DNA of 64,000 bases from Alloascoidea hylecoeti (lineage: Eukaryota): positions 558,001 through 622,000 of the forward strand of contig BCKZ01000007.1 of assembly GCA_001600815.1 (NCBI GenBank). The letters are read 5' to 3'. The notes beneath the pieces were generated by a model. It had not been told where the DNA came from, ran no database searches, and saw only the letters and a list, made by a program, of their open reading frames with translations. The translations under genes were made by a program, and so were the position numbers. Numbering within the stretch: the stretch's first letter is position 1; every line of letters starts with the position of its first letter. Positions 1-64,000 of this stretch are shown piece by piece.

Positions 1-173
1 CCTTTTTTGACTTCTTTTATTTTTGATTTATGTTTTTCGGAGCCATCTTTCCATCCTCCAACTTTCTTACCATTTATATCAAACACTTGTATTTCTGAGA
101 GTATAGAAGCATATAAAAAAGTTTCAGTCTTATCAATTGCAATTAATTGAAATGGGTGTTTCAGTATACTCAT
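1..173 (-). CDS. TRM82: tRNA (m7G46) methyltransferase non-catalytic WD40 subunit, 5' part only (runs off window)
   Basis: ATG at 173 opens MSILKHPFQLIAIDKTETFLYASILSEIQVFDINGKKVGGWKD, resembling the Trm82 N-terminus (HPFQ...VF...G.W.D); RRPE-like TGAAAATTT upstream at ~228; not in ORF track. Confidence 0.7.
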   Translation of the reverse strand, partial: MSILKHPFQLIAIDKTETFLYASILSEIQVFDINGKKVGGWKDGSEKHKSKIKEVKK

Positions 174-847
174 TATTTGTTCTTTCCCTTTTTCAAGATT
201 AATTAAACAGTTTACATTGAATAAATTTGAAAATTTGAAAAATCGTGTCACATGATGAAAAATCGTTTCTATTACCCTGACTTGTAATAATTATTAATTA
301 ATGAATCATTGTTGATTCCATTTTCATATATTATAATTAGTGGTTCAATTCAGTTAACGTTGCGTGTTTGAAAGTAACTCAACTCAATCGAGTTGAATCG
401 ATATCACAAGCTATTTAATTAATACTTTTAGTTGCAAGGATTTCGGTATCGAACAACAGTTTGAACTGAACAAAACGATGAGTACACGTCGAGGTTCTCA
501 CAAATTCACAATATAAGTTATTATTCAATTATAAAACCGTATCCTTACATTTATGAAACGATATCGATTACATCATTTAATATTTGTAATGATGATCCAA
601 CTCTAGATTTGAAAGCCTATCGAACTTATAGTTATGTATGTATAACAGTATATATGTAAAGTGAAAAGTTGCTTTAAATTTATATCATTGAGTATTCAAA
701 AGGAAAAAAATATATATATCTTAAACATTATATAAAACTTGTATAGAAAAACAATACCAAAAAGAAATGAACAAGACAAAAAAAAAAAAAAAAGATGTGT
801 ATAAAGGCCTATATATCCTTTAAAACTTTTGTTATAATGACTTAATT

Positions 848-2749
848 TTAAAAATCTCCTTCAACTAATCGATAAATAATATACATATAAACTGGTACAA
901 TAACATTATCATTCATACTACTAGTAGCTTCTAATAATGCTGTTGCAATGGCAGAAATCAAGACAGCAGAAAAAATAAAGGTTCCAGTAAATGCCCAAAC
1001 AATACTAAATCCGACGATCGAACCAACTATAAAAGCTAAAGTACCTTCTATTGTTTTTGAAGAATTTGGCCACTTATTTTTCCCATATCTTCTACCAATA
1101 ATCGAAGCAGCTGAGTCACCTAATCCAAGGCATATTATACCTGTTGCCGGTGCAGCTGAAAATGATGTAAGATCAGAATATAAATAAACAGGCAGTGAAA
1201 CGCCTAACAAAAGAAAAATATGGGAAACAATAATATTTCCAACTGTATCTCTTTCATTAACAAATTTCTTTAACTCAGAATGAATAATAGGACCAAATGG
1301 CGGTAATGCAATAACACGTATAAATTCAACTAACAAGAATAAAACCAATGCAATTCCCATCGCTAACTGAACAAATTCACGACATTTATAAATACCAAAT
1401 GGTATAAATAATAAAAAAACAGTAAAATGCCAAATTTTTCTTCTGAAATCTAATGGCCAATTAACTGATACTTTATTTATTAATGGAATTAATATACTTA
1501 GAGATATTAACCATATTGCTGTAATTTTTAGTCTTATTTCTGAATCATCTTTTAAAAACATATAATTAAACAACCAAACTAATGAATTTTGTTTCAAAAC
1601 TAATGAGAGTAAACCAAGGGAAATTATCATCATTGAAATGAAAAATATAAGATAAACACCATAAGCATATTTTAATTTAGTATTATCTGAATCTGGTAAT
1701 CTTTTATATAATGGTGTCCTTGTAATAGTAATTATTTTATTGATTAATGGTATTGAAGGAACAATTGAAATCGCAGAACCAAACAATAAAAATATAAAAA
1801 TTATCATTACTTGTCTTGTAGAATTTAAAAGTAAATTCATTAAAAGTAATGAAAATAAAGATATTTCAATATTTGATAAACTATTTGATGTCGAAAAGTT
1901 TATAAATTTTTGTGATAAATGAAAAATTGGTGAATATAATAAATATACTGATTTTGATGAGTTGAAAAATACTAAAAGTGATGATAAAACAGATGGTAAT
2001 GGTAAAAAATGTAAAGAAGTCAATAAATTTAATTCCAATCTATTATTAATTGAATTTGGAACCGATTTTAAATTTGTTAATGTTGATAATAAAAACGGAA
2101 AAATTAATAGATATAATAAATCCGGAAAAGAACATTTCTTCCTCTTTATTATCATAAGGGTCATACACGTTATAAACCATTTTTGAAATATTTGGCCCTG
2201 TTGATCTGAAGGATCAAGAATTTGATTTAATTTGCAATAGCAGACATAAATAAATGGAGCTAGTAGCAATACGCCCTCTATGGTGCTTCGCCGTAAAAAT
2301 GAATGTGACTCGGGATACTTTTCATCAAAGTCTTCAATAATTCCGTCCTCATAAGTATCATTATTAGTACCATAATCCATTTTATTTGTCGATATATTAG
2401 TACCATACATTTGATTTATTTTTGTTGTTATTGTGTTTTTGTTTTTGTTTTGGGTTTGCTGTTCTTTAATGTGTAAAAAATTGACAGCGTTGGTTTTACA
2501 GCTATAAGTTGGTTTATAGGATGTCCAGTCGGTAAGTTCAGACTCCGATTCACTGATCATTCCACTATCATCCGAATCAATAAGGACAGTGCTATCGATG
2601 CTACAGCTATAATCTGTTTCTATTCCGTTGTCGTCGTCGTCGTCGTCAGAATAGTTTGTGAAGAAAGAAGAGTGTGTCTCAGGATGTAAGGAATCTAAAC
2701 TTTGGAGGAAATCCAGTTGCAGCATATTTAAATTTTGATTTTTCTGCAT
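848..2749 (-). CDS. SEC59: Dolichol kinase (CTP-dependent, polytopic ER membrane protein)
   Basis: RRKIWHF, SHIFLLLG, GLGDSAASIIGRRYG...KTIEGT and NDN motifs; many TM helices; long acidic N-terminal extension. Confidence 0.92.
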   Translation of the reverse strand: MQKNQNLNMLQLDFLQSLDSLHPETHSSFFTNYSDDDDDDNGIETDYSCSIDSTVLIDSDDSGMISESESELTDWTSYKPTYSCKTNAVNFLHIKEQQTQNKNKNTITTKINQMYGTNISTNKMDYGTNNDTYEDGIIEDFDEKYPESHSFLRRSTIEGVLLLAPFIYVCYCKLNQILDPSDQQGQIFQKWFITCMTLMIIKRKKCSFPDLLYLLIFPFLLSTLTNLKSVPNSINNRLELNLLTSLHFLPLPSVLSSLLVFFNSSKSVYLLYSPIFHLSQKFINFSTSNSLSNIEISLFSLLLMNLLLNSTRQVMIIFIFLLFGSAISIVPSIPLINKIITITRTPLYKRLPDSDNTKLKYAYGVYLIFFISMMIISLGLLSLVLKQNSLVWLFNYMFLKDDSEIRLKITAIWLISLSILIPLINKVSVNWPLDFRRKIWHFTVFLLFIPFGIYKCREFVQLAMGIALVLFLLVEFIRVIALPPFGPIIHSELKKFVNERDTVGNIIVSHIFLLLGVSLPVYLYSDLTSFSAAPATGIICLGLGDSAASIIGRRYGKNKWPNSSKTIEGTLAFIVGSIVGFSIVWAFTGTFIFSAVLISAIATALLEATSSMNDNVIVPVYMYIIYRLVEGDF

Positions 2750-3559
2750 AAGTCAAGAATACTTTTCTTTTCTCCTTCTTACTTTTATTTTGTATTTTTA
2801 TTATGTATTTTTTATCAAGTAGATGAACGGTATCTTACTTTTTAAATGTTAAATTAATATAGTGCTAATTATTTTTTTCTTTCTGTGTTTGTAATCAGGG
2901 ACGTTTTGGGCGTTTGTCTATTTAAAGTTCGAAGAAGCTTTCGTACAATCTGTCCAAACTTTTTTATACTTATAATTGAACAGATTTTGATGTTTTTAAG
3001 GGGATAAGAGATATATTCAAAGTTCAGAGATCTGGGGAAATTGGGAGTATATTTATACAGTGATTCTTAGATTAATATTAATATTCATGTAGGTCATTGA
3101 TCTACTTTTTCAGACTCACATATAGTTTTTGTTATTTCAGATAATTGGTAACTATACATGCTAGGTAAAATATATAATAACTAGGTAGCAAGTCATGTTT
3201 ATTAAATATATGGAATTGTAACACCAGCAACAACAAAGAAATAATCTAAGTTGAACCAGCGTTTTCTGTGTTCAGAGGTGATAAATAGGCGATGCAGCAG
3301 TCTTGTGACCTGGTCCAGTACCAGTCACAGTGTTGTTCTTTCTTCAAAATTTATAAATCGTTCACGACTTCTCTTTAAAGCCGAATGGTATTTAGCTACA
3401 GCAAGGGATTATCAGTGATTCGACAGAACGGCATAGTTATTGCATTAATTATTTTCAAAACGAAAGATTATCGTTCGGACATAAATGTCTATAATAGCTT
3501 ATATAAGCTGTGATACTCATCCTTTCATCCTGCAAACACGCCAAGGTTCAGTACAACAT

Positions 3560-4550
3560 TCACGTGTGTGGCCTCACGTGGAGAGTTGATTAAGCACAGT
3601 TTTTCCACAGAATTCGCCATATTAGAGAGATATTTTCGTCACCTTAGTGCGTGCGATTTCGATACTTTTTAATAATCAGTCTTAGGGGTGACGAACTCTT
3701 CGTCATTTGGTTTTCATATATTTCGCTATATCCTTGACCGAACATTTCGTCCCCATATTCGACATATGGAATTCTTCTATTATCTTAAGTTTGTTGTAGT
3801 AATTTATTGGATATCTATCCATATACCATAGATGAGCGGGTTGTTCATCAGCTGTAACAATATTGGCTAGTTTCAAACGGTTGCCACTAACTCTCCAGAT
3901 CTGTGTACCACCTGGTGTGATGAGATCAAACGTATTGTTTTATACGACTTAACGATCAAAAACGAAGCGTCATAATATGGCTGAATTATTTCGTCAAGTT
4001 CTGAATTCCCGTGGTGAGAAAACAGACCAAATCTAGAGGTGTTTGTTTTTCCTTATCTGGAACTTCATTTTTGATATCTTTTGGCATGTTTTATTGTTGT
4101 ACGTAATACTATCACGTGAGTAAGCGTTCTGAGGTTCACTAAAATTTCACAATTGCACGTGACCCAACGCTAGATTTACCGTTTATGGTATAAAATACCG
4201 TAGGATTTCTCCTCCTTCAATTGACTTGAAGGAGGATTAATTCGTGGGTCCCACAACTTAAGTTACAAGACTTTTATATATTATAAATTATTAATTATTT
4301 GAAGATCTGCTGGAATCTTGATTTTGTGTTCATATTTCACAATCGCACGATTGCACGGCCTTGACATATATAAAGCTTATTTAGTCCCAACGTTATACCA
4401 TAAATCAATATAGCAGTAGAAATACAGAGCTTATCTCATATCTCCTATTTCCTTGCGTTACATACGGAATACACTTAAACTTGCAAAGTAATGGTCAATA
4501 GATTTGCATAAAGAAGATTAAGACACATGGTTTTTGATATACATTACTAA
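3560..4550. promoter_or_regulatory. Cluster of bHLH (Cbf1-type) E-boxes plus Met31/32-like and Yap1-like sites upstream of GSH1
   Basis: TCACGTG at 3560 and 3574, TCACGTGA at 4112, CACGTGAC at 4156, GCACAGTTT at ~3594, TTACTAA at 4544. Confidence 0.5.
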
Positions 4551-4915
4551 TACATTGTTATTGAAAAATATTTATCTGCAATTGGAATTGCTTATAAATC
4601 CTCTTCTTTCTAATCTTAAATTTTAAACCTCTTTTATTTTTCTCCCTTATCACACTTTCCTTTAAAGCAATCTAACTAATTCTCTATTTCTAGTGGTAGT
4701 TCTGGTTTGTCCTATCCTGCCTCTGATTTTGATTTTGATTTTAAAGTTAAAGAAAAAAGAAAAAGTAGTTGTTGTGTGAATCATCTTAATCTTAACTTCA
4801 TTTGTTTTTTGAAGACTTCTTTTCTTCGCATTCCTATATCTCAAATCACAGACCCTTTTTACTTTTATTCTCTCATACTTCCACTTTAAAAAGGAGCATA
4901 AGATATTCATTCATC

Positions 4916-7192
4916 ATGGGTTTACTGTAAGTCTCTCATTGTTCTTAAACGCACTATATCTTTTTTTTTTTTGTTCGAAATAATTTTTTCCAAAGCATAA
5001 TTACTAATCGTTGAAATAGATCACTAGGAACACCTCTTCATTGGAACGAAGCAAAAACACATGCCGATCATGTCCGGTATCACGGTATTCTTCAGTTGAT
5101 TAATATTTTCACCGATGCCGTTAGTCGTTCTAATGATCCTCCTCTATGGGGAGATGAGATTGAATATATGGTGGTTAAATTTGACCCACAATCAAATGTG
5201 GCCTATCTTTCCTTGAATCATGATGAATTAAATGATAAAATAAATAGCGAAGTTGGTCACCAGGAGAATGTTTCTTTCCATCCAGAATATGGTAGATTCA
5301 TGCTTGAAGCAACTCCAAATAGCCCCTATGATAGTGCTGAACTTTCTGATTTTGCCTATGTTTTAATCAATATGACCAGAAGAAGAGAATTAGCGGTTGA
5401 GTTCATTGCTAGAGATTTTGAAAATACGATTCCAATGACAATCACTTCATACCCTTTATTAGGTACCCCTTCTCAATTCACTGTTCCTCATTTCCCTCCG
5501 ACTGGCCCGGTATCACGGAGTTTGTTTATCCCTGATGAGCTTATAAATTTACATGTTAGATTTCCTACTCTAACTGCAAATATTAGACGTCGTCGAAAGG
5601 AGAAAGTTGCCATTAATGTTCCTATTTTCAAAGATGTGAACACTCCCTCTCCTTTCCACGATCCTCTTATTCCATGGGATAGAAACATATACCCTGAGGA
5701 TTCAAATGCCAAGGACGGGGCCGCTCTAGATGACCATATTTATATGGACTCCATGGGTTTTGGTATGGGTTGCTGTTGTCTTCAGGTCACTATGCAATCA
5801 AAGGACATAAATGAAGCTCGTTATATGTATGATTCATTAGCTCCTCTAACCCCAATCTTACTTTCGTTGACGGCTGCTGCGCCGATATTTAGAGGTTATT
5901 TAGCCGAACAAGATGTTAGATGGAATGTTATTGCTGGTGCAGTTGATGATAGAACAAGAGAAGAGCGTGGTCTAGAGCCATTAAAAAATGATAAATATGT
6001 CATACCTAAGTCAAGATATGACTCTATAGATTCATACCTTGGTGATATCACGACAAATTTTGGTTCATCTGAAACCGGAAAATTTAATTACTTTAAAACG
6101 GAAAAATATAATGATAATGATCTCATTGTTGATGAAGCAATCAAACAACAGTTAATAAATGCCGGGTTTGATGAAACATTAGCTTCACATTTTGCACATC
6201 TTTTTATTCGTGATCCAATTGTTATTTTTACTGAATTATTAAATCTTGATGATACAAAATCTTCTGACCATCTTGAAAATATACAATCTACAAATTGGCA
6301 AACTGTTAGATTTAAACCACCACCACCAAAATCAGTAAATGATCATGATATTGGTTGGAGGGTTGAATTTAGATCGATGGAAATTCAAATTTCAGATTTT
6401 GAAAATGCTGCTTTTGCATGTTTTATTGTTTTAATTTCAAGAGTTATTTTAAAACGAAAATTAAATTTATATATGCCAATTAGTAAAGTTGATGTTAATA
6501 TGAAGACTGCCCATAAGGTTGATTCTGTTATAAAAGACAAGTTTCATTTTAGGAAGGATTTAGGTTATAAAATTACTGGTACTAATGGTTCAACAAATGA
6601 TTCTGCAAATGGTTCTGCAAATGGTTCTGCAAATGGCCCTGCAAATGGTTCTGCAAATGGTTCTTCAAATGGTTCTGCAAATGGTTCTTCAAATGGTTCT
6701 GCAAATGGTTCTTCAAATGGTTCTGCAAATGGTACATTAAATGGGTTTGCAAATGGTACACTCAAAAAACCTACAACCAATGGTTATGCTAATGGTAGTG
6801 TCAATGGTAATGGCAGCACTGTTGATTCAGAAGTTGGTAGTTTTACTGTTAACGAAATTATCAACGGTTCATCTTCCTTCCAAGGTTTTATTCCATTAAT
6901 TCGCGAGTACTTAGACACAGAATTCCCAGTAAATGAACATCATTCTCAAAATGATAACTCTTCTAGAACAGTTATTAATTCATACCTGAATCTAATTTCA
7001 AAAAGAGCTTCTGGCGAATTGCCAACAGCCGCAAGATGGATTAGAAATTTTGTAACTTCTCATCCTGGTTATAAAAAGGATAGTGTTGTGACTCCAGAGA
7101 TTAATTATGATCTATTATCTGCAATAAAAAATATTGTTGGAGGTGGTAAGAATGGAAGAGTATATGCTGAGGAATTATTGGGAAGAAATTAA
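4916..7192 (+). CDS. GSH1: Glutamate-cysteine ligase; exons 4916-4926 and 5020-7192
   Basis: GTAAGT...TACTAAT...TAG intron restores MGLLSLGTPLHWNE; motifs LWGDEIEY, HPEYGRFMLEATP, YMDSMGFGMGCCCLQ, QSTNWQTVRFKPPP, GWRVEFRSME. Confidence 0.97.
6584..6763 (+). repeat. Coding 12-bp minisatellite (AATGGTTCTGCA-type, ~15 units) encoding (NGSA/NGSS)n in GSH1
   Basis: Tandem array directly visible, with a 24-bp higher-order NGSA-NGSS unit. Confidence 0.95.
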
Positions 7193-7779
7193 TAAGCATA
7201 TATAGTATGTACCCTTTAAGAAAGTTAAAAATAAATTTGGAAAAGAAGAGAATTCGGAATAAAGATATTAGAGAAACTCCCTTTTTACAAAACTTTATCT
7301 ATTTCGCAACATTTATATTCTTATTGTGGAATATTTTTATACCAAAAAACTTGAAAATTAATATTATTAATTGGTTTTTTGTTTTATTTAAACTACTGTC
7401 TTTTTATTATTATTATCTCTTTGTTATATTGTTACTTGACACTAAATTGAACTAACAATTATTATTATTAGCACATTTATATATACTTTCCTTCAACGAC
7501 ATTTAATTTACTAGCTGCCATGTTTTTTATTCTTTAGAATTCATTCTTTAATACTTATCTCTCTTTTAATTGCGATATAACAGCTATTATAGAAGAGAAA
7601 ATACTTACGCTAACTATGGTATATCAATATCAATTTTGTAATATTATAGTGTAGAAAGTATATCGCGTGTGGGATGAAATGAATCATTTGTTTTAGGTCC
7701 AATAAATAAGTTGTATTCAATGATGATGATTAAATTTTATTTTTCTATATTACATTCTCATCTTAAGATTTAACTAAAT

Positions 7780-8710
7780 TAAAAGTAAACTAGAGGTAGA
7801 ATAACCTCTATCAAATTGAGTTGGATCAATTATATTTTGTCTCTCACCACTTTCTTCCTTTGTTGTTCCTATCGCAAGCACTTTCCCATCTTCTACATTT
7901 TTCATCAATTATTCTGTGGTATTAAGTTTGGATGGTTGATTTTCCTTAATTAGTTGTAAAAATATAAATTTAATAAATGCATATTATTGTTGAAAGAACG
8001 TGCATCTGAGAATTGACCTATGGACATAATAAAAATTGAATACTCATTAAACCATCTCCATCTCTTCTTATTTGATTTCTTGTAGCTAATCTAACTGAGT
8101 TTTCTTATTAAATAGTGTGAATTTGTATGAACCTACAATGGTAGTTTCATTACTATCATTTCTTAAAGTAGGTAAATTTCCATTTTCATTTTCATTCTCA
8201 TTATCATCTCCATCAGTATCTTCTAGGGAGTGAGTGTACCATAAATATTTCTAATATCGATTTAACATTGGGAAATACAATCTTAGAAGATCCCATTTCA
8301 CCTTTTGATATCATCGCAAATCTACCATTTTGACCCTTTCATCATTATTTTTCCAATTGTGATTCCTTTTTTGTTGTTATTTAGCATAAATAATTATAGA
8401 TTCCGTTTTAATTTCTTCCCACATAATATCACCTTTTAAAATGATTTCTAATATAATTTTGAAATATTTAATCCATTAAATGAATCAATTGCATCTAAAT
8501 TATCAATATAAGTTTGAAATTTACATGTTTCTGTTATGATCTCATCTTGTATTGTTAATGTAGATAAGATAATCGAGCAATTGTTAAGCCTATTGTTTCA
8601 ACAAATGAGTTCAAGTCAATCGAGAAAGAAACTGGACCTTGTGTGCTTTGAGATACAGGCTGATTAAAAGTGTAAGAAGAGAATAGCAGTCTTTCCAATA
8701 CATGTAACCG
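7780..8710 (-). pseudogene. RAD17: Decayed 9-1-1 checkpoint clamp subunit gene (Rad1/Rec1 family; S. cerevisiae Rad17)
   Basis: Colinear fragments in shifting frames: LERLLFSSYTF, VSFSIDLNSFVETI, TIARLSY, LTIQDEIITETCKFQTY, LEIILKGD, SKGEMGSSKIVFPNVKSILEIF, SYKFTLFNK, SVRLATRNQIRRDGDGLMSIQFLL, AFIKFIFL; multiple frameshifts and stops. Confidence 0.75.
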
Positions 8711-8833
8711 GCTATTAAGCTTATAAAATCACATCAGTACCGCACGTGATGGACTAATTCGGCTGTATATGGGCATAGAAGCTGCTTAAGAGAACCTCGA
8801 TCTGGATATTAATTTTGGTATTCTCACGGAATT

Positions 8834-9607
8834 ATGATGAGTCCTAATAATAATTCAAAGCAGACAAATGAAAGTACAGTTGGAAACTCTTCATATAATC
8901 TTGAGTTCTTTCAATTGGAATCCATCAATATTAAAATTCACATCAGCGTTGCCTATTTAATTCTGGGATCTTCTGTGTTTTTGGCTTATAAGGTATACTC
9001 AAACTTCTTTTCTTTAGATTCCTCTAGAAGTATTAAGTCTACGGTTATACCTAGATCCAAAGGGTATATATCAAAGAAGATTTTTATAGAAAAATTGCAA
9101 TTGTTGTTAGCAAAGTATATTTTATTATAATTATTATAACTTTGTGTCTCTAATTTGATCTAACTTCTTTTTTACCTATTATTTTATGATTCGGGTATTC
9201 CCTTCCTCGAGATGTTACAGAATATTCGCTATTTGGTACTTATCTTAACTCCAGAGGTATCACTTGACGAATTCAGATCTTTCTATCGCGTCCCAGATAA
9301 AATGAACTATTAGCTTATTTCCTGTGATCAGTTTTATCAAATTCCTCGGAATATAAAACGAGAAAAATTCAATTTGGTGTTTTTACCAAACGATTTTGAT
9401 TATTTTAGATGGACGCCTGTTTCTATGAGAGGTAAGTTTATGAGTCTTGTTAAAATATTTACTTATATTCCAATTGATGTGATAACGCTGACTATTAAAT
9501 CAAAACTAATTCAAATGTATATAACATAACTTATAGACTTTATTGAGGTTATCGTTCGTTTGGATTCTGACCCCAAAAGAGAGATTCTTTCTTTTATGCC
9601 AGAATAG
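8834..9607 (+). pseudogene. Decayed PEX22-like peroxin gene with intron remnants
   Basis: N-terminal TM (VAYLILGSSVFLAYKVY), then after a frameshift RKIAIVVSK, DSGIPFLEMLQNIRYLVLILTPEVSLDE, KMNY*LISCDQ (in-frame TAG 9311-9313), FIEVIVRLD; intron-like GTATAT..CTAAC and GTAAGT..GCTGAC..TAG. Confidence 0.5.
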
Positions 9608-10658
9608 TATTAAATAAACATCAGATCTATTCATTTCAGCGTTATAAATAGTTATATATACTTAAATTTATATAAAGTATTAGTGTAAGTTATATTGCCA
9701 TTTTTTTATATAACAAACATTAAAACTATGATCAATATTAATTATCATTATAAATAATGTTTTTGGCTTGAGCTTACAATTGTAGTAGCTATAGCTATAT
9801 AGTAGAATACCACAACTAGCAGAGTACATTCAGATATAACAAAGCTAAATTCCCCATATTCAATCAAGTGAGAAATAAATACTGGTTTAGTTCCCAGGCC
9901 TCACATGATAGAAAAATATTAAAACGCTGATTTCTCAAAAACTGTTCTATAGATCGTTGAAAAAATTATTAAAGGTTTTGACTAGAGGAATTTAAGAGTT
10001 GGGAAAAATCAGGAGAAAAGCAAAAAAGATGAAAAAAAGTTAAGTTTTCTGATTTATAATTAAGCAATGAGCCTAGGAAAAACACCATAGTATTATATAA
10101 TATCATTTATTTATGTGGAGAAAATCTAGCAAAAACATATATACAAAGTCATTGTAAGTAAGATGATTATTAATTATAATTAATACACTACTGGTAATAT
10201 TAAAGTCGCCAGCTTTTATGATTAACTTCAAAATTCAATCAATCAGCAGATAACCTTATAATTATATCCTTAGAATTATAACTTTTGTGTCTAGCTCTGA
10301 TGATCGCTTTATTATATCCCCGGCCCCTCAATTGCGAAAGCTATTAATATTAATTCGTTTTGGACGTGATGTACCCCAACCGCAGAAGTTTCTATGGGCT
10401 GATTATATTGCACAATATTGTAATTGAAATTGATATTTTCTAGACGAGTAATACATATTACTCTGGAAATTTCTATGTTCTAAAATGGGTTCCAGATAAA
10501 TTTAATGGTTGTATCATTGAACAATCATTCACACTTCACAGTAATTTCATAGCTATATATAGTCATTATTAATTCTGATTGACATCACTCATATGAAAAA
10601 ATATAAGCTTAAGAAAAGTATCAATATTTCAAATTCAAATAAGTTATATATGAATCCT

Positions 10659-11150
10659 TTAAAGGGGTAAAAAGAAGGCCGGGTCAAGTCTAAAGTTGCA
10701 ATGGACACCACTACAAAGACATCCCTATAGCTAATAATGTTAACCTTCCGAAAAGGCATGTATAGAGATAGTAGATACTTAATAATTACTTATAGACTGA
10801 CTGAGAGTCATACTTGCCTTATAATATACGTAAATACGATATAAGTGTAGTCAGTGGTCACACACCTTTAATTAATTACAATTTTGTATACCATATTATC
10901 CATGGCCGGGAAACAATAAGGACCATTTGTTTATAATTAATTTTATATTAAATGTTTAAATATATAAAAAAGTACAATAATGAATTAAATCGTAATTATT
11001 GCTTCCATCACCAATTCCGGACCCCGAAAAAAGGGTTTCTCGAAGGCACCTATATGTAGTTAGGGTTATCTTATCATCAGTGATATTTGCGGTCGATATA
11101 GATGTTATTGTTATATAAAACACAACCAAATGCAATAGATATAAAATCAT
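10659..11150 (-). pseudogene. Possible disrupted gene for a small secreted Cys-rich protein
   Basis: Signal-peptide-like start MILYLLHLVVFYITITSIST; downstream GPYCFP...*RCVTT...Q, then intron 10813-10725 (GTATGA..GTTAAC..TAG) into GCLCSGVHCNFRLDPAFFLPL*; in-frame TAA at 10868-10870. Confidence 0.25.
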
Positions 11151-11444
11151 AAACTAGCATAAGAAATTTAAAGGGATAATTTGAAATATTATAGAGATAT
11201 CCATTATAATAAACTTTATATAGAAGTTAAGGTAAAAGGCATCGGATGGATCTCATGAAAAGACAGCATCGATATCATTCGCTTATAATGTATAAAATAA
11301 TAACATAATTATTAATTACATATATAAAACTACATGCTCTGGCGGTATTTTTTGTGATTGCCTGCTGGTGTTTCGTATCTTAAGCTTCATCCTATATATT
11401 TCACCTCACAGCTTGCAATCAGTAAACTTTTGGTCTTGAGAGCC

Positions 11445-13086
11445 ATGACGATAGAGTTTAGGTATGCTTCTTACAAAGGTTTACTTGGTACTTATCGAAA
11501 GATAAACAGATTTTAACCTGTTAATAATTATTGTTGACCTTTATTTTAGTCCTCCAGCTACAAAATTACCACAGTGTCAGGATCCATTCTTGCTTGACCC
11601 CCCATCTTTTTATCCAGGCCAGGTTACAATAAAACACTGGCAGTTAAGAAATCTTATTCATAACTCAACAGTTAATCCGAACAGTGTGATATACCCGACA
11701 AACAATATAATCCATTCTATCGATTTGAAAACAGCAAAAACATCATTAGTATGCGAGTATGGATTTGCTCCTAAATGTATAACAGAAACTGAAGGGTTCA
11801 TTGCAGCTGGTGGTATTGTTGATACAACCTGCTCTTCAACGCCTCCAGATTTCTACCCAACCCTTGATGGAACAGATGGAAAGGGTCTTTTTTCGATTTA
11901 TAACCAAAGAACAGATGATTTAGTTTCAGTAAAGCTTGGGGCGTTGATAAACAATTGTGTTTCATTATTTAGTACCGGATCAAACCATCTGAAGTCAATT
12001 GTTTGTAATAACGATAAAAATTTATATTTCTTGGATGTTCTTCCTTCTGGGATAATATTAGATCATAAAATTAAATGTTCAGTATCTCTAAATAATGCTG
12101 AATTATCACCGGACAGAAAGACATTAATATGTTCTGGTGATTCAAAGGGAATTTATGTATTTCATGATGATTTTAAAACTAATCATCCTGAAGATTATCA
12201 GATTGAAACAGATGCATCAGCTGGATTTTCTACTACGTTTCATCCATCTGGAGTGATGTTTGCTACTGCTTTCCAAAGTGGTAAGATTTTACTATATGAT
12301 ACTCGATACTTAAAAAACCCTTTAAAATCTTTAAAATCAACGAGATGTGAACAACAAAATGGATCTTTTAGAGCCGCTAAATTTATTCCAGGCCCAGAAG
12401 ATTTCCTCGCATTTTCTGAACATTTAGGAAGGGTTCATATTGTTGATACCAGAAACTTTGATAATCATCAGGTTGTGCTATTCCCGACAAATTATGGAAT
12501 GCCCGATGTTACACCAGTATTCCCAGGTACAGATAATGAACTGGGCCTTCCCCTAAATGATAAAGTTTACGATTATGAACCGGTTATTCAAAAGTTCGAT
12601 GAAATTAAGAAGAATTTCAGAACTTCTATAAGCCAACCATTAATGTCACTTGAGCGACGTCGTTTATCAGCCAATATCAACACGGATACTCATGAAGTGT
12701 CATTGGGTCCTCACGGTACCTTAGTTTTTACCACGGATAATCGTCGAACATCCCATGACAATTTATCGCCAACTAGGAGAAATAGCTCTACTTCGAATAA
12801 CTATAGATTATGGGTAGAACATTTAAATCAGTCACCTAGAGGGTCACTTTCTAGTGGTGATATACGACATGGTGGTTCTGATGAATCTTTACAAAATGTT
12901 AATTCAACTCCATCAATATCCGATAGAACATCTGATGCCTATGAATTCTCCAATGTCGATATTAGCGGTCTTTGTTGGTCTGGCTATGATGGAGGTTCTT
13001 TGATAATTGGTACTGATAAAGGTATCACGAGATGGAAAATTGACTCTTGGGCAAGACGTTGTTTTGGCAGTTGTGCCTACTTATGA
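11445..13086 (+). CDS. GID11: DUF2415/WD40 protein, YLR149C/Gid11-like; exons 11445-11461 and 11550-13086
   Basis: Spliced start MTIEFSPP; motifs TIKHWQLRNLI, SIVCNND, FSEHLGRVHIVDTRNF, ISGLCWS and C-terminal WARRCF. Confidence 0.75.
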
Positions 13087-13264
13087 TGTTACTGTATAGG
13101 TAACGTTTCCAAAAAAAATATTAATTATTTGTTATACATATCTTCAATTTGTTAATAATTTGTTTATTTGTTTATTTGAGTATTTTTTCATTGGTCATTT
13201 GTCATTTGGTTTTTTGATAATGGAAGTTAATGATTAGTTTTATAACTACTTTTAGTTCTTTTGC

Positions 13265-13283
13265 ATATATATATATATATATA
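13265..13283. repeat. (AT)n microsatellite
   Basis: ATATATATATATATATATA run. Confidence 0.85.
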
Positions 13284-13426
13284 TTGATATATATTGATAG
13301 TAATACATTTCATCTTGCTCATTATTTATAATTATTCGGATGTGTAAATTCGGGAACAGGTGCAGAAAACTTTAGAATTATGCTAAAATTTGATTTCAAA
13401 TTCTCTAACATACAATACAGGAATAT

Positions 13427-15187
13427 ATGATACAAAATTCAATTAAGTGTATTCAACGAGTGAATAATCCGAAATTGAGATGTATTCTACTCACGGGTCT
13501 AAATTTTTCGACACTATATTCTAAATCACAATCAAGATTTATGTGCAGAGATACCATTCCTCAAAGTCGACCTATAAGTACTCATTCCTATAGATTAAAT
13601 CTTAATAATGATTCGACTTCCAATGACGAAAAACTTTCAAATATTCCAATGGAACTCAGAAGAGAAGCTTTGTCTAAAGAGTTGGAGTATTATAATGACC
13701 TAATTACAGAGTGTATGTCCTTACAGAAGAGGCCCGATGATACTGGTATTCAGATGTTATGGAAATCTATTTCAAAAATAATAAGACAATACGAAAAACT
13801 TAAATATGCAAAAGTTTTATCAAAGGCAAATGTCGCACATTTTGTTGAATGCTGTCACAGATTTGTAAGACTGAGACGGCAGGTACAAACCTTCAAAAAA
13901 ATGAAACCGGATCCTGCAAATGATTTCACAGTTCCCATGATGGAATCCATTGGGAAAGTTGTATTATCTTTAGGTAAAGATCTAGCTGATGGAACGACTA
14001 CCATCTCTCCATTTGGAGCTATGCACTTAATAACAATGATAGTTGAAATGAATCAATATCCACATGCTATTAAAATATGGGAAGATGTTATGGAAAGCGA
14101 AGGAGTTAATGTTGAAGCTTTTTCCTCTGAAAAGGTCCTAGGTGCTCTGATCAATGCCATGACGGCATCAGATGTACCTCTAAAAGAAATCGAACGCATT
14201 TATGACTACAGACAAGCTGATGATATTGGGATTGAGGCTGCCATGATCACAGCATATCTCAAAGCCGGTGAAGATTCAACAGCTCTTACAAAGTATGAAA
14301 ATTTTATTAAATTATATCCAAAAGAAGAAAGTTATTTGTCGAGAGTACATTCATCCTTTGTTGCATATTCAAAAAGTGCACCTATTGCAGAGACATTTTT
14401 TAATGAAGCAACTTCACGAAAACTGCCTTATGAAGTTGTTCTCCGAGTCAATTTTGTTGCTCAATTTCTCCGTAATATATGGGTGGATACAAATGATTTT
14501 CCAAAAGTATTCGATTATTGGAAGAAATATTTAGTATATCTGGGGAAAACTAACTTAGGAATATTGAGTGCAATAAATAAAGCATTTATTGAAATTTATT
14601 TCCAGCGATATCCTTCCCAATCAGTCGAAGCTCTAGAATATCTAAAACAAATCATCAGATCATATCATGATATTCGCAAAACCACAGATGAACCCTTCGT
14701 TAATAACATTCTATCCCTTGCAACCATATGGAAAGATGCCGAAATCATCAATGCTTTGGCCGAATCCTATTCTATTTTCCACATACCTCGAACCGCTGTA
14801 TCATATCGTATAATGCTGAACGCATTTGCATATATTCCTGTCACCGAAGAAAGAATATTAAATGAATGGAACAATCTTATTTGTTGCGTTGATGAAGATA
14901 GAACTAAAATCTTGACATGGCTAGATTTCTCGGCGCTAATACAGGCAACTTTGGCGAATCCAGCACTTGATGAATCCGGATCAAGAGCTAGATTATTTTT
15001 AAAATTATGGAAACTATATAATAACTATATCTCGGATGATAGGACTCGTTATAATCTTAGTGTGATGGCGATTCGTCACCAACCTAGTATTGAATATCAT
15101 TTGACGCATGATTCTATTCTTGAAAAGTTGGATGTCAGTGATATTGAAGTTCCCCATCTTCACACTATGAAACGAAATTTATTATGA
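13427..15187 (+). CDS. RMD9: Mitochondrial PPR-type RNA-binding protein, Rmd9-like
   Basis: Basic presequence-like N-terminus; KKMKPD...SPFGAMHLIT...AIKIW...EKVLGAL segment resembles Rmd9; helical repeats. Confidence 0.65.
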   Translation: MIQNSIKCIQRVNNPKLRCILLTGLNFSTLYSKSQSRFMCRDTIPQSRPISTHSYRLNLNNDSTSNDEKLSNIPMELRREALSKELEYYNDLITECMSLQKRPDDTGIQMLWKSISKIIRQYEKLKYAKVLSKANVAHFVECCHRFVRLRRQVQTFKKMKPDPANDFTVPMMESIGKVVLSLGKDLADGTTTISPFGAMHLITMIVEMNQYPHAIKIWEDVMESEGVNVEAFSSEKVLGALINAMTASDVPLKEIERIYDYRQADDIGIEAAMITAYLKAGEDSTALTKYENFIKLYPKEESYLSRVHSSFVAYSKSAPIAETFFNEATSRKLPYEVVLRVNFVAQFLRNIWVDTNDFPKVFDYWKKYLVYLGKTNLGILSAINKAFIEIYFQRYPSQSVEALEYLKQIIRSYHDIRKTTDEPFVNNILSLATIWKDAEIINALAESYSIFHIPRTAVSYRIMLNAFAYIPVTEERILNEWNNLICCVDEDRTKILTWLDFSALIQATLANPALDESGSRARLFLKLWKLYNNYISDDRTRYNLSVMAIRHQPSIEYHLTHDSILEKLDVSDIEVPHLHTMKRNLL

Positions 15188-15411
15188 TTATATGTATATA
15201 GATGTTCTCTAAAAAAGAACTTATATTTTCAGATACTGTCAATTTTATTTATATAACTTGTTAATAGAGACGGTGCTCATTACTTTTAATATCACATTTT
15301 TTAGCATTGGGTATAATATAGAAATTTAAATTATAATGTTCCCACATAACTTCAAACTTATTAATACCACCAATTTATTTCTTTTAAAATCAGCTATAAA
15401 GTATATTAAAA

Positions 15412-16359
15412 ATGTCTCATGTTTTCTACCAAGGGAAAACTATAGATTTAAATGATAATGAATCAAGGGCAGATTATTTATTAGAGACAGAACTAGCAAA
15501 GGTCTTTGTGGACCACAAATCTGAAAGGATGAAAATTCATACGATCAATTTTGTAACTGATGACGATGGTTTTAAGCCAACACAAACAGCGATAATGATG
15601 AAAACTTTTTCTAGAAGAGATAATTCAATCGAAAATGGTTTAAATGATAATGATGCAAACATCGATATAAATAAAAACAATGAAACCCACATGAAAGCAA
15701 AATCTATAATCCCAATGTTTGTAAGAACACAAAAGCAAACAACTCTTCCTTATTGCTATAAAGAAAATATAAATGGTAAATCGGTTAATAATTCAAGGAG
15801 TAAAAGCTATAGATTGGAATTAATAAATCTGAATAATGAACCAACAAATGGAGTTCATTTGGAAGGGATCCACTCAAACACCACCCGCAACAAGTCAAAT
15901 AATGCAAATACTTCATTATATACAGCTACAAAAGACCAGACTATTAAAAAAAGTGATAACTTTTCTAAGCATTGTTGTCACTTGTATTCAGAGACTGGAC
16001 ATATTTTGCAGCGGTACTGCGTTCAGCCCTTCAAATTGATCTATCACGGCATCTTTTCTAAATCTAACGAGAGCGATGGAGACCAATCAGACCAACCATT
16101 ATTAAGATATAATTTAACAGTAAGAGTTACTGATCGTGATATTGAACGAACATCTATTAAATCACAAAATGTCCACCTTTCATCCTTACGTCGCTATAGA
16201 TATCAATTGCAATTAAACCATATTCGAAATTTCCTGAGAGATACTACAGAAACTGTTATTTCGGTATTTCGAAGAGAAATTGTCATATCTAATATTAATA
16301 TTAATATATTTGGCAAAAGATCTACTCAGGGTATTCCTAACGATAATGATTATGTTTGA
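15412..16359 (+). CDS. Hypothetical protein (315 aa, no recognised domain)
   Basis: Long ORF with AAAAATG start context in an AT-rich genome. Confidence 0.6.
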   Translation: MSHVFYQGKTIDLNDNESRADYLLETELAKVFVDHKSERMKIHTINFVTDDDGFKPTQTAIMMKTFSRRDNSIENGLNDNDANIDINKNNETHMKAKSIIPMFVRTQKQTTLPYCYKENINGKSVNNSRSKSYRLELINLNNEPTNGVHLEGIHSNTTRNKSNNANTSLYTATKDQTIKKSDNFSKHCCHLYSETGHILQRYCVQPFKLIYHGIFSKSNESDGDQSDQPLLRYNLTVRVTDRDIERTSIKSQNVHLSSLRRYRYQLQLNHIRNFLRDTTETVISVFRREIVISNININIFGKRSTQGIPNDNDYV

Positions 16360-16532
16360 AGTTGAGCTTGTGTTTTTTTTTCGCTATAAATTTATATTCC
16401 AATATAACTGTACCATAATAACTATAAATTTCTATTATGAATGTGTAATTTTTTCTTCCTTTTTTTATTCTCAAGATCTGAAAATATTCTAAATGAGTAA
16501 TTAAAGATGCTGAACGCCCCGAAATATTGATG

Positions 16533-17096
16533 CTAATGTTTGAAATGATTATACCAAGTAGAACATTTTACGTGGTCTCCCTGAAGTTGGTTTCTTCTCC
16601 CACAAACTGGACATTCATAATGACCACCACTAGTTTTTTCAAGTGGTTCATCTAATACCAGATCGTCAATATTGATTCGTGGTATATGTAGTGCTCTTAA
16701 TCTCACCGCCAGTCTATTCCATGACTCTATCACTTTTCTAGCCTGTCTATCTGCGTCGTGGCGATAACGTGTGTTAGAATATCTTCCCCAAATTATATTT
16801 TGTGCTACTTTTGATATATTTACCAGTGCCTGAATAAAGTTACGAGTTTTTATATTAGAAATAACCTTCTTTTTGAGTGTAAAAGATAATGGAACAAGCG
16901 AGGCTAATAATCCGTCGGCAGAAAGAAATATATCAGTATAGAAGAGTTTCAGAAGTTCCTCTGAACGAAGAACATGCATGGGTTTGGAGGTGGAGGCGGG
17001 TTGAGAGCCCATAGCCGGACCAAGCAAGGAATGACTATTCTGGGTTGGGATGGGATCTGAGCTTACAAAGTCACCAAAGTCATCAAATTCGGACAT
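16533..17096 (-). CDS. Fungal hypothetical protein with N-terminal DDFGDF motif and C-terminal CxxC...H..C cluster
   Basis: MSEFDDFGDFVS; ADRQARKVIESW; ECPVCG...GDHVKCSTWY. Confidence 0.7.
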   Translation of the reverse strand: MSEFDDFGDFVSSDPIPTQNSHSLLGPAMGSQPASTSKPMHVLRSEELLKLFYTDIFLSADGLLASLVPLSFTLKKKVISNIKTRNFIQALVNISKVAQNIIWGRYSNTRYRHDADRQARKVIESWNRLAVRLRALHIPRINIDDLVLDEPLEKTSGGHYECPVCGRRNQLQGDHVKCSTWYNHFKH

Positions 17097-17251
17097 GTTG
17101 TCTAAAGATAAATGATAATATTAATAGTTAGGTGTGGTCTATATGTTAATGGAGGTGATGAATATTAATGTCGGTAGTAATGAGTACAACCGCATATTTA
17201 AACTTTTGCGATTGATCTTTTAAACTTAGCACCCCGACAAACATATCTTCA

Positions 17252-18822
17252 ATGATAAGAAAAGCATATTGTAGATACAGGTATATGGGCATTTCTATAA
17301 AGGAAATATTTACTGAAGCATTTTCACAAAGCACTAGGCATGTGCTCCTTAAGAACCGTATAAGCCGTTCGACCGTTTCTTCGCAACCTTTCTCTATTAT
17401 TTCACGATTTTTCACCGCAAATTCAACCACTTTCCAACGAAACATTGAAGATTTTGGAAGCAATAAAACCCCATTTCCAAAAAAGCAAAGTTTTGAGATT
17501 AGATCTTGTGGGTCGCTGAGTAGCCGAAGTTCCCCGCAGTATACTAGTATGTTTCTCTGTATATTCATGAGTCCCAATTGAAACTTTCTTCTAACTATTC
17601 TAGCCACCCCAAACCATAATCTTCATTCAATGATATGGGACAATAAATTGAATAACATTTTTATAATTAAAAAACCATTCATACCACATGTCAAAGATGC
17701 CCTCATTGAGTTTATTATGTAAGATCTACATTTTCCGAATATTTCATTTACCCCATACATAACTAACATCTATGCAGGCATGTTCGAGATAAATACCCCA
17801 AACTAAACATTATTGTTGAAGAAGATACAGCTACAGAACTTGAAAATGAATTTGAAACCCGGCAAACTTCCGACATGGAAAGTGAGGATATCAGAACAAT
17901 TGTATATACTGGAAAGCCCGAACAAATTGCTAAAAAGACAGATTTAATGGTAACCTTTGGCGGAGATGGTACAATATTACATGCTACATCTTTATTTTCA
18001 CAAGAGTCTGTACCACCAATCCTAAGTTTTTCTCTTGGGACTTTGGGGTTTTTATTACCTTATGATTTTCAAGAATATAAAACTGCTTTCTCTAATGTTG
18101 TAACATCAAGAGCAAGAGTCATGAATCGAATGCGATTGCAATGCCATGTATATCAAAAGGAACTTAAGGAATCAACCCATCAATCTTCACACACTGATCA
18201 ATATCATCATGACGTAAATGAAATATTTGCACTTAATACATCTGATTCAGATGTGTTGAGTTCAACTAACGTAACACGAGCGTTATCGGAATTCGCAATG
18301 AATGATATTATATTACATAGAGGATCGCAACCCCATCTTACGACATTGGACATATATGTTGATGGTATGTTATTAACAAGAACAATTGGTGATGGAGTAG
18401 CCATTTCAACACCCACTGGGTCAACAGCATATTCTTTATCAGCTGGCGGATCAATTGTTCATCCATTAGTACCCTGTATATTATTAACACCAATTTGTCC
18501 TCGGTCACTAAGTTTCCGGCCGTTGATATTACCAGCCCGATCCAAAATAGATATTAAGGTAGCCCATTGTTCTAGAAATACGGGGGCTATTTTGAGCATC
18601 GATGGTGTTACTCAGGGAAAACTGACTACCGGGGATGAAATAAATGTGAATAGCGAAAGTAATATTGTTTCTAAAGCTAAAACGGCTAAAACCGTTGATG
18701 CAGACAATAGCGGTGGTATTTGGTGCGTTTCCAGATCCGATAATGATTGGACCGGGGGTATTAACGAACTTTTAGGCTTCAACTCATCATTTGGAACGAA
18801 GATGAAGCACAAAAACTCATGA
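17252..18822 (+). CDS. POS5: Mitochondrial NADH kinase; exons 17252-17546, 17604-17718, 17778-18822 (start may be 17285)
   Basis: Two GT-AG introns with CTAAC join LHSMIW..NIFIIKKP to TFGGDGTILH, SLGTLGFL, AMND, STPTGSTAYSLSAGGSIVHP, PICPRSLSFRPLILP, LLGFNSSF. Confidence 0.92.
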
Positions 18823-18977
18823 CCTGGATATATATATTTTTATTATATATTATTTTATTTATTTATTTCATTAACATTAATATGTGAGTATCATAGTATT
18901 GTATGCGGATGGGTGTTAAAAAAGAAGCGAAAAATGCCAACTCATGCTTACAACCTCTTTTCTTGTTGTACTCTAAA

Positions 18978-20090
18978 ATGAGCCAAACGCAGACAAAAGA
19001 ATCGGATAACCGTTTTAAAAGCTCCGCCACAACCACCAAAAGTATATCATCAGTTCATAAATCCACGATAAAACTGGTGATTTCAATTCTTGGTATTTAT
19101 GCTTCTTTTTTAACTTGGGCTGTCCTACAAGAACGCATCACTGCTACCCCATATGGACCTGATAAGAAAATATTCAGAGAATCATTGATAATCAATACCA
19201 TTCAATCTGTACTTGCCAGTGTTGTTTCTTCTATATATTTATTTTTTAAAAACAAATCAGCAAGAAAACAGCAAAAATTAGTACTTCCCGTTTTTTCGTC
19301 AAAAAACCTGGTGAAACAATATTTGATAATAGCAATAACTCAATCTATTGCATCACCACTTGGTTATTCATCTTTGAAACATGTTGAATACTTAGTATTT
19401 TTACTTGGAAAATCCTGTAAACTGTTACCTGTCATGGCAGTTCAAGTGCTATTTTATCGAAGAAGCTTCCCACCACATAAATATTTGGTCGCACTTGCTG
19501 TCACATTTGGTGTTTCACTATTTACAATTTTTGGTCATCAAACAAAAGCAACGAAGAACTTTTCTGGTGAAGAAGAAAAACAAGCATTACTCGGAGTATT
19601 ACTTTTAAGTGCTAGTTTATTCCTTGATGGTGTGTATAGTTCAACACAAGATAATTTATTTAGATCAACACCTGGATTGACTGGCCCTCATCTAATGTGT
19701 GGTTTGAATATAACAACATCAATCTTAACATCATTATATCTGTTATCACCATTCACAAGTCAATTATCTACTGCAGTTCAATTCATATCAGAATATCCCG
19801 CGGTGTTATACGATATTATTTTATTTGGAATATGCGGTGCTTTTGGTCAATTATTTATCTTCTATACTCTAGAACACTTTGGATCACTGGTATTGGTTAC
19901 TGTAACAGTTACCAGGAAAATGCTATCAATGCTATTAAGCGTTATTTGGTTCAATCATAAACTTGGATTGGGTCAATGGGTTGGAATTATCTGTGTGTTT
20001 GGCGGTGTTGGATCGGAGGCATATCTTAAATATAAACAACAGAAGAGTAAAACAGTGCCAGTAGAGCCAAAGATAAAAAAGGAGGAGTGA
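18978..20090 (+). CDS. HUT1: UDP-galactose transporter homolog (UAA family)
   Basis: GIYASFLTWAVLQERI, LGKSCKLLPVM, FLDG..SSTQD, FGSLVLVTVTVTRKM; C-terminal lysine-rich ER retrieval-like tail. Confidence 0.9.
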   Translation: MSQTQTKESDNRFKSSATTTKSISSVHKSTIKLVISILGIYASFLTWAVLQERITATPYGPDKKIFRESLIINTIQSVLASVVSSIYLFFKNKSARKQQKLVLPVFSSKNLVKQYLIIAITQSIASPLGYSSLKHVEYLVFLLGKSCKLLPVMAVQVLFYRRSFPPHKYLVALAVTFGVSLFTIFGHQTKATKNFSGEEEKQALLGVLLLSASLFLDGVYSSTQDNLFRSTPGLTGPHLMCGLNITTSILTSLYLLSPFTSQLSTAVQFISEYPAVLYDIILFGICGAFGQLFIFYTLEHFGSLVLVTVTVTRKMLSMLLSVIWFNHKLGLGQWVGIICVFGGVGSEAYLKYKQQKSKTVPVEPKIKKEE

Positions 20091-20292
20091 AGAATATATT
20101 TCATAAAATACGCTGTAACAATAGCTAATAATATTTTTTTTTTATAGATTTTTAGATTTTTAGATTTTTTTTTATTTTATTTTATAGACAAAACATACAA
20201 ATTAGTTAGATAAAGTCGTAATTGTTAAGTATTTATCTGAAGAGCGATCTCACATTCATAAATGTTATCATGTCAAAGAAGAAGTAGCTTTC

Positions 20293-20622
20293 TTATAAAA
20301 GTTTTGCAGCTTTTAACTCATCGTCCAACTTTTCAGTAGCTCTAAGCTTTTCCAATTGTACTTCACCACCAATATGTTTACCTTTGAAGAAAATATTTGG
20401 AACGGTGTTTTGATTAGTAAGTTTCAAGAAAGCCTTTTGTAACTCGGGACCCTCATTTCCAGGCAAATGATCTAATTCAATCCATTTTGCTTTTTGTCGA
20501 ACATTGTGTTCAGTAAATACTCTGTTTGCAAAGTGACAATCTGGACACCAAGATTTGGATATGACGAGGAAGTCATTATTATCGATAAGGTCCTGTGCTT
20601 GTTTAACGTAGTTGCTAGACAT
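20293..20622 (-). CDS. GRX8: Dithiol glutaredoxin, Grx8 type
   Basis: SWCPDC active site, TVPNIF, IGGE. Confidence 0.85.
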   Translation of the reverse strand: MSSNYVKQAQDLIDNNDFLVISKSWCPDCHFANRVFTEHNVRQKAKWIELDHLPGNEGPELQKAFLKLTNQNTVPNIFFKGKHIGGEVQLEKLRATEKLDDELKAAKLL

Positions 20623-20846
20623 TCTGTGATGAAGATAGGATGAAATTGAGTTTCGGGAGAGGAGGAAAAAAAGGAGAGGAAAATTCTGTTTTAGGGATAT
20701 AAGTTATATTTGTCTTTATGTTATGACGTGATTGATCATGGGTGTTCTTTTTTTGTTACATACTAAGACTTAACTACGTATATGCCATGTAAATGAATGT
20801 TCAGATTATAAATTAGATCTAGAATAATAGTGTTATAGGTTATTTT

Positions 20847-21395
20847 TTAATTGAGCTCAGCGACACTATATAAGAACAACAGTTAGAGTTTTGTTTTCAA
20901 ACCTTCAGATTTATACTTACCACTCGATTTCTACTTTCAATCTTGGATCAGGGAATTGGACACTACAGAAACAAGTTAATGATCAGTCCTCATAACATCT
21001 GAAAACGTGTTGATGTGATCACTTACATGACACAACTTCTAGCTGGCTTTTGTGGGAAGTACTAAATAATGGTTAAAATTAATCAATATTATATCGTTAG
21101 ACTGTGTATCACTTACTTGAGCATAGACCTTATTCATCTGAGCAGCAACGGCAGCATGATTGATGAAAACCAAAGTTTTAACGACCCTATTGAGATCGGA
21201 CCCAGCCGCCTTGAGAACTTTCTGTAGATTCAAAATAGCTTGGGTAGTTTGATCCTCAACGGATTCGGAAAAAGTGCCATCTTCCTTTGAACCAACTGAC
21301 CCGCTACTAAAAACAAGACCGTTGGAAACGTAAGCTGCATTAAGCGGGTAGTCGACATCTTGGCCTATTTGTTGGAAGGTAATTGGTTTTCCCAT
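20847..21395 (-). CDS. RidA/YjgF imine deaminase family protein (Mmf1/Hmf1-like); exons 21395-21117, 21061-21027, 20962-20921, 20865-20847
   Basis: Three GTAAGT..TAG introns restore MNKVYAQYFPQKPARSCVIVQFPDPRLKVEIECVAELN*; NGLVFSSG, QAILNLQKVLKAAGS. Confidence 0.9.
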
Positions 21396-21858
21396 TGTTA
21401 ATTGTAAATACTTATTGAATTGAAGTTTATTGAAGGGTTTTAATTGAGTTTTAAATTTGCAGTTAATTAGTCACCATTTCGCAAACCTTCAAATTTGTAA
21501 TCTAAAGATCTACATATTAGAAGTAGACAATATTTCCCATTGAGACCCTAGCACGTGCCTCTTATATACGTACAACAATAAATCATCAATATTAATATGA
21601 AATTTTTATGAATACTAATTACTGTTATATTTATTGCTACATTTAGTGGAGCAACAACAACGGTTGACTGTTGTTGTGAAACAGCATACAGTTGCAATTG
21701 CAATATTGTATAATTATAAGCCTAAGGGGTATCGCGAGAACCATCATGACAGCTTGCATCGAGGAAATTGAATTTGCAAGCAAGAGTCGTTACCACGTGA
21801 ATCTCCTTCCTCATTATATATAACATAAACTTTTCTATTTCCTTCGAACTCTCTATTA

Positions 21859-23481
21859 ATGTCTCGTTCACTGCGGATAAAGCATTATACTCCTGAGAAC
21901 GACGTCAAACGGTGTTGGATTTGTTTTGGAACTAGTGATGAACCGCCTCCACTCACCAGTAGGAATGGCCATGATTGGGTGAACCCTTGTCAGTGTTCAT
22001 TGGTCGCACATCGTGTTTGTCTACTCGAGTGGATAAACGATATCGAAACTCGAAATTCTTCCCTTCCAAACATCGACGATGATAACAATATCAATATTAC
22101 TCAAAGCAATTTACAACGATTTGTGGAACAGAAAGGTGACTCGAGTACAATTATTTATGGTGGGATTAAATGTCCACAATGTAAATCGCCTATCTACATT
22201 ACTATATCGAGTAGTAAGATTCTTAATTTTAGAAGGAAAATGGAGTCAACCATGAAAGATGGAATTAAATTAAGCGCTATAATAACTGCGTTTGGTGGTA
22301 CTGTTTCCTTAAGCTATTGGACCTTTTGTATTATTGGAATCAACATCATTAATAAGATGTGTCCTGAAGAAATGGCACATCGAATTTTAGGAGTCACTGA
22401 AAGCTTGCGAGTTTCAAATAGTAGCACAGCATCACAACTATCGTCTGATCGCAAGGTTGCCCAATTAGATGGTAAAACAATAGGCTTGTTGCCTGCCATT
22501 CCGTTCTATATGATGCTATTACGGAAGGGCATTGCATTTTCTCCAAATGAGTTATGTTTAGCTACTATCCCACTGTTACTTTATGAAAAATTAAGTGATA
22601 TTCATCCTAAAATGATATGGAAAATTGGGGGTGTAAAACTAGCCTGTACATTAGTTCCATTTTTAAGAATATGTTATAATTTATGGTATGAAGGAGTGAT
22701 TAACTATTTATACTATAGACTATCCGTACAGATTCGACCACATCTTAAGGATGATATGGAATGTCTAAATTCATTAGATGTTGACAGAAATGGAATACAT
22801 GTTATTTTAAACCAAGAAATAAATGATAATGGTCACGAAGAAAATAGAACACAAGAACATAATGCAAATGATATTCATCATCGGCCCGAAGCAAACGAGC
22901 AACGGCTAGGAAATACTCTATTTTCTAAAATTTGGAGCATGTTTTCTGATAGTTTCAAATGGATGATTAGACAAGAAAAAATGCTGCAATGGGATTTCAT
23001 CCCTAAGACTGGTTATTATTCAAGATTATTTCATCGTGATTATTCAGAAATATTTCAAAGGAAGAATATTTTACTTCAGTGGATTACAACATTAATTTGG
23101 CCATATGTAGGCTCTTTTGTTGGTTCCTTTCTAGTATCGAAATTAAAACTCCCTTCGTTTCTTCAAAATAGTAGATTCTTCCAACTATTTAAAAGAAGGT
23201 TGTTTTATATTCATGATAAAAATTATAAATTTGTTGGAAATATTATTGGATGTTGTGTTGTTGTGATGATAAAGGACTTGTTTAATCTCTACAGTGCTTA
23301 TAAAAAAGTTAATCAAATTAAACAGAGGAAGATATTACAATACGGTTCAAAAGAGTGGAAGATTATCAATGAATTAGGAAGAAAATCAAATACAAGAACA
23401 ATTCCTTCCCAAAGACCTGTAATTCAAGAAAACAGAAGAAATTTTCAAGTTGGATATATGAACGTTCATGTTGATTTTTAA
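21859..23481 (+). CDS. RING-CH (C4HC3) membrane E3 ubiquitin ligase, MARCH5-like
   Basis: CWIC...WVNPCQCSLVAHRVCLLEWI...CPQCK, followed by TM segments and GNIIGCCVVVMIKDLF. Confidence 0.8.
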   Translation: MSRSLRIKHYTPENDVKRCWICFGTSDEPPPLTSRNGHDWVNPCQCSLVAHRVCLLEWINDIETRNSSLPNIDDDNNINITQSNLQRFVEQKGDSSTIIYGGIKCPQCKSPIYITISSSKILNFRRKMESTMKDGIKLSAIITAFGGTVSLSYWTFCIIGINIINKMCPEEMAHRILGVTESLRVSNSSTASQLSSDRKVAQLDGKTIGLLPAIPFYMMLLRKGIAFSPNELCLATIPLLLYEKLSDIHPKMIWKIGGVKLACTLVPFLRICYNLWYEGVINYLYYRLSVQIRPHLKDDMECLNSLDVDRNGIHVILNQEINDNGHEENRTQEHNANDIHHRPEANEQRLGNTLFSKIWSMFSDSFKWMIRQEKMLQWDFIPKTGYYSRLFHRDYSEIFQRKNILLQWITTLIWPYVGSFVGSFLVSKLKLPSFLQNSRFFQLFKRRLFYIHDKNYKFVGNIIGCCVVVMIKDLFNLYSAYKKVNQIKQRKILQYGSKEWKIINELGRKSNTRTIPSQRPVIQENRRNFQVGYMNVHVDF

Positions 23482-24233
23482 CTTTGCGATGAACATCTTA
23501 ATTTTATATTTTTGCAATTTCTGGGTTAATTAAATAAGTAAAATCTTTCTAAAAGTTGGGGTATATGATATAATTGGGTTGTAGTTACTAATGAATGATA
23601 ATCTCTAAAATTAACCCTGAATCTAATTCTAGAGATATTCATGAAGGATTCTGTAGACATTTAACATTCTATACGCGGTATGATTATGTATAACTTTATT
23701 CTGCGAAGCTTATACCGTATATTCATGAAATTTCACACACTAACAAATTAGAAATTTGGTAATTCCAGAATTATCCTTTGAGGTGAGGGCTGTTGATTGG
23801 GTTTCTATTTCAGAAGTGTCCACAATAACTCCACATCTTCACCTACTTTCTCTGGGCCTTTCTTAAGGTTGGGGGTTCATTATCCTTGTTTATTTACTGC
23901 GAGATTGTCGTCCGATTCCATTTTAGTGTCATTAAATAGATATTCATTCTCTGAAGTATCTTCAGCTTCGGAGTGTGAATCTGATAAATATTTTGAGAAG
24001 CTCTGATTCGTTATATCCATTGGTTTAAACATCCTCAACAGGAGGTGGAGGGTTGAAGCACGAATATTGTTTTTTTGGCTTCATTGAAGGGACTAAAGTA
24101 GCATGATGTTCAGTTGGTGGGAAGTTATCAGTGCCTGATATAAGTCGGGGGGTTCTGTTTCATTAAACTGTTACAAGCCTAGGATGGGCCCCATGGGGAA
24201 CTTTTTCAAGTGACCAAAAAAAGAAAAAGATAA

Positions 24234-24316
24234 TGACAACCCTGGGATTCGAACCCAGGCCTCCGAAGAGATCAGGACCTTAACCTGACGCCTTAGACCA
24301 ACTCGGCCAGATTGCC
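24234..24316 (-). tRNA. tRNA-Leu(AAG), intronless, long variable arm
   Basis: GGCAATCTGGCCGAGTTGGTCTAAGGCGTCAGGTTAAGGTCCTGATCTCTTCGGAGGCCTGGGTTCGAATCCCAGGGTTGTCA folds as a cloverleaf; A and B boxes; downstream T-run terminator. Confidence 0.97.
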
Positions 24317-24445
24317 CTTTTTGATTCGAACGGTAAATTTTAAATTTTAACTTTACAGGCCTGTCGGGGGGAAATCCTATGGTAGTGTAGAATACACAAA
24401 AATAAGAATAGAAAAAGAGTTTTTTATTTCACTATATATAGTAGA

Positions 24446-25070
24446 GATTTTCTCAGAATTTACATAGTTTCTAGTTATATAATTTAACTGGAAATTATAT
24501 GAAAAGTTTAAAAAAAAATAAAGAGATATAATAATACAAGAATACAAGAAGAGAAACTGAAAGAGAAGTAAAAAAGAAGAAGGGGTTTTATACTCTTGGA
24601 GTGATTTCCTCAATTTAATAGTTTCTAGTTAGAAGGTTTAAATTATTAAGCTATTTTAATTGGAAATTATATGTAAAGTTGGGACGAACTCTTGCATTAG
24701 TACGAATAACAATTAAGCTACTACCTATAGCTAATACCTATTCAGTCGGTTTGCAAACATAGATAAAGAGAAAAATAAGTGCAATAAAATCAGAAGAGAG
24801 TGTTAAAGAGAAATTAAGAAGATCTAGAAGAAGAGACATAAATCCACTTTAACTCATTCTCATATCTATTTCCTTGATTAATGAATATTTTTGGTAATTA
24901 TCTTTGTGTTAAGACTCATATGAAACATCATATATGTTCATAATATCCATTGTATGGGTAATACTAGTACTTGCTCTCTCTATTTGAAATTTCATTTTCT
25001 TAGTCTGATCCGGATAGTTTCTCATTAACTTTATAACATGTAATTAATATTAATTGGAAATTTATGAAAG
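24446..25070. repeat. Three degenerate copies of a ~60-80 bp unit upstream of the tRNA
   Basis: ATAGTTTCT...GGAAATT(A)TATG.AAAG at ~24446-24509, 24603-24680 and 25014-25070. Confidence 0.5.
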
Positions 25071-25301
25071 GATATTTATCTATGTAACTAACTACCAATT
25101 GTCAATTATTACTCCTCGAGTTCGTATATACCTATAATACAAATATTTTGTTTCTTGTGATTCTTCGATTCGGCAGTAATTAATATAGTAATAGTAGCTG
25201 GTTGATTAATCCATTTGTCTCCGCCTTTAAAACTTTCCGGTGAAAATATAATATATTACTTCTTCTAACTCTTAATATACCATGTTATATATATGATTTT
25301 T

Positions 25302-28300
25302 TTAAACCAAGTGATCCGTTGTAAACACCCAAGTACCAGTAGCTGGCTCATAGCTCTCAAACTTTGCATCTGGCATATTATGCAACCTTTTCAAATGACT
25401 TTTATATCTAGGATGATTTATATTTGTAATAGGCTCACGAGAATCTCTCATTAAAGGATAACACTTTTCTAATGTAATTCGAGATTTGACATTAAGTTCC
25501 TTACCAGGAAGTGGCTTCGCTGAATCATCATTATAAGCAATACAAGAAGCCTTTGTAAAAGCAACTATTGTACCTGCGATATCTTCAATCGATGGAATAG
25601 TTGTTAAGTCAACCGGAACAAGGAATTCAACCATGCCATAACCTTTACGACCAACTTTGAAATTATGAACATTTTCAAGCTCTTTAAGAGGTAATGATTC
25701 GAGCTTTTGGGCGGTTGGAGACATCCAGTATCCATCTGTATCAGTAAAGTCTTCGTCCTTTAGTATAGTACGTTTATTTAAATGTTCAGGAGTATCTTCA
25801 CCATGTCGTCTTTCATTTAACAGCTTGGGCATTGTAATCCCATTAGATGTTGTTCCAGGATTTCGTGGAGTAGATGTAATAGTTGGTGATTTGACTCCAT
25901 TACTGTTACCATTAGCCAACTCAACCAATTTTTTATTTAAAGAGTTACGTTGTTCTGAACTGATACCAACCAATGTTTCTGTTTCATTTTTAGGAGTTGT
26001 CCTATCTGGAGTACCCAACAAATTACTAGCTCTATCCGGCGATTTCTGACGGTCTATTACTAGCTTCTTGATGTCTTTCCTTGGAGTAAATATTTCGGAT
26101 GAAAGAATAGCATCATCAGTTTTGGAATTAAATAATGTTGCACTTATATCTGTAATTGATCTAGAGGAAGCAATACCATTACTGATACTGATATTGCTCT
26201 TACTTTGGGTTAAACGAGGTGAGAATAACGGTTTAGGAGAAAGTTTATACGCAGATATAAGATTGGATTTTTTCTTTTTTTGTTCTGGTAAAATAGGTGT
26301 TGCAATTGGACCAAGAGATTGTGATGCTGCAGGCCCATTTACAGTTGAAAATAATGGATTGCTTCCATATGGGTTTTGATCAATTGATGATACCATCTGT
26401 TGTTGTTGAAGTTGAACATTCCCTCCATTTACACCTCCTGAATTGAACAATGAATTGCCAAAAGAGGTGTTAGACCCATTATTGTTATTCCCAAATAATC
26501 CTCCACTAGATGTGGGATTCGAATTTTGGCCAAATCCACCTGTCAACGTTGGTTTACTAGCATTATTACCAAATAATGAAGTAGTATTGGTGGGTTGAGT
26601 GGTATTATTATTGTTATTACCGAATAATCCCCCATTACTTGTAGCAGGTTTTGCGCCAAATAATCCTTCAGTAGATGTTGTGGGTTTAGCAGCACCAAAC
26701 AGGCCACTTGTTTGTGCATTATTGTTGCTACCAAATAACCCTCCACTACTCCCATTAGTTCCATTAGTCCCATTATTGTTATTGTTATTACTATTATTAC
26801 CAAACATGCCACCACCGGTTGTGTTATTATTATTGGCGTTTCCAAATAACGATGATCCAGTACTGTTATTATTTGTAGCTGACGAGGTTCCAAATAAACC
26901 ACCACCTGTTGTACCCGCAGTTGTATTATTATTGTTACCAAAACCAAAACTCGGTTTTGCCTGAGCATTGGAGCCAAAACCAGTACTAGTGGTAGCTGTA
27001 TTATTATTCTGTCCAAACCCAATAGAGCCCGTGGTGGAATTATTATTATTGCTGCCAAACCCACCAAAAGAGCTTGGTTTCTGTTGGTTATTATTATTTG
27101 CTCCTAAACCAAACCCTGTTCCTGAATTCGATGCATTATTAGTACCAAATAGGTTACTAGATGTGTTGTTCGTTGTGTTGGAGCCGAATAAACCACCACC
27201 GCCTGTTGTGGTAGAGGCAGGTTTTCCAAACATGGATCCTGCGTTATTGTTATTATTATTTGCAGTAGAATTTCCAAATAAACCACCACTATTATTTTGA
27301 CCGAACGAGTTAGTGGTTGCTGTTGTTGAGGATCCAAATAATGAGGGTTTATTTTGTTGTATGTTATTGTTTGATCCAAATCCACCAAAACTATTTGTTG
27401 TCCCTGAATTAGTGCTAAACGAATTACTTGTTGTACCAGTGGTTGGGTTTCCAAATAAACCACCACCAGAATTATTGTTATTATTTGAGCCTAGAAAACC
27501 ACCTGTTGTAGGTTTTGAGCCAAATAATCCTCCTGTATTATTTCCAAAAGCAGAAGTTCCTGTAGCATTATTATTATTAGTAGTAGTACTGGTATTGGTA
27601 CCAAAAGTATTACCTCCAAAAGCACCTCCCGATGCGTTTGTGTTTGTACCAAAGAGTGAACTAGATTGACCAAATCCATTTGATGAAGCATTATTATTAC
27701 CAAATCTCTTGTTTTGTTGGTAATCTTGAACTCTTAATTCATCAGGCGAAAATTTCTTAAATTCATTCATGGCAGAAATATTTTGAAAAGCTAACATGGA
27801 CACAGATGTGGGATCTCTTTCGGTAAGTGGTTTATAAGTAACAGATGAGGAACCCTGAACGGACAAACTATTACCATTAGTATTACCACTACTACCGAAC
27901 CCAAATCCTGTAGTCGTGGAGTTATTATTATTATTAGAAGCACCAAAAGCAGAAGTCCCATTATTTGTGGAGCTTCCAAATGCACCAAAAGTTGAAGTAC
28001 CAGAACCTCCTGTGTTTTGACTCGAGCCAAAAGCAGAACTCCCGGTATTAGTAGATCCAAAAGCACCACCCGTGGCCCCAAAACCTGGTTTGGTGGAAGA
28101 GTTAACCGATGAGCCGAATAAACCACCTCCAGTTGAATTATTATTGTTAGCTCCAAATCCACCAAAAGAAGAAGTAGCAGGTTTATTGGCATTATTGTTG
28201 TTACCAAATAACCCAGAACCGGAACTTGCCTGGCCAAAAGAAGAGTTGTTATTGGTGGATGCACCAAACAGGGAACCTGAAGTTGTTGATGGTTTAGTGG

Positions 28301-28349
28301 ATCCAAAACCCCCAAAGCCTGTTCCGCTGTTGCTTGAACCCCCAAACAT
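25302..28349 (-). CDS. NUP116: GLFG nucleoporin of Nup98 family, Nup116-like (GLEBS motif, no Nup96 fusion)
   Basis: GLFG/FG repeats, FQNISAMNEFKKFSPDELRVQDY (GLEBS), NPYGSNPLF, C-terminal APD-like domain ending GTWVFTTDHLV*. Confidence 0.85.
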   Translation of the reverse strand: MFGGSSNSGTGFGGFGSTKPSTTSGSLFGASTNNNSSFGQASSGSGLFGNNNNANKPATSSFGGFGANNNNSTGGGLFGSSVNSSTKPGFGATGGAFGSTNTGSSAFGSSQNTGGSGTSTFGAFGSSTNNGTSAFGASNNNNNSTTTGFGFGSSGNTNGNSLSVQGSSSVTYKPLTERDPTSVSMLAFQNISAMNEFKKFSPDELRVQDYQQNKRFGNNNASSNGFGQSSSLFGTNTNASGGAFGGNTFGTNTSTTTNNNNATGTSAFGNNTGGLFGSKPTTGGFLGSNNNNNSGGGLFGNPTTGTTSNSFSTNSGTTNSFGGFGSNNNIQQNKPSLFGSSTTATTNSFGQNNSGGLFGNSTANNNNNNAGSMFGKPASTTTGGGGLFGSNTTNNTSSNLFGTNNASNSGTGFGLGANNNNQQKPSSFGGFGSNNNNSTTGSIGFGQNNNTATTSTGFGSNAQAKPSFGFGNNNNTTAGTTGGGLFGTSSATNNNSTGSSLFGNANNNNTTGGGMFGNNSNNNNNNGTNGTNGSSGGLFGSNNNAQTSGLFGAAKPTTSTEGLFGAKPATSNGGLFGNNNNNTTQPTNTTSLFGNNASKPTLTGGFGQNSNPTSSGGLFGNNNNGSNTSFGNSLFNSGGVNGGNVQLQQQQMVSSIDQNPYGSNPLFSTVNGPAASQSLGPIATPILPEQKKKKSNLISAYKLSPKPLFSPRLTQSKSNISISNGIASSRSITDISATLFNSKTDDAILSSEIFTPRKDIKKLVIDRQKSPDRASNLLGTPDRTTPKNETETLVGISSEQRNSLNKKLVELANGNSNGVKSPTITSTPRNPGTTSNGITMPKLLNERRHGEDTPEHLNKRTILKDEDFTDTDGYWMSPTAQKLESLPLKELENVHNFKVGRKGYGMVEFLVPVDLTTIPSIEDIAGTIVAFTKASCIAYNDDSAKPLPGKELNVKSRITLEKCYPLMRDSREPITNINHPRYKSHLKRLHNMPDAKFESYEPATGTWVFTTDHLV

Positions 28350-28434
28350 TTTTTATCACTTTGTATCTGAAAAAATAAAAATTGGAAATTTTTGGAGGTT
28401 TACTTAAACCCGAAAACCCAAGATTCAGAAATTG

Positions 28435-28480
28435 TTACCCGGATCTGGAATTGACCAAATTATGAATGGCCGCGACGCGT
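28435..28480. promoter_or_regulatory. Reb1-type site and MCB element in the NUP116/RAD27 divergent promoter
   Basis: TTACCCGG at 28435; CGCGACGCGT (ACGCGT at 28475-28480) 45 bp before the RAD27 ATG. Confidence 0.65.
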
Positions 28481-28524
28481 TATTATTATCATACATCTTT
28501 TATACTCGTATTATTCTAGTCAAA

Positions 28525-29998
28525 ATGGGAATTAAAGGTATGGCTTATACGATTGATTTAAGAGAATTAAACTTGTGCCTTTGAAATAACACCATCTTAC
28601 TCCGATTGATAGGGCTGAATCAAATCATTGCAGATAACGCGTCTGCTGCTATAAGACAGAGTGAAATTAAAAGTTTGTTTGGAAGAAAAGTTGCAATTGT
28701 AAGTAATCTAAAATTTTGTCATTTAGTTTAACATTATCATTCTAACTGTTGATTTTAGGATGCGTATGTGTTTGACAAAGACTAAGGGAAAACTTATATG
28801 AATTTTGTTATTTACTAATAGAATCTTACTATAATAGTTCAATGTCATTATATCAATTCTTAATTGCTGTTCGTCAGCAAGATGGCCAACAATTAACAAA
28901 CGAGGCAGGAGAAACTACAAGGTAAATATTAATATATATATCAATTATATGGCAAATTCTAATTGTTTTCCTAGTCATCTAATGGGGATGTTTTACAGAA
29001 CACTACGAATTATTGATAATGGTATAAAACCGGTTTATGTTTTTGATGGCCACCCACCAGTTATGAAAAACGGAGAACTTGCAAAACGTTTAGCACGTCG
29101 TGAAGAAGCACAAAAGCAAGCAGAAGCGTTGAAAGAAACAGGAACTGCTGAAGAAGTTTCCCGTTTTGAAAAAAGAACTGTTCGTGTTACAAGAGAACAA
29201 AACGAAGAAGCTAAAAAATTACTTAAATTAATGGGCATTCCATATGTTAATGCTCCTTGTGAGGCTGAGGCTCAATGTGCAGTTTTAGCAAAAGCTGGAA
29301 AAGTATATGCCGCTGCTTCTGAGGATATGGATACTTTATGCTTTGGAACACCATATCTATTAAGGCATTTGACGTTTTCAGAGGCTAGAAAAATGCCCAT
29401 TTCTGAAATCAGTTATGAAAAAACCTTACAGGGACTAGATCTATCAAGGGATGAATTCATTGATTTATGTATGCTATTAGGTTGTGACTATTTAGAACCT
29501 ATCAAAGGTGTTGGGCCTGCTACAGCTTTAAAGTTAATTAAGGAATTTAAATCTTTAGATAAGATCGTGGAGCATATTCAAAGTAATCCTAAAGGGAAGC
29601 TAAAGGTCCCTGAAAATTGGCCTTATGAACAAGCAAGAGAATTATTTGATCATCCAGAGACGGCGGATGCAGATAGTATTGAGCTGAAATGGAATGAACC
29701 AGATGTAGATGGATTAATTGACTATCTAGTTAAGGATAAAGGGTTTGCAGAAGATCGTGTAAGAGCTGGTGCAGCTAGACTATCAAAACAATTGAAAAAG
29801 AAGCCACAAGGTATGTTTTTGTGTTATACTTTTCTAATATACCAATGAATTACTAACACTTCTAAAGGTCGGTTGGATGGATTCTTCAAAGTTGTACCCA
29901 AAACTAAAGAAGAGCAGGCCATAGCAAACAAAAAAAGGAAGGCAAAAGAGAGCAAAGACAAAGCCACTAAATCTAAGGTTGTGAAAAAGAGAAGATAA
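28525..29998 (+). CDS. RAD27: Flap endonuclease 1; exons 28525-28537, 28613-28698, 28759-28763, 28838-28921, 28975-29810, 29868-29998
   Basis: Splicing gives MGIKGL...[21 protein letters not shown]...[31 protein letters not shown] and PIP box QGRLDGFF. Confidence 0.97.
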
Positions 29999-30175
29999 AT
30001 AGACTTGTGATATAATAACATTTATTTTGATGTCGTTTTATATATTCTATTCTAAGCTGTGGTTATGATTTAAGAAAAATATTTATGCAGCACATTAAAT
30101 TTAAGCTTGTAAAATAATTGGAAAGATTTATTTTCTTTTGTGTATGACCAATACTCTATAATTGAATATCATAAC

Positions 30176-30790
30176 ATGGAAGACGATAGCAGCAATTTTG
30201 ACAGTGTATTATTCCTAATATTTGGCAATTTTAAAGGAAAATGGAAACTTTCAAGAACGATAACGTCTTCCAACCCCAACCTCCCTTCTGGAACCTTTTC
30301 GGGGGTTGTATCATTTGAGGATATAACGAAATCTGCAAATCCCAACAATGAATATACTGATTTACTTTATGATGAAAAGGGGACTTTCACGTCAAATTCG
30401 GGGTTCCAGTTTAATGGTTATAAACAATATATTTATCGATATAATCATAGATCCAATCAAATGTCTGTCTGGTTTGTGAAGATTGATTCAGAAAAGGAAC
30501 CCGACTACATTTTTCATAATATTGTAGCTTTCCAAGATACGGATATAGGCGGAGAAGACCACCGATTGCAAGGGAGAAGTATGGCTCCGGAGGATAATAG
30601 ACTTAAATTTCCCGGAATCCAAGCTGAAGGGGAAATGCACTTGTGTGGAAACGACGAATATAATACGCATTATTGGTTTGAACTACAAAAAAACGACAAT
30701 ATTGATGTTCTACAAAAATTCACCATCTCGTACTCAGTTTCTGGTCCACGCAAAGATTATCAAACAATTGCAGTTTATGAAAGAATCTAG
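30176..30790 (+). CDS. DUF6314-like beta-barrel protein
   Basis: GKWKLSRTITS..PSGTFSG, LLYDEKGTF, YIYRY..MSVWF..DYIFH, HLCGNDEY, YSVSGPRKDYQTIAVYER. Confidence 0.7.
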   Translation: MEDDSSNFDSVLFLIFGNFKGKWKLSRTITSSNPNLPSGTFSGVVSFEDITKSANPNNEYTDLLYDEKGTFTSNSGFQFNGYKQYIYRYNHRSNQMSVWFVKIDSEKEPDYIFHNIVAFQDTDIGGEDHRLQGRSMAPEDNRLKFPGIQAEGEMHLCGNDEYNTHYWFELQKNDNIDVLQKFTISYSVSGPRKDYQTIAVYERI

Positions 30791-30907
30791 CCTTGATGTT
30801 ACAGATGCTATTGGACCTTTTAAAGCTTTAAGATGGAGAATACACCCACACACACACACGTTTATTGCTGAAACCTTCGAGAATACCGTATATATATCAA
30901 CTAAATC

Positions 30908-33503
30908 ATGAAAGTAACACCTCCTGGTGCCTATCAGCCAGGGACCCCGTTGACCGTAGGCTCCCATTCCGTGGTAATCCAGAAATACATTTCTGAAGGT
31001 ATGTTTCCTACCAAAATGTTTGGGTTTCATCACATATTAACATATACTCAAAAGGTGGTTTTGCCCATGTCTATACCGTTCAAATGAATCCCCCAGAGAA
31101 TGGTAGCACAATCGGATGTCTCAAAAGAGTCGCTGTGCCTGATAAGCCAACACTTAACCTACTCAGAGCTGAGGTCGACTCAATGGTATGTTAATTTTCT
31201 TGTGGCAAATAATATACAATATCTAATATTTGATTAAAATATAGAAACGGTTAAAGGACTCCAAATATATAGTGCACTATTTTGACTCCCATGCTTCAAG
31301 AGCACCATCGGGTGTGGGTTATGAAGTATTTATGCTGATGGAATATTGCTCTAATCATGGTCTTATTGATTTTATGAACACCCGACTTGTAAACAAATTA
31401 ACTGAACCTGAAATTTTAGAAATAACTGCTAATATTTCATTGGCTCTTTGTGAAATGCATTATTTAGAACCACCTCTTTTACACCGGGATTTGAAAATTG
31501 AAAACGTTTTAATAGACTCTAAAGGAACCTACAAATTATGCGACTTTGGGTCTGCATCGCCTGTCCTTAGACCACCCAGAAATGCCCAAGAATTTGGCTT
31601 GTTACAAGATGATATTATGAGACATACAACTCCCCAGTATAGAGCTCCTGAGATGATTGATCTATATAGAGGGTTTCCAATCGATGAAAAGTCGGATATC
31701 TGGGCTTTAGGTGTTTTTATTTATAAGTTGTGTTATTATACAACTCCTTTCGAAGATCGGGGTGAAATGGCAATTCTACAGGGTTCTTACATATTCCCTC
31801 AAACACGGAATGACATATCCAGCAGATTAAAGTCGTTGATATCTCACTGTCTCTTGGTGGACCCAAGAAGTCGGCCAAATACGTATCAGATAGTTGCAGA
31901 AATCTTCTCAATGAGAGGTGTGTCAGTACCTATTTTAGACAAATATTCTCAACTACGGCAAACACAACGTCCAATGGAAGCCCCTCTGAAGCCAATATCC
32001 ATTCCTTCATTGGCTCCAGCTTTGGTACCCTCATCTACCGATGTTTCAAATTCACAAGCTTCTCGTAGGGCATCCAAGTCACAAACTGATTTATCTTCAT
32101 CAAAGGACCCTTTCCTAGAGCTAAAGAAATCTGCAACTTCAAGTATGAAGAAAATAGAATCTTCTTCTACCTATAATAATTCGCTTTCAAGTCCACAATT
32201 GCAAGCTATTCCAAAACCAAAACCTGATGCATTAAAGAGTAAACCGATAAGTATAACAGGTGGGAGAATCAATATTTATAACAATGAATCCGGTTTAGCT
32301 GGACCTATTACTGGTAATTCCAATTCTTCTGTTGGATCTGTTGGCGATAAATTTGAAGAGATTAAAGTACAGGATAAACCATCGAATTACTCAAAATCAA
32401 GAGGTGAAACTGCACCGCCACAAGAACAAGAACCGATACCTCAAAGACGTCAAACACAAACATCTCGATCTAGAAGACCAGTTAGCATGTATGCATCACT
32501 CTCATCTCAACAATTTTCTCCTCAGGATAAGCCAAAGTTACAAGGGGGTCGTGGTAATGATGTCCGTGATTTCCAAAAAGTTATCACAAGTGTCTCCGGA
32601 AGTCAGAACATTGTAGAATTATCTCCAGGTCAAGAAAGTAATATCGATTCTAACATGGAATTTTTAAGACAATTGGATAGACAATCTAGTGGTGGTAATC
32701 TCACATGGAGACATAGGAGGGTAGGAAGTAGACCAACCTCCATATATGGTAACATTCATAATGGAGGGCTAAAATATGATGAAGATAGCAGTGATTCTGG
32801 ATCTGGAGATGAAAATGTAGTAAGGGAACACACCGGTCTTAGAGGTGCTTGGAATAGTTACAAGAAAAATTCATCGTCAATAAGTTTGAAAAGAACAATG
32901 TCGGGAAAAACTCGACATAAAGAAAAATTGGTATCCGGAGGCCCATTTGATGATTTTTCTAAAGCCCCCAAAGAAAATCAATCCATCAATATTTTAGATT
33001 CGACTGAATCTTCCAATGAACTGTCCTTCAAATCTCATTCTATCCAAAGTAGAATACAGTCTCTTCTTAATCGCGATGAAGTTTTACCTTCAGCAAAAAC
33101 AGCTTCTGGGTATGGTAAATACACAGATGATAATAAGTTACAAGAGGAAAATGAAACAAAATCACCTCAGAAGCCAAATTCAGAAGTAACAACTGTTTCA
33201 AAGAAAGATTTCAAATCTGATACCATATCTCCTGACTCACAAAAATCAAACTCTCATCATCGTACATTTTCAGCATCTATATTTTCAAGAAAAAAATCGT
33301 CAGCAAAATCTGACATTAAATCAGCTGCAAAGTCAAAACCAAAAGTTAAACTTCCCCCACCAGTTCCTAGTAAACCAAAGTTTCTTAAATCACCTGAAAA
33401 TTCCCCCCAAATGAAAAGAGATAGTATCGGTTCAAACATGGATGTGGACCAATTTGAAAAACAATATCCAGACCTTGTTACTATTGAAGCAAACTTCAAA
33501 TAA
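30908..33503 (+). CDS. ARK1: Ark1/Prk1-family (NAK) Ser/Thr kinase; exons 30908-30998, 31055-31185, 31245-33503
   Basis: Spliced [56 protein letters not shown]-terminal PPPVPSKP. Confidence 0.9.
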
Positions 33504-33817
33504 AAAACATTAATCTAATTATTTCTTTTATTTAATTTTTATAAAATACTTTCGTAATTACTGTATGAATTTGGTGCTATAATTATAAATCAAATTATGA
33601 ACAATAAGAACCTTCGTAAAGAGAACAATATTTTATCGTAAAATTACAGGTCTATATAATATAGACCTTTGCAAAGCATTGCAAATTAGCATATTCACAA
33701 CTTCTGTTCTAAAAGATATAATATACATCATTCTAAATCTATTCATTATAAACATTGAGTCTTATTTCTTTTTCCTCTCAAGTTATCAAAAACTCGCTTT
33801 CAACTTCCATAAATATT

Positions 33818-36157
33818 TTATTCTAATTTTTCACTATCATCCTCATCGACCAATGAATCTTCAATGAATTCAATAGCCTCTTCATAGCGTTCTTCTACAA
33901 TTCCATCAATTCCATCTCTGTCACTTCGTATCACACGTCCAAATTTTCTTCGGGGCTTCTTAGCATTACCGTTGGCAGTTGCGCTAGATGAATGAGTTGT
34001 GCCGTTAGAATGAACCTCAACACCCCAACATGGATGGTTAACCGGTGTGAAAACTAAAGAGTTATGATAATACCAATCAATAATGTATTCATCAATCAAA
34101 GGCACGATGGCTTTTAATGGACCTTTCCTGACAAATGATATACTGGCTCTTACAATGTCTCGGGTTTCACGGTGTCCCAATAAATGAACAATACCAACAT
34201 AAGCATCACCAATTCCAATAAAAATTACTTTTTTAACAGCAAAATATTGAATATAATTATCCCAAACATATAAAAGAAGTTCCTGTGCTGCAACACCGGC
34301 ATTATAAGAATAACATTCATCACCTGTTATTGTTGATGGAATAGAAATATCGATATATCCGAATCCTTTGGACCTAGACCAATCTATAAGTTTAACCGTA
34401 GGATCAACAATAAGTGATTCAAATGGTTTTATTGCACCCGTTAATGGATCTGTGTGTGCCCAAACTTCATTTGGATCATGAATAGTAATTACAATGGTTT
34501 GTGCATTATAAATCCCCGGGGAAGCTAATATTTGATCTTCAAATGAGGATGATTTTCGTTCCAATAGCACTGGAAGATTTGTGAATTGATATTTGTTATA
34601 TAATAAAGAAGATTGATGAGACCGTATAACATCATCCAATTGATAATTCTTTTCAACCTCTGCATTAACATTAACAGATTCAAATCCAGGTTTCATACAT
34701 TTCCAGAAAGAAGATTGTTGTTTTTGAACTTCATAGATAACCTCCACAACATCAGATCGTGGGAGTTTTGTTTTCAATTCACCAGGTGCTTCTCCTAATA
34801 GGACTTGAGTCATGGCTAGTGCAGATATCGCAGTCGCTTCAATGTTGTAACCACCTTCTAAAATCGCACAAACGGCACCTTTTGCTAAACTTTTCATCAT
34901 ATGTGTCATATGACCATAAGCAGCAGGAGATAGATGACAACCACCGACTAAATCCTTATCAGCAGCATCAAACCCGGCTGAAATAATGATGAAATCAGGA
35001 TCAAATTCATAACATATGGGCATAACAACCTTTTCAAAAGCATAAATATAGTCACCATCTTGTAATGCACCATTACTCCATGGAATATTAATATTAAAAC
35101 CTCTTCCTTTACCCTCGCCAACTTGATCCAAATCACCAGCTTTTGTTCCTGGATAAAATTTACCTAAATCATATCTATGCAAAGAGATATATAGAACTCT
35201 TGGGTCATCCCAAAACACCTTTTGAGTTCCATTTCCATGATGAACATCCCAATCTAAAATTAATATTTTTCTAACAGATTCAGGATATTCATTTAATATA
35301 ACTTGAGCGGCAACCGAAACATTTGCAAACAGACAAAATCCGCCCGGAACATCAGGTTCAGCATGATGACCCGGAGGTCTTACGATAGCAAAAGCATTTT
35401 TAACCTTACCTTCAACAACGGCTTTACAAGCATCAATAGACCCACCACATGCCAGCTTAGCTCCGAATGCAGATTCTCGGTTGAAATAAATAGAATCACC
35501 TTTTTCAGTGGTGTCTTTTAATTGTTCGGATGTCATTGAACGTGTGGACTCAATAAAGTTAAGATGCTCTTCTGTGTGAACCGTTAATATTTCATCTTTT
35601 GTAGCTTCTCTTGCTGGGATTTTCAAAAAATAATCACCAATATCATCGACACCGCTTAAGGTAGGATCAGTTATAAGCCCATTTTCCGCCAATAGTTTGT
35701 AGATTCGATAGATACGTCTGGGGTCTTCGGGATGGGGGTCTATGTATTCATAATAAGAAGCAAACATCTTAGCATGATATCTCATTCGAACATCATACAA
35801 CAATCCGGTTTTTAATGGTGTGTAGGTTAACTTGGGAGACTGAATTGGAACTATGATGGGAGCATTTGTTGGATCAGATGCTACTGTTGAATCGTGGATA
35901 TCGGCAGATGGTGACCTTTTTCTTTTCGTATCATCTAGTAACGTTTCTAAACTCGGAACATTACCTTCTATGACACCTTCCATTTCTGTAATCAGCGATG
36001 CGTTTCCATTACCATTAGTTGTTGGATCTCCTGAGGATATGAGTTCAGAAACATTGAGAGTATCTAAGTCTGGTTTTATGGTTGATTGGTGACCTACTAG
36101 CTCTGTAGTTTGAACTATATTTTCAGCATCTTCCTGAACATTTGCAGAATTCTCCAT
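33818..36157 (-). CDS. HDA1: Class II histone deacetylase with Arb2-like C-terminal domain
   Basis: HPEDPRRIYRIY, RPPGHHAEP, GGFCLF, DWDVHHGNGTQ, SAGFDAA, LEGGY, KKPRRKFGRV. Confidence 0.97.
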   Translation of the reverse strand: MENSANVQEDAENIVQTTELVGHQSTIKPDLDTLNVSELISSGDPTTNGNGNASLITEMEGVIEGNVPSLETLLDDTKRKRSPSADIHDSTVASDPTNAPIIVPIQSPKLTYTPLKTGLLYDVRMRYHAKMFASYYEYIDPHPEDPRRIYRIYKLLAENGLITDPTLSGVDDIGDYFLKIPAREATKDEILTVHTEEHLNFIESTRSMTSEQLKDTTEKGDSIYFNRESAFGAKLACGGSIDACKAVVEGKVKNAFAIVRPPGHHAEPDVPGGFCLFANVSVAAQVILNEYPESVRKILILDWDVHHGNGTQKVFWDDPRVLYISLHRYDLGKFYPGTKAGDLDQVGEGKGRGFNINIPWSNGALQDGDYIYAFEKVVMPICYEFDPDFIIISAGFDAADKDLVGGCHLSPAAYGHMTHMMKSLAKGAVCAILEGGYNIEATAISALAMTQVLLGEAPGELKTKLPRSDVVEVIYEVQKQQSSFWKCMKPGFESVNVNAEVEKNYQLDDVIRSHQSSLLYNKYQFTNLPVLLERKSSSFEDQILASPGIYNAQTIVITIHDPNEVWAHTDPLTGAIKPFESLIVDPTVKLIDWSRSKGFGYIDISIPSTITGDECYSYNAGVAAQELLLYVWDNYIQYFAVKKVIFIGIGDAYVGIVHLLGHRETRDIVRASISFVRKGPLKAIVPLIDEYIIDWYYHNSLVFTPVNHPCWGVEVHSNGTTHSSSATANGNAKKPRRKFGRVIRSDRDGIDGIVEERYEEAIEFIEDSLVDEDDSEKLE

Positions 36158-36449
36158 TTTGTATAATATTTATATTTTCTTCCTCGTCAAACTACTCAAA
36201 ATCGCCTGTGGTGTATGTTCATATATGTAATAATTTACCTCACTATTTTCAGATGATTCCGAAATCTTTCAAAAACAGACTTTAATTAATTACTGTGGGT
36301 TTACTGAAATCGGATGCATTAGCCCACCCAACTATTATACATCCGGGTAAATTTTATTTCACTGGGTAAAACAAAAATAATAAAAAATGAAAAGTAAAAA
36401 ATATTTCTATCAATAATTTATAAAGCTTTAGGCTCAATTATTTAGAAAA

Positions 36450-37787
36450 ATGAGTTTATATTATGAAGCAGTCAAATTTTTAGATATAAATCCAAAGAAG
36501 GGCTCCCTTCAATCCAGGATATTTGGATCAGAACTCAAATCGGATCCAAAACAGATGTTTGCTCTTGTTTCTTCAACTCTTAAATACAAAACTTACTTAA
36601 CCAAAATCATTAAAAACTCAGATCTTTTAAAAAATGAAAGAATGTTAAAACCAAATATGGCACTTCTTCTTGTACATGACCTACTCTTTACAAAAAGTAA
36701 AAGGATAAATATGGGTAAAACGCCGTTAAAAGAAGCCGTCCTAAGACATAAAACGAGGTTAAATGGTGAATTTATAAAACTAAAACTAAAATATAAAGTA
36801 CGAAGTTTCGATGAATTGATTGAAATTGATGGCCCCCCAATACGATGGTTTCGTATAAATACGATTAAAATCACCGTTGATAAAGCAATGGAAGATTTAA
36901 ACAAACAGTTTACAAAAATTGATAAAATTAATGATTTTAGTAAAGGTATCCCATTAGGGAAAATTTATCATGATAAACATATACCAAATCTTTTTGGTAT
37001 AAATCCAAATGAATCAATTACAAAAACTACTCTGTATAAACGAGGAGAAATAATCATTCAAGACCGTGCTTCATGTTTTCCTGCTCATATTTTAAATCCG
37101 AAGTCTGGTGATAAAGTAATTGATGCTTGTGCTGCACCAGGAAATAAAACAACTCATCTAGCTGCTCATGTTAATAATACACCTAGTTCTGTTTTTGCAT
37201 TTGAAAAGGATAAAGCTAGAAGTGATATTTTAAAGATGATGTCTAAAAAGGCGGGTGCTAGTAAATGTATTGAAGTGACAGTTGGCGATTTTACGCAAAG
37301 TAACCCTGATGATTATAATGAAGTTGTTGGGTTGGTGGTTGATCCATCATGTTCAGGGTCTGGAATCTTTGGTAGAGCATATGAAGAACAAGATGAGAGT
37401 AAAGCAGAAACTTATAGTAAAGAACGATTAGCAAAATTAGCTGGATTTCAGTTTTCTATAATGAAACATGCATTAAGTTTTCCAGCAGCTGAAAAAGTTG
37501 TTTATTCTACATGTTCTATTAGTGCTGAAGAAAATGAGCAGGTGGTTAGAAGACTATTAGAAGATCAGATGATTCAAGGTTTAGGGTGGAGATTAAGTGA
37601 AAAAGAAAATGTAATTCCTAGCTGGCATCGAAGAGGTTTTGTTAAGGAGTTTAAAGGACTTGATAATGATGCAAAACTAGCTGCTGGATGTATCAGAGCA
37701 TTACCAAAGGTTGATGGAGGAATCGGCTTTTTTGCTGCAGCATTTGAACGAGATGCTCCAGAGATAATCGATGATGTTATGAATTAA
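36450..37787 (+). CDS. RCM1: 25S rRNA m5C methyltransferase (NSUN5 family)
   Basis: MSLYYEA, RWFRINTIK, IIIQDRASCFPA, DACAAPGNKTTH, VDPSCSGSG, VYSTCS..EENE, GGIGFF. Confidence 0.93.
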   Translation: MSLYYEAVKFLDINPKKGSLQSRIFGSELKSDPKQMFALVSSTLKYKTYLTKIIKNSDLLKNERMLKPNMALLLVHDLLFTKSKRINMGKTPLKEAVLRHKTRLNGEFIKLKLKYKVRSFDELIEIDGPPIRWFRINTIKITVDKAMEDLNKQFTKIDKINDFSKGIPLGKIYHDKHIPNLFGINPNESITKTTLYKRGEIIIQDRASCFPAHILNPKSGDKVIDACAAPGNKTTHLAAHVNNTPSSVFAFEKDKARSDILKMMSKKAGASKCIEVTVGDFTQSNPDDYNEVVGLVVDPSCSGSGIFGRAYEEQDESKAETYSKERLAKLAGFQFSIMKHALSFPAAEKVVYSTCSISAEENEQVVRRLLEDQMIQGLGWRLSEKENVIPSWHRRGFVKEFKGLDNDAKLAAGCIRALPKVDGGIGFFAAAFERDAPEIIDDVMN

Positions 37788-37954
37788 GTTAATTGTATTA
37801 GATAGTAATTATAAATCTCTACGTGTACAGTTGATAAACATTGATGGATCGTTTATCTTAAGGGGTAAAAATAACACAGCTTTTATTTGTCAATCAATCA
37901 TTTCTAATAGTTTTTTTTTTATATAACTTCTAATGTTCATAAGTAACAGTGAAA

Positions 37955-39332
<1,378 letters not shown>

Positions 39333-39438
39333 TTTTAGAATGTCTAATTGATTTTTTGTTTTTTGTGGAGGAGGATTAAATCAGTATGCAGGAGAAAACT
39401 ATACTATGTCATATTTAATTATTTATAGTCATCGGAAT

Positions 39439-40332
39439 ATGGAAAAATGCCTGAAATTCATTGCTTCTCATGTTGAAGATGGCAGCCCAACAGATATAAA
39501 GCTAGATACTAGATACTAGATACAGGTACTGCCGATATGTTTAATAAGTTTGGGTTGGAATCTGCCACCAAAGACTTCATTGGCACATTCAAATGGTTTT
39601 ACTTAATTTCAGACATTCTGACTATAATTATCGGACCCTCGGATGGGCTATTACCGGTGTGACCCGTTCATATGCAGGGATAAAGAGCAACTTCGGGTGT
39701 CAAACCCGTCGGAAAATTAGTTGCGAGAGGGTCCGATAATTATAGTCAGAATGTAAATGGAAATCACTGTATAATTTATGGTGGATGGCAAAGCAGCTAG
39801 TGCTGGACCTGCTGGTATTAAATCTGGTTCTGAATATGCAGATTCTCCAATAATCATTGGTGATACAACTGATTTCCCCTATAAAGTCCAACAAACTGGT
39901 AAAAAAGGTAATTAAATCAATCTCTTTATTAAAAATTGTTATTAAAAATTGAAGGTTAGTAGGTTACTGATAATTTAGATTCTGCTCAAATTATCATTCC
40001 ACGAATCCATAGTCAATAGTTAATTAACCGTCTGTCTTCAAAATTTTTATTTAGCTATTTCTTAAACAATAATTGAAACAAATAAACCTGAAAAAGATTT
40101 AGAACTAGCTGTTAGATTAATTCTTGAATATGAAGACCTATTTACTGGTATTTATGATCTATTAGAACCAATTGAAGATAGTATAATAGATGATGTTTTT
40201 ATTTCAAAAAGTTATGATACCTCAAGTCATTTTGGATCAACTATTGATGATGTTAAGGATTTATATAAAAGAATATATAGGTATGAAGACCTTGTTTTAC
40301 TGAAGAGGGAAGGAGTTGAAGAAGAGGCTTGA
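39439..40332 (+). pseudogene. GDI1: 5'-truncated, decayed Rab GDP-dissociation inhibitor gene interrupted by a MITE
   Basis: Fragments EKCLKFIASHVEDGSPT, MFNKFGLESATKDFIG, IIGD..FPYKVQQTGKKVI, DSAQIIIP, TIIETNKPEKDLE, FTGIYDLLEPIED..DVFISKSYDTSSHFGSTIDDVKDLYKRI..DLVL..EEEA*; frameshifts, stops and deletions. Confidence 0.88.
39614..39753. mobile_element. 140-bp MITE with perfect 27-bp terminal inverted repeats (Tc1/mariner-like ends)
   Basis: CATTCTGACTATAATTATCGGACCCTC (39614-39640) and its exact reverse complement (39727-39753); TA follows the right end, GA precedes the left end. Confidence 0.85.
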
Positions 40333-41186
40333 TTTAAATAGTTAAAGTAAAAAGTACTGGTATTACATTCTATATGATTATAGTTACATCTAATTCATTG
40401 CAACTACAATATTATATTAATGATTATATTATCTTTTAATCATATATATAATAAATACTTTATGTTAGATAAACAGTTGGTTTGAAATACATGTTAATTT
40501 GTTTTTAATTTTAAAGGGCAACAAAACCTTTTTAAGTCTTATAATTAACTACTTTATATGATTAATCGATTGGTCTACGGTTTTAACCGCCATTATTAAC
40601 ATATCAATCAAGATAATGAGATTATTTTTGGTTTTAATACGTAATAATAATACAGTGATCCGTAAATAGGTAGTAATACTATAGCTAGGTATAGCTCTAA
40701 AGATAATAAAAAAAATTATAATTGTACATTCTATATATGATAGTACATATACTACTAAGAATATTTAGCAGTACACAATAGAAGGAATTAGAATACCATA
40801 ACATTGATGCCCAGTTACATTCGTTCGTTTACTATCACATACTCTACGACCACCTAACAAATCAGCACATGTTCAAAATATACTGAAATTTTCAATATAA
40901 TTAGGAATATGCAATCGATGTAATGGAATATCAATGAAGTTCAAGATTGCTATTTTACATGTAATTGCTATAAACTCGATTATAATTATGGATATGGGTA
41001 GTGTTACTTGGCGTTAAAATTTCAACAATTATTATTTTTTATACCTTCTTGAGATTATGCATACAGGCATGGTATTTATGATGATGAGGAATTCTTTCAC
41101 TCGAGCTCCTTTTCTTTACTATTATTGCCAGTAATCAATACTATAATAAATATATCATATAACTATAAAAACCTCATTTGATTTCA

Positions 41187-41865
41187 GTGATTGATCAAGA
41201 TAAGAAGGCCGGACAAGGTTCAACACAACATACTAGAGGCAGTTTGAAAAAGTCAGCTACTGATGTTTTCAAATCAATTGTGAATTTTAAAAAAATCGAA
41301 ACAACTGACCGCTAGACAAAAACACCAGCCACTCTGAAGAAAAGTTAACATATCAAAATTCAAAAGCAGTTTTCACAATGATAGCAACAGTGTTGATTCA
41401 AAATGATCCAAAACAACCAAAAAAAAAAGGTCGAATCCTATAGTTTGTGATATAAAATTTACCCGTTGTGTTCACCCAATTAGTTTTCAAAAAGGAAGTA
41501 TTCTTACAATAGATCCTGTGGTACATTCAGCTTCAGTTAAAACTAATGCCGATAACAATTCATTAGCACTCCATGTAATTCAGCTAGAATATAAATTAAG
41601 AGACTCATCTTCTGATTATTTTAAATTACCTGACTCTTTAAATATGGATGAAGATTATGTGTATCAAAGATACACGATTACCAGAGCTAAAGACATTAAA
41701 AGAACTTATTTTATAGAAGATTATGAACAACATTCGTCAGTAAATTTTGGTTTAATTTTTGAAACGGAAGAGAACAAAAGATTGTTTAAATAAAATTATA
41801 GAAAGGAACAACTTTACAATGAAAATCGACGTAGAGGTACAATCTCTGAAAATTGGTTTTTTTGA
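41187..41865 (+). pseudogene. Degenerate coding-like segment of unknown family
   Basis: Long codon-like stretches (VIDQDKKAGQGST...; NPIVCDIKFTRCVHP...KRLFK*NYRKEQLY...WFF*) broken by single stops and A-run frameshifts. Confidence 0.35.
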
Positions 41866-42458
41866 TCCTGCAGCTGTGGTGTACCGGTATAAGCCCTGAA
41901 TTCATGAATAGACATGTCTCTAATTTAATATACCGTATTAAATGGAATTCAATTTCTACACACTATCGATATCTCAAAACTGATTCTTCATTCCACAGTA
42001 AAATGAACAGTAAAAATAGCACCTTTTTCAGGCATAGAACCAATTTATACCGGTATACAATGTATTTTAATTATGGGTGAAAATTGCACAGTCCCTGGAA
42101 AAAGTAGCACGGTCCGTAGATTAACCCTTTACGTACAGTACCAAATATCAGAGCTTTCCACTCCGGACAGAAGACAAAAAAAAATTATAGTCATCGGAAT
42201 AGGAGAAAATACTTGAATTTGTCAGACCTTTTTTACAAGGCAGCATGCTGCCTATAAGTGGATATGCAACTAATCGAAATACATACAAATATGGGTAACG
42301 AATTCTCTTTACTTATAACTGTCGCTTTATCCAAATGAAATTTATCATACAGTCACGTGAATACATGTCACATGACCACAAAATCATCGACCAATTAGAC
42401 TCTTCTTTTTTTCATTACTCCCATACAATTCAGTTACATTTTACCCTTCAATACAAAA

Positions 42459-42703
42459 ATGGCTGAACAACCGTTAAAAGACCCATGGGCAAGAAGGTAC
42501 TTATGATTACAAACAATTAAAGCAAAAGATAGTAATATAGGCTAATAAATTATTCATATAGAGAAGCTTGGAGATACAGAGGTCCTTTCACTAGATGGAA
42601 CCGTTTCAGCACTGCTCTCCCAGGTTTCGGCATTGCAACTGGTTTATTCATTACATATTGCGTTGCTGAAAAATTCCTTTTCAAGAAAGAAGGTCATCAT
42701 TAA
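42459..42703 (+). CDS. NADH:ubiquinone oxidoreductase B12 subunit (NDUFB3/NB2M); exons 42459-42496 and 42562-42703
   Basis: Spliced MAEQPLKDPWARREAWRYRGPFTRWNRFSTALPGFGIATGLFITYCVAEKFLFKKEGHH*; not in ORF track. Confidence 0.93.
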
Positions 42704-43394
42704 GTTTTGTCAATAAATTTCATTTCCAAAACAACAGTTACGAATATTAAATACATGTTTAGTCGATGTCTGAAAGTATAATACTATGATTTATAGGATA
42801 GGAGATAACATATTAATGCATTAGATTCTTTTTACCTTTTTAATGAGATTTGAAAATACTTACTTACACTCTAATATACGAAATATAGTTTATTTACGAT
42901 TCATTATTAAACAAGCATCAAAAGAGCAATTCTTTATTCTTTATCAAAATTCAGTTAATTGAGTTTATATTATATTGATGGACATATCGAAATATAACAT
43001 ATATGACGGACATAATAAACTAATTAATCGTTTGCTGAAACCTTTAAACGTAATAGGATCTATTTTTCCTCGTCATTAATATTTTTTTGTTAAATATTAA
43101 TTTTGATTGAGGAGGTAGAAACTATATTTTGTATTAATCTTCAGAATTCAAATGAGATACGCTATCTGCTTTTATTCTCGAAACTTAAGTAGCACTGTAC
43201 TATATTTTCACTCAAGCTCTGTTGGATAGTGTGAGTTAATAACAATCTTAGCATCTTTTATTGCCAATAATTTCTAATTTCGTCAATTAACACAATAGCT
43301 TTTGGTACTCTTTGCTTATCTATATCTGACACATTTAATTCTAACAACATTAAAAAGCTTAATAAGTTAACGAATTTTCCATCTTCCAGTAAAT

Positions 43395-43444
43395 TGAAAA
43401 TTTAAAGCGCTTAAGAAATATATATAAATTAAATATCACGTGAC
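43395..43444. promoter_or_regulatory. RRPE-like element and E-box upstream of UTP25
   Basis: TGAAAATTT at 43395; TCACGTGAC at 43436. Confidence 0.5.
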
Positions 43445-43517
43445 ATAATCTTTTTTCGATCTAGAAAATGGAAATTTATTTTTTCTTAATGGTTTAAATT
43501 TTTTAAAGCTTTTTACA

Positions 43518-45701
43518 ATGCCAGTACGTAGCAAACCACACTCTTCATATGAGCAGAGTGCTAGTAATGGACCTACAAATAAGAGACAGAAAACTAAATT
43601 TGGTAGACGAGACCTCAGACAAGTTCAATATAAGGGCCCAAAGTCTGAGCATGATGAGACAATAAATAACGAGGATGCCGCAGAGGAAGCTGAGGGTAAC
43701 AGCGATAGTGATAACGAGGATGAGGATGATGATGACGATGATGATTTAACAAACAGAAAATCATATGATGTGTTGGTGACGTTGTTGAAGTCCGAACATA
43801 GGAAGAAAAAAGTTCCTAAGGGCATAGCATCTAAAAAAACTACTGAGGTAGAAATTGCAAACGAAGACGACGAAGAAGACGACGAAGAAGACGTTGAAAA
43901 TAAAGAAAATGAAAACAATTCTGAAAATGAAGATTCGGTTGGCATTAAGAATGGATCCGCTGATGATGATGAAGATGATGATGATGGTAATAAACAAGAT
44001 CCATTTATGTCTCATTCTACTATTCCAGATGAAAAGTTTGTTAATGCTTCAGTTATAAATCTTGAGACTGCAACCAAAAAGTGGACATTATCTAGGCAAC
44101 CAAACAAAGCTTTGAAAGGATCTATTATTACATATTCATCTCCTATTAGTCTTGAATCTTCTGTCAGTGACAATAATCATGAAGGATCACTTTCGAAATA
44201 TAAGGTTAAATCAAAGCTGAAAACCTGTTTTGAGAAAAATTATACTAAATTAACCCCTTTACAAAAACAACTTGTAGATCCACTATTTCAATATAAAGAT
44301 ATGTTATATCCAATACAGACAATGAGCACAGAGGATGAATATAGAGATCTTTATCTATTGCATATTCTAAATCATATTACCAAAACACGGGACCTAGTTT
44401 TGAAAAACAATGCTAAAAAAGCTGTTACACCAGACATTGATCCTGATTCTCTAATTCGTGATCATGGATTTACAAGACCCAAGTGTCTTATCTTATTACC
44501 AAGTCGTAATGCATGCTATGAATTAGTGAACAAACTGGCTAAGTTATCTGGGTGTCAACAGGAAGAAAATAAGAAGAAATTTAAAGCTCAGTTTTTCGAG
44601 GATTCACAACCACCAGAAAATAAACCAGACGATTTTAGACATACATTCAAAGGGAATGTAAACGATATGTTTGTAATGGGTGTTAAATTCACCAGAACTG
44701 CTTTGAAACTTTATTCATCTTTTTATAAAAGTGACTTAATAATTGCATCCCCATTAGGGCTTCTGTTGATTGCAAATAGTGATGATAAAAAGAAAAGAGA
44801 TTTTAATTTCTTAAGTTCTATTGAAATCACAATTATTGACCAAATTAATTTTATTCAAATGCAAAAATGGGAAAATTTATGGCAACTAATGCCATTTTTA
44901 AATAAAACACCAACTAATTTTGAATCTGATTTAGATATCTCAAGAGTAAAAATGTTCATAATCGATAAACAAGCTCGTTTCTTAAGACAAACATTGATTT
45001 TTGGAGAATTTTTAACACCTGAAATTAATTCATTATTCAATAAACATTGTAACAACGTTTTTGGTAAAGTCAAGTTATTGCAGGATAAAATCAATGATTC
45101 AGATTCAATTCTAAGTAACATTTATGGAATTAATAAAGTTCGTCATCTTTTTTCTAGGTTTGATGCAAATATACCTACTACGGATCCTGAAAGGAGATTT
45201 AATCTATTTACATCAACTATCTTGTCACTAATAAAACGACAGGTGAATACTGGTGGTGTTTTATTATTCATTCCATCATTTGCTGATTACTTGAAAGTTA
45301 AGAATTATTTGAAGCAGTCAACTTCACTTTCTTTTGAAGCTATTGACGAATACACTTCTGTATCAGATATGACCAGGGGTCGATCTTATTTTAGTACAGG
45401 GAAAACACCATTACTTTTATATACAGAGCGTTTACATTTTTATAGACGTTTTGTTATCAAAGGTGTTAAATCAGTTATTATATATCAATTACCTACACAT
45501 CCTAACTTTTATCAAGAGATTGTTGAATTTGCCTCCATGAATAAGCAAATTGATGATTCCGAAGAAACAAGTGCCACTAGTCTTTGCAAAATTAATTGTT
45601 ATTATTCAAAATGGGATGCATTACGTCTAGAAAGGATTGTTGGGAGTCGAAGAGCTGCTGTACTAACTCAAGGTCCACAAGATGTTTATGAGTTTAAATG
45701 A
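43518..45701 (+). CDS. UTP25: SSU processome factor Utp25 (DUF1253)
   Basis: Acidic N-terminus; LHILNHI.KTRD.VLKNN, RDHGFTRPK, FKGNVNDMF, SDLIIASPLGL, FLSSIE, LLYTERLHFYRR, LERIVG. Confidence 0.95.
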   Translation: MPVRSKPHSSYEQSASNGPTNKRQKTKFGRRDLRQVQYKGPKSEHDETINNEDAAEEAEGNSDSDNEDEDDDDDDDLTNRKSYDVLVTLLKSEHRKKKVPKGIASKKTTEVEIANEDDEEDDEEDVENKENENNSENEDSVGIKNGSADDDEDDDDGNKQDPFMSHSTIPDEKFVNASVINLETATKKWTLSRQPNKALKGSIITYSSPISLESSVSDNNHEGSLSKYKVKSKLKTCFEKNYTKLTPLQKQLVDPLFQYKDMLYPIQTMSTEDEYRDLYLLHILNHITKTRDLVLKNNAKKAVTPDIDPDSLIRDHGFTRPKCLILLPSRNACYELVNKLAKLSGCQQEENKKKFKAQFFEDSQPPENKPDDFRHTFKGNVNDMFVMGVKFTRTALKLYSSFYKSDLIIASPLGLLLIANSDDKKKRDFNFLSSIEITIIDQINFIQMQKWENLWQLMPFLNKTPTNFESDLDISRVKMFIIDKQARFLRQTLIFGEFLTPEINSLFNKHCNNVFGKVKLLQDKINDSDSILSNIYGINKVRHLFSRFDANIPTTDPERRFNLFTSTILSLIKRQVNTGGVLLFIPSFADYLKVKNYLKQSTSLSFEAIDEYTSVSDMTRGRSYFSTGKTPLLLYTERLHFYRRFVIKGVKSVIIYQLPTHPNFYQEIVEFASMNKQIDDSEETSATSLCKINCYYSKWDALRLERIVGSRRAAVLTQGPQDVYEFK

Positions 45702-45829
45702 ATAAATATATATAGTAGCATTAGATTAGATATTAATCTTCAATAAAAAAGCAAAGGTCTTAATAGCAGTTATTATGGTAAGAATAATTATAGTCACGAT
45801 TTATAATTGTAATAAATATGAATTTCTCT

Positions 45830-46181
45830 TTAAGCTGATAATTGCCTTATTGTCATAATGATACAGCAGATTGAAACATAAGGACTTAATCTTTCACCAA
45901 TTCTTGCAGACTTCCAGGCAATCCCAAGTACTCTATGTCATAGTTAGTATTTTTGGGATTATATATTAAGTATGGATATCATTTTAACATACCCTGACTT
46001 GTTTCTTTCGACAATACCAGGCATCACAGAGTGAACGTATGTGCTTGTGCAAATAAATAGCAATATCACTAGCAGCAGTGAGTTAAAACTGAATAGGGCA
46101 GACTAGAGCATATGAAAAGAGTCCTAAATGTTAGGAAGAGTACAGAAATACAGTTGCTTTATTTGAAATCTAGCGTACCAT
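45830..46181 (-). CDS. KSH1: Protein Kish; exons 46181-46179 (ATG only), 46102-45993, 45932-45830
   Basis: Spliced MSALFSFNSLLLVILLFICTSTYVHSVMPGIVERNKSGVLGIAWKSARIGERLSPYVSICCIIMTIRQLSA*; not in ORF track. Confidence 0.93.
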
Positions 46182-46543
46182 TATATTTTAAGACTATATC
46201 TTATAATTATAGAGTTGAAAGGGTTGAAGTTGAGATTTAACTGTTAGCAGTCATTTACCCGGCCATAGTAGATACTTTGATTCTTACTCTGTTTGGGGGT
46301 AAAATCAGAGTTTTATTGTATATAAAAATATTCTAATGAGTATCAAGTAAGTTGTATAAATGTCGTTTACAGTAAGCTGTTAAGGTGAATTGTCTTAGGT
46401 TATATGTTTACAGCTTAAAAGCTTTTGTAATGGTCAAGTGGATGGTTAGACTGTTTTAGTAGTGTGCGAAAATTAATATTTTTCACTCCCAACCTTTATT
46501 ATCAACTTTCCACCATCAATCACCAATCCAATACATACACATA

Positions 46544-47409
46544 ATGAGTCGACTCTATAGAAAGCCCGGCGAAGTATTGGAAACGGTTTCTTCCTATCTC
46601 AAAACAGGTCTCTTAACTAAAGAACCTAGATGGCTTCGTATTGTCGGATCCCACCCACCTGTAAAAGATTTAAGCTTTCGTCCAAAAACCAGAGAATTCA
46701 TTCAAAATGACTCCCATATATCAAAAAAGGATATCAAAGCAAATGGCATCTACAAAACCAAGGTTAAAAAGGGAGCCAATGGAAACAAAAATTTATTTCG
46801 ACCCAAAAATATTGTATATCGAGAAGTTGATATTAGAAAACTATTTTTTGAACAACATCCTTGGGAATTAGCAAGACCTCGAATTGTTGTTGAAAATTCC
46901 GGTAATGATACTAAAAACTATGATTGGTCTCGAATTCAGCAGTTCGGTAAATCTTTAGATGGTGAAAAGTAGGTGAATATTTATATGATAATTTCTATTT
47001 GAGTTGAGAACTAACTATGGTTATTATATTTAGTGTTGTTCAAAGAACATTATGGCTACTTGATAATAAAAAACAACCAAATGGAGCGCCTAATACACTT
47101 ATTAAAGCCTATGATCAAGCTCGTTTTGAATTTTACCGTTTAAGAATAAAAGAAGAAACAGAGAACCAAGTCACACTGGAAGAATCGACAATGTATGCTT
47201 CTGTTTTCGGAGAATCACCACTTGAAATCGGTCTTAATAAGGAGGAAGAATTCATTAAAAAATGGAAGACGGAAGTAGCTGCTGCTTCTAAACTTGTCAA
47301 TGCTTCTGGATCCCTTAAAACTGGATCTATTGCAGTTGAGACTGAAACAGATAATGAGGTGAGTGACAAAGCATCGAAGGATTCAGCAGATACACCATTC
47401 AATGTATAA
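46544..47409 (+). CDS. RSM25: Mitochondrial small ribosomal subunit protein mS23; exons 46544-46968 and 47034-47409
   Basis: EPRWLRIVGSHPP, FFEQHPWELARPR, spliced LDGENVVQRTLWLL, AYDQARFEFYRLR. Confidence 0.92.
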
Positions 47410-47587
47410 ACATCAACAGTCTAATTGTATATAGATATTATAAATTTGATAATTATAAATTTGATAAATTTCACGTAAATATTGTGTTTGTGTGTGTGCA
47501 CAACTGGCGAACGTCCATTTCACTTACACCACACATCGCCCAACCTAACCTCCATCACTTTTAAACTTGCCTGGCAAATGTAATGGA

Positions 47588-48898
47588 ATGGATCTCAGCC
47601 TTATTATACGCAACGTTGTTTCATTCTCCTCGCTATTTCTGGTGATTCTGGCCATACCGCTGGCGTTTGATGTCGGCGGAAACGACTGCGGGCTGGCTTT
47701 TTCCTTGATTTTGATGGTATATATTTTGATGCTTGGAATACTGCGTTTCTTTTCTTTTCGCTTCAAGCGACAGTTGGAGGTTGAAGGTGAAAGAACAGAG
47801 AATAAATATATGAAAAGGCTGTTTATTTGGTTAGTGAGGCTGATTTTTTACACACAACAGATCACGGTCCCTATTCTATTGATTGTCCTTCTTAATGTCT
47901 TTTCTTCCCCTATAAAGGTAACCGGGTGGCCTAGCGATATTATCTATTGGTGGGGATTTCTGATCGGAGAGTCCACTCCTATTTTTACACTATTGGATGG
48001 ATTTTGTTCTTTGTTGTGTATTCAAACTGCTGGGTATCTTGCAAGTAAATGGAGAAATAAAAATGAAGCTTGGGGTATTGCAGGTTTATTAGTCAGTGGT
48101 CTCCTTTATAGCGGTGGTGTTTGGTCACTTTACAGAGTCTTCACTGTAGAGGATGGAGATGAATATGGAGGAATTAGTGTTCCTGAAGCTTCTTTACTTG
48201 GATCGATACTTACAATTACAGTAATTGTCGGGTTATTTGGAATTATGTCCGAGAAAACAACAGTTCTTGAATCATCATTGTTATTTGTTTACATTGTTCA
48301 TTGTCTTTATGAAACATTTCCTCAATTATCATCTAGTTCATCGCGAGTTATTAGAGAGCTTATATCTGAGTGTGCTGATTCAGTTCGAAACAGGATACCA
48401 AATTTGGAATATGAAACACCATTTAATAACGTGGTTCTTCCTATTAGCTCTGGATTACATGCTTTGGTCAGTTTTTGTGTAGCCATTGTGGTTACTACAA
48501 GCCCCAATGTAATATTAAGTTTCGCTTATAGGATAGGGGTTTTTTATTGCAGTGCGAGAATTATACCGTCTATAAAACGTCATTCTAAAAGGAGTTATCA
48601 GTATATCAACGAAAAGGGAAAATGGGAAAAGAGGAGAGAAGTTATAACCCCTAATGCATCCACTGATAGAATGTTGGAACTTTTTGCACCTGCTATAATA
48701 ACAGTAATCTATACCCATATTATGATGCAACATTCTGGTCTTATATCCCAATCCTTTACATTTCTTCCTTGGGATGTTGATGTGAGGCCCAGACAGTTCT
48801 GGAATTGGATAAATATGTTTTTCACTGTTGTGTTGTATGGAGTTGAGATGGGGTCTGGAGATGTTGTTGGTCGGAGAGGACGTAGGACGTGGATATAG
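47588..48898 (+). CDS. ICE2: ER membrane protein Ice2
   Basis: ILAIPLAFDVGGNDCGLAFSL, STPIFTLLDGFCSLLCIQ, LESSLLFVYIVHCLY, YRIGVFYCSARIIP, QFWNWIN. Confidence 0.92.
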   Translation: MDLSLIIRNVVSFSSLFLVILAIPLAFDVGGNDCGLAFSLILMVYILMLGILRFFSFRFKRQLEVEGERTENKYMKRLFIWLVRLIFYTQQITVPILLIVLLNVFSSPIKVTGWPSDIIYWWGFLIGESTPIFTLLDGFCSLLCIQTAGYLASKWRNKNEAWGIAGLLVSGLLYSGGVWSLYRVFTVEDGDEYGGISVPEASLLGSILTITVIVGLFGIMSEKTTVLESSLLFVYIVHCLYETFPQLSSSSSRVIRELISECADSVRNRIPNLEYETPFNNVVLPISSGLHALVSFCVAIVVTTSPNVILSFAYRIGVFYCSARIIPSIKRHSKRSYQYINEKGKWEKRREVITPNASTDRMLELFAPAIITVIYTHIMMQHSGLISQSFTFLPWDVDVRPRQFWNWINMFFTVVLYGVEMGSGDVVGRRGRRTWI

Positions 48899-49189
48899 CA
48901 AATTCTAAGGATACATCTCGTTCTCGCGGCATATGGCTACAATCTGTTTAAGTGCTCGTGTTATAAGCAATTTGATGGTTTTTAGTGTTGCAAATGGTTT
49001 CTGGTAGTTTAATTTATTATTTGAAATTTGAATATATTGCATTTTTTTTTTACCATATATGATCAAAAGACTTATATCATTGTATATAAGGTAAGTTGTG
49101 TATCAACCGCGAGTTCAGAATAAAAAATATATCTCGAGGTTTCATAGCCTGTAAAACTTGACTTTTTAAAATATCCAACTCCATAGCAA

Positions 49190-49830
49190 AATAACCTATA
49201 GCAAAACCAAAAAGAGTACCCAGAAACAAGGGGCTCTAAGTTTAGACAAAAGCGCTATTCTACACGCTAGGCAATGTTTTATGAAAAAGGCTGCACTCGC
49301 CAGAACAGTACAGACTGGCCAGAAATTTTATGCCCAGAAAGCATGAGCTGAATTCTTGGAACTATAATAAGTGTCAAAGTCAGACATTGACCTCCAAAAA
49401 CATACTTGCTGGCTTCAAAAACAAAAAACAGGTATATCACTATTAAATACAGGAGAAGTCTTGAAGAAGTGCAGTGAGAAAAGATAATTAAACTGATTGA
49501 AAATACGTCCGTCGCATATGGAGAGGCCCTAAATAGGTTGAAGCGCAATATGTATGAAGTGGTTGGATGATTTTGTGGGAGAATATTCGATTTCTGATGA
49601 GAGGATTGCTTATCTGCTGCTATCGGCACTCCTTCATAAAAGTTCATACATGTACAAGATGCTGAGAGTGAAGCGAACACCTCAATACGCTGGAAAACTT
49701 GAATGTGCCATCTTCTAAAGTCAATGCAGGTGTGAGGATGAAACCACAGAAACGAATTACGATGCGAAGAATACGTATGTCTCCTTTACGAAATTACGAC
49801 GTATTCCACCTGCTGATTCATACTGATTTA
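49190..49830 (+). mobile_element. Possible decayed Ty1/copia-type gag fragment
   Basis: GC-richer, codon-like segment with stops and frameshifts; GEYSISDERIAYLLLSALL resembles the copia Gag helix motif; no LTR found. Confidence 0.3.
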
Positions 49831-50795
49831 TGACTGAACGACACCACATATTAATGCTTGTAGAGAAAATTTAAGGCATATCATGTGTAATTTAAGTAAT
49901 TTCGGGTTGAATAATTTTTATAGAACCATTTCAATTATATTTTTTATAGATTTGCAATTGAGGTTAGCTTAAAGATAAAGTTATAATGATCATGTAACAT
50001 GCGAACTCTATAAATTAATTTTTTTACCAGTGAACACTGAATATGACGAAGAACAAAAGCTAGTTATATATTATGTTCACTTGTTGGAGTACGAGACGCA
50101 TTGCAGTGCCAAGACCTCAAAAGTAATTAACAATTTGACATGCAAACTTATCATGAGGTGGTTAATCCAACGGCACCCCTTAACCCCCGTTGCTCATTAT
50201 TTTTGATTTTATACTGCTATATAACAGGTAGTCAAGTCGATGAGCGAATTATTGTAATTTTAGTCTATATTGAGTATTATTGATCCATTGAGGAACCAGG
50301 GTAATATGTATGTTATTGGATGCATGCGGCAATAAATGGAAAGCTAAGCTTTTCCGTCGAAACTTTAAATCTAAAATCCAAAAACTAATCACTAATTAAC
50401 TATGGCAAGTTTGCTTCTATTAAATAGTAAATAGTTGTGTTAGGATTATATTATAATTATCCTAAGATGAACCAAAGAATTTGTTTAAATTTGTAATAAA
50501 CAGATAAAATACGAGTTATAATTAATAGCATTAAAGATCAGGCATTGACAATTATTAGTAGTTTATGGTTTATAACTCACATAAACTTTCTAAAGCGTAT
50601 TCAACAGAGATATTATATAAACTTAAAGTCTACATTATATTTTGAATTCTCATTTGTTATTATTTATTGTTATATTTATTCAAATCGTCAATTAAAAGGC
50701 TCGGAGAGGAGACTAACAACAATCAGCTAGTTCAATATGAAATTTATATTTCGTAAATAATTATTACACCATGATGCGATACGCATGAGATAAGG

Positions 50796-50877
50796 CACGT
50801 GTTTGAGGGAAATATTTAAAAACGTGTGTAAAATCAAAAACATTATCAATCAATCAAAAAGGTTTTATAAACACGTG
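50796..50877. promoter_or_regulatory. Three Pho4-type boxes upstream of the SurE-like gene
   Basis: CACGTG at 50796 and 50872; AACGTG (reverse complement CACGTT) at 50821. Confidence 0.5.
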
Positions 50878-51108
50878 CGTGAGTGAACCTTATAATTATC
50901 AATATTTTTATTTCCAATGCAAATTGATCCGAAAAGTTATAAAGTATAATATTTACTTCTTATATAGAAGAGAAACCCCTGCAATTTCGTTTTGTCCCCG
51001 ATTGTCCTCATTTCCCCTTTAACATTGTATTTCTACTTACAACTCATATAATTAAAGGCTTGACTGCCCTCTACTACACATTTACACATTTGACAATCAG
51101 CATAATCC

Positions 51109-52131
51109 ATGAAACTTCATTATTTTAATCTTTTCAGCTTAGTTGCTGTTTATTTCCAAACAACATCTGCCTATAATATCCTTTTGACAAGTGAGGACTC
51201 TTGGGTTTCAACAAACTTACGTGCCACTTATCAGTCTCTTAAATCTGCAGGTCACAACGTTATAGTGTTGGCCCCCACGCGTTCATTTATGCCATTTCAA
51301 AACAAAATAAACGATGAAACTCTTACACAGGATGGGGAATTTCAATCTCTTAAAAAGGGGGAATGGTCATTTGGTCCAGACCCAGAAGATGATAATATTT
51401 GGTTTTTGGATGCTTCAGTGGTTGAATGTGTTCAGGTTGCTCTTGATGTGCTGATACCAGATATATTCAGTAATATAACAATAGATTTGGTCATTGCGGG
51501 TCCTAAAGCTGGTTCTACAGTAGGAGAATTCTCCCAAATTACTTCTCCTAGTTTACAGGCAGTTAAAACAGCTACTCTCAGGGGAATTCCTGCTATATCA
51601 GTTTCGGTAGCCTCAAGATCTCATACATATTATAAAAACAATTTAGGCATGGATCCTTTAAATCCATATAATATCTATGGTTCCAAATTAAATGAATTGA
51701 TTGGAATATTGTCAAATTCTGATGCTAAAACTACTGATATGAGACTATTACCAAAAGATGTTAGTCTCAATATTAATTTTCCAATAGTTGGTTATGAATC
51801 CCAGATTGGATGTTTAGCTCCTTCATTTGTAATGTCAAGGTCAAGAGGTGGATATAGCATATCACCAAAATACTATTATGATGAAGAAGAAGGAAAATTA
51901 TTTTCAAAAACATCTTTCGAAAATATGGAAGATGATTGTATTACAAACGGAGGAAATGTGAAAGGACAAAAAGAAGATCAGAGTAAAACAAGATGTCAAT
52001 ATCCTGCAGAAATAAGCCTTATGGAACGATGTGCTATTTCAATTACACCATTAACCACGAATTCGGACACGTATGAGGATTTGTCTTATCTTTTGCATCC
52101 AAAGAAGCAAGTACTTGTCAATGAGTATTAG
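51109..52131 (+). CDS. Secreted SurE-family acid phosphatase-like protein with degenerate active site
   Basis: Signal peptide; NILLTSEDSW, GHNVIVLAP, IDLVIAGP, RGIPAISVS, LNINFP, ISITPL. Confidence 0.85.
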   Translation: MKLHYFNLFSLVAVYFQTTSAYNILLTSEDSWVSTNLRATYQSLKSAGHNVIVLAPTRSFMPFQNKINDETLTQDGEFQSLKKGEWSFGPDPEDDNIWFLDASVVECVQVALDVLIPDIFSNITIDLVIAGPKAGSTVGEFSQITSPSLQAVKTATLRGIPAISVSVASRSHTYYKNNLGMDPLNPYNIYGSKLNELIGILSNSDAKTTDMRLLPKDVSLNINFPIVGYESQIGCLAPSFVMSRSRGGYSISPKYYYDEEEGKLFSKTSFENMEDDCITNGGNVKGQKEDQSKTRCQYPAEISLMERCAISITPLTTNSDTYEDLSYLLHPKKQVLVNEY

Positions 52132-52132
52132 C

Positions 52133-52250
52133 TAATAATAAATGATTGTATACATTATATTTTGTCTTACGAGGTTAGTAAATGATTGTAATATTTGTCT
52201 TACGAAGTTAATTAATAATAAATGAATGTAATATTTTTTCTTGAGAAGCT
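52133..52250. repeat. Three imperfect ~32-40 bp tandem repeats just after the SurE-like stop
   Basis: TAAATGA(T/A)TGTA...ATATTT(T)GTCTTACGA(G/A)GTTA units. Confidence 0.7.
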
Positions 52251-52979
52251 GATAATTGCTGCTAGAATGCTATATAATTAATGATGATAAGTCAAAGCTA
52301 ATACAATTGTAAATGAGAAAATTTATTGACGCTGAGAATTTTCAGGTCGAATATTGTGATTATATCTGATATTCAAGCATGAGGCTAAAAGGTCGATATA
52401 GAAATCACCGTCGCCGATGTTCAGACAGAGGTCCGCCCTGATTAAGGTATTTTATAATTATATACACAGTCAGTTGGGAAAACTGTCGTCAGAAAACCAC
52501 CGATAGCTGGTCCATCTATCCACATTAGGATTGTATGATTAAGCTTATATAAGCAAGTAAATAATTAATAGTGAGCAGCACGGAGTACGCTCGGGTAGGA
52601 TTATGTAGGTGGAAGAAAAATGAAAATAAAATGTGATCGGAAATAGCTTCCAGGAATTTAGTAAAACGTTCAAGTTTTGTTGAAACGGTAATATTAATGG
52701 TGACCGAGGACAACCCATAGTCACATGCAATATTGCAGCCAGGCCGGAAGGTAAAAATTACGTTTGTAGTAGAGCCGTTGGAGGAGAAACTAAACCGAAA
52801 ACACCATTGTTGGAGGCAGTTTTGGGAGTTTTGAAGATTCTAGTTCGCCCGGGTCTCCATGCAACACAAACCTAGCGTTGTGATGTGAGAAGTATGCAGC
52901 TGTGCAGAATATACATAGTTACCCTACTTGATACAAACCTTCTCCTTATCGACAAGTCCATCAATACTTACCCAATAAA

Positions 52980-55153
52980 ATGAGTTCTCCTAACAAACAT
53001 CCAAGGTATAAGCAGATAAAGCACAAAAATTCTCCATCGAGCACTCCACCATGGAGCTTCAATCTTGACAATTTTCCCCCTATGTTTACTTCTCAACCCA
53101 CTTCACCTGCCAAAACTGATGACCTCTCTCCTACTAAATCTTCACAATCTCCATTTTCCAAACTAGACAAACAAATTGAATTTGGTAAGACCAGTTTTGG
53201 TGTCGTTAAATCATCCGTAATTACAAAAAATGAAATAGAATCTTTGCAGAAGAATTCAATGGCCCATTTTGAATTATATTCTAAATCTAATAAACTTACT
53301 GGTATTGAAAAGGAGAAACAGAAAGATATTTTTGTAGATCTAGACCTTAAATTAAATCTTCGTAAAGATTCTAATAGTAATAACAATAATAATAATAGTA
53401 ATGGGTTAACTGACGATGACAAAGTAACAGAAGAAACAAAGAAAAAAAGTAATATTAATGAAAACTATGGAAGTGAAATAAATACTGGCTCTGATGAATC
53501 TCTAGTAATTGTTACTAAATCTAACTGTAGTCAGGATACCGCTACTGCTGATCACAACTCCAAAAATTCTTCCATGGAAACAGCCAAAACATCTCCAGAA
53601 GAAATGTATACAGAATCAAAATTAGAGGAACAGTCCAAAGATCAGGAAACTGCGTCAATGACATCTAAATCTCCCCTGAATTCAAATTCTCCAATATCAG
53701 ATCAGTGTGTGAACTTAGAGAAAGACACCAAAGCTGTACAAGAAAAAGACACTCATATTGGAAATGATGTCAATTTAGTTCAAGTCTCAACATCTCAGAA
53801 GGATAAAGTAGAAAATAACAAGAAACAGAAACAGGGAAAGAATGACATTATTGGGTCCAGCGATGTTATGTCCAGCGATGTTAAGATTGAAATAAATACT
53901 AAGAATGTATCAATTTCTGAGAATACTAATATCTCAAAGGAAAATGTGTCAAATTCCCAGGGAGAAATCAATGAAATGGGTGCAGATATTAATTCTCAGG
54001 TATCATCTTCTACCAATGATCAAGAAACAAAAGAAAACTCAAAAGAAACTTCTAAATCAGTTGCTGAAACTGATAAACCCCTTATTCCAACTAAGACGGA
54101 AGATGTAGTTAATAAAAAAATCAACTTTATTTCACCAACCGACATAATCAAAAATCTTGAGGAAGTTAGATATCCAGAATTAAGCAAAAATGTAAACATT
54201 TACTCTACAAGATTTATAGTATAAGCTTATACATCCTGAAATTATAACTAACAAATCCTATTTTAGATTGTAGAACAACAACTTGAAAAACTATACTATG
54301 ATATGGAAGCAGAATTTAATTTGGTGAGTAATTTAAAATATCTATTCTTAACCTCACAATTATTAACTCTTCACAATATAGGTGAACAGTAACAGCGACC
54401 GTTTTGATTTATTTGTCATGAAAAATAAATTATTTCATAAAGGAATTGATATTATTCCTTCTCGAATTGAAACCTTACAGAATGATGTTGATGTTAAAAT
54501 AATGTTACTTATCGATCAAGAAGACAGAGCCCAATATTTTTCACAACAAGTTCAAAAGAGTAAGCGGCAATATTAATATGGGCATGATGCCTATATGTTT
54601 TTTTTAGACCAATTCGTTAACAATACAATCTCAAATATAGTATGTGAGAAGCAAGCATTAGCTCAACTCATAGCTAATAGTACCAAAGCTGGTGATAAAA
54701 CCCCACAATTATCACCATACATATTGGATTTACAAAAGACAATAACAAAAAATAAAGAGGTATGAAATACATTAAACTTGCATTCAATTAATTCAAAGAT
54801 ACTTTTTATACTAACAATTTTTATTTTCTAAGACACTTGAAAAATCTCTTGGGATAGCAGAATCTGATATAAACGCTCTCAAATTAACAGTAAAGGAATC
54901 CATTTCTAGGGATAGATCATTCAAATCCATTAAAAAATCAATTAATCTTGTTTCGGATGATTTAAAAGAAAAACTCAGGGAAGTTGAGTCATTAAATAAC
55001 GAATTAGAAATGTTGGTGAGGATGTTGAAAGATAATCCCAACTATAATAAGCAAGAGAAAAAGAAAATTTTATTTAATTTGAATGACAAGAAAAGAGAAG
55101 GAAGGATTGCACTTGCTAAACTTTTGAGATCCAAACATAGTAGCGTGGTTTAA
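52980..55153 (+). CDS. Hypothetical ~648-aa protein, disordered N-terminus and coiled-coil C-terminus; exons 52980-54218, 54267-54323, 54382-54559, 54608-54759, 54833-55153
   Basis: Four GT-AG introns, most with a recognisable branch motif, join all segments in frame with consistent phases. Confidence 0.7.
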
Positions 55154-55470
55154 ATATATATATTTTTCTTTAATTATTATGGTTTATGGTTTATGATTTG
55201 GTGATTCATTAGTTAGATATGAAATATATGTTATTTGTGTTATATGCAGACGTTACCGTGATCATTTACTGAGGGAATGTATTCAAATCCATCTTCTACC
55301 CTATCATCTTCAGATTCCTCTGATAGATTCAATGGAATAAAATCATCTCTATTTACTTATTACAATTTATGTGAGAAACATTACCCTGCCATTAAGTACG
55401 CTATCAAATCAAAAACCTTTCAAACACATAATTTGAAACTTAAAGTATATCCAAATAATTATAGAAGAAG

Positions 55471-55936
55471 ATGAGCGACTTAACTACAGAAGCCCTTTCA
55501 CAGCTGGATGATTCCTCAAAGAAGGAGATTATGCAATGGGTTGAAGTTGAAAACTCCAAGGCAAAAGTTCGAACGTGTATGTTTACGCAAACCAATATTT
55601 GAATTTGGTAGAAGCATTAGCTAACCATTTTCATGTTAGCAATTCATAATTTCACTGATATGTGCTTCAAAAAATGTATCAATAAAGTTGATTCCTCGAC
55701 TTTGAACAGAAAAGAAGAAGATTGTAAGTTCAACATCTAACAATATCGTCAAAACTATAACAGTACAATACTCACCTGTTTATTTATTATCACTAGGTCT
55801 TCAAAATTGTTTGAATGCATTTTTAGATGTTAATATTCAAGTCCTCAAAAAGTATGTTCTTTTCAAAAATTCATTTAAATTTTATATAAATCACTAATCG
55901 TTTTTGGTTTGTAGTATTCAACAACAAAAATTTTAA
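55471..55936 (+). CDS. TIM8: Small Tim chaperone Tim8; exons 55471-55576, 55640-55723, 55797-55851, 55915-55936
   Basis: Spliced LDDSSKKEIMQWVEVENSKAKVRTSIHNFTDMCFKKC...EEDCLQNCLNAFLDVN with twin CX3C; not in ORF track. Confidence 0.93.
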
Positions 55937-56133
55937 GGAGATCTAGTTAAAGAGCTAGTCAAAATTAAAATTTTAAAGTGATATGTGTATATAGGAGAAA
56001 CTGTTATTTTTTGATACAGTTTATCATTTGAATATGTATTTATTTACTTATTTCCCGTTCTTCAAAACTGCATATATATAGTTAATGTTGGAGGGTTAGA
56101 TAATTACATTAGATAAAAAAAATACTATGTTAA

Positions 56134-57138
56134 TCAAACAGACAATTTTACCAATCCATCTACTACTCGATCTCTTGTATCAGAACTTGCTGGATTAGAA
56201 CCTGATAAGTAATGTAAAAACAAGATTTTTGTGACTGGATTAATATCCACAGAACCTAAGCGACTGGCTTTTTTCTTGTTTCCTTCACTTTTCGAATCAT
56301 AATATATAAAATCCAGTCTACCATCACCTAACCTTTCTAAAGACAAGATGTGACCTTTTGGAACACTTCCCTTTACGCTTCCAAATGCTGACCGTAGTCC
56401 ATCAAGTCCAACTGCAATAATTTCTGATTCTTTTGGATCTTTTGTTTTAGAAGCCGGATGAGCTAAAGTTGAACGAACAAATCCATCTCTTAAATGATTA
56501 AAATCTGTATTACGAACAGGAACAATTCTAATAAGAATTCTTGCGCCTGAATCTAATAAATTTCCCATTAAAACACTACCCAATTGAGGATCTAACAAAG
56601 CCCTTCGAAGTTTTTCTTCATGAGTTAATGAATCTGATTCAGATTGTGATGTATTACTATTAATTAATGCTGTTAAATATTTTGAATCAAGAACCATTGG
56701 AACAAGTGCTTTATCATCTTTTGCAATGTAGACACCACAAGCATATACTTTAAATTTTATAAAAGTGACATATCGGCTTCCATATCCTAATAATTCGTAT
56801 GTTGTGTTCAATTGGTCATCTTTAAGGGTAAGAGGGAACGGTCCAACGCCTTTATCGACTATCACTGAATCAGTTACTTCAACGGACTGTTGTTCATTTT
56901 TCAGGGGTGATTCAGAAAGGAATATTTTATTAGAGTCCGAAGAGAGAACGGATGCGGTTGAAAGACCAAAAACAACACCGACGGAGACAATAAGAAAGGA
57001 CTGATATCCTGTAAAGTGGGGTGATCCTACCAAAGAACGATTGATGACTTTTTGACCAGTGGTAAAAGCCTTCTTCGATACCTGGGATCTGAATAGATTT
57101 AAAGAGTTTTTGATTATTGAACCTTTAAGGGTGAACAT
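56134..57138 (-). CDS. AIM18: Mitochondrial chalcone-isomerase-fold protein (Aim18/Aim46 family)
   Basis: Presequence; LLGYGSRYVTFIKFKVYACGVY, RIVPVRNTDFNHLRDG, LFLHYLSG. Confidence 0.8.
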   Translation of the reverse strand: MFTLKGSIIKNSLNLFRSQVSKKAFTTGQKVINRSLVGSPHFTGYQSFLIVSVGVVFGLSTASVLSSDSNKIFLSESPLKNEQQSVEVTDSVIVDKGVGPFPLTLKDDQLNTTYELLGYGSRYVTFIKFKVYACGVYIAKDDKALVPMVLDSKYLTALINSNTSQSESDSLTHEEKLRRALLDPQLGSVLMGNLLDSGARILIRIVPVRNTDFNHLRDGFVRSTLAHPASKTKDPKESEIIAVGLDGLRSAFGSVKGSVPKGHILSLERLGDGRLDFIYYDSKSEGNKKKASRLGSVDINPVTKILFLHYLSGSNPASSDTRDRVVDGLVKLSV

Positions 57139-57523
57139 ATTACTATAAATATAGGCTATAATTGGGAGTTGAGTTCAAGAGATTTAAAGGATGTTTTCTT
57201 ACTTTATAAGCTTCTACAGGTAATCAATTACAAATCTTTTCATTATCCTGATCCAAATATTATCTAAATTTCCTCTAGCTATATTCTCCTGATATTCTCT
57301 TTCTTGATGAGCTCTCCTCGTATTTGAATTTGAATCGAAAGATATATTTCTACAAACACCGTATGTCCAGGCTACTCGAAGAAACTGTCATACTGGAACA
57401 CCCAAAATTTTTACAATTCAACTACTAATTGCAAAGTCATCAACAAATAGAATTTATTACAAACAGTATAACTTAAATCTACTTAATCTCATAATTCTGA
57501 TGATATATCTTCACTATTTTTTT

Positions 57524-57539
57524 TGTGTGTGTGTGTGTG
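57524..57539. repeat. (TG)n microsatellite after a T-run
   Basis: TGTGTGTGTGTGTGTG. Confidence 0.8.
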
Positions 57540-57835
57540 ATAACGCAGATTGCTTATTGTAGTCTTCATCACTGGCCGAAAGGTTAATTTGTCAACATTA
57601 ATATTCAGTTCAATATTTTGAATGCGTCTAAAGTTTTAACTTTAAATAAAAGGTGTATAAAATATAAAGGAAGTCTAGTGTTAAAAAGGAGTAAAAACAC
57701 AATGGCAAGAGTCAAAAAAAATAATAATAGGATGTTATATGAAGAAATTTAAATCTAAAAACAGCAAAAACAAATAGAGATATCGGCGTGATATTATGTT
57801 TGCGATAAAAAATCAATCAGTCATCTTTTTATTAT

Positions 57836-57947
57836 GATTATTATTTTTATTATTCTTATTTTTATTAATATTCTTATTTTTATTTTTATTTTTATTTTTA
57901 TTTTTATTATTATTAATATTCTTATTCTTATTTTTATATTAATATTC

Positions 57948-57997
<50 letters not shown>
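57836..57997. repeat. Compound (TTA/TTT/TTC)n microsatellite in the NMD5 3' region
   Basis: Degenerate then perfect (TTA)n run; produces the spurious poly-I/F/L ORF 57834-58097. Confidence 0.9.
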
Positions 57998-58017
57998 GGT
58001 TTTTTTTAAGAAAAAAA

Positions 58018-61000
58018 TTAATTTGTTTCTTCTGAATCAGCAAGTTGCATCAATTGTTCAATCATATTACAAGTCTCAGAATCAAGGCCAGAAATAAGTT
58101 TTTGATATTTACTTGCATCACTTTGTTGAAGACCTAGCATTGTATGTTTTAAAACAGAAAAGAATTTGATTTCATCAATTGGTGTATTTTCCAATGGATC
58201 ATCATCCAATTCTTCATCTTCTTCATCATAATATCCAAAAGTCTTCTCATTTAATTTATCACTTTCTGAAGTTAAAAATTCCATATATTCTCTAGCCTCT
58301 TCATCATTAACATCATCATCTTCATCTTCATTGTCATCATCATCATCAAAATTATTACGTCCAGTAAATAATTCTCCATCTTCATCAAGTAATCCACTTT
58401 CAAATTTCTTCTTCTTTTCATCAAGATTTTTAATTGCACTAGGTAATAATTTTAAAACTTGACCTAAACCTTTACCAATTTGATCAATTGATCCTAAAAC
58501 TTGTCCATCAGGTAATCTTAAAATTTCTAAAAGAGCTAAAGCAGATAATTTCAAATCATAAACTCTTGTCAAAGTTGGTAATGATTGAAACCAAAAATTA
58601 AAAAATTCAGTAACAAAAGATTCTTGTGTTAAAACTTGTAATGTTGCAGTTGGATTATAATAAATTGAAGAAATAATAACATCTAATAAATTTGTACGAT
58701 AATTAATATTTTTCAAAGCTGATTCAGAATCATTTTTAAATCGATAAATAACTAATCCTAAGAAAGTTGGAATATGTTTCCCAGCAGTATCACCAAGAGA
58801 TAAAATAACAGTTTGGGCTAAATTGCAAGCCATTGCTCTTTCCATTAATGATAATTGATCATCTTTTTCAGGTGATAAAGTAGTTGTAACAACATTTGTA
58901 AAAACTTCAACATACTGAGGTAATGATTTTAATTCTTCCCTACCATACATTAAATAATTATGAAATGCAGGTAAAATATCATCTAATTCCATTTCATGTT
59001 CAGTATAAGCAAAATGAATTTGTTCAAGAATTTTCCACATTATTGGAGTAATTCTACTTAATGCAAAAGTTGTATTTTCAATAATTTCACCAACTTCATT
59101 AAAATAAATTGATAAACCATTTTCAAAAACTAATGATATTGCTGGGGCTAAAATTTCTTCCAATTGTTGAACAATTTCAACGGAATTTTCCAAAGATAAT
59201 AGTAAAGTAACAATATTGTTCAATATACCTAAAGCAGCCATTTGCTTATCAACAACAGCATTATCGGGATCATCCAATTCATCAACATTTTTGTCAGCTT
59301 CAATTAATTCATTTGCAATTCTAATGAATTGTTGAGTTAATCTACCACCAAGTTCAACACTAAAAGGACTCAATTGTTCGGCAAATGTATCAACAAATTC
59401 ATCCATAACACCAGAAAGAGCATCCATATCAATACTATTTGTTAAATCAATTAATTTTTGCATTATTTCAGGTACTCGAGTAGAAATTCCAGCATTTATT
59501 TCTTCTCTTGCAATTAAAGGTTGTAAAGCTAAAGCAGCTTCTAATCTAACGGGTAAATATTTATCATCAAGACTTTGTAAAGAACCTTGTAACATGATTG
59601 ATAAATTATTAATATCTTTAAAATCAGTTTCAACAAATCTACAAGAAACTTCACAAGCTCTTGCTCTTAAAAATCCAAATTGACTTTGAAAATCTGGAAA
59701 AATATAAGAAGTTAAGAAAGATTCAATCATATTTGAAATTGGACTCTTTGGACCAGTTAAAACATGAGAAATGTTACTCATCATTCTTAATACTGCTTCT
59801 TTTTGTTTTGCAAGTTGTAATGAAGGATTTGAATTATAAGAATCAAGAATACCATTAATAAATTGTAAAAGTGGTTGTAAAGTAGATTTTGATCTTTTAC
59901 TAACTAGAGTATAAACAAAATTAATTGCAGCCATATCAGGAGAATTACTAATTTCGTAAACATCAAATAAACGATGAACATATTCTTCTGGTTCATCTTC
60001 AAATGATTCTAATAATTCTTCCGATGGAATTAAAAGAGGGAAAACAACAGCAGAAATAACAGCATTAATATGAGGCTTTAATAATAACCAAGTTGATTTT
60101 TGTTTAATACAAACTTCTAAAAATCCTAATAAATGATAAATACAAGGACCACTTAACCAAATCTTTTTATTTACCCAACCATCAATTTGTTGAAAATAAA
60201 CTTGTAAGATTTGAGGTACAAAATTATGATTAAATAATTTTAAAAAATTAATATATTCATTTTTGGAACCTTTTGCTGGTATAGCATATTTTGTAAATAA
60301 TCTTTGAAGATTGAAAAAAGCCCATTTTTTACATTTAGACCATGGATTTGTTAGTCTATCACTTTCAGGAATTGCCAAGACATCAGGAGGGTACTCTTTT
60401 TGAATAACACTTAAATGAAGAGTACCCCAATCTATTAAAGATTGTGATTCTTGCAATGGGATAGGTAAATCAAAGTAAACAGCAAATTTATAAATTTTCA
60501 GGACAAATTTCAACATTTCACCAGCTTCATTACTTGTTTCATTAAGTAAAGAATGACCAATTGAATGAATTCTTGGGAAAGCGCCAATGATGAGTTTATC
60601 TAAAACAGGTCTATCTTTATTTTCAACCCATCTATAAATTTTAGCAATTTCTGCCATTATCAATAAACCAGTTGATACGGCTTGTAAATCTGAGCCATTC
60701 AATAGATTAAGAGCAACGTCATATAGCTGAGGCCATTCAGAAGGGAAATCTGAGCTGATAATGGCACCTAGAGCAGCAATCAGCTGTGGTTTAATATGAG
60801 GAGAGACGGAAATAATAGCAGGTATTATACGTTCTCTTATTAAAGGTTTTTCATCATGATCAACAGTTGAACTTGAAGTAGATTCAGAGGGTTTCCAATT
60901 TCTTGAGATTTTGTTCTTAACATAGATCGCAGCAGCACTTTTAACAGCCTGATCGATTTCATTTGCTAACATAATATCAAGACATGCACCAAGAAAGCCT

Positions 61001-61104
61001 GGGACTTTTTCAGCTTCTCGTAGTTGCAATTCTGCATTTGTTCTGACATTTGGATCAGGTTGTAAAGAAGCCTGGAAACAGGTATGAAGTTGAGTTGGAT
61101 CCAT
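58018..61104 (-). CDS. NMD5: Importin-7/8 family karyopherin (Nmd5/Sxm1-like)
   Basis: IBN_N start (AELQLREAEKVPGFL...AAAIYVKNKISRNW), PWSKCKKWA, GFLRARAC, PVRLEAALAL, RVYDLKLS, acidic tail. Confidence 0.85.
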   Translation of the reverse strand: MDPTQLHTCFQASLQPDPNVRTNAELQLREAEKVPGFLGACLDIMLANEIDQAVKSAAAIYVKNKISRNWKPSESTSSSTVDHDEKPLIRERIIPAIISVSPHIKPQLIAALGAIISSDFPSEWPQLYDVALNLLNGSDLQAVSTGLLIMAEIAKIYRWVENKDRPVLDKLIIGAFPRIHSIGHSLLNETSNEAGEMLKFVLKIYKFAVYFDLPIPLQESQSLIDWGTLHLSVIQKEYPPDVLAIPESDRLTNPWSKCKKWAFFNLQRLFTKYAIPAKGSKNEYINFLKLFNHNFVPQILQVYFQQIDGWVNKKIWLSGPCIYHLLGFLEVCIKQKSTWLLLKPHINAVISAVVFPLLIPSEELLESFEDEPEEYVHRLFDVYEISNSPDMAAINFVYTLVSKRSKSTLQPLLQFINGILDSYNSNPSLQLAKQKEAVLRMMSNISHVLTGPKSPISNMIESFLTSYIFPDFQSQFGFLRARACEVSCRFVETDFKDINNLSIMLQGSLQSLDDKYLPVRLEAALALQPLIAREEINAGISTRVPEIMQKLIDLTNSIDMDALSGVMDEFVDTFAEQLSPFSVELGGRLTQQFIRIANELIEADKNVDELDDPDNAVVDKQMAALGILNNIVTLLLSLENSVEIVQQLEEILAPAISLVFENGLSIYFNEVGEIIENTTFALSRITPIMWKILEQIHFAYTEHEMELDDILPAFHNYLMYGREELKSLPQYVEVFTNVVTTTLSPEKDDQLSLMERAMACNLAQTVILSLGDTAGKHIPTFLGLVIYRFKNDSESALKNINYRTNLLDVIISSIYYNPTATLQVLTQESFVTEFFNFWFQSLPTLTRVYDLKLSALALLEILRLPDGQVLGSIDQIGKGLGQVLKLLPSAIKNLDEKKKKFESGLLDEDGELFTGRNNFDDDDDNEDEDDDVNDEEAREYMEFLTSESDKLNEKTFGYYDEEDEELDDDPLENTPIDEIKFFSVLKHTMLGLQQSDASKYQKLISGLDSETCNMIEQLMQLADSEETN

Positions 61105-61483
61105 TTTAATAAGTTCAAAGAAGGTTAAGTCTTTGGATATTGTCAGATTCTGATTATCTGCTTACACTTACAATAAACCCTCCGAAGAAGAAAAAAGAGG
61201 AAATATCAAAATTTTAAAAAAAGAATCATTCAAATTTTGTACAGTAATTTTTTTTGTGATTCCATGTCACATGACATTCATTTCTTGCCTTTAATCTAAT
61301 TTTTATACTTTATATACACAAAAGTTTATTACATTTATAAACATTCTTTAAATAAGTAAACAGTATTTGTTAATTCATTATAATTATAAATATTGATCAT
61401 TATATTCTCTTTTCTACTTCTTATATAATTGTCAAATAAGAAGAATAAAAGTGCACATGAACATTACCCGGACATATAAATGG

Positions 61484-61861
61484 TCAGAGACTCAGTAGCA
61501 AATATAGAAGAACAGCTTCGCTCAGGAAACTGATCACTGCCATCAGCAAGACAGTATTTCCACCCGTAGTGAAGTAGGAGGTTTCGCCCTCTTCTGCAAC
61601 GTGAGTGTATACTCGCACCCGGTGTTTGTGGTACGTCCCGATCGCCAGCACAAGGGTTCCGTAGACAGTGTAGAGCGCGCCGATTGTGAGGAACTCCCTG
61701 CTGAACAGCTTGAGAATCAGCAACGAAAACGAAAGGAGTCCAACGGCTGAACGCATGTAAGCCCCGTCGTAGGTGCGCTGATGTGCCCGGATGTCCTGTT
61801 TCTTGTTCTTAGGCAGCCCGGAGTATTCAGCAATTGAGTGGTGTCGTGTGAAAAGGCTCAT
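61484..61861 (-). CDS. DUF202 small membrane protein, unusually GC-rich
   Basis: RAHQRTYDGAYMRSAVGLLSFSLLILKLFSREFLTIGALYTVYG...YFTTGGNTVLL; three TM segments; start could be 61939. Confidence 0.8.
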   Translation of the reverse strand: MSLFTRHHSIAEYSGLPKNKKQDIRAHQRTYDGAYMRSAVGLLSFSLLILKLFSREFLTIGALYTVYGTLVLAIGTYHKHRVRVYTHVAEEGETSYFTTGGNTVLLMAVISFLSEAVLLYLLLSL

Positions 61862-62140
61862 GGATGTTCGACTGAATTCAAATCTAGATTGGCCACAGAG
61901 TGTATGCACGCAAAGTATGCTGTATTGCAGTTGCCTCATACAGTCGTCTTCTTTCCTTCCATCTTTTGGTTAACCATTCCTTTGGCAATTACACCGTCGT
62001 AATTATCTTCAATTGGGCCTTAAACTTTCCAAATCCATCAAATTAATTCTGTTCATAACATTCGAAATAGATATAAAAATGCTACAATTCCCCTTCCAAA
62101 ATGTTGTTTTAATTCATCAATTAATAATTAATCGATATCG

Positions 62141-64000
62141 ATGGAAATGTCTGCTTCTCATTCCACTAATGGTTTTGCTACAAAATTTTCTCGACGATCA
62201 AAAGAAGATATTCACATTTCAGAGAAAATACACATTCTCACAAATGAGGTCCAACAGATGAAGTCGATGTTGTTTCGTATATCTTCTCAACTGACCCTTG
62301 ATAATTCCCACATGCATGCATCCAGATCTATGTCAACATCTGCTTGTAGGTCTCCAACTGCAGATATCGATGATCATGATATCAACGTTCAGGTGAACGA
62401 CATTGATGACGGGATAGACGACTTTGATCAAGTTTCCATTGCTAGTTTGGGTACTAAAAGTAATGATTCGCTATCATCTTGCGCTGGCTCTGACGAAATG
62501 CCGTCTGCAATCCTGTCTCGATCTCAGTCTCGATCTCAGTCTTCTATTGACTTCAATGTTAATAAAAGTATTGATGATACAAAGTTGAAATTAGTGAACG
62601 GTGAATCTTTAAACTCTTCTAAATTATCTATTAATGAAGATAATGAAGATAATGAATCGTTTGTTTCATTTACTAATAGCATTTCAAATCTGAAAAATCA
62701 TGGTGATGTCCAATCGCAACAAATTCCGGGTGCTGATAATAAAGAATCATTGGTATCTATAACTGTAGTTGATGATTATAAAGTGGTTGAATCACTTTCA
62801 CCACCTATGGTCACCGGTGAATATGAATCGGTATTAAAAAATGATGATGCTCAAATATACAGCAATCGTAACAAACATTTATCTTCCCCAATTGCTGAAA
62901 AATTAAATTCAAACGACTCTCCTTCAACTGAAGCCTCTAGTGAAGAAGAATCATGGACATCAGATATACCTGAAGATAATGATGAAAGGGTAAAAGAATC
63001 TATAGCTAATGATCTAATTACTAAAGATTTAATAACAAATTTTGCTTCAACCAGTATTAATATTACTGAGAGATCTTTTCCCTCAATTGATAAAGCTTCA
63101 AGTGATCATGATTCTGTTGAAATATCTCGTATTAATGAGCAACAATTTATGGTTGACGAAAATACAATTCTAGAGTCTAAAGATCATGCTTTAACTACAG
63201 CCTCGATCAATAAAAATAAATCTTTGCTACCCCCTTTTTCTGAAGGTTCAACAAAGGATAATATCTATTCCCACTTAACAAATTCCAATACTATTAAATT
63301 CGAAGAGATAGAACTTGTTAGCGATTCTAATGATGACCAACATGTATCACAAACAATGGAAATTTATAGTGAGATAGCAGTGTCTAAAGAAATGAGCGTT
63401 GATCATGATTTAACACCTTCTACACCCACTAATAAAAAGGTATTGGGATCGAGACATCAGAAAAATGATTCTGAACAGAACTTCAACAGGGATAACAAAT
63501 TGTCGTTATCCCCTATCTCTGAAGCAATTAATGCTGCTGCATTTGATGATAACGCAACTTGCCATTCCAAATTAGCAGGTCCTAATACTGTAGTTAAGGA
63601 GAAAGAACTTGCCAAAGAACCGGTTACAATAATCAGTTTAGCTTCAGGTGAATTTAATTTTAAACTCATCTTGAATTGTCTCACAGTAATTGATACTTAT
63701 AGCTTTTGTACTAGTTGCAAATTCTTTTTCGAATATTTTGAGATTCCTAGCTTTGAAGTGATTATATCTTCTCAATCTGAACAAAACAAAGATATATCTA
63801 GAAAAGAACTAGAAACAAAATGTCTTAAGATTAATAATAATTTAAAAGTGAAAAAAGATTATCATTCAAAAACTTTAAAGCTAGATGAATTTAAAAGATT
63901 GAATTTTAAAAAGTTACAATCAGATGGTTGTAAAAAAATTATCAATAGTTTAACAAAAGTAACTTCTGAAGTTGTTGTAGCTGAGAAAGCATTTATTATT
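62141..64000 (+). CDS. Large hypothetical protein (>=620 aa, runs off window), acidic/Ser-rich with a possible F-box-like segment
   Basis: Frame open from ATG 62141 to the window end (checked by hand); missing from ORF track because it has no stop. Confidence 0.75.
   Translation, partial: MEMSASHSTNGFATKFSRRSKEDIHISEKIHILTNEVQQMKSMLFRISSQLTLDNSHMHASRSMSTSACRSPTADIDDHDINVQVNDIDDGIDDFDQVSIASLGTKSNDSLSSCAGSDEMPSAILSRSQSRSQSSIDFNVNKSIDDTKLKLVNGESLNSSKLSINEDNEDNESFVSFTNSISNLKNHGDVQSQQIPGADNKESLVSITVVDDYKVVESLSPPMVTGEYESVLKNDDAQIYSNRNKHLSSPIAEKLNSNDSPSTEASSEEESWTSDIPEDNDERVKESIANDLITKDLITNFASTSINITERSFPSIDKASSDHDSVEISRINEQQFMVDENTILESKDHALTTASINKNKSLLPPFSEGSTKDNIYSHLTNSNTIKFEEIELVSDSNDDQHVSQTMEIYSEIAVSKEMSVDHDLTPSTPTNKKVLGSRHQKNDSEQNFNRDNKLSLSPISEAINAAAFDDNATCHSKLAGPNTVVKEKELAKEPVTIISLASGEFNFKLILNCLTVIDTYSFCTSCKFFFEYFEIPSFEVIISSQSEQNKDISRKELETKCLKINNNLKVKKDYHSKTLKLDEFKRLNFKKLQSDGCKKIINSLTKVTSEVVVAEKAFII

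Follow-up and report, generated by a model that had tools for sequence, protein, structure and literature searches.

Two gene-free blocks of the window (the whole 64-kb stretch of DNA that was analysed), at 7.2-11.4 kb and 39.4-42.2 kb, hold the decayed remains of protein-coding genes together with repeated elements, and no intact gene was found in either block. The features are collected in Table 1. The next gene after the first block is a DUF2415/WD40 gene with its first exon from 11446, and the second block is followed by an NDUF_B12 gene from 42459. As a control, 12 other gaps of the window (15.7 kb) were examined; they yielded real genes or exons of small size and not a single broken housekeeping gene. 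This control covered 150 of the 160 ORFs of at least 36 aa, the ten at the two window ends being left out. The only RNA family matched in the window was a tRNA-Leu at 24234-24316, and therefore no RNA gene explains the gaps.

Table 1. Features of the two gene-free blocks, in positions of the window
Feature	Position	Strand	Evidence
Duplicated block with RAD17 and PEX22-like relics head to head	7709..9656	.	Second, diverged copy in reads
RAD17/Rad1-family pseudogene	7777..8701	-	Pfam Rad1, tblastn, frameshift-aware alignment, three-frame view
PEX22-like pseudogene (putative)	8834..9606	+	Predicted exon model, Pfam Peroxin-22 (E 0.13), second copy in reads
GDI1 pseudogene, 5'-truncated	39421..40332	+	Pfam GDI, GDI profile, alignment to P0001, tree
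142-bp element with perfect 28-nt terminal inverted repeats	39613..39754	.	Inverted-repeat search (E 7e-8)
Family X (dispersed repeat or orphan family), decayed copy	41184..41875	+	Protein relatives, collinear matches
Direct repeat (36 nt) matching the GDI1 relic at its 5' edge	42185..42220	+	Repeat search (E 4e-4), local score

A duplicated RAD17/PEX22-like block

The Pfam family Rad1 was matched by two minus-strand ORF pieces (8216-8338, E 9e-5; 8558-8728, E 0.0075), and a frameshift-aware alignment with P0059, an open 364-aa Rad1 protein, gave 83% identity over 254 codons. The part of P0059 that is matched comprises residues 9-48 and 94-364, and relative to this protein the relic has suffered six frameshift steps, two in-frame stops and gaps of 6 and 31 codons. 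No N-terminal exon of the relic was found. The organism does have introns, three of them in the LYS12-like gene and one in the MRP-S25 gene; an intact, intron-rich RAD17 gene was nevertheless rejected, as a canonical-intron search on the RAD17 strand gave three candidates, none of which joined the pieces.

The reads showed that, within 7200-11500, the organism has a second, diverged version of only the 1.95 kb at 7709-9656. The edges of this block are sharp and reach approximately 65 and 50 bp past the stop codons of the RAD17 and PEX22-like relics, and for 7200-7708 and 9657-11500 the exact copy alone was present in the reads. A second set of contigs from runs X1, X4 and X3 covers 7709/7723-8139, 8114-8446 and 9494-9656, with short pieces between them, at a depth equal to that of the exact copy in all three runs (in X1, about 58 versus 59-63). 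This second copy differs from the block by many indels and by 86 mismatches in 913 letters (9.4%; X1 records 2, 3 and 8). Behind 8416 it carries an 18-nt insertion that reads ALKDLE on the minus strand and that is found in P0059 and absent from the relic. Because the second copy, at equal depth, carries this six-codon insertion of P0059, that protein is encoded in the same organism. These results confirm that the RAD17 relic is a dead duplicate with an intact paralog in the same organism. A metagenome scan with P0059 as query returned no relatives. Matches between the window and the parental contigs (15,568 and 2,349 nt) are limited to 7723-8139 and 9494-9656; beyond them the contigs continue for 15 kb and 1.7 kb with no match to the flanks at 80% likeness, which is the limit of this comparison, so that the block edges may partly reflect a detection limit.

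For the relic lying head to head with RAD17, Peroxin-22 was the sole Pfam family listed, at 12.5 bits against a cut-off of 26; the assignment to PEX22 is below significance and, from the sequence, plausible. A predicted model with exons at 8834-9114, 9212-9430 and 9537-9606 would place introns at 9115-9211 (GTATAT..CTAAC) and 9431-9536 (GTAAGT..CTAAT..TAG), both with good signals, and the stretch encodes a hydrophobic segment at its N-terminus. It is disabled by one frameshift near 9037-9075 and one in-frame TAG at 9311-9313. Its first ORF, of 98 aa, has been called at the identical length in another assembly (P0060, 99% identity), and a search for relatives of this ORF in the range of 57-184 aa returned only the ORF itself and no parental protein. 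Searches of the PDB with two pieces gave chance-level matches only, and an ESM Atlas search with an unaltered 71-aa frame gave no usable match. The second, collinear copy in the reads lies on one contig, that of 2,349 nt, and the parental copy also matches in or beside the predicted introns, at 9118-9149 and 9494-9656. Since the PEX22-like copy keeps its introns, the block was copied as DNA, and retroposition is ruled out for the RAD17/PEX22 block.

No target-site duplication was found at 7709/9656. The best direct match there, of 15 nt, had a score of 19, the 90th percentile of random AT-rich pairs, and was rejected as being at chance level. A comparison of 7680-7750 with 9625-9695 for terminal inverted repeats scored 15, below the score of the direct repeat. 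Capture of the Pack-MULE or Helitron type is likewise unsupported: no inverted repeat brackets either block, and the only clean one, at 39613-39754, lies inside the GDI1 relic rather than enclosing it.

The GDI1 relic and the second spacer

In the second block, the ORF at 40066-40329 matched Pfam GDI (E 1.4e-18) and S. cerevisiae Gdi1 structures (E 1.4e-17), and a profile constructed from 43 GDIs found collinear pieces over 39352-40329, corresponding to profile positions 124-441. A quick tree placed the relic as sister to P0001 with an SH-aLRT support of 98 and a branch length of 2.12, versus 0 for P0001. P0001 is an intact GDI of 443 aa, full length on a single called protein, and its sister position makes it probable that it belongs to the same genome as the relic. 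The two are 63% identical, and the relic corresponds to residues 134-200 and 264-443 of P0001; residues 1-133 and approximately 201-262 are missing, and there are four frameshift steps and at least three in-frame stops. The start of the relic lies 89 bp from the ATG of the Iso_dh (LYS12-like) gene, on the upstream side, and its end is at the natural stop codon. Because P0001 is full length on one called protein, the parent gene is probably without an intron, and intron loss gives no answer as a test of the copying route.

The 142-bp element occupies the place of the missing codons, about 201-262. It has no other copy in the window, its 28-nt inverted-repeat arm had no matches in metagenome contigs, and the surrounding sequence shows no target-site duplication. 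Further downstream, the stretch at 42185-42220 repeats 39423-39458 (GDI codons 135-146) at a distance of 2,762 bp. Its local score of 45 compares with a maximum of 30 among 374 random window pairs, and neither local alignment nor the GDI profile found any further GDI similarity around it. This 36-nt GDI-derived repeat is not accounted for by simple duplication and decay. A candidate for the N-terminal half of GDI at 41.8-42.2 kb was rejected: its local score of 48 was within the shuffle range of 29-50, the profile was blank there, and the stretch belongs to family X. This family has four non-self relatives (P0062-P0065; 54-64% identity) on NCBI or Logan contigs of 12-30 kb and no Pfam family, and its matches in the window are collinear but spread across three reading frames.

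The sequence-only reading had reported relics of RAD17, PEX22 and GDI1 in the two blocks. Homology and disablements bear out the first and the last, and PEX22 holds only as the sub-threshold assignment given above. Among its unassigned dead ORFs, the frame of 128 aa at 41407-41790 belongs to the family X copy, a decayed dispersed repeat. A Pfam search of ORFs found no recognisable content in 9.66-11.45 kb and 40.33-41.18 kb. The intact copies that it expected elsewhere were found, as P0059 in the reads of the same organism for RAD17 and as P0001, the sister sequence probably of the same genome, for GDI1.

Divergence of the relics and the origin of the two blocks

The minimum number of nucleotide changes per codon was 0.185 for the RAD17 relic versus 0.486 (3' part) and 0.70 (5' part) for the GDI1 relic, that is, approximately 2.6-3.8 times more amino-acid-changing divergence per codon in GDI1, in a comparison of two events (n=2). 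The decay of the GDI1 relic is uneven, and its best parts have 0.23-0.33 changes per codon, about 1.5 times RAD17. GDI1 is also the slower-evolving parent, as seen from the branch of P0001 in the tree, despite the larger divergence of its relic. Of 13 window proteins looked up, 8 were present in the protein collection, and none of these 8 had a second-locus relative in 90% identity clusters; thus there is no sign of a recent genome-wide doubling.

We consider it probable that these are ordinary non-processed pseudogenes and that they arose in two or more separate duplications, each small, made at the DNA level and differing in age. Most yeast pseudogenes originate in this way, by small species-specific duplications, and many of them lie in duplicated segments together with adjacent genes (Lafontaine and Dujon 2010; PMC2876123). 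The direction of copying and the order of events are those we infer. The earlier event would have brought two-thirds of GDI1, from its 3' side, to a site immediately 5' of the LYS12-like gene, where it would have decayed further and later lost approximately 60 codons at the place where the 142-bp element now sits. In the other, a block of about 2 kb with the native head-to-head RAD17 and PEX22-like pair would have been duplicated, and the copy placed in the gap that separates the glutamate-cysteine ligase gene from the WD40 (DUF2415) gene; being redundant, this copy would then have decayed as it accumulated numerous small indels and about 9% substitutions. Working versions of RAD17, the PEX22-like gene and GDI1 would be located at other places of the same genome, with repeat debris making up what remains of the second spacer.

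The sequence-only reading had proposed, as one possibility, a whole-genome duplication or hybridisation; the relics would then be the last recognisable remains after other duplicates were deleted from sister regions. The contigs of the organism add up to approximately 25 Mb, about double the typical size for a budding yeast, a large total that an old doubling could explain as well. The RAD17 and PEX22-like genes were duplicated jointly, side by side, and intact copies are present elsewhere. We regard a large-scale event as quite improbable, however, because homology is confined to 7709-9656, with nothing matching the flanks at 80% likeness while divergence within the block is only 9.4%, because the divergence gap between the blocks is several-fold, and because no second-locus relatives were found. 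In the flanks, compared at that likeness, no sister region with gene order kept beyond the relic was found. The comparison of relic-to-parent divergences, which that reading had put forward as a check and for which a single peak would have supported one event, gave unequal values in the two events compared. Moreover, only four pseudogenes have been traced to the known whole-genome duplication of Saccharomycetaceae (PMC2876123). For the GDI1 relic alone, a 5'-truncated cDNA copy made by a LINE, i.e. a processed pseudogene, would agree with the 5' truncation and with the natural stop codon having been reached. This is very doubtful, given that there is no A-rich tail within about 250 bp of the stop and no target duplication was found, and that in yeast pseudogenes truncation at the 5' end is as common as at the 3' end, both being attributed to DNA deletions (PMC2876123).

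An active process that copies gene segments, the other proposal of the sequence-only reading, is an unlikely alternative; in it, gene-sized pieces of chromosomal DNA, or circular or concatemeric copies of them, would be captured at breaks in the spacers, possibly with the help of retroelements. The sharp edges shortly past two stop codons would suit such a process, as would a GDI fragment that begins inside the gene and of whose first codons 36 nt recur 2,762 bp downstream, as expected if a circle or tandem had been copied over slightly more than one unit. Against it, neither a target-site duplication nor a terminal inverted repeat was found at 7709/9656, only two blocks are known, with edges that may partly be set by the 80% limit, and the 36-nt repeat could equally be a remnant of a duplicated pseudogene, of a kind known in yeasts (PMC2876123). 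The specific form of this idea, that is, recurrent pasting from circles or concatemers, with the GDI1 insert representing a little more than one full turn of a 2.76-kb circle, so that the 36 nt of codons 135-146 stand at both ends, and the RAD17/PEX22 cassette excised just past the 3' ends, is in our view distinctly unlikely. Finally, assembly or sequencing errors that break intact genes are extremely improbable. The frameshifts are numerous and there is no specific support for errors; the relic is matched exactly by X1 contigs and, with three to eight differences for each piece, by contigs from a second strain and from a metagenome, the same truncated 98-aa ORF was called in another assembly, and the neighbouring genes have frames that stay open over as many as 1,028 aa.

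Relation to known pseudogenes and meaning for annotation

Fragments of chromosomal or mitochondrial DNA or of Ty cDNA are captured at repaired double-strand breaks in yeast, and the blocks described here may resemble such inserts, which measure hundreds of bp to a few kb, stand at sites unrelated to their source, and are sharply bounded and free of transposon ends. A difference is that the captured pieces reported are usually shorter than 2 kb. The gene relics of Saccharomyces cerevisiae that Lafontaine and colleagues reported in 2004 are said to be highly degenerate intergenic remnants, recognisable only by translated similarity. Our relics are likewise hidden in intergenic DNA, but the RAD17 relic is much younger than those typically are, judging from its amino-acid identity, and its parent was seen directly in the reads. 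They also share with the relics of the Saccharomycetaceae whole-genome duplication a dead copy whose partner survives elsewhere; those, however, come with sister regions, interleaved conserved gene order and one age, whereas here the flanks are unmatched and the ages differ.

The closest likeness is to the species-specific segmental-duplication pseudogenes of PMC2876123, which have a functional paralog in the same genome, co-copied adjacent genes, frameshifts, stops and truncations, and no marks of retroposition, and which also include homologs of essential genes. Those cases are mostly subtelomeric, unlike the present relics, whose spacers are internal to a conserved block of genes. The published yeast genomes have 38-230 pseudogenes each, mostly from species-specific duplications, and from Table 1 of that paper we computed 0.2-0.9 per 64 kb, compared to three relic genes in the 64 kb of our window. 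The unusual density claimed by the sequence-only reading is only mildly supported: the relics are of an ordinary kind, at a local density above the average.

The main consequence is for annotation: RAD17, PEX22-like and GDI1 pseudogenes should be entered here in place of genes or empty spacer, and the organism should not be scored as either lacking or having doubled the corresponding functions. Relics in yeast spacers need not signal genome doubling, and local copies can be told apart from large-scale events by relic-to-parent divergence together with the extent of flank homology. If many gene-sized inserts across the genome were to share the same edge features, this locus would become a first example of a paste-in process in budding yeasts.

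Broken genes in two spacers of a conserved block

The two gaps (7.2-11.4 kb and 39.4-42.2 kb) contain 86 stop-to-stop frames of at least 36 aa. All were scanned against Pfam, and four of them gave matches at E <0.01, two to Rad1, one to the GDI C-terminus and one belonging to a real small gene. The GDI piece also matched S. cerevisiae Gdi1 structures (E 1.4e-17). A control scan covering 150 of the 160 frames in 12 other gaps (15.7 kb), all but ten that lie at either end of the window, found no broken housekeeping gene. Its matches were genuine small genes or exons (glutaredoxin, L-PSP, Tim10 and the 5' exons of an XPG/RAD27-like gene), together with two further weak matches that are probably spurious. 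The gap matches and this control together indicate that the relics are real and concentrated in the two gaps. Intact genes split by introns would be another reading of the same frames. However, the RAD17 strand holds only three canonical intron candidates, none of which joins Rad1 pieces, and a three-frame view of this relic revealed direct frame changes plus stops; the intron reading was therefore rejected and the pseudogene reading holds.

Features in and around the two gaps and elsewhere in the window
Feature	Position	Strand	Pfam E	Remark
Rad1 piece	8216-8338	minus	9e-5	
Rad1 piece	8558-8728	minus	0.0075	
tRNA-Leu(AAG) gene	24234-24316			sole tRNA of the window
Isocitrate/homoisocitrate dehydrogenase-family gene (LYS12-like, Iso_dh)	37955-39332	minus		three introns
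142-bp element	39613-39754			perfect 28-nt terminal inverted repeats; replaces GDI residues ~201-262
GDI C-terminus	40066-40329		1.4e-18	
Decayed copy of dispersed family	41184-41875			at least 4 other ORF-bearing copies (P0062-P0065)
NDUF_B12 gene (complex I B12-family subunit)	42459-42703		5.8e-20	two exons
NDUF_B12 frame	42536-42700			real small gene; fourth frame below E 0.01

The window is AT-rich (G+C ~32%) and its introns are of the ordinary yeast type (GTATGT/GTAAGT ... CTAAC/T ... YAG), with one in the MRP-S25 gene and those of the LYS12-like gene all within its first 530 bp (39247-39144, 39102-39042 and 38871-38805). The genes are ordered kinase, HDA1-like, NSUN5/RCM1-like, LYS12-like, the gap, UTP25, MRP-S25 and ICE2, which presumably resembles the S. 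cerevisiae YNL020-022/YIL090-095 neighbourhood, and this likeness suggests that the region is a conserved chromosomal block and not a subtelomere. The NDUF_B12 gene indicates that the host yeast has kept respiratory complex I; Saccharomycetaceae lost this complex, and the host therefore lies outside that family. Around the tRNA gene (23.5-25.3 kb), frames of at least 36 aa gave no Pfam match. The neighbouring 540-aa RING-variant protein (21859-23481) is intact in the window and in a Logan contig (P0070) and is split into 289 and 230 aa (P0071, P0072) on one contig of the NCBI assembly. This is a difference between strains or assemblies and may reflect a frameshift allele.

A copied RAD17/PEX22 block

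One RAD17 piece used as query found a single protein, P0059, an intact Rad1 protein of 364 aa (Pfam Rad1 E 3.3e-45). In a frameshift-aware alignment 8558-7777 is 83% identical to P0059 over 254 codons, and a further block corresponding to residues 9-48 is 85% identical; the relic departs from this parent by six frameshift steps, two in-frame stops and several codon gaps. The N-terminal exon was not found in the ~130 bp separating the relic from the neighbouring ATG. A short low-complexity acidic/asparagine-coding tract within the relic (8173-8213) drew contigs of summed depth ~4,800 in X1, one of the sequencing runs compared, and short-read assemblies break there.

On the opposite strand, 8834-9606 reads as the gene of a small membrane-anchored protein, which can be modelled with three exons and two well-signalled introns (9115-9211 and 9431-9536); one frameshift, near 9037-9075, and one in-frame TAG, at 9311-9313, disable it. 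Peroxin-22 was the sole Pfam family listed for the exon 2 read-through (E 0.13), and PDB searches with PEX22-like pieces were blank. The sequence-only reading, which had reported decayed RAD17-, PEX22- and GDI1-like genes, was largely right, RAD17 and GDI1 being borne out by homology, although the PEX22 name is weakly founded. RAD17 and PEX22 share an ancestral neighbourhood in Saccharomycetaceae (YOR368W...YOR371C / YAL056W-YAL055W), which would fit a native gene pair.

The interval 7700-9600 occurs in two runs of one organism, whose contigs total ~25 Mb in each, in one run of a second strain and in one wood-decay metagenome. When contigs of three runs were compared with 7200-11500 at 80% likeness, each run contained exact or near-exact relic copies and also a second copy of equal depth (57-60 versus 59-63 for the relic in X1). 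The second copy matched in collinear pieces restricted to 7709/7723-9656, with none of 7200-7708 or 9657-11500 duplicated in these runs at that likeness, so that the copied block measures ~1.95 kb. The parental contigs (15,568 and 2,349 nt) extend far past the matched ends in sequence unlike the window. In X1 records 2, 3 and 8 the second copy is mismatched at 86 of 913 letters (9.4%), with many indels. An 18-nt insertion of the second copy behind 8416 encodes ALKDLE (minus strand), present in P0059 and absent from the relic, and therefore P0059 is encoded in the same organism. The block consists of two head-to-head genes with ~65 and ~50 bp beyond their stop codons; it takes in introns and flanks and must therefore have been copied as DNA. 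At its edges no significant repeat, direct or inverted, was found. The relic block is fixed in the metagenome population as well as in the two strains.

The GDI1 relic and its surroundings

The 88-aa C-terminal GDI frame matched 56 GDIs, the best being P0001 (443 aa, intact) at 74% identity and the next at 60%. Using tblastn and a 43-GDI profile, collinear pieces in 39352-40329 were assigned to residues 134-200 and 263-443, with residues 1-133 missing. In a frameshift-aware alignment to P0001, the 3' part, with three stops and two frameshift steps, is 63% identical across 173 codons, and the 5' part 55% across 67 codons. A quick maximum-likelihood tree of 48 rows made the relic the sister of P0001 (SH-aLRT 98), with all change on the relic side (branches 2.12 versus 0), which places the duplication within the lineage of P0001. 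A duplication origin is thus supported for both blocks, and of the expected intact paralogs P0059 is present in the same organism according to the reads, whereas for P0001 we infer the same genome. A distance of 89 bp separates the relic from the ATG of the LYS12-like gene; the sequence upstream of that gene is relic DNA, and its promoter must therefore lie in or overlap the pseudogene.

The 142-bp element inside the relic has a core richer in G+C. No target-site duplication is visible beside it, and no other copy was found in the window or the metagenome contigs. A 36-nt direct repeat links the first codons of the relic (GDI codons 135-146, at 39423-39458) with 42185-42220 at 83% identity; its local score is 45, whereas 374 random comparisons reached no more than 30. 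Its copies lie 2,762 bp apart and flank the relic and repeat debris. No GDI similarity was found beyond these 36 nt near 42185-42220. The second copy may be what is left of a duplicated pseudogene, or it may mark an insert with redundant ends that came from a circular or tandem template.

Four non-self relatives (P0062-P0065; 54-64% identity) were found for the 128-aa frame 41407-41790, one of the supposed unassigned dead ORFs. The surroundings of this frame gave collinear tblastn similarity involving three frames, the behaviour of a decayed dispersed repeat, for which no Pfam family was found. Nothing recognisable was present in 9.66-11.45 kb or 40.33-41.18 kb, and 9657-11500 is single-copy in the reads.

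Age and origin of the relics

Divergence was measured for both relics as the minimum nucleotide changes per aligned codon needed to reach the parent's residue. The values were 0.185 for RAD17 and 0.486 (3' part) and 0.70 (5' part) for GDI, so that the GDI relic is 2.6-3.8 times more diverged, even though GDI1 is the more conserved parent; its best-kept parts (0.23-0.33) are still above RAD17. In this comparison of two events the RAD17/PEX22 and GDI blocks differ in age, and the single age expected of a large-scale event was not found. Thirteen window proteins were looked up by exact match, and the 90% clusters of the eight present in the collection held only self or entries that contig size links to the same locus in other assemblies. 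Nothing points to a recent genome-wide doubling, and the unequal divergence, the unmatched flanks and the lack of a second locus at 90% for all eight proteins argue against the large-scale or single event proposed earlier. A doubling old enough to have decayed past 80% likeness is kept alive by the genome size of 25 Mb, but is improbable.

Yeast pseudogenes are termed rare by Dujon and Louis (PMC5499181), and according to Lafontaine and Dujon (PMC2876123) they number 38-230 per genome, by our own arithmetic on Table 1 of that study ~0.2-0.9 per 64 kb. The same study attributes more than half to species-specific duplication, many being parts of duplicated segments that include adjacent genes, a few to pseudogene duplication and only four to the known whole-genome duplication. 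Vakirlis et al. (PMC4937564) describe relics at the breakpoints of rearrangements. Two traits of the present relics are slightly unusual: they lie in spacers internal to a conserved block, and they are locally dense, with three relic genes falling into two blocks within 64 kb. There is a small chance that an active capture process lies behind the relics. The relics of the window match the commonest published class of yeast pseudogenes.
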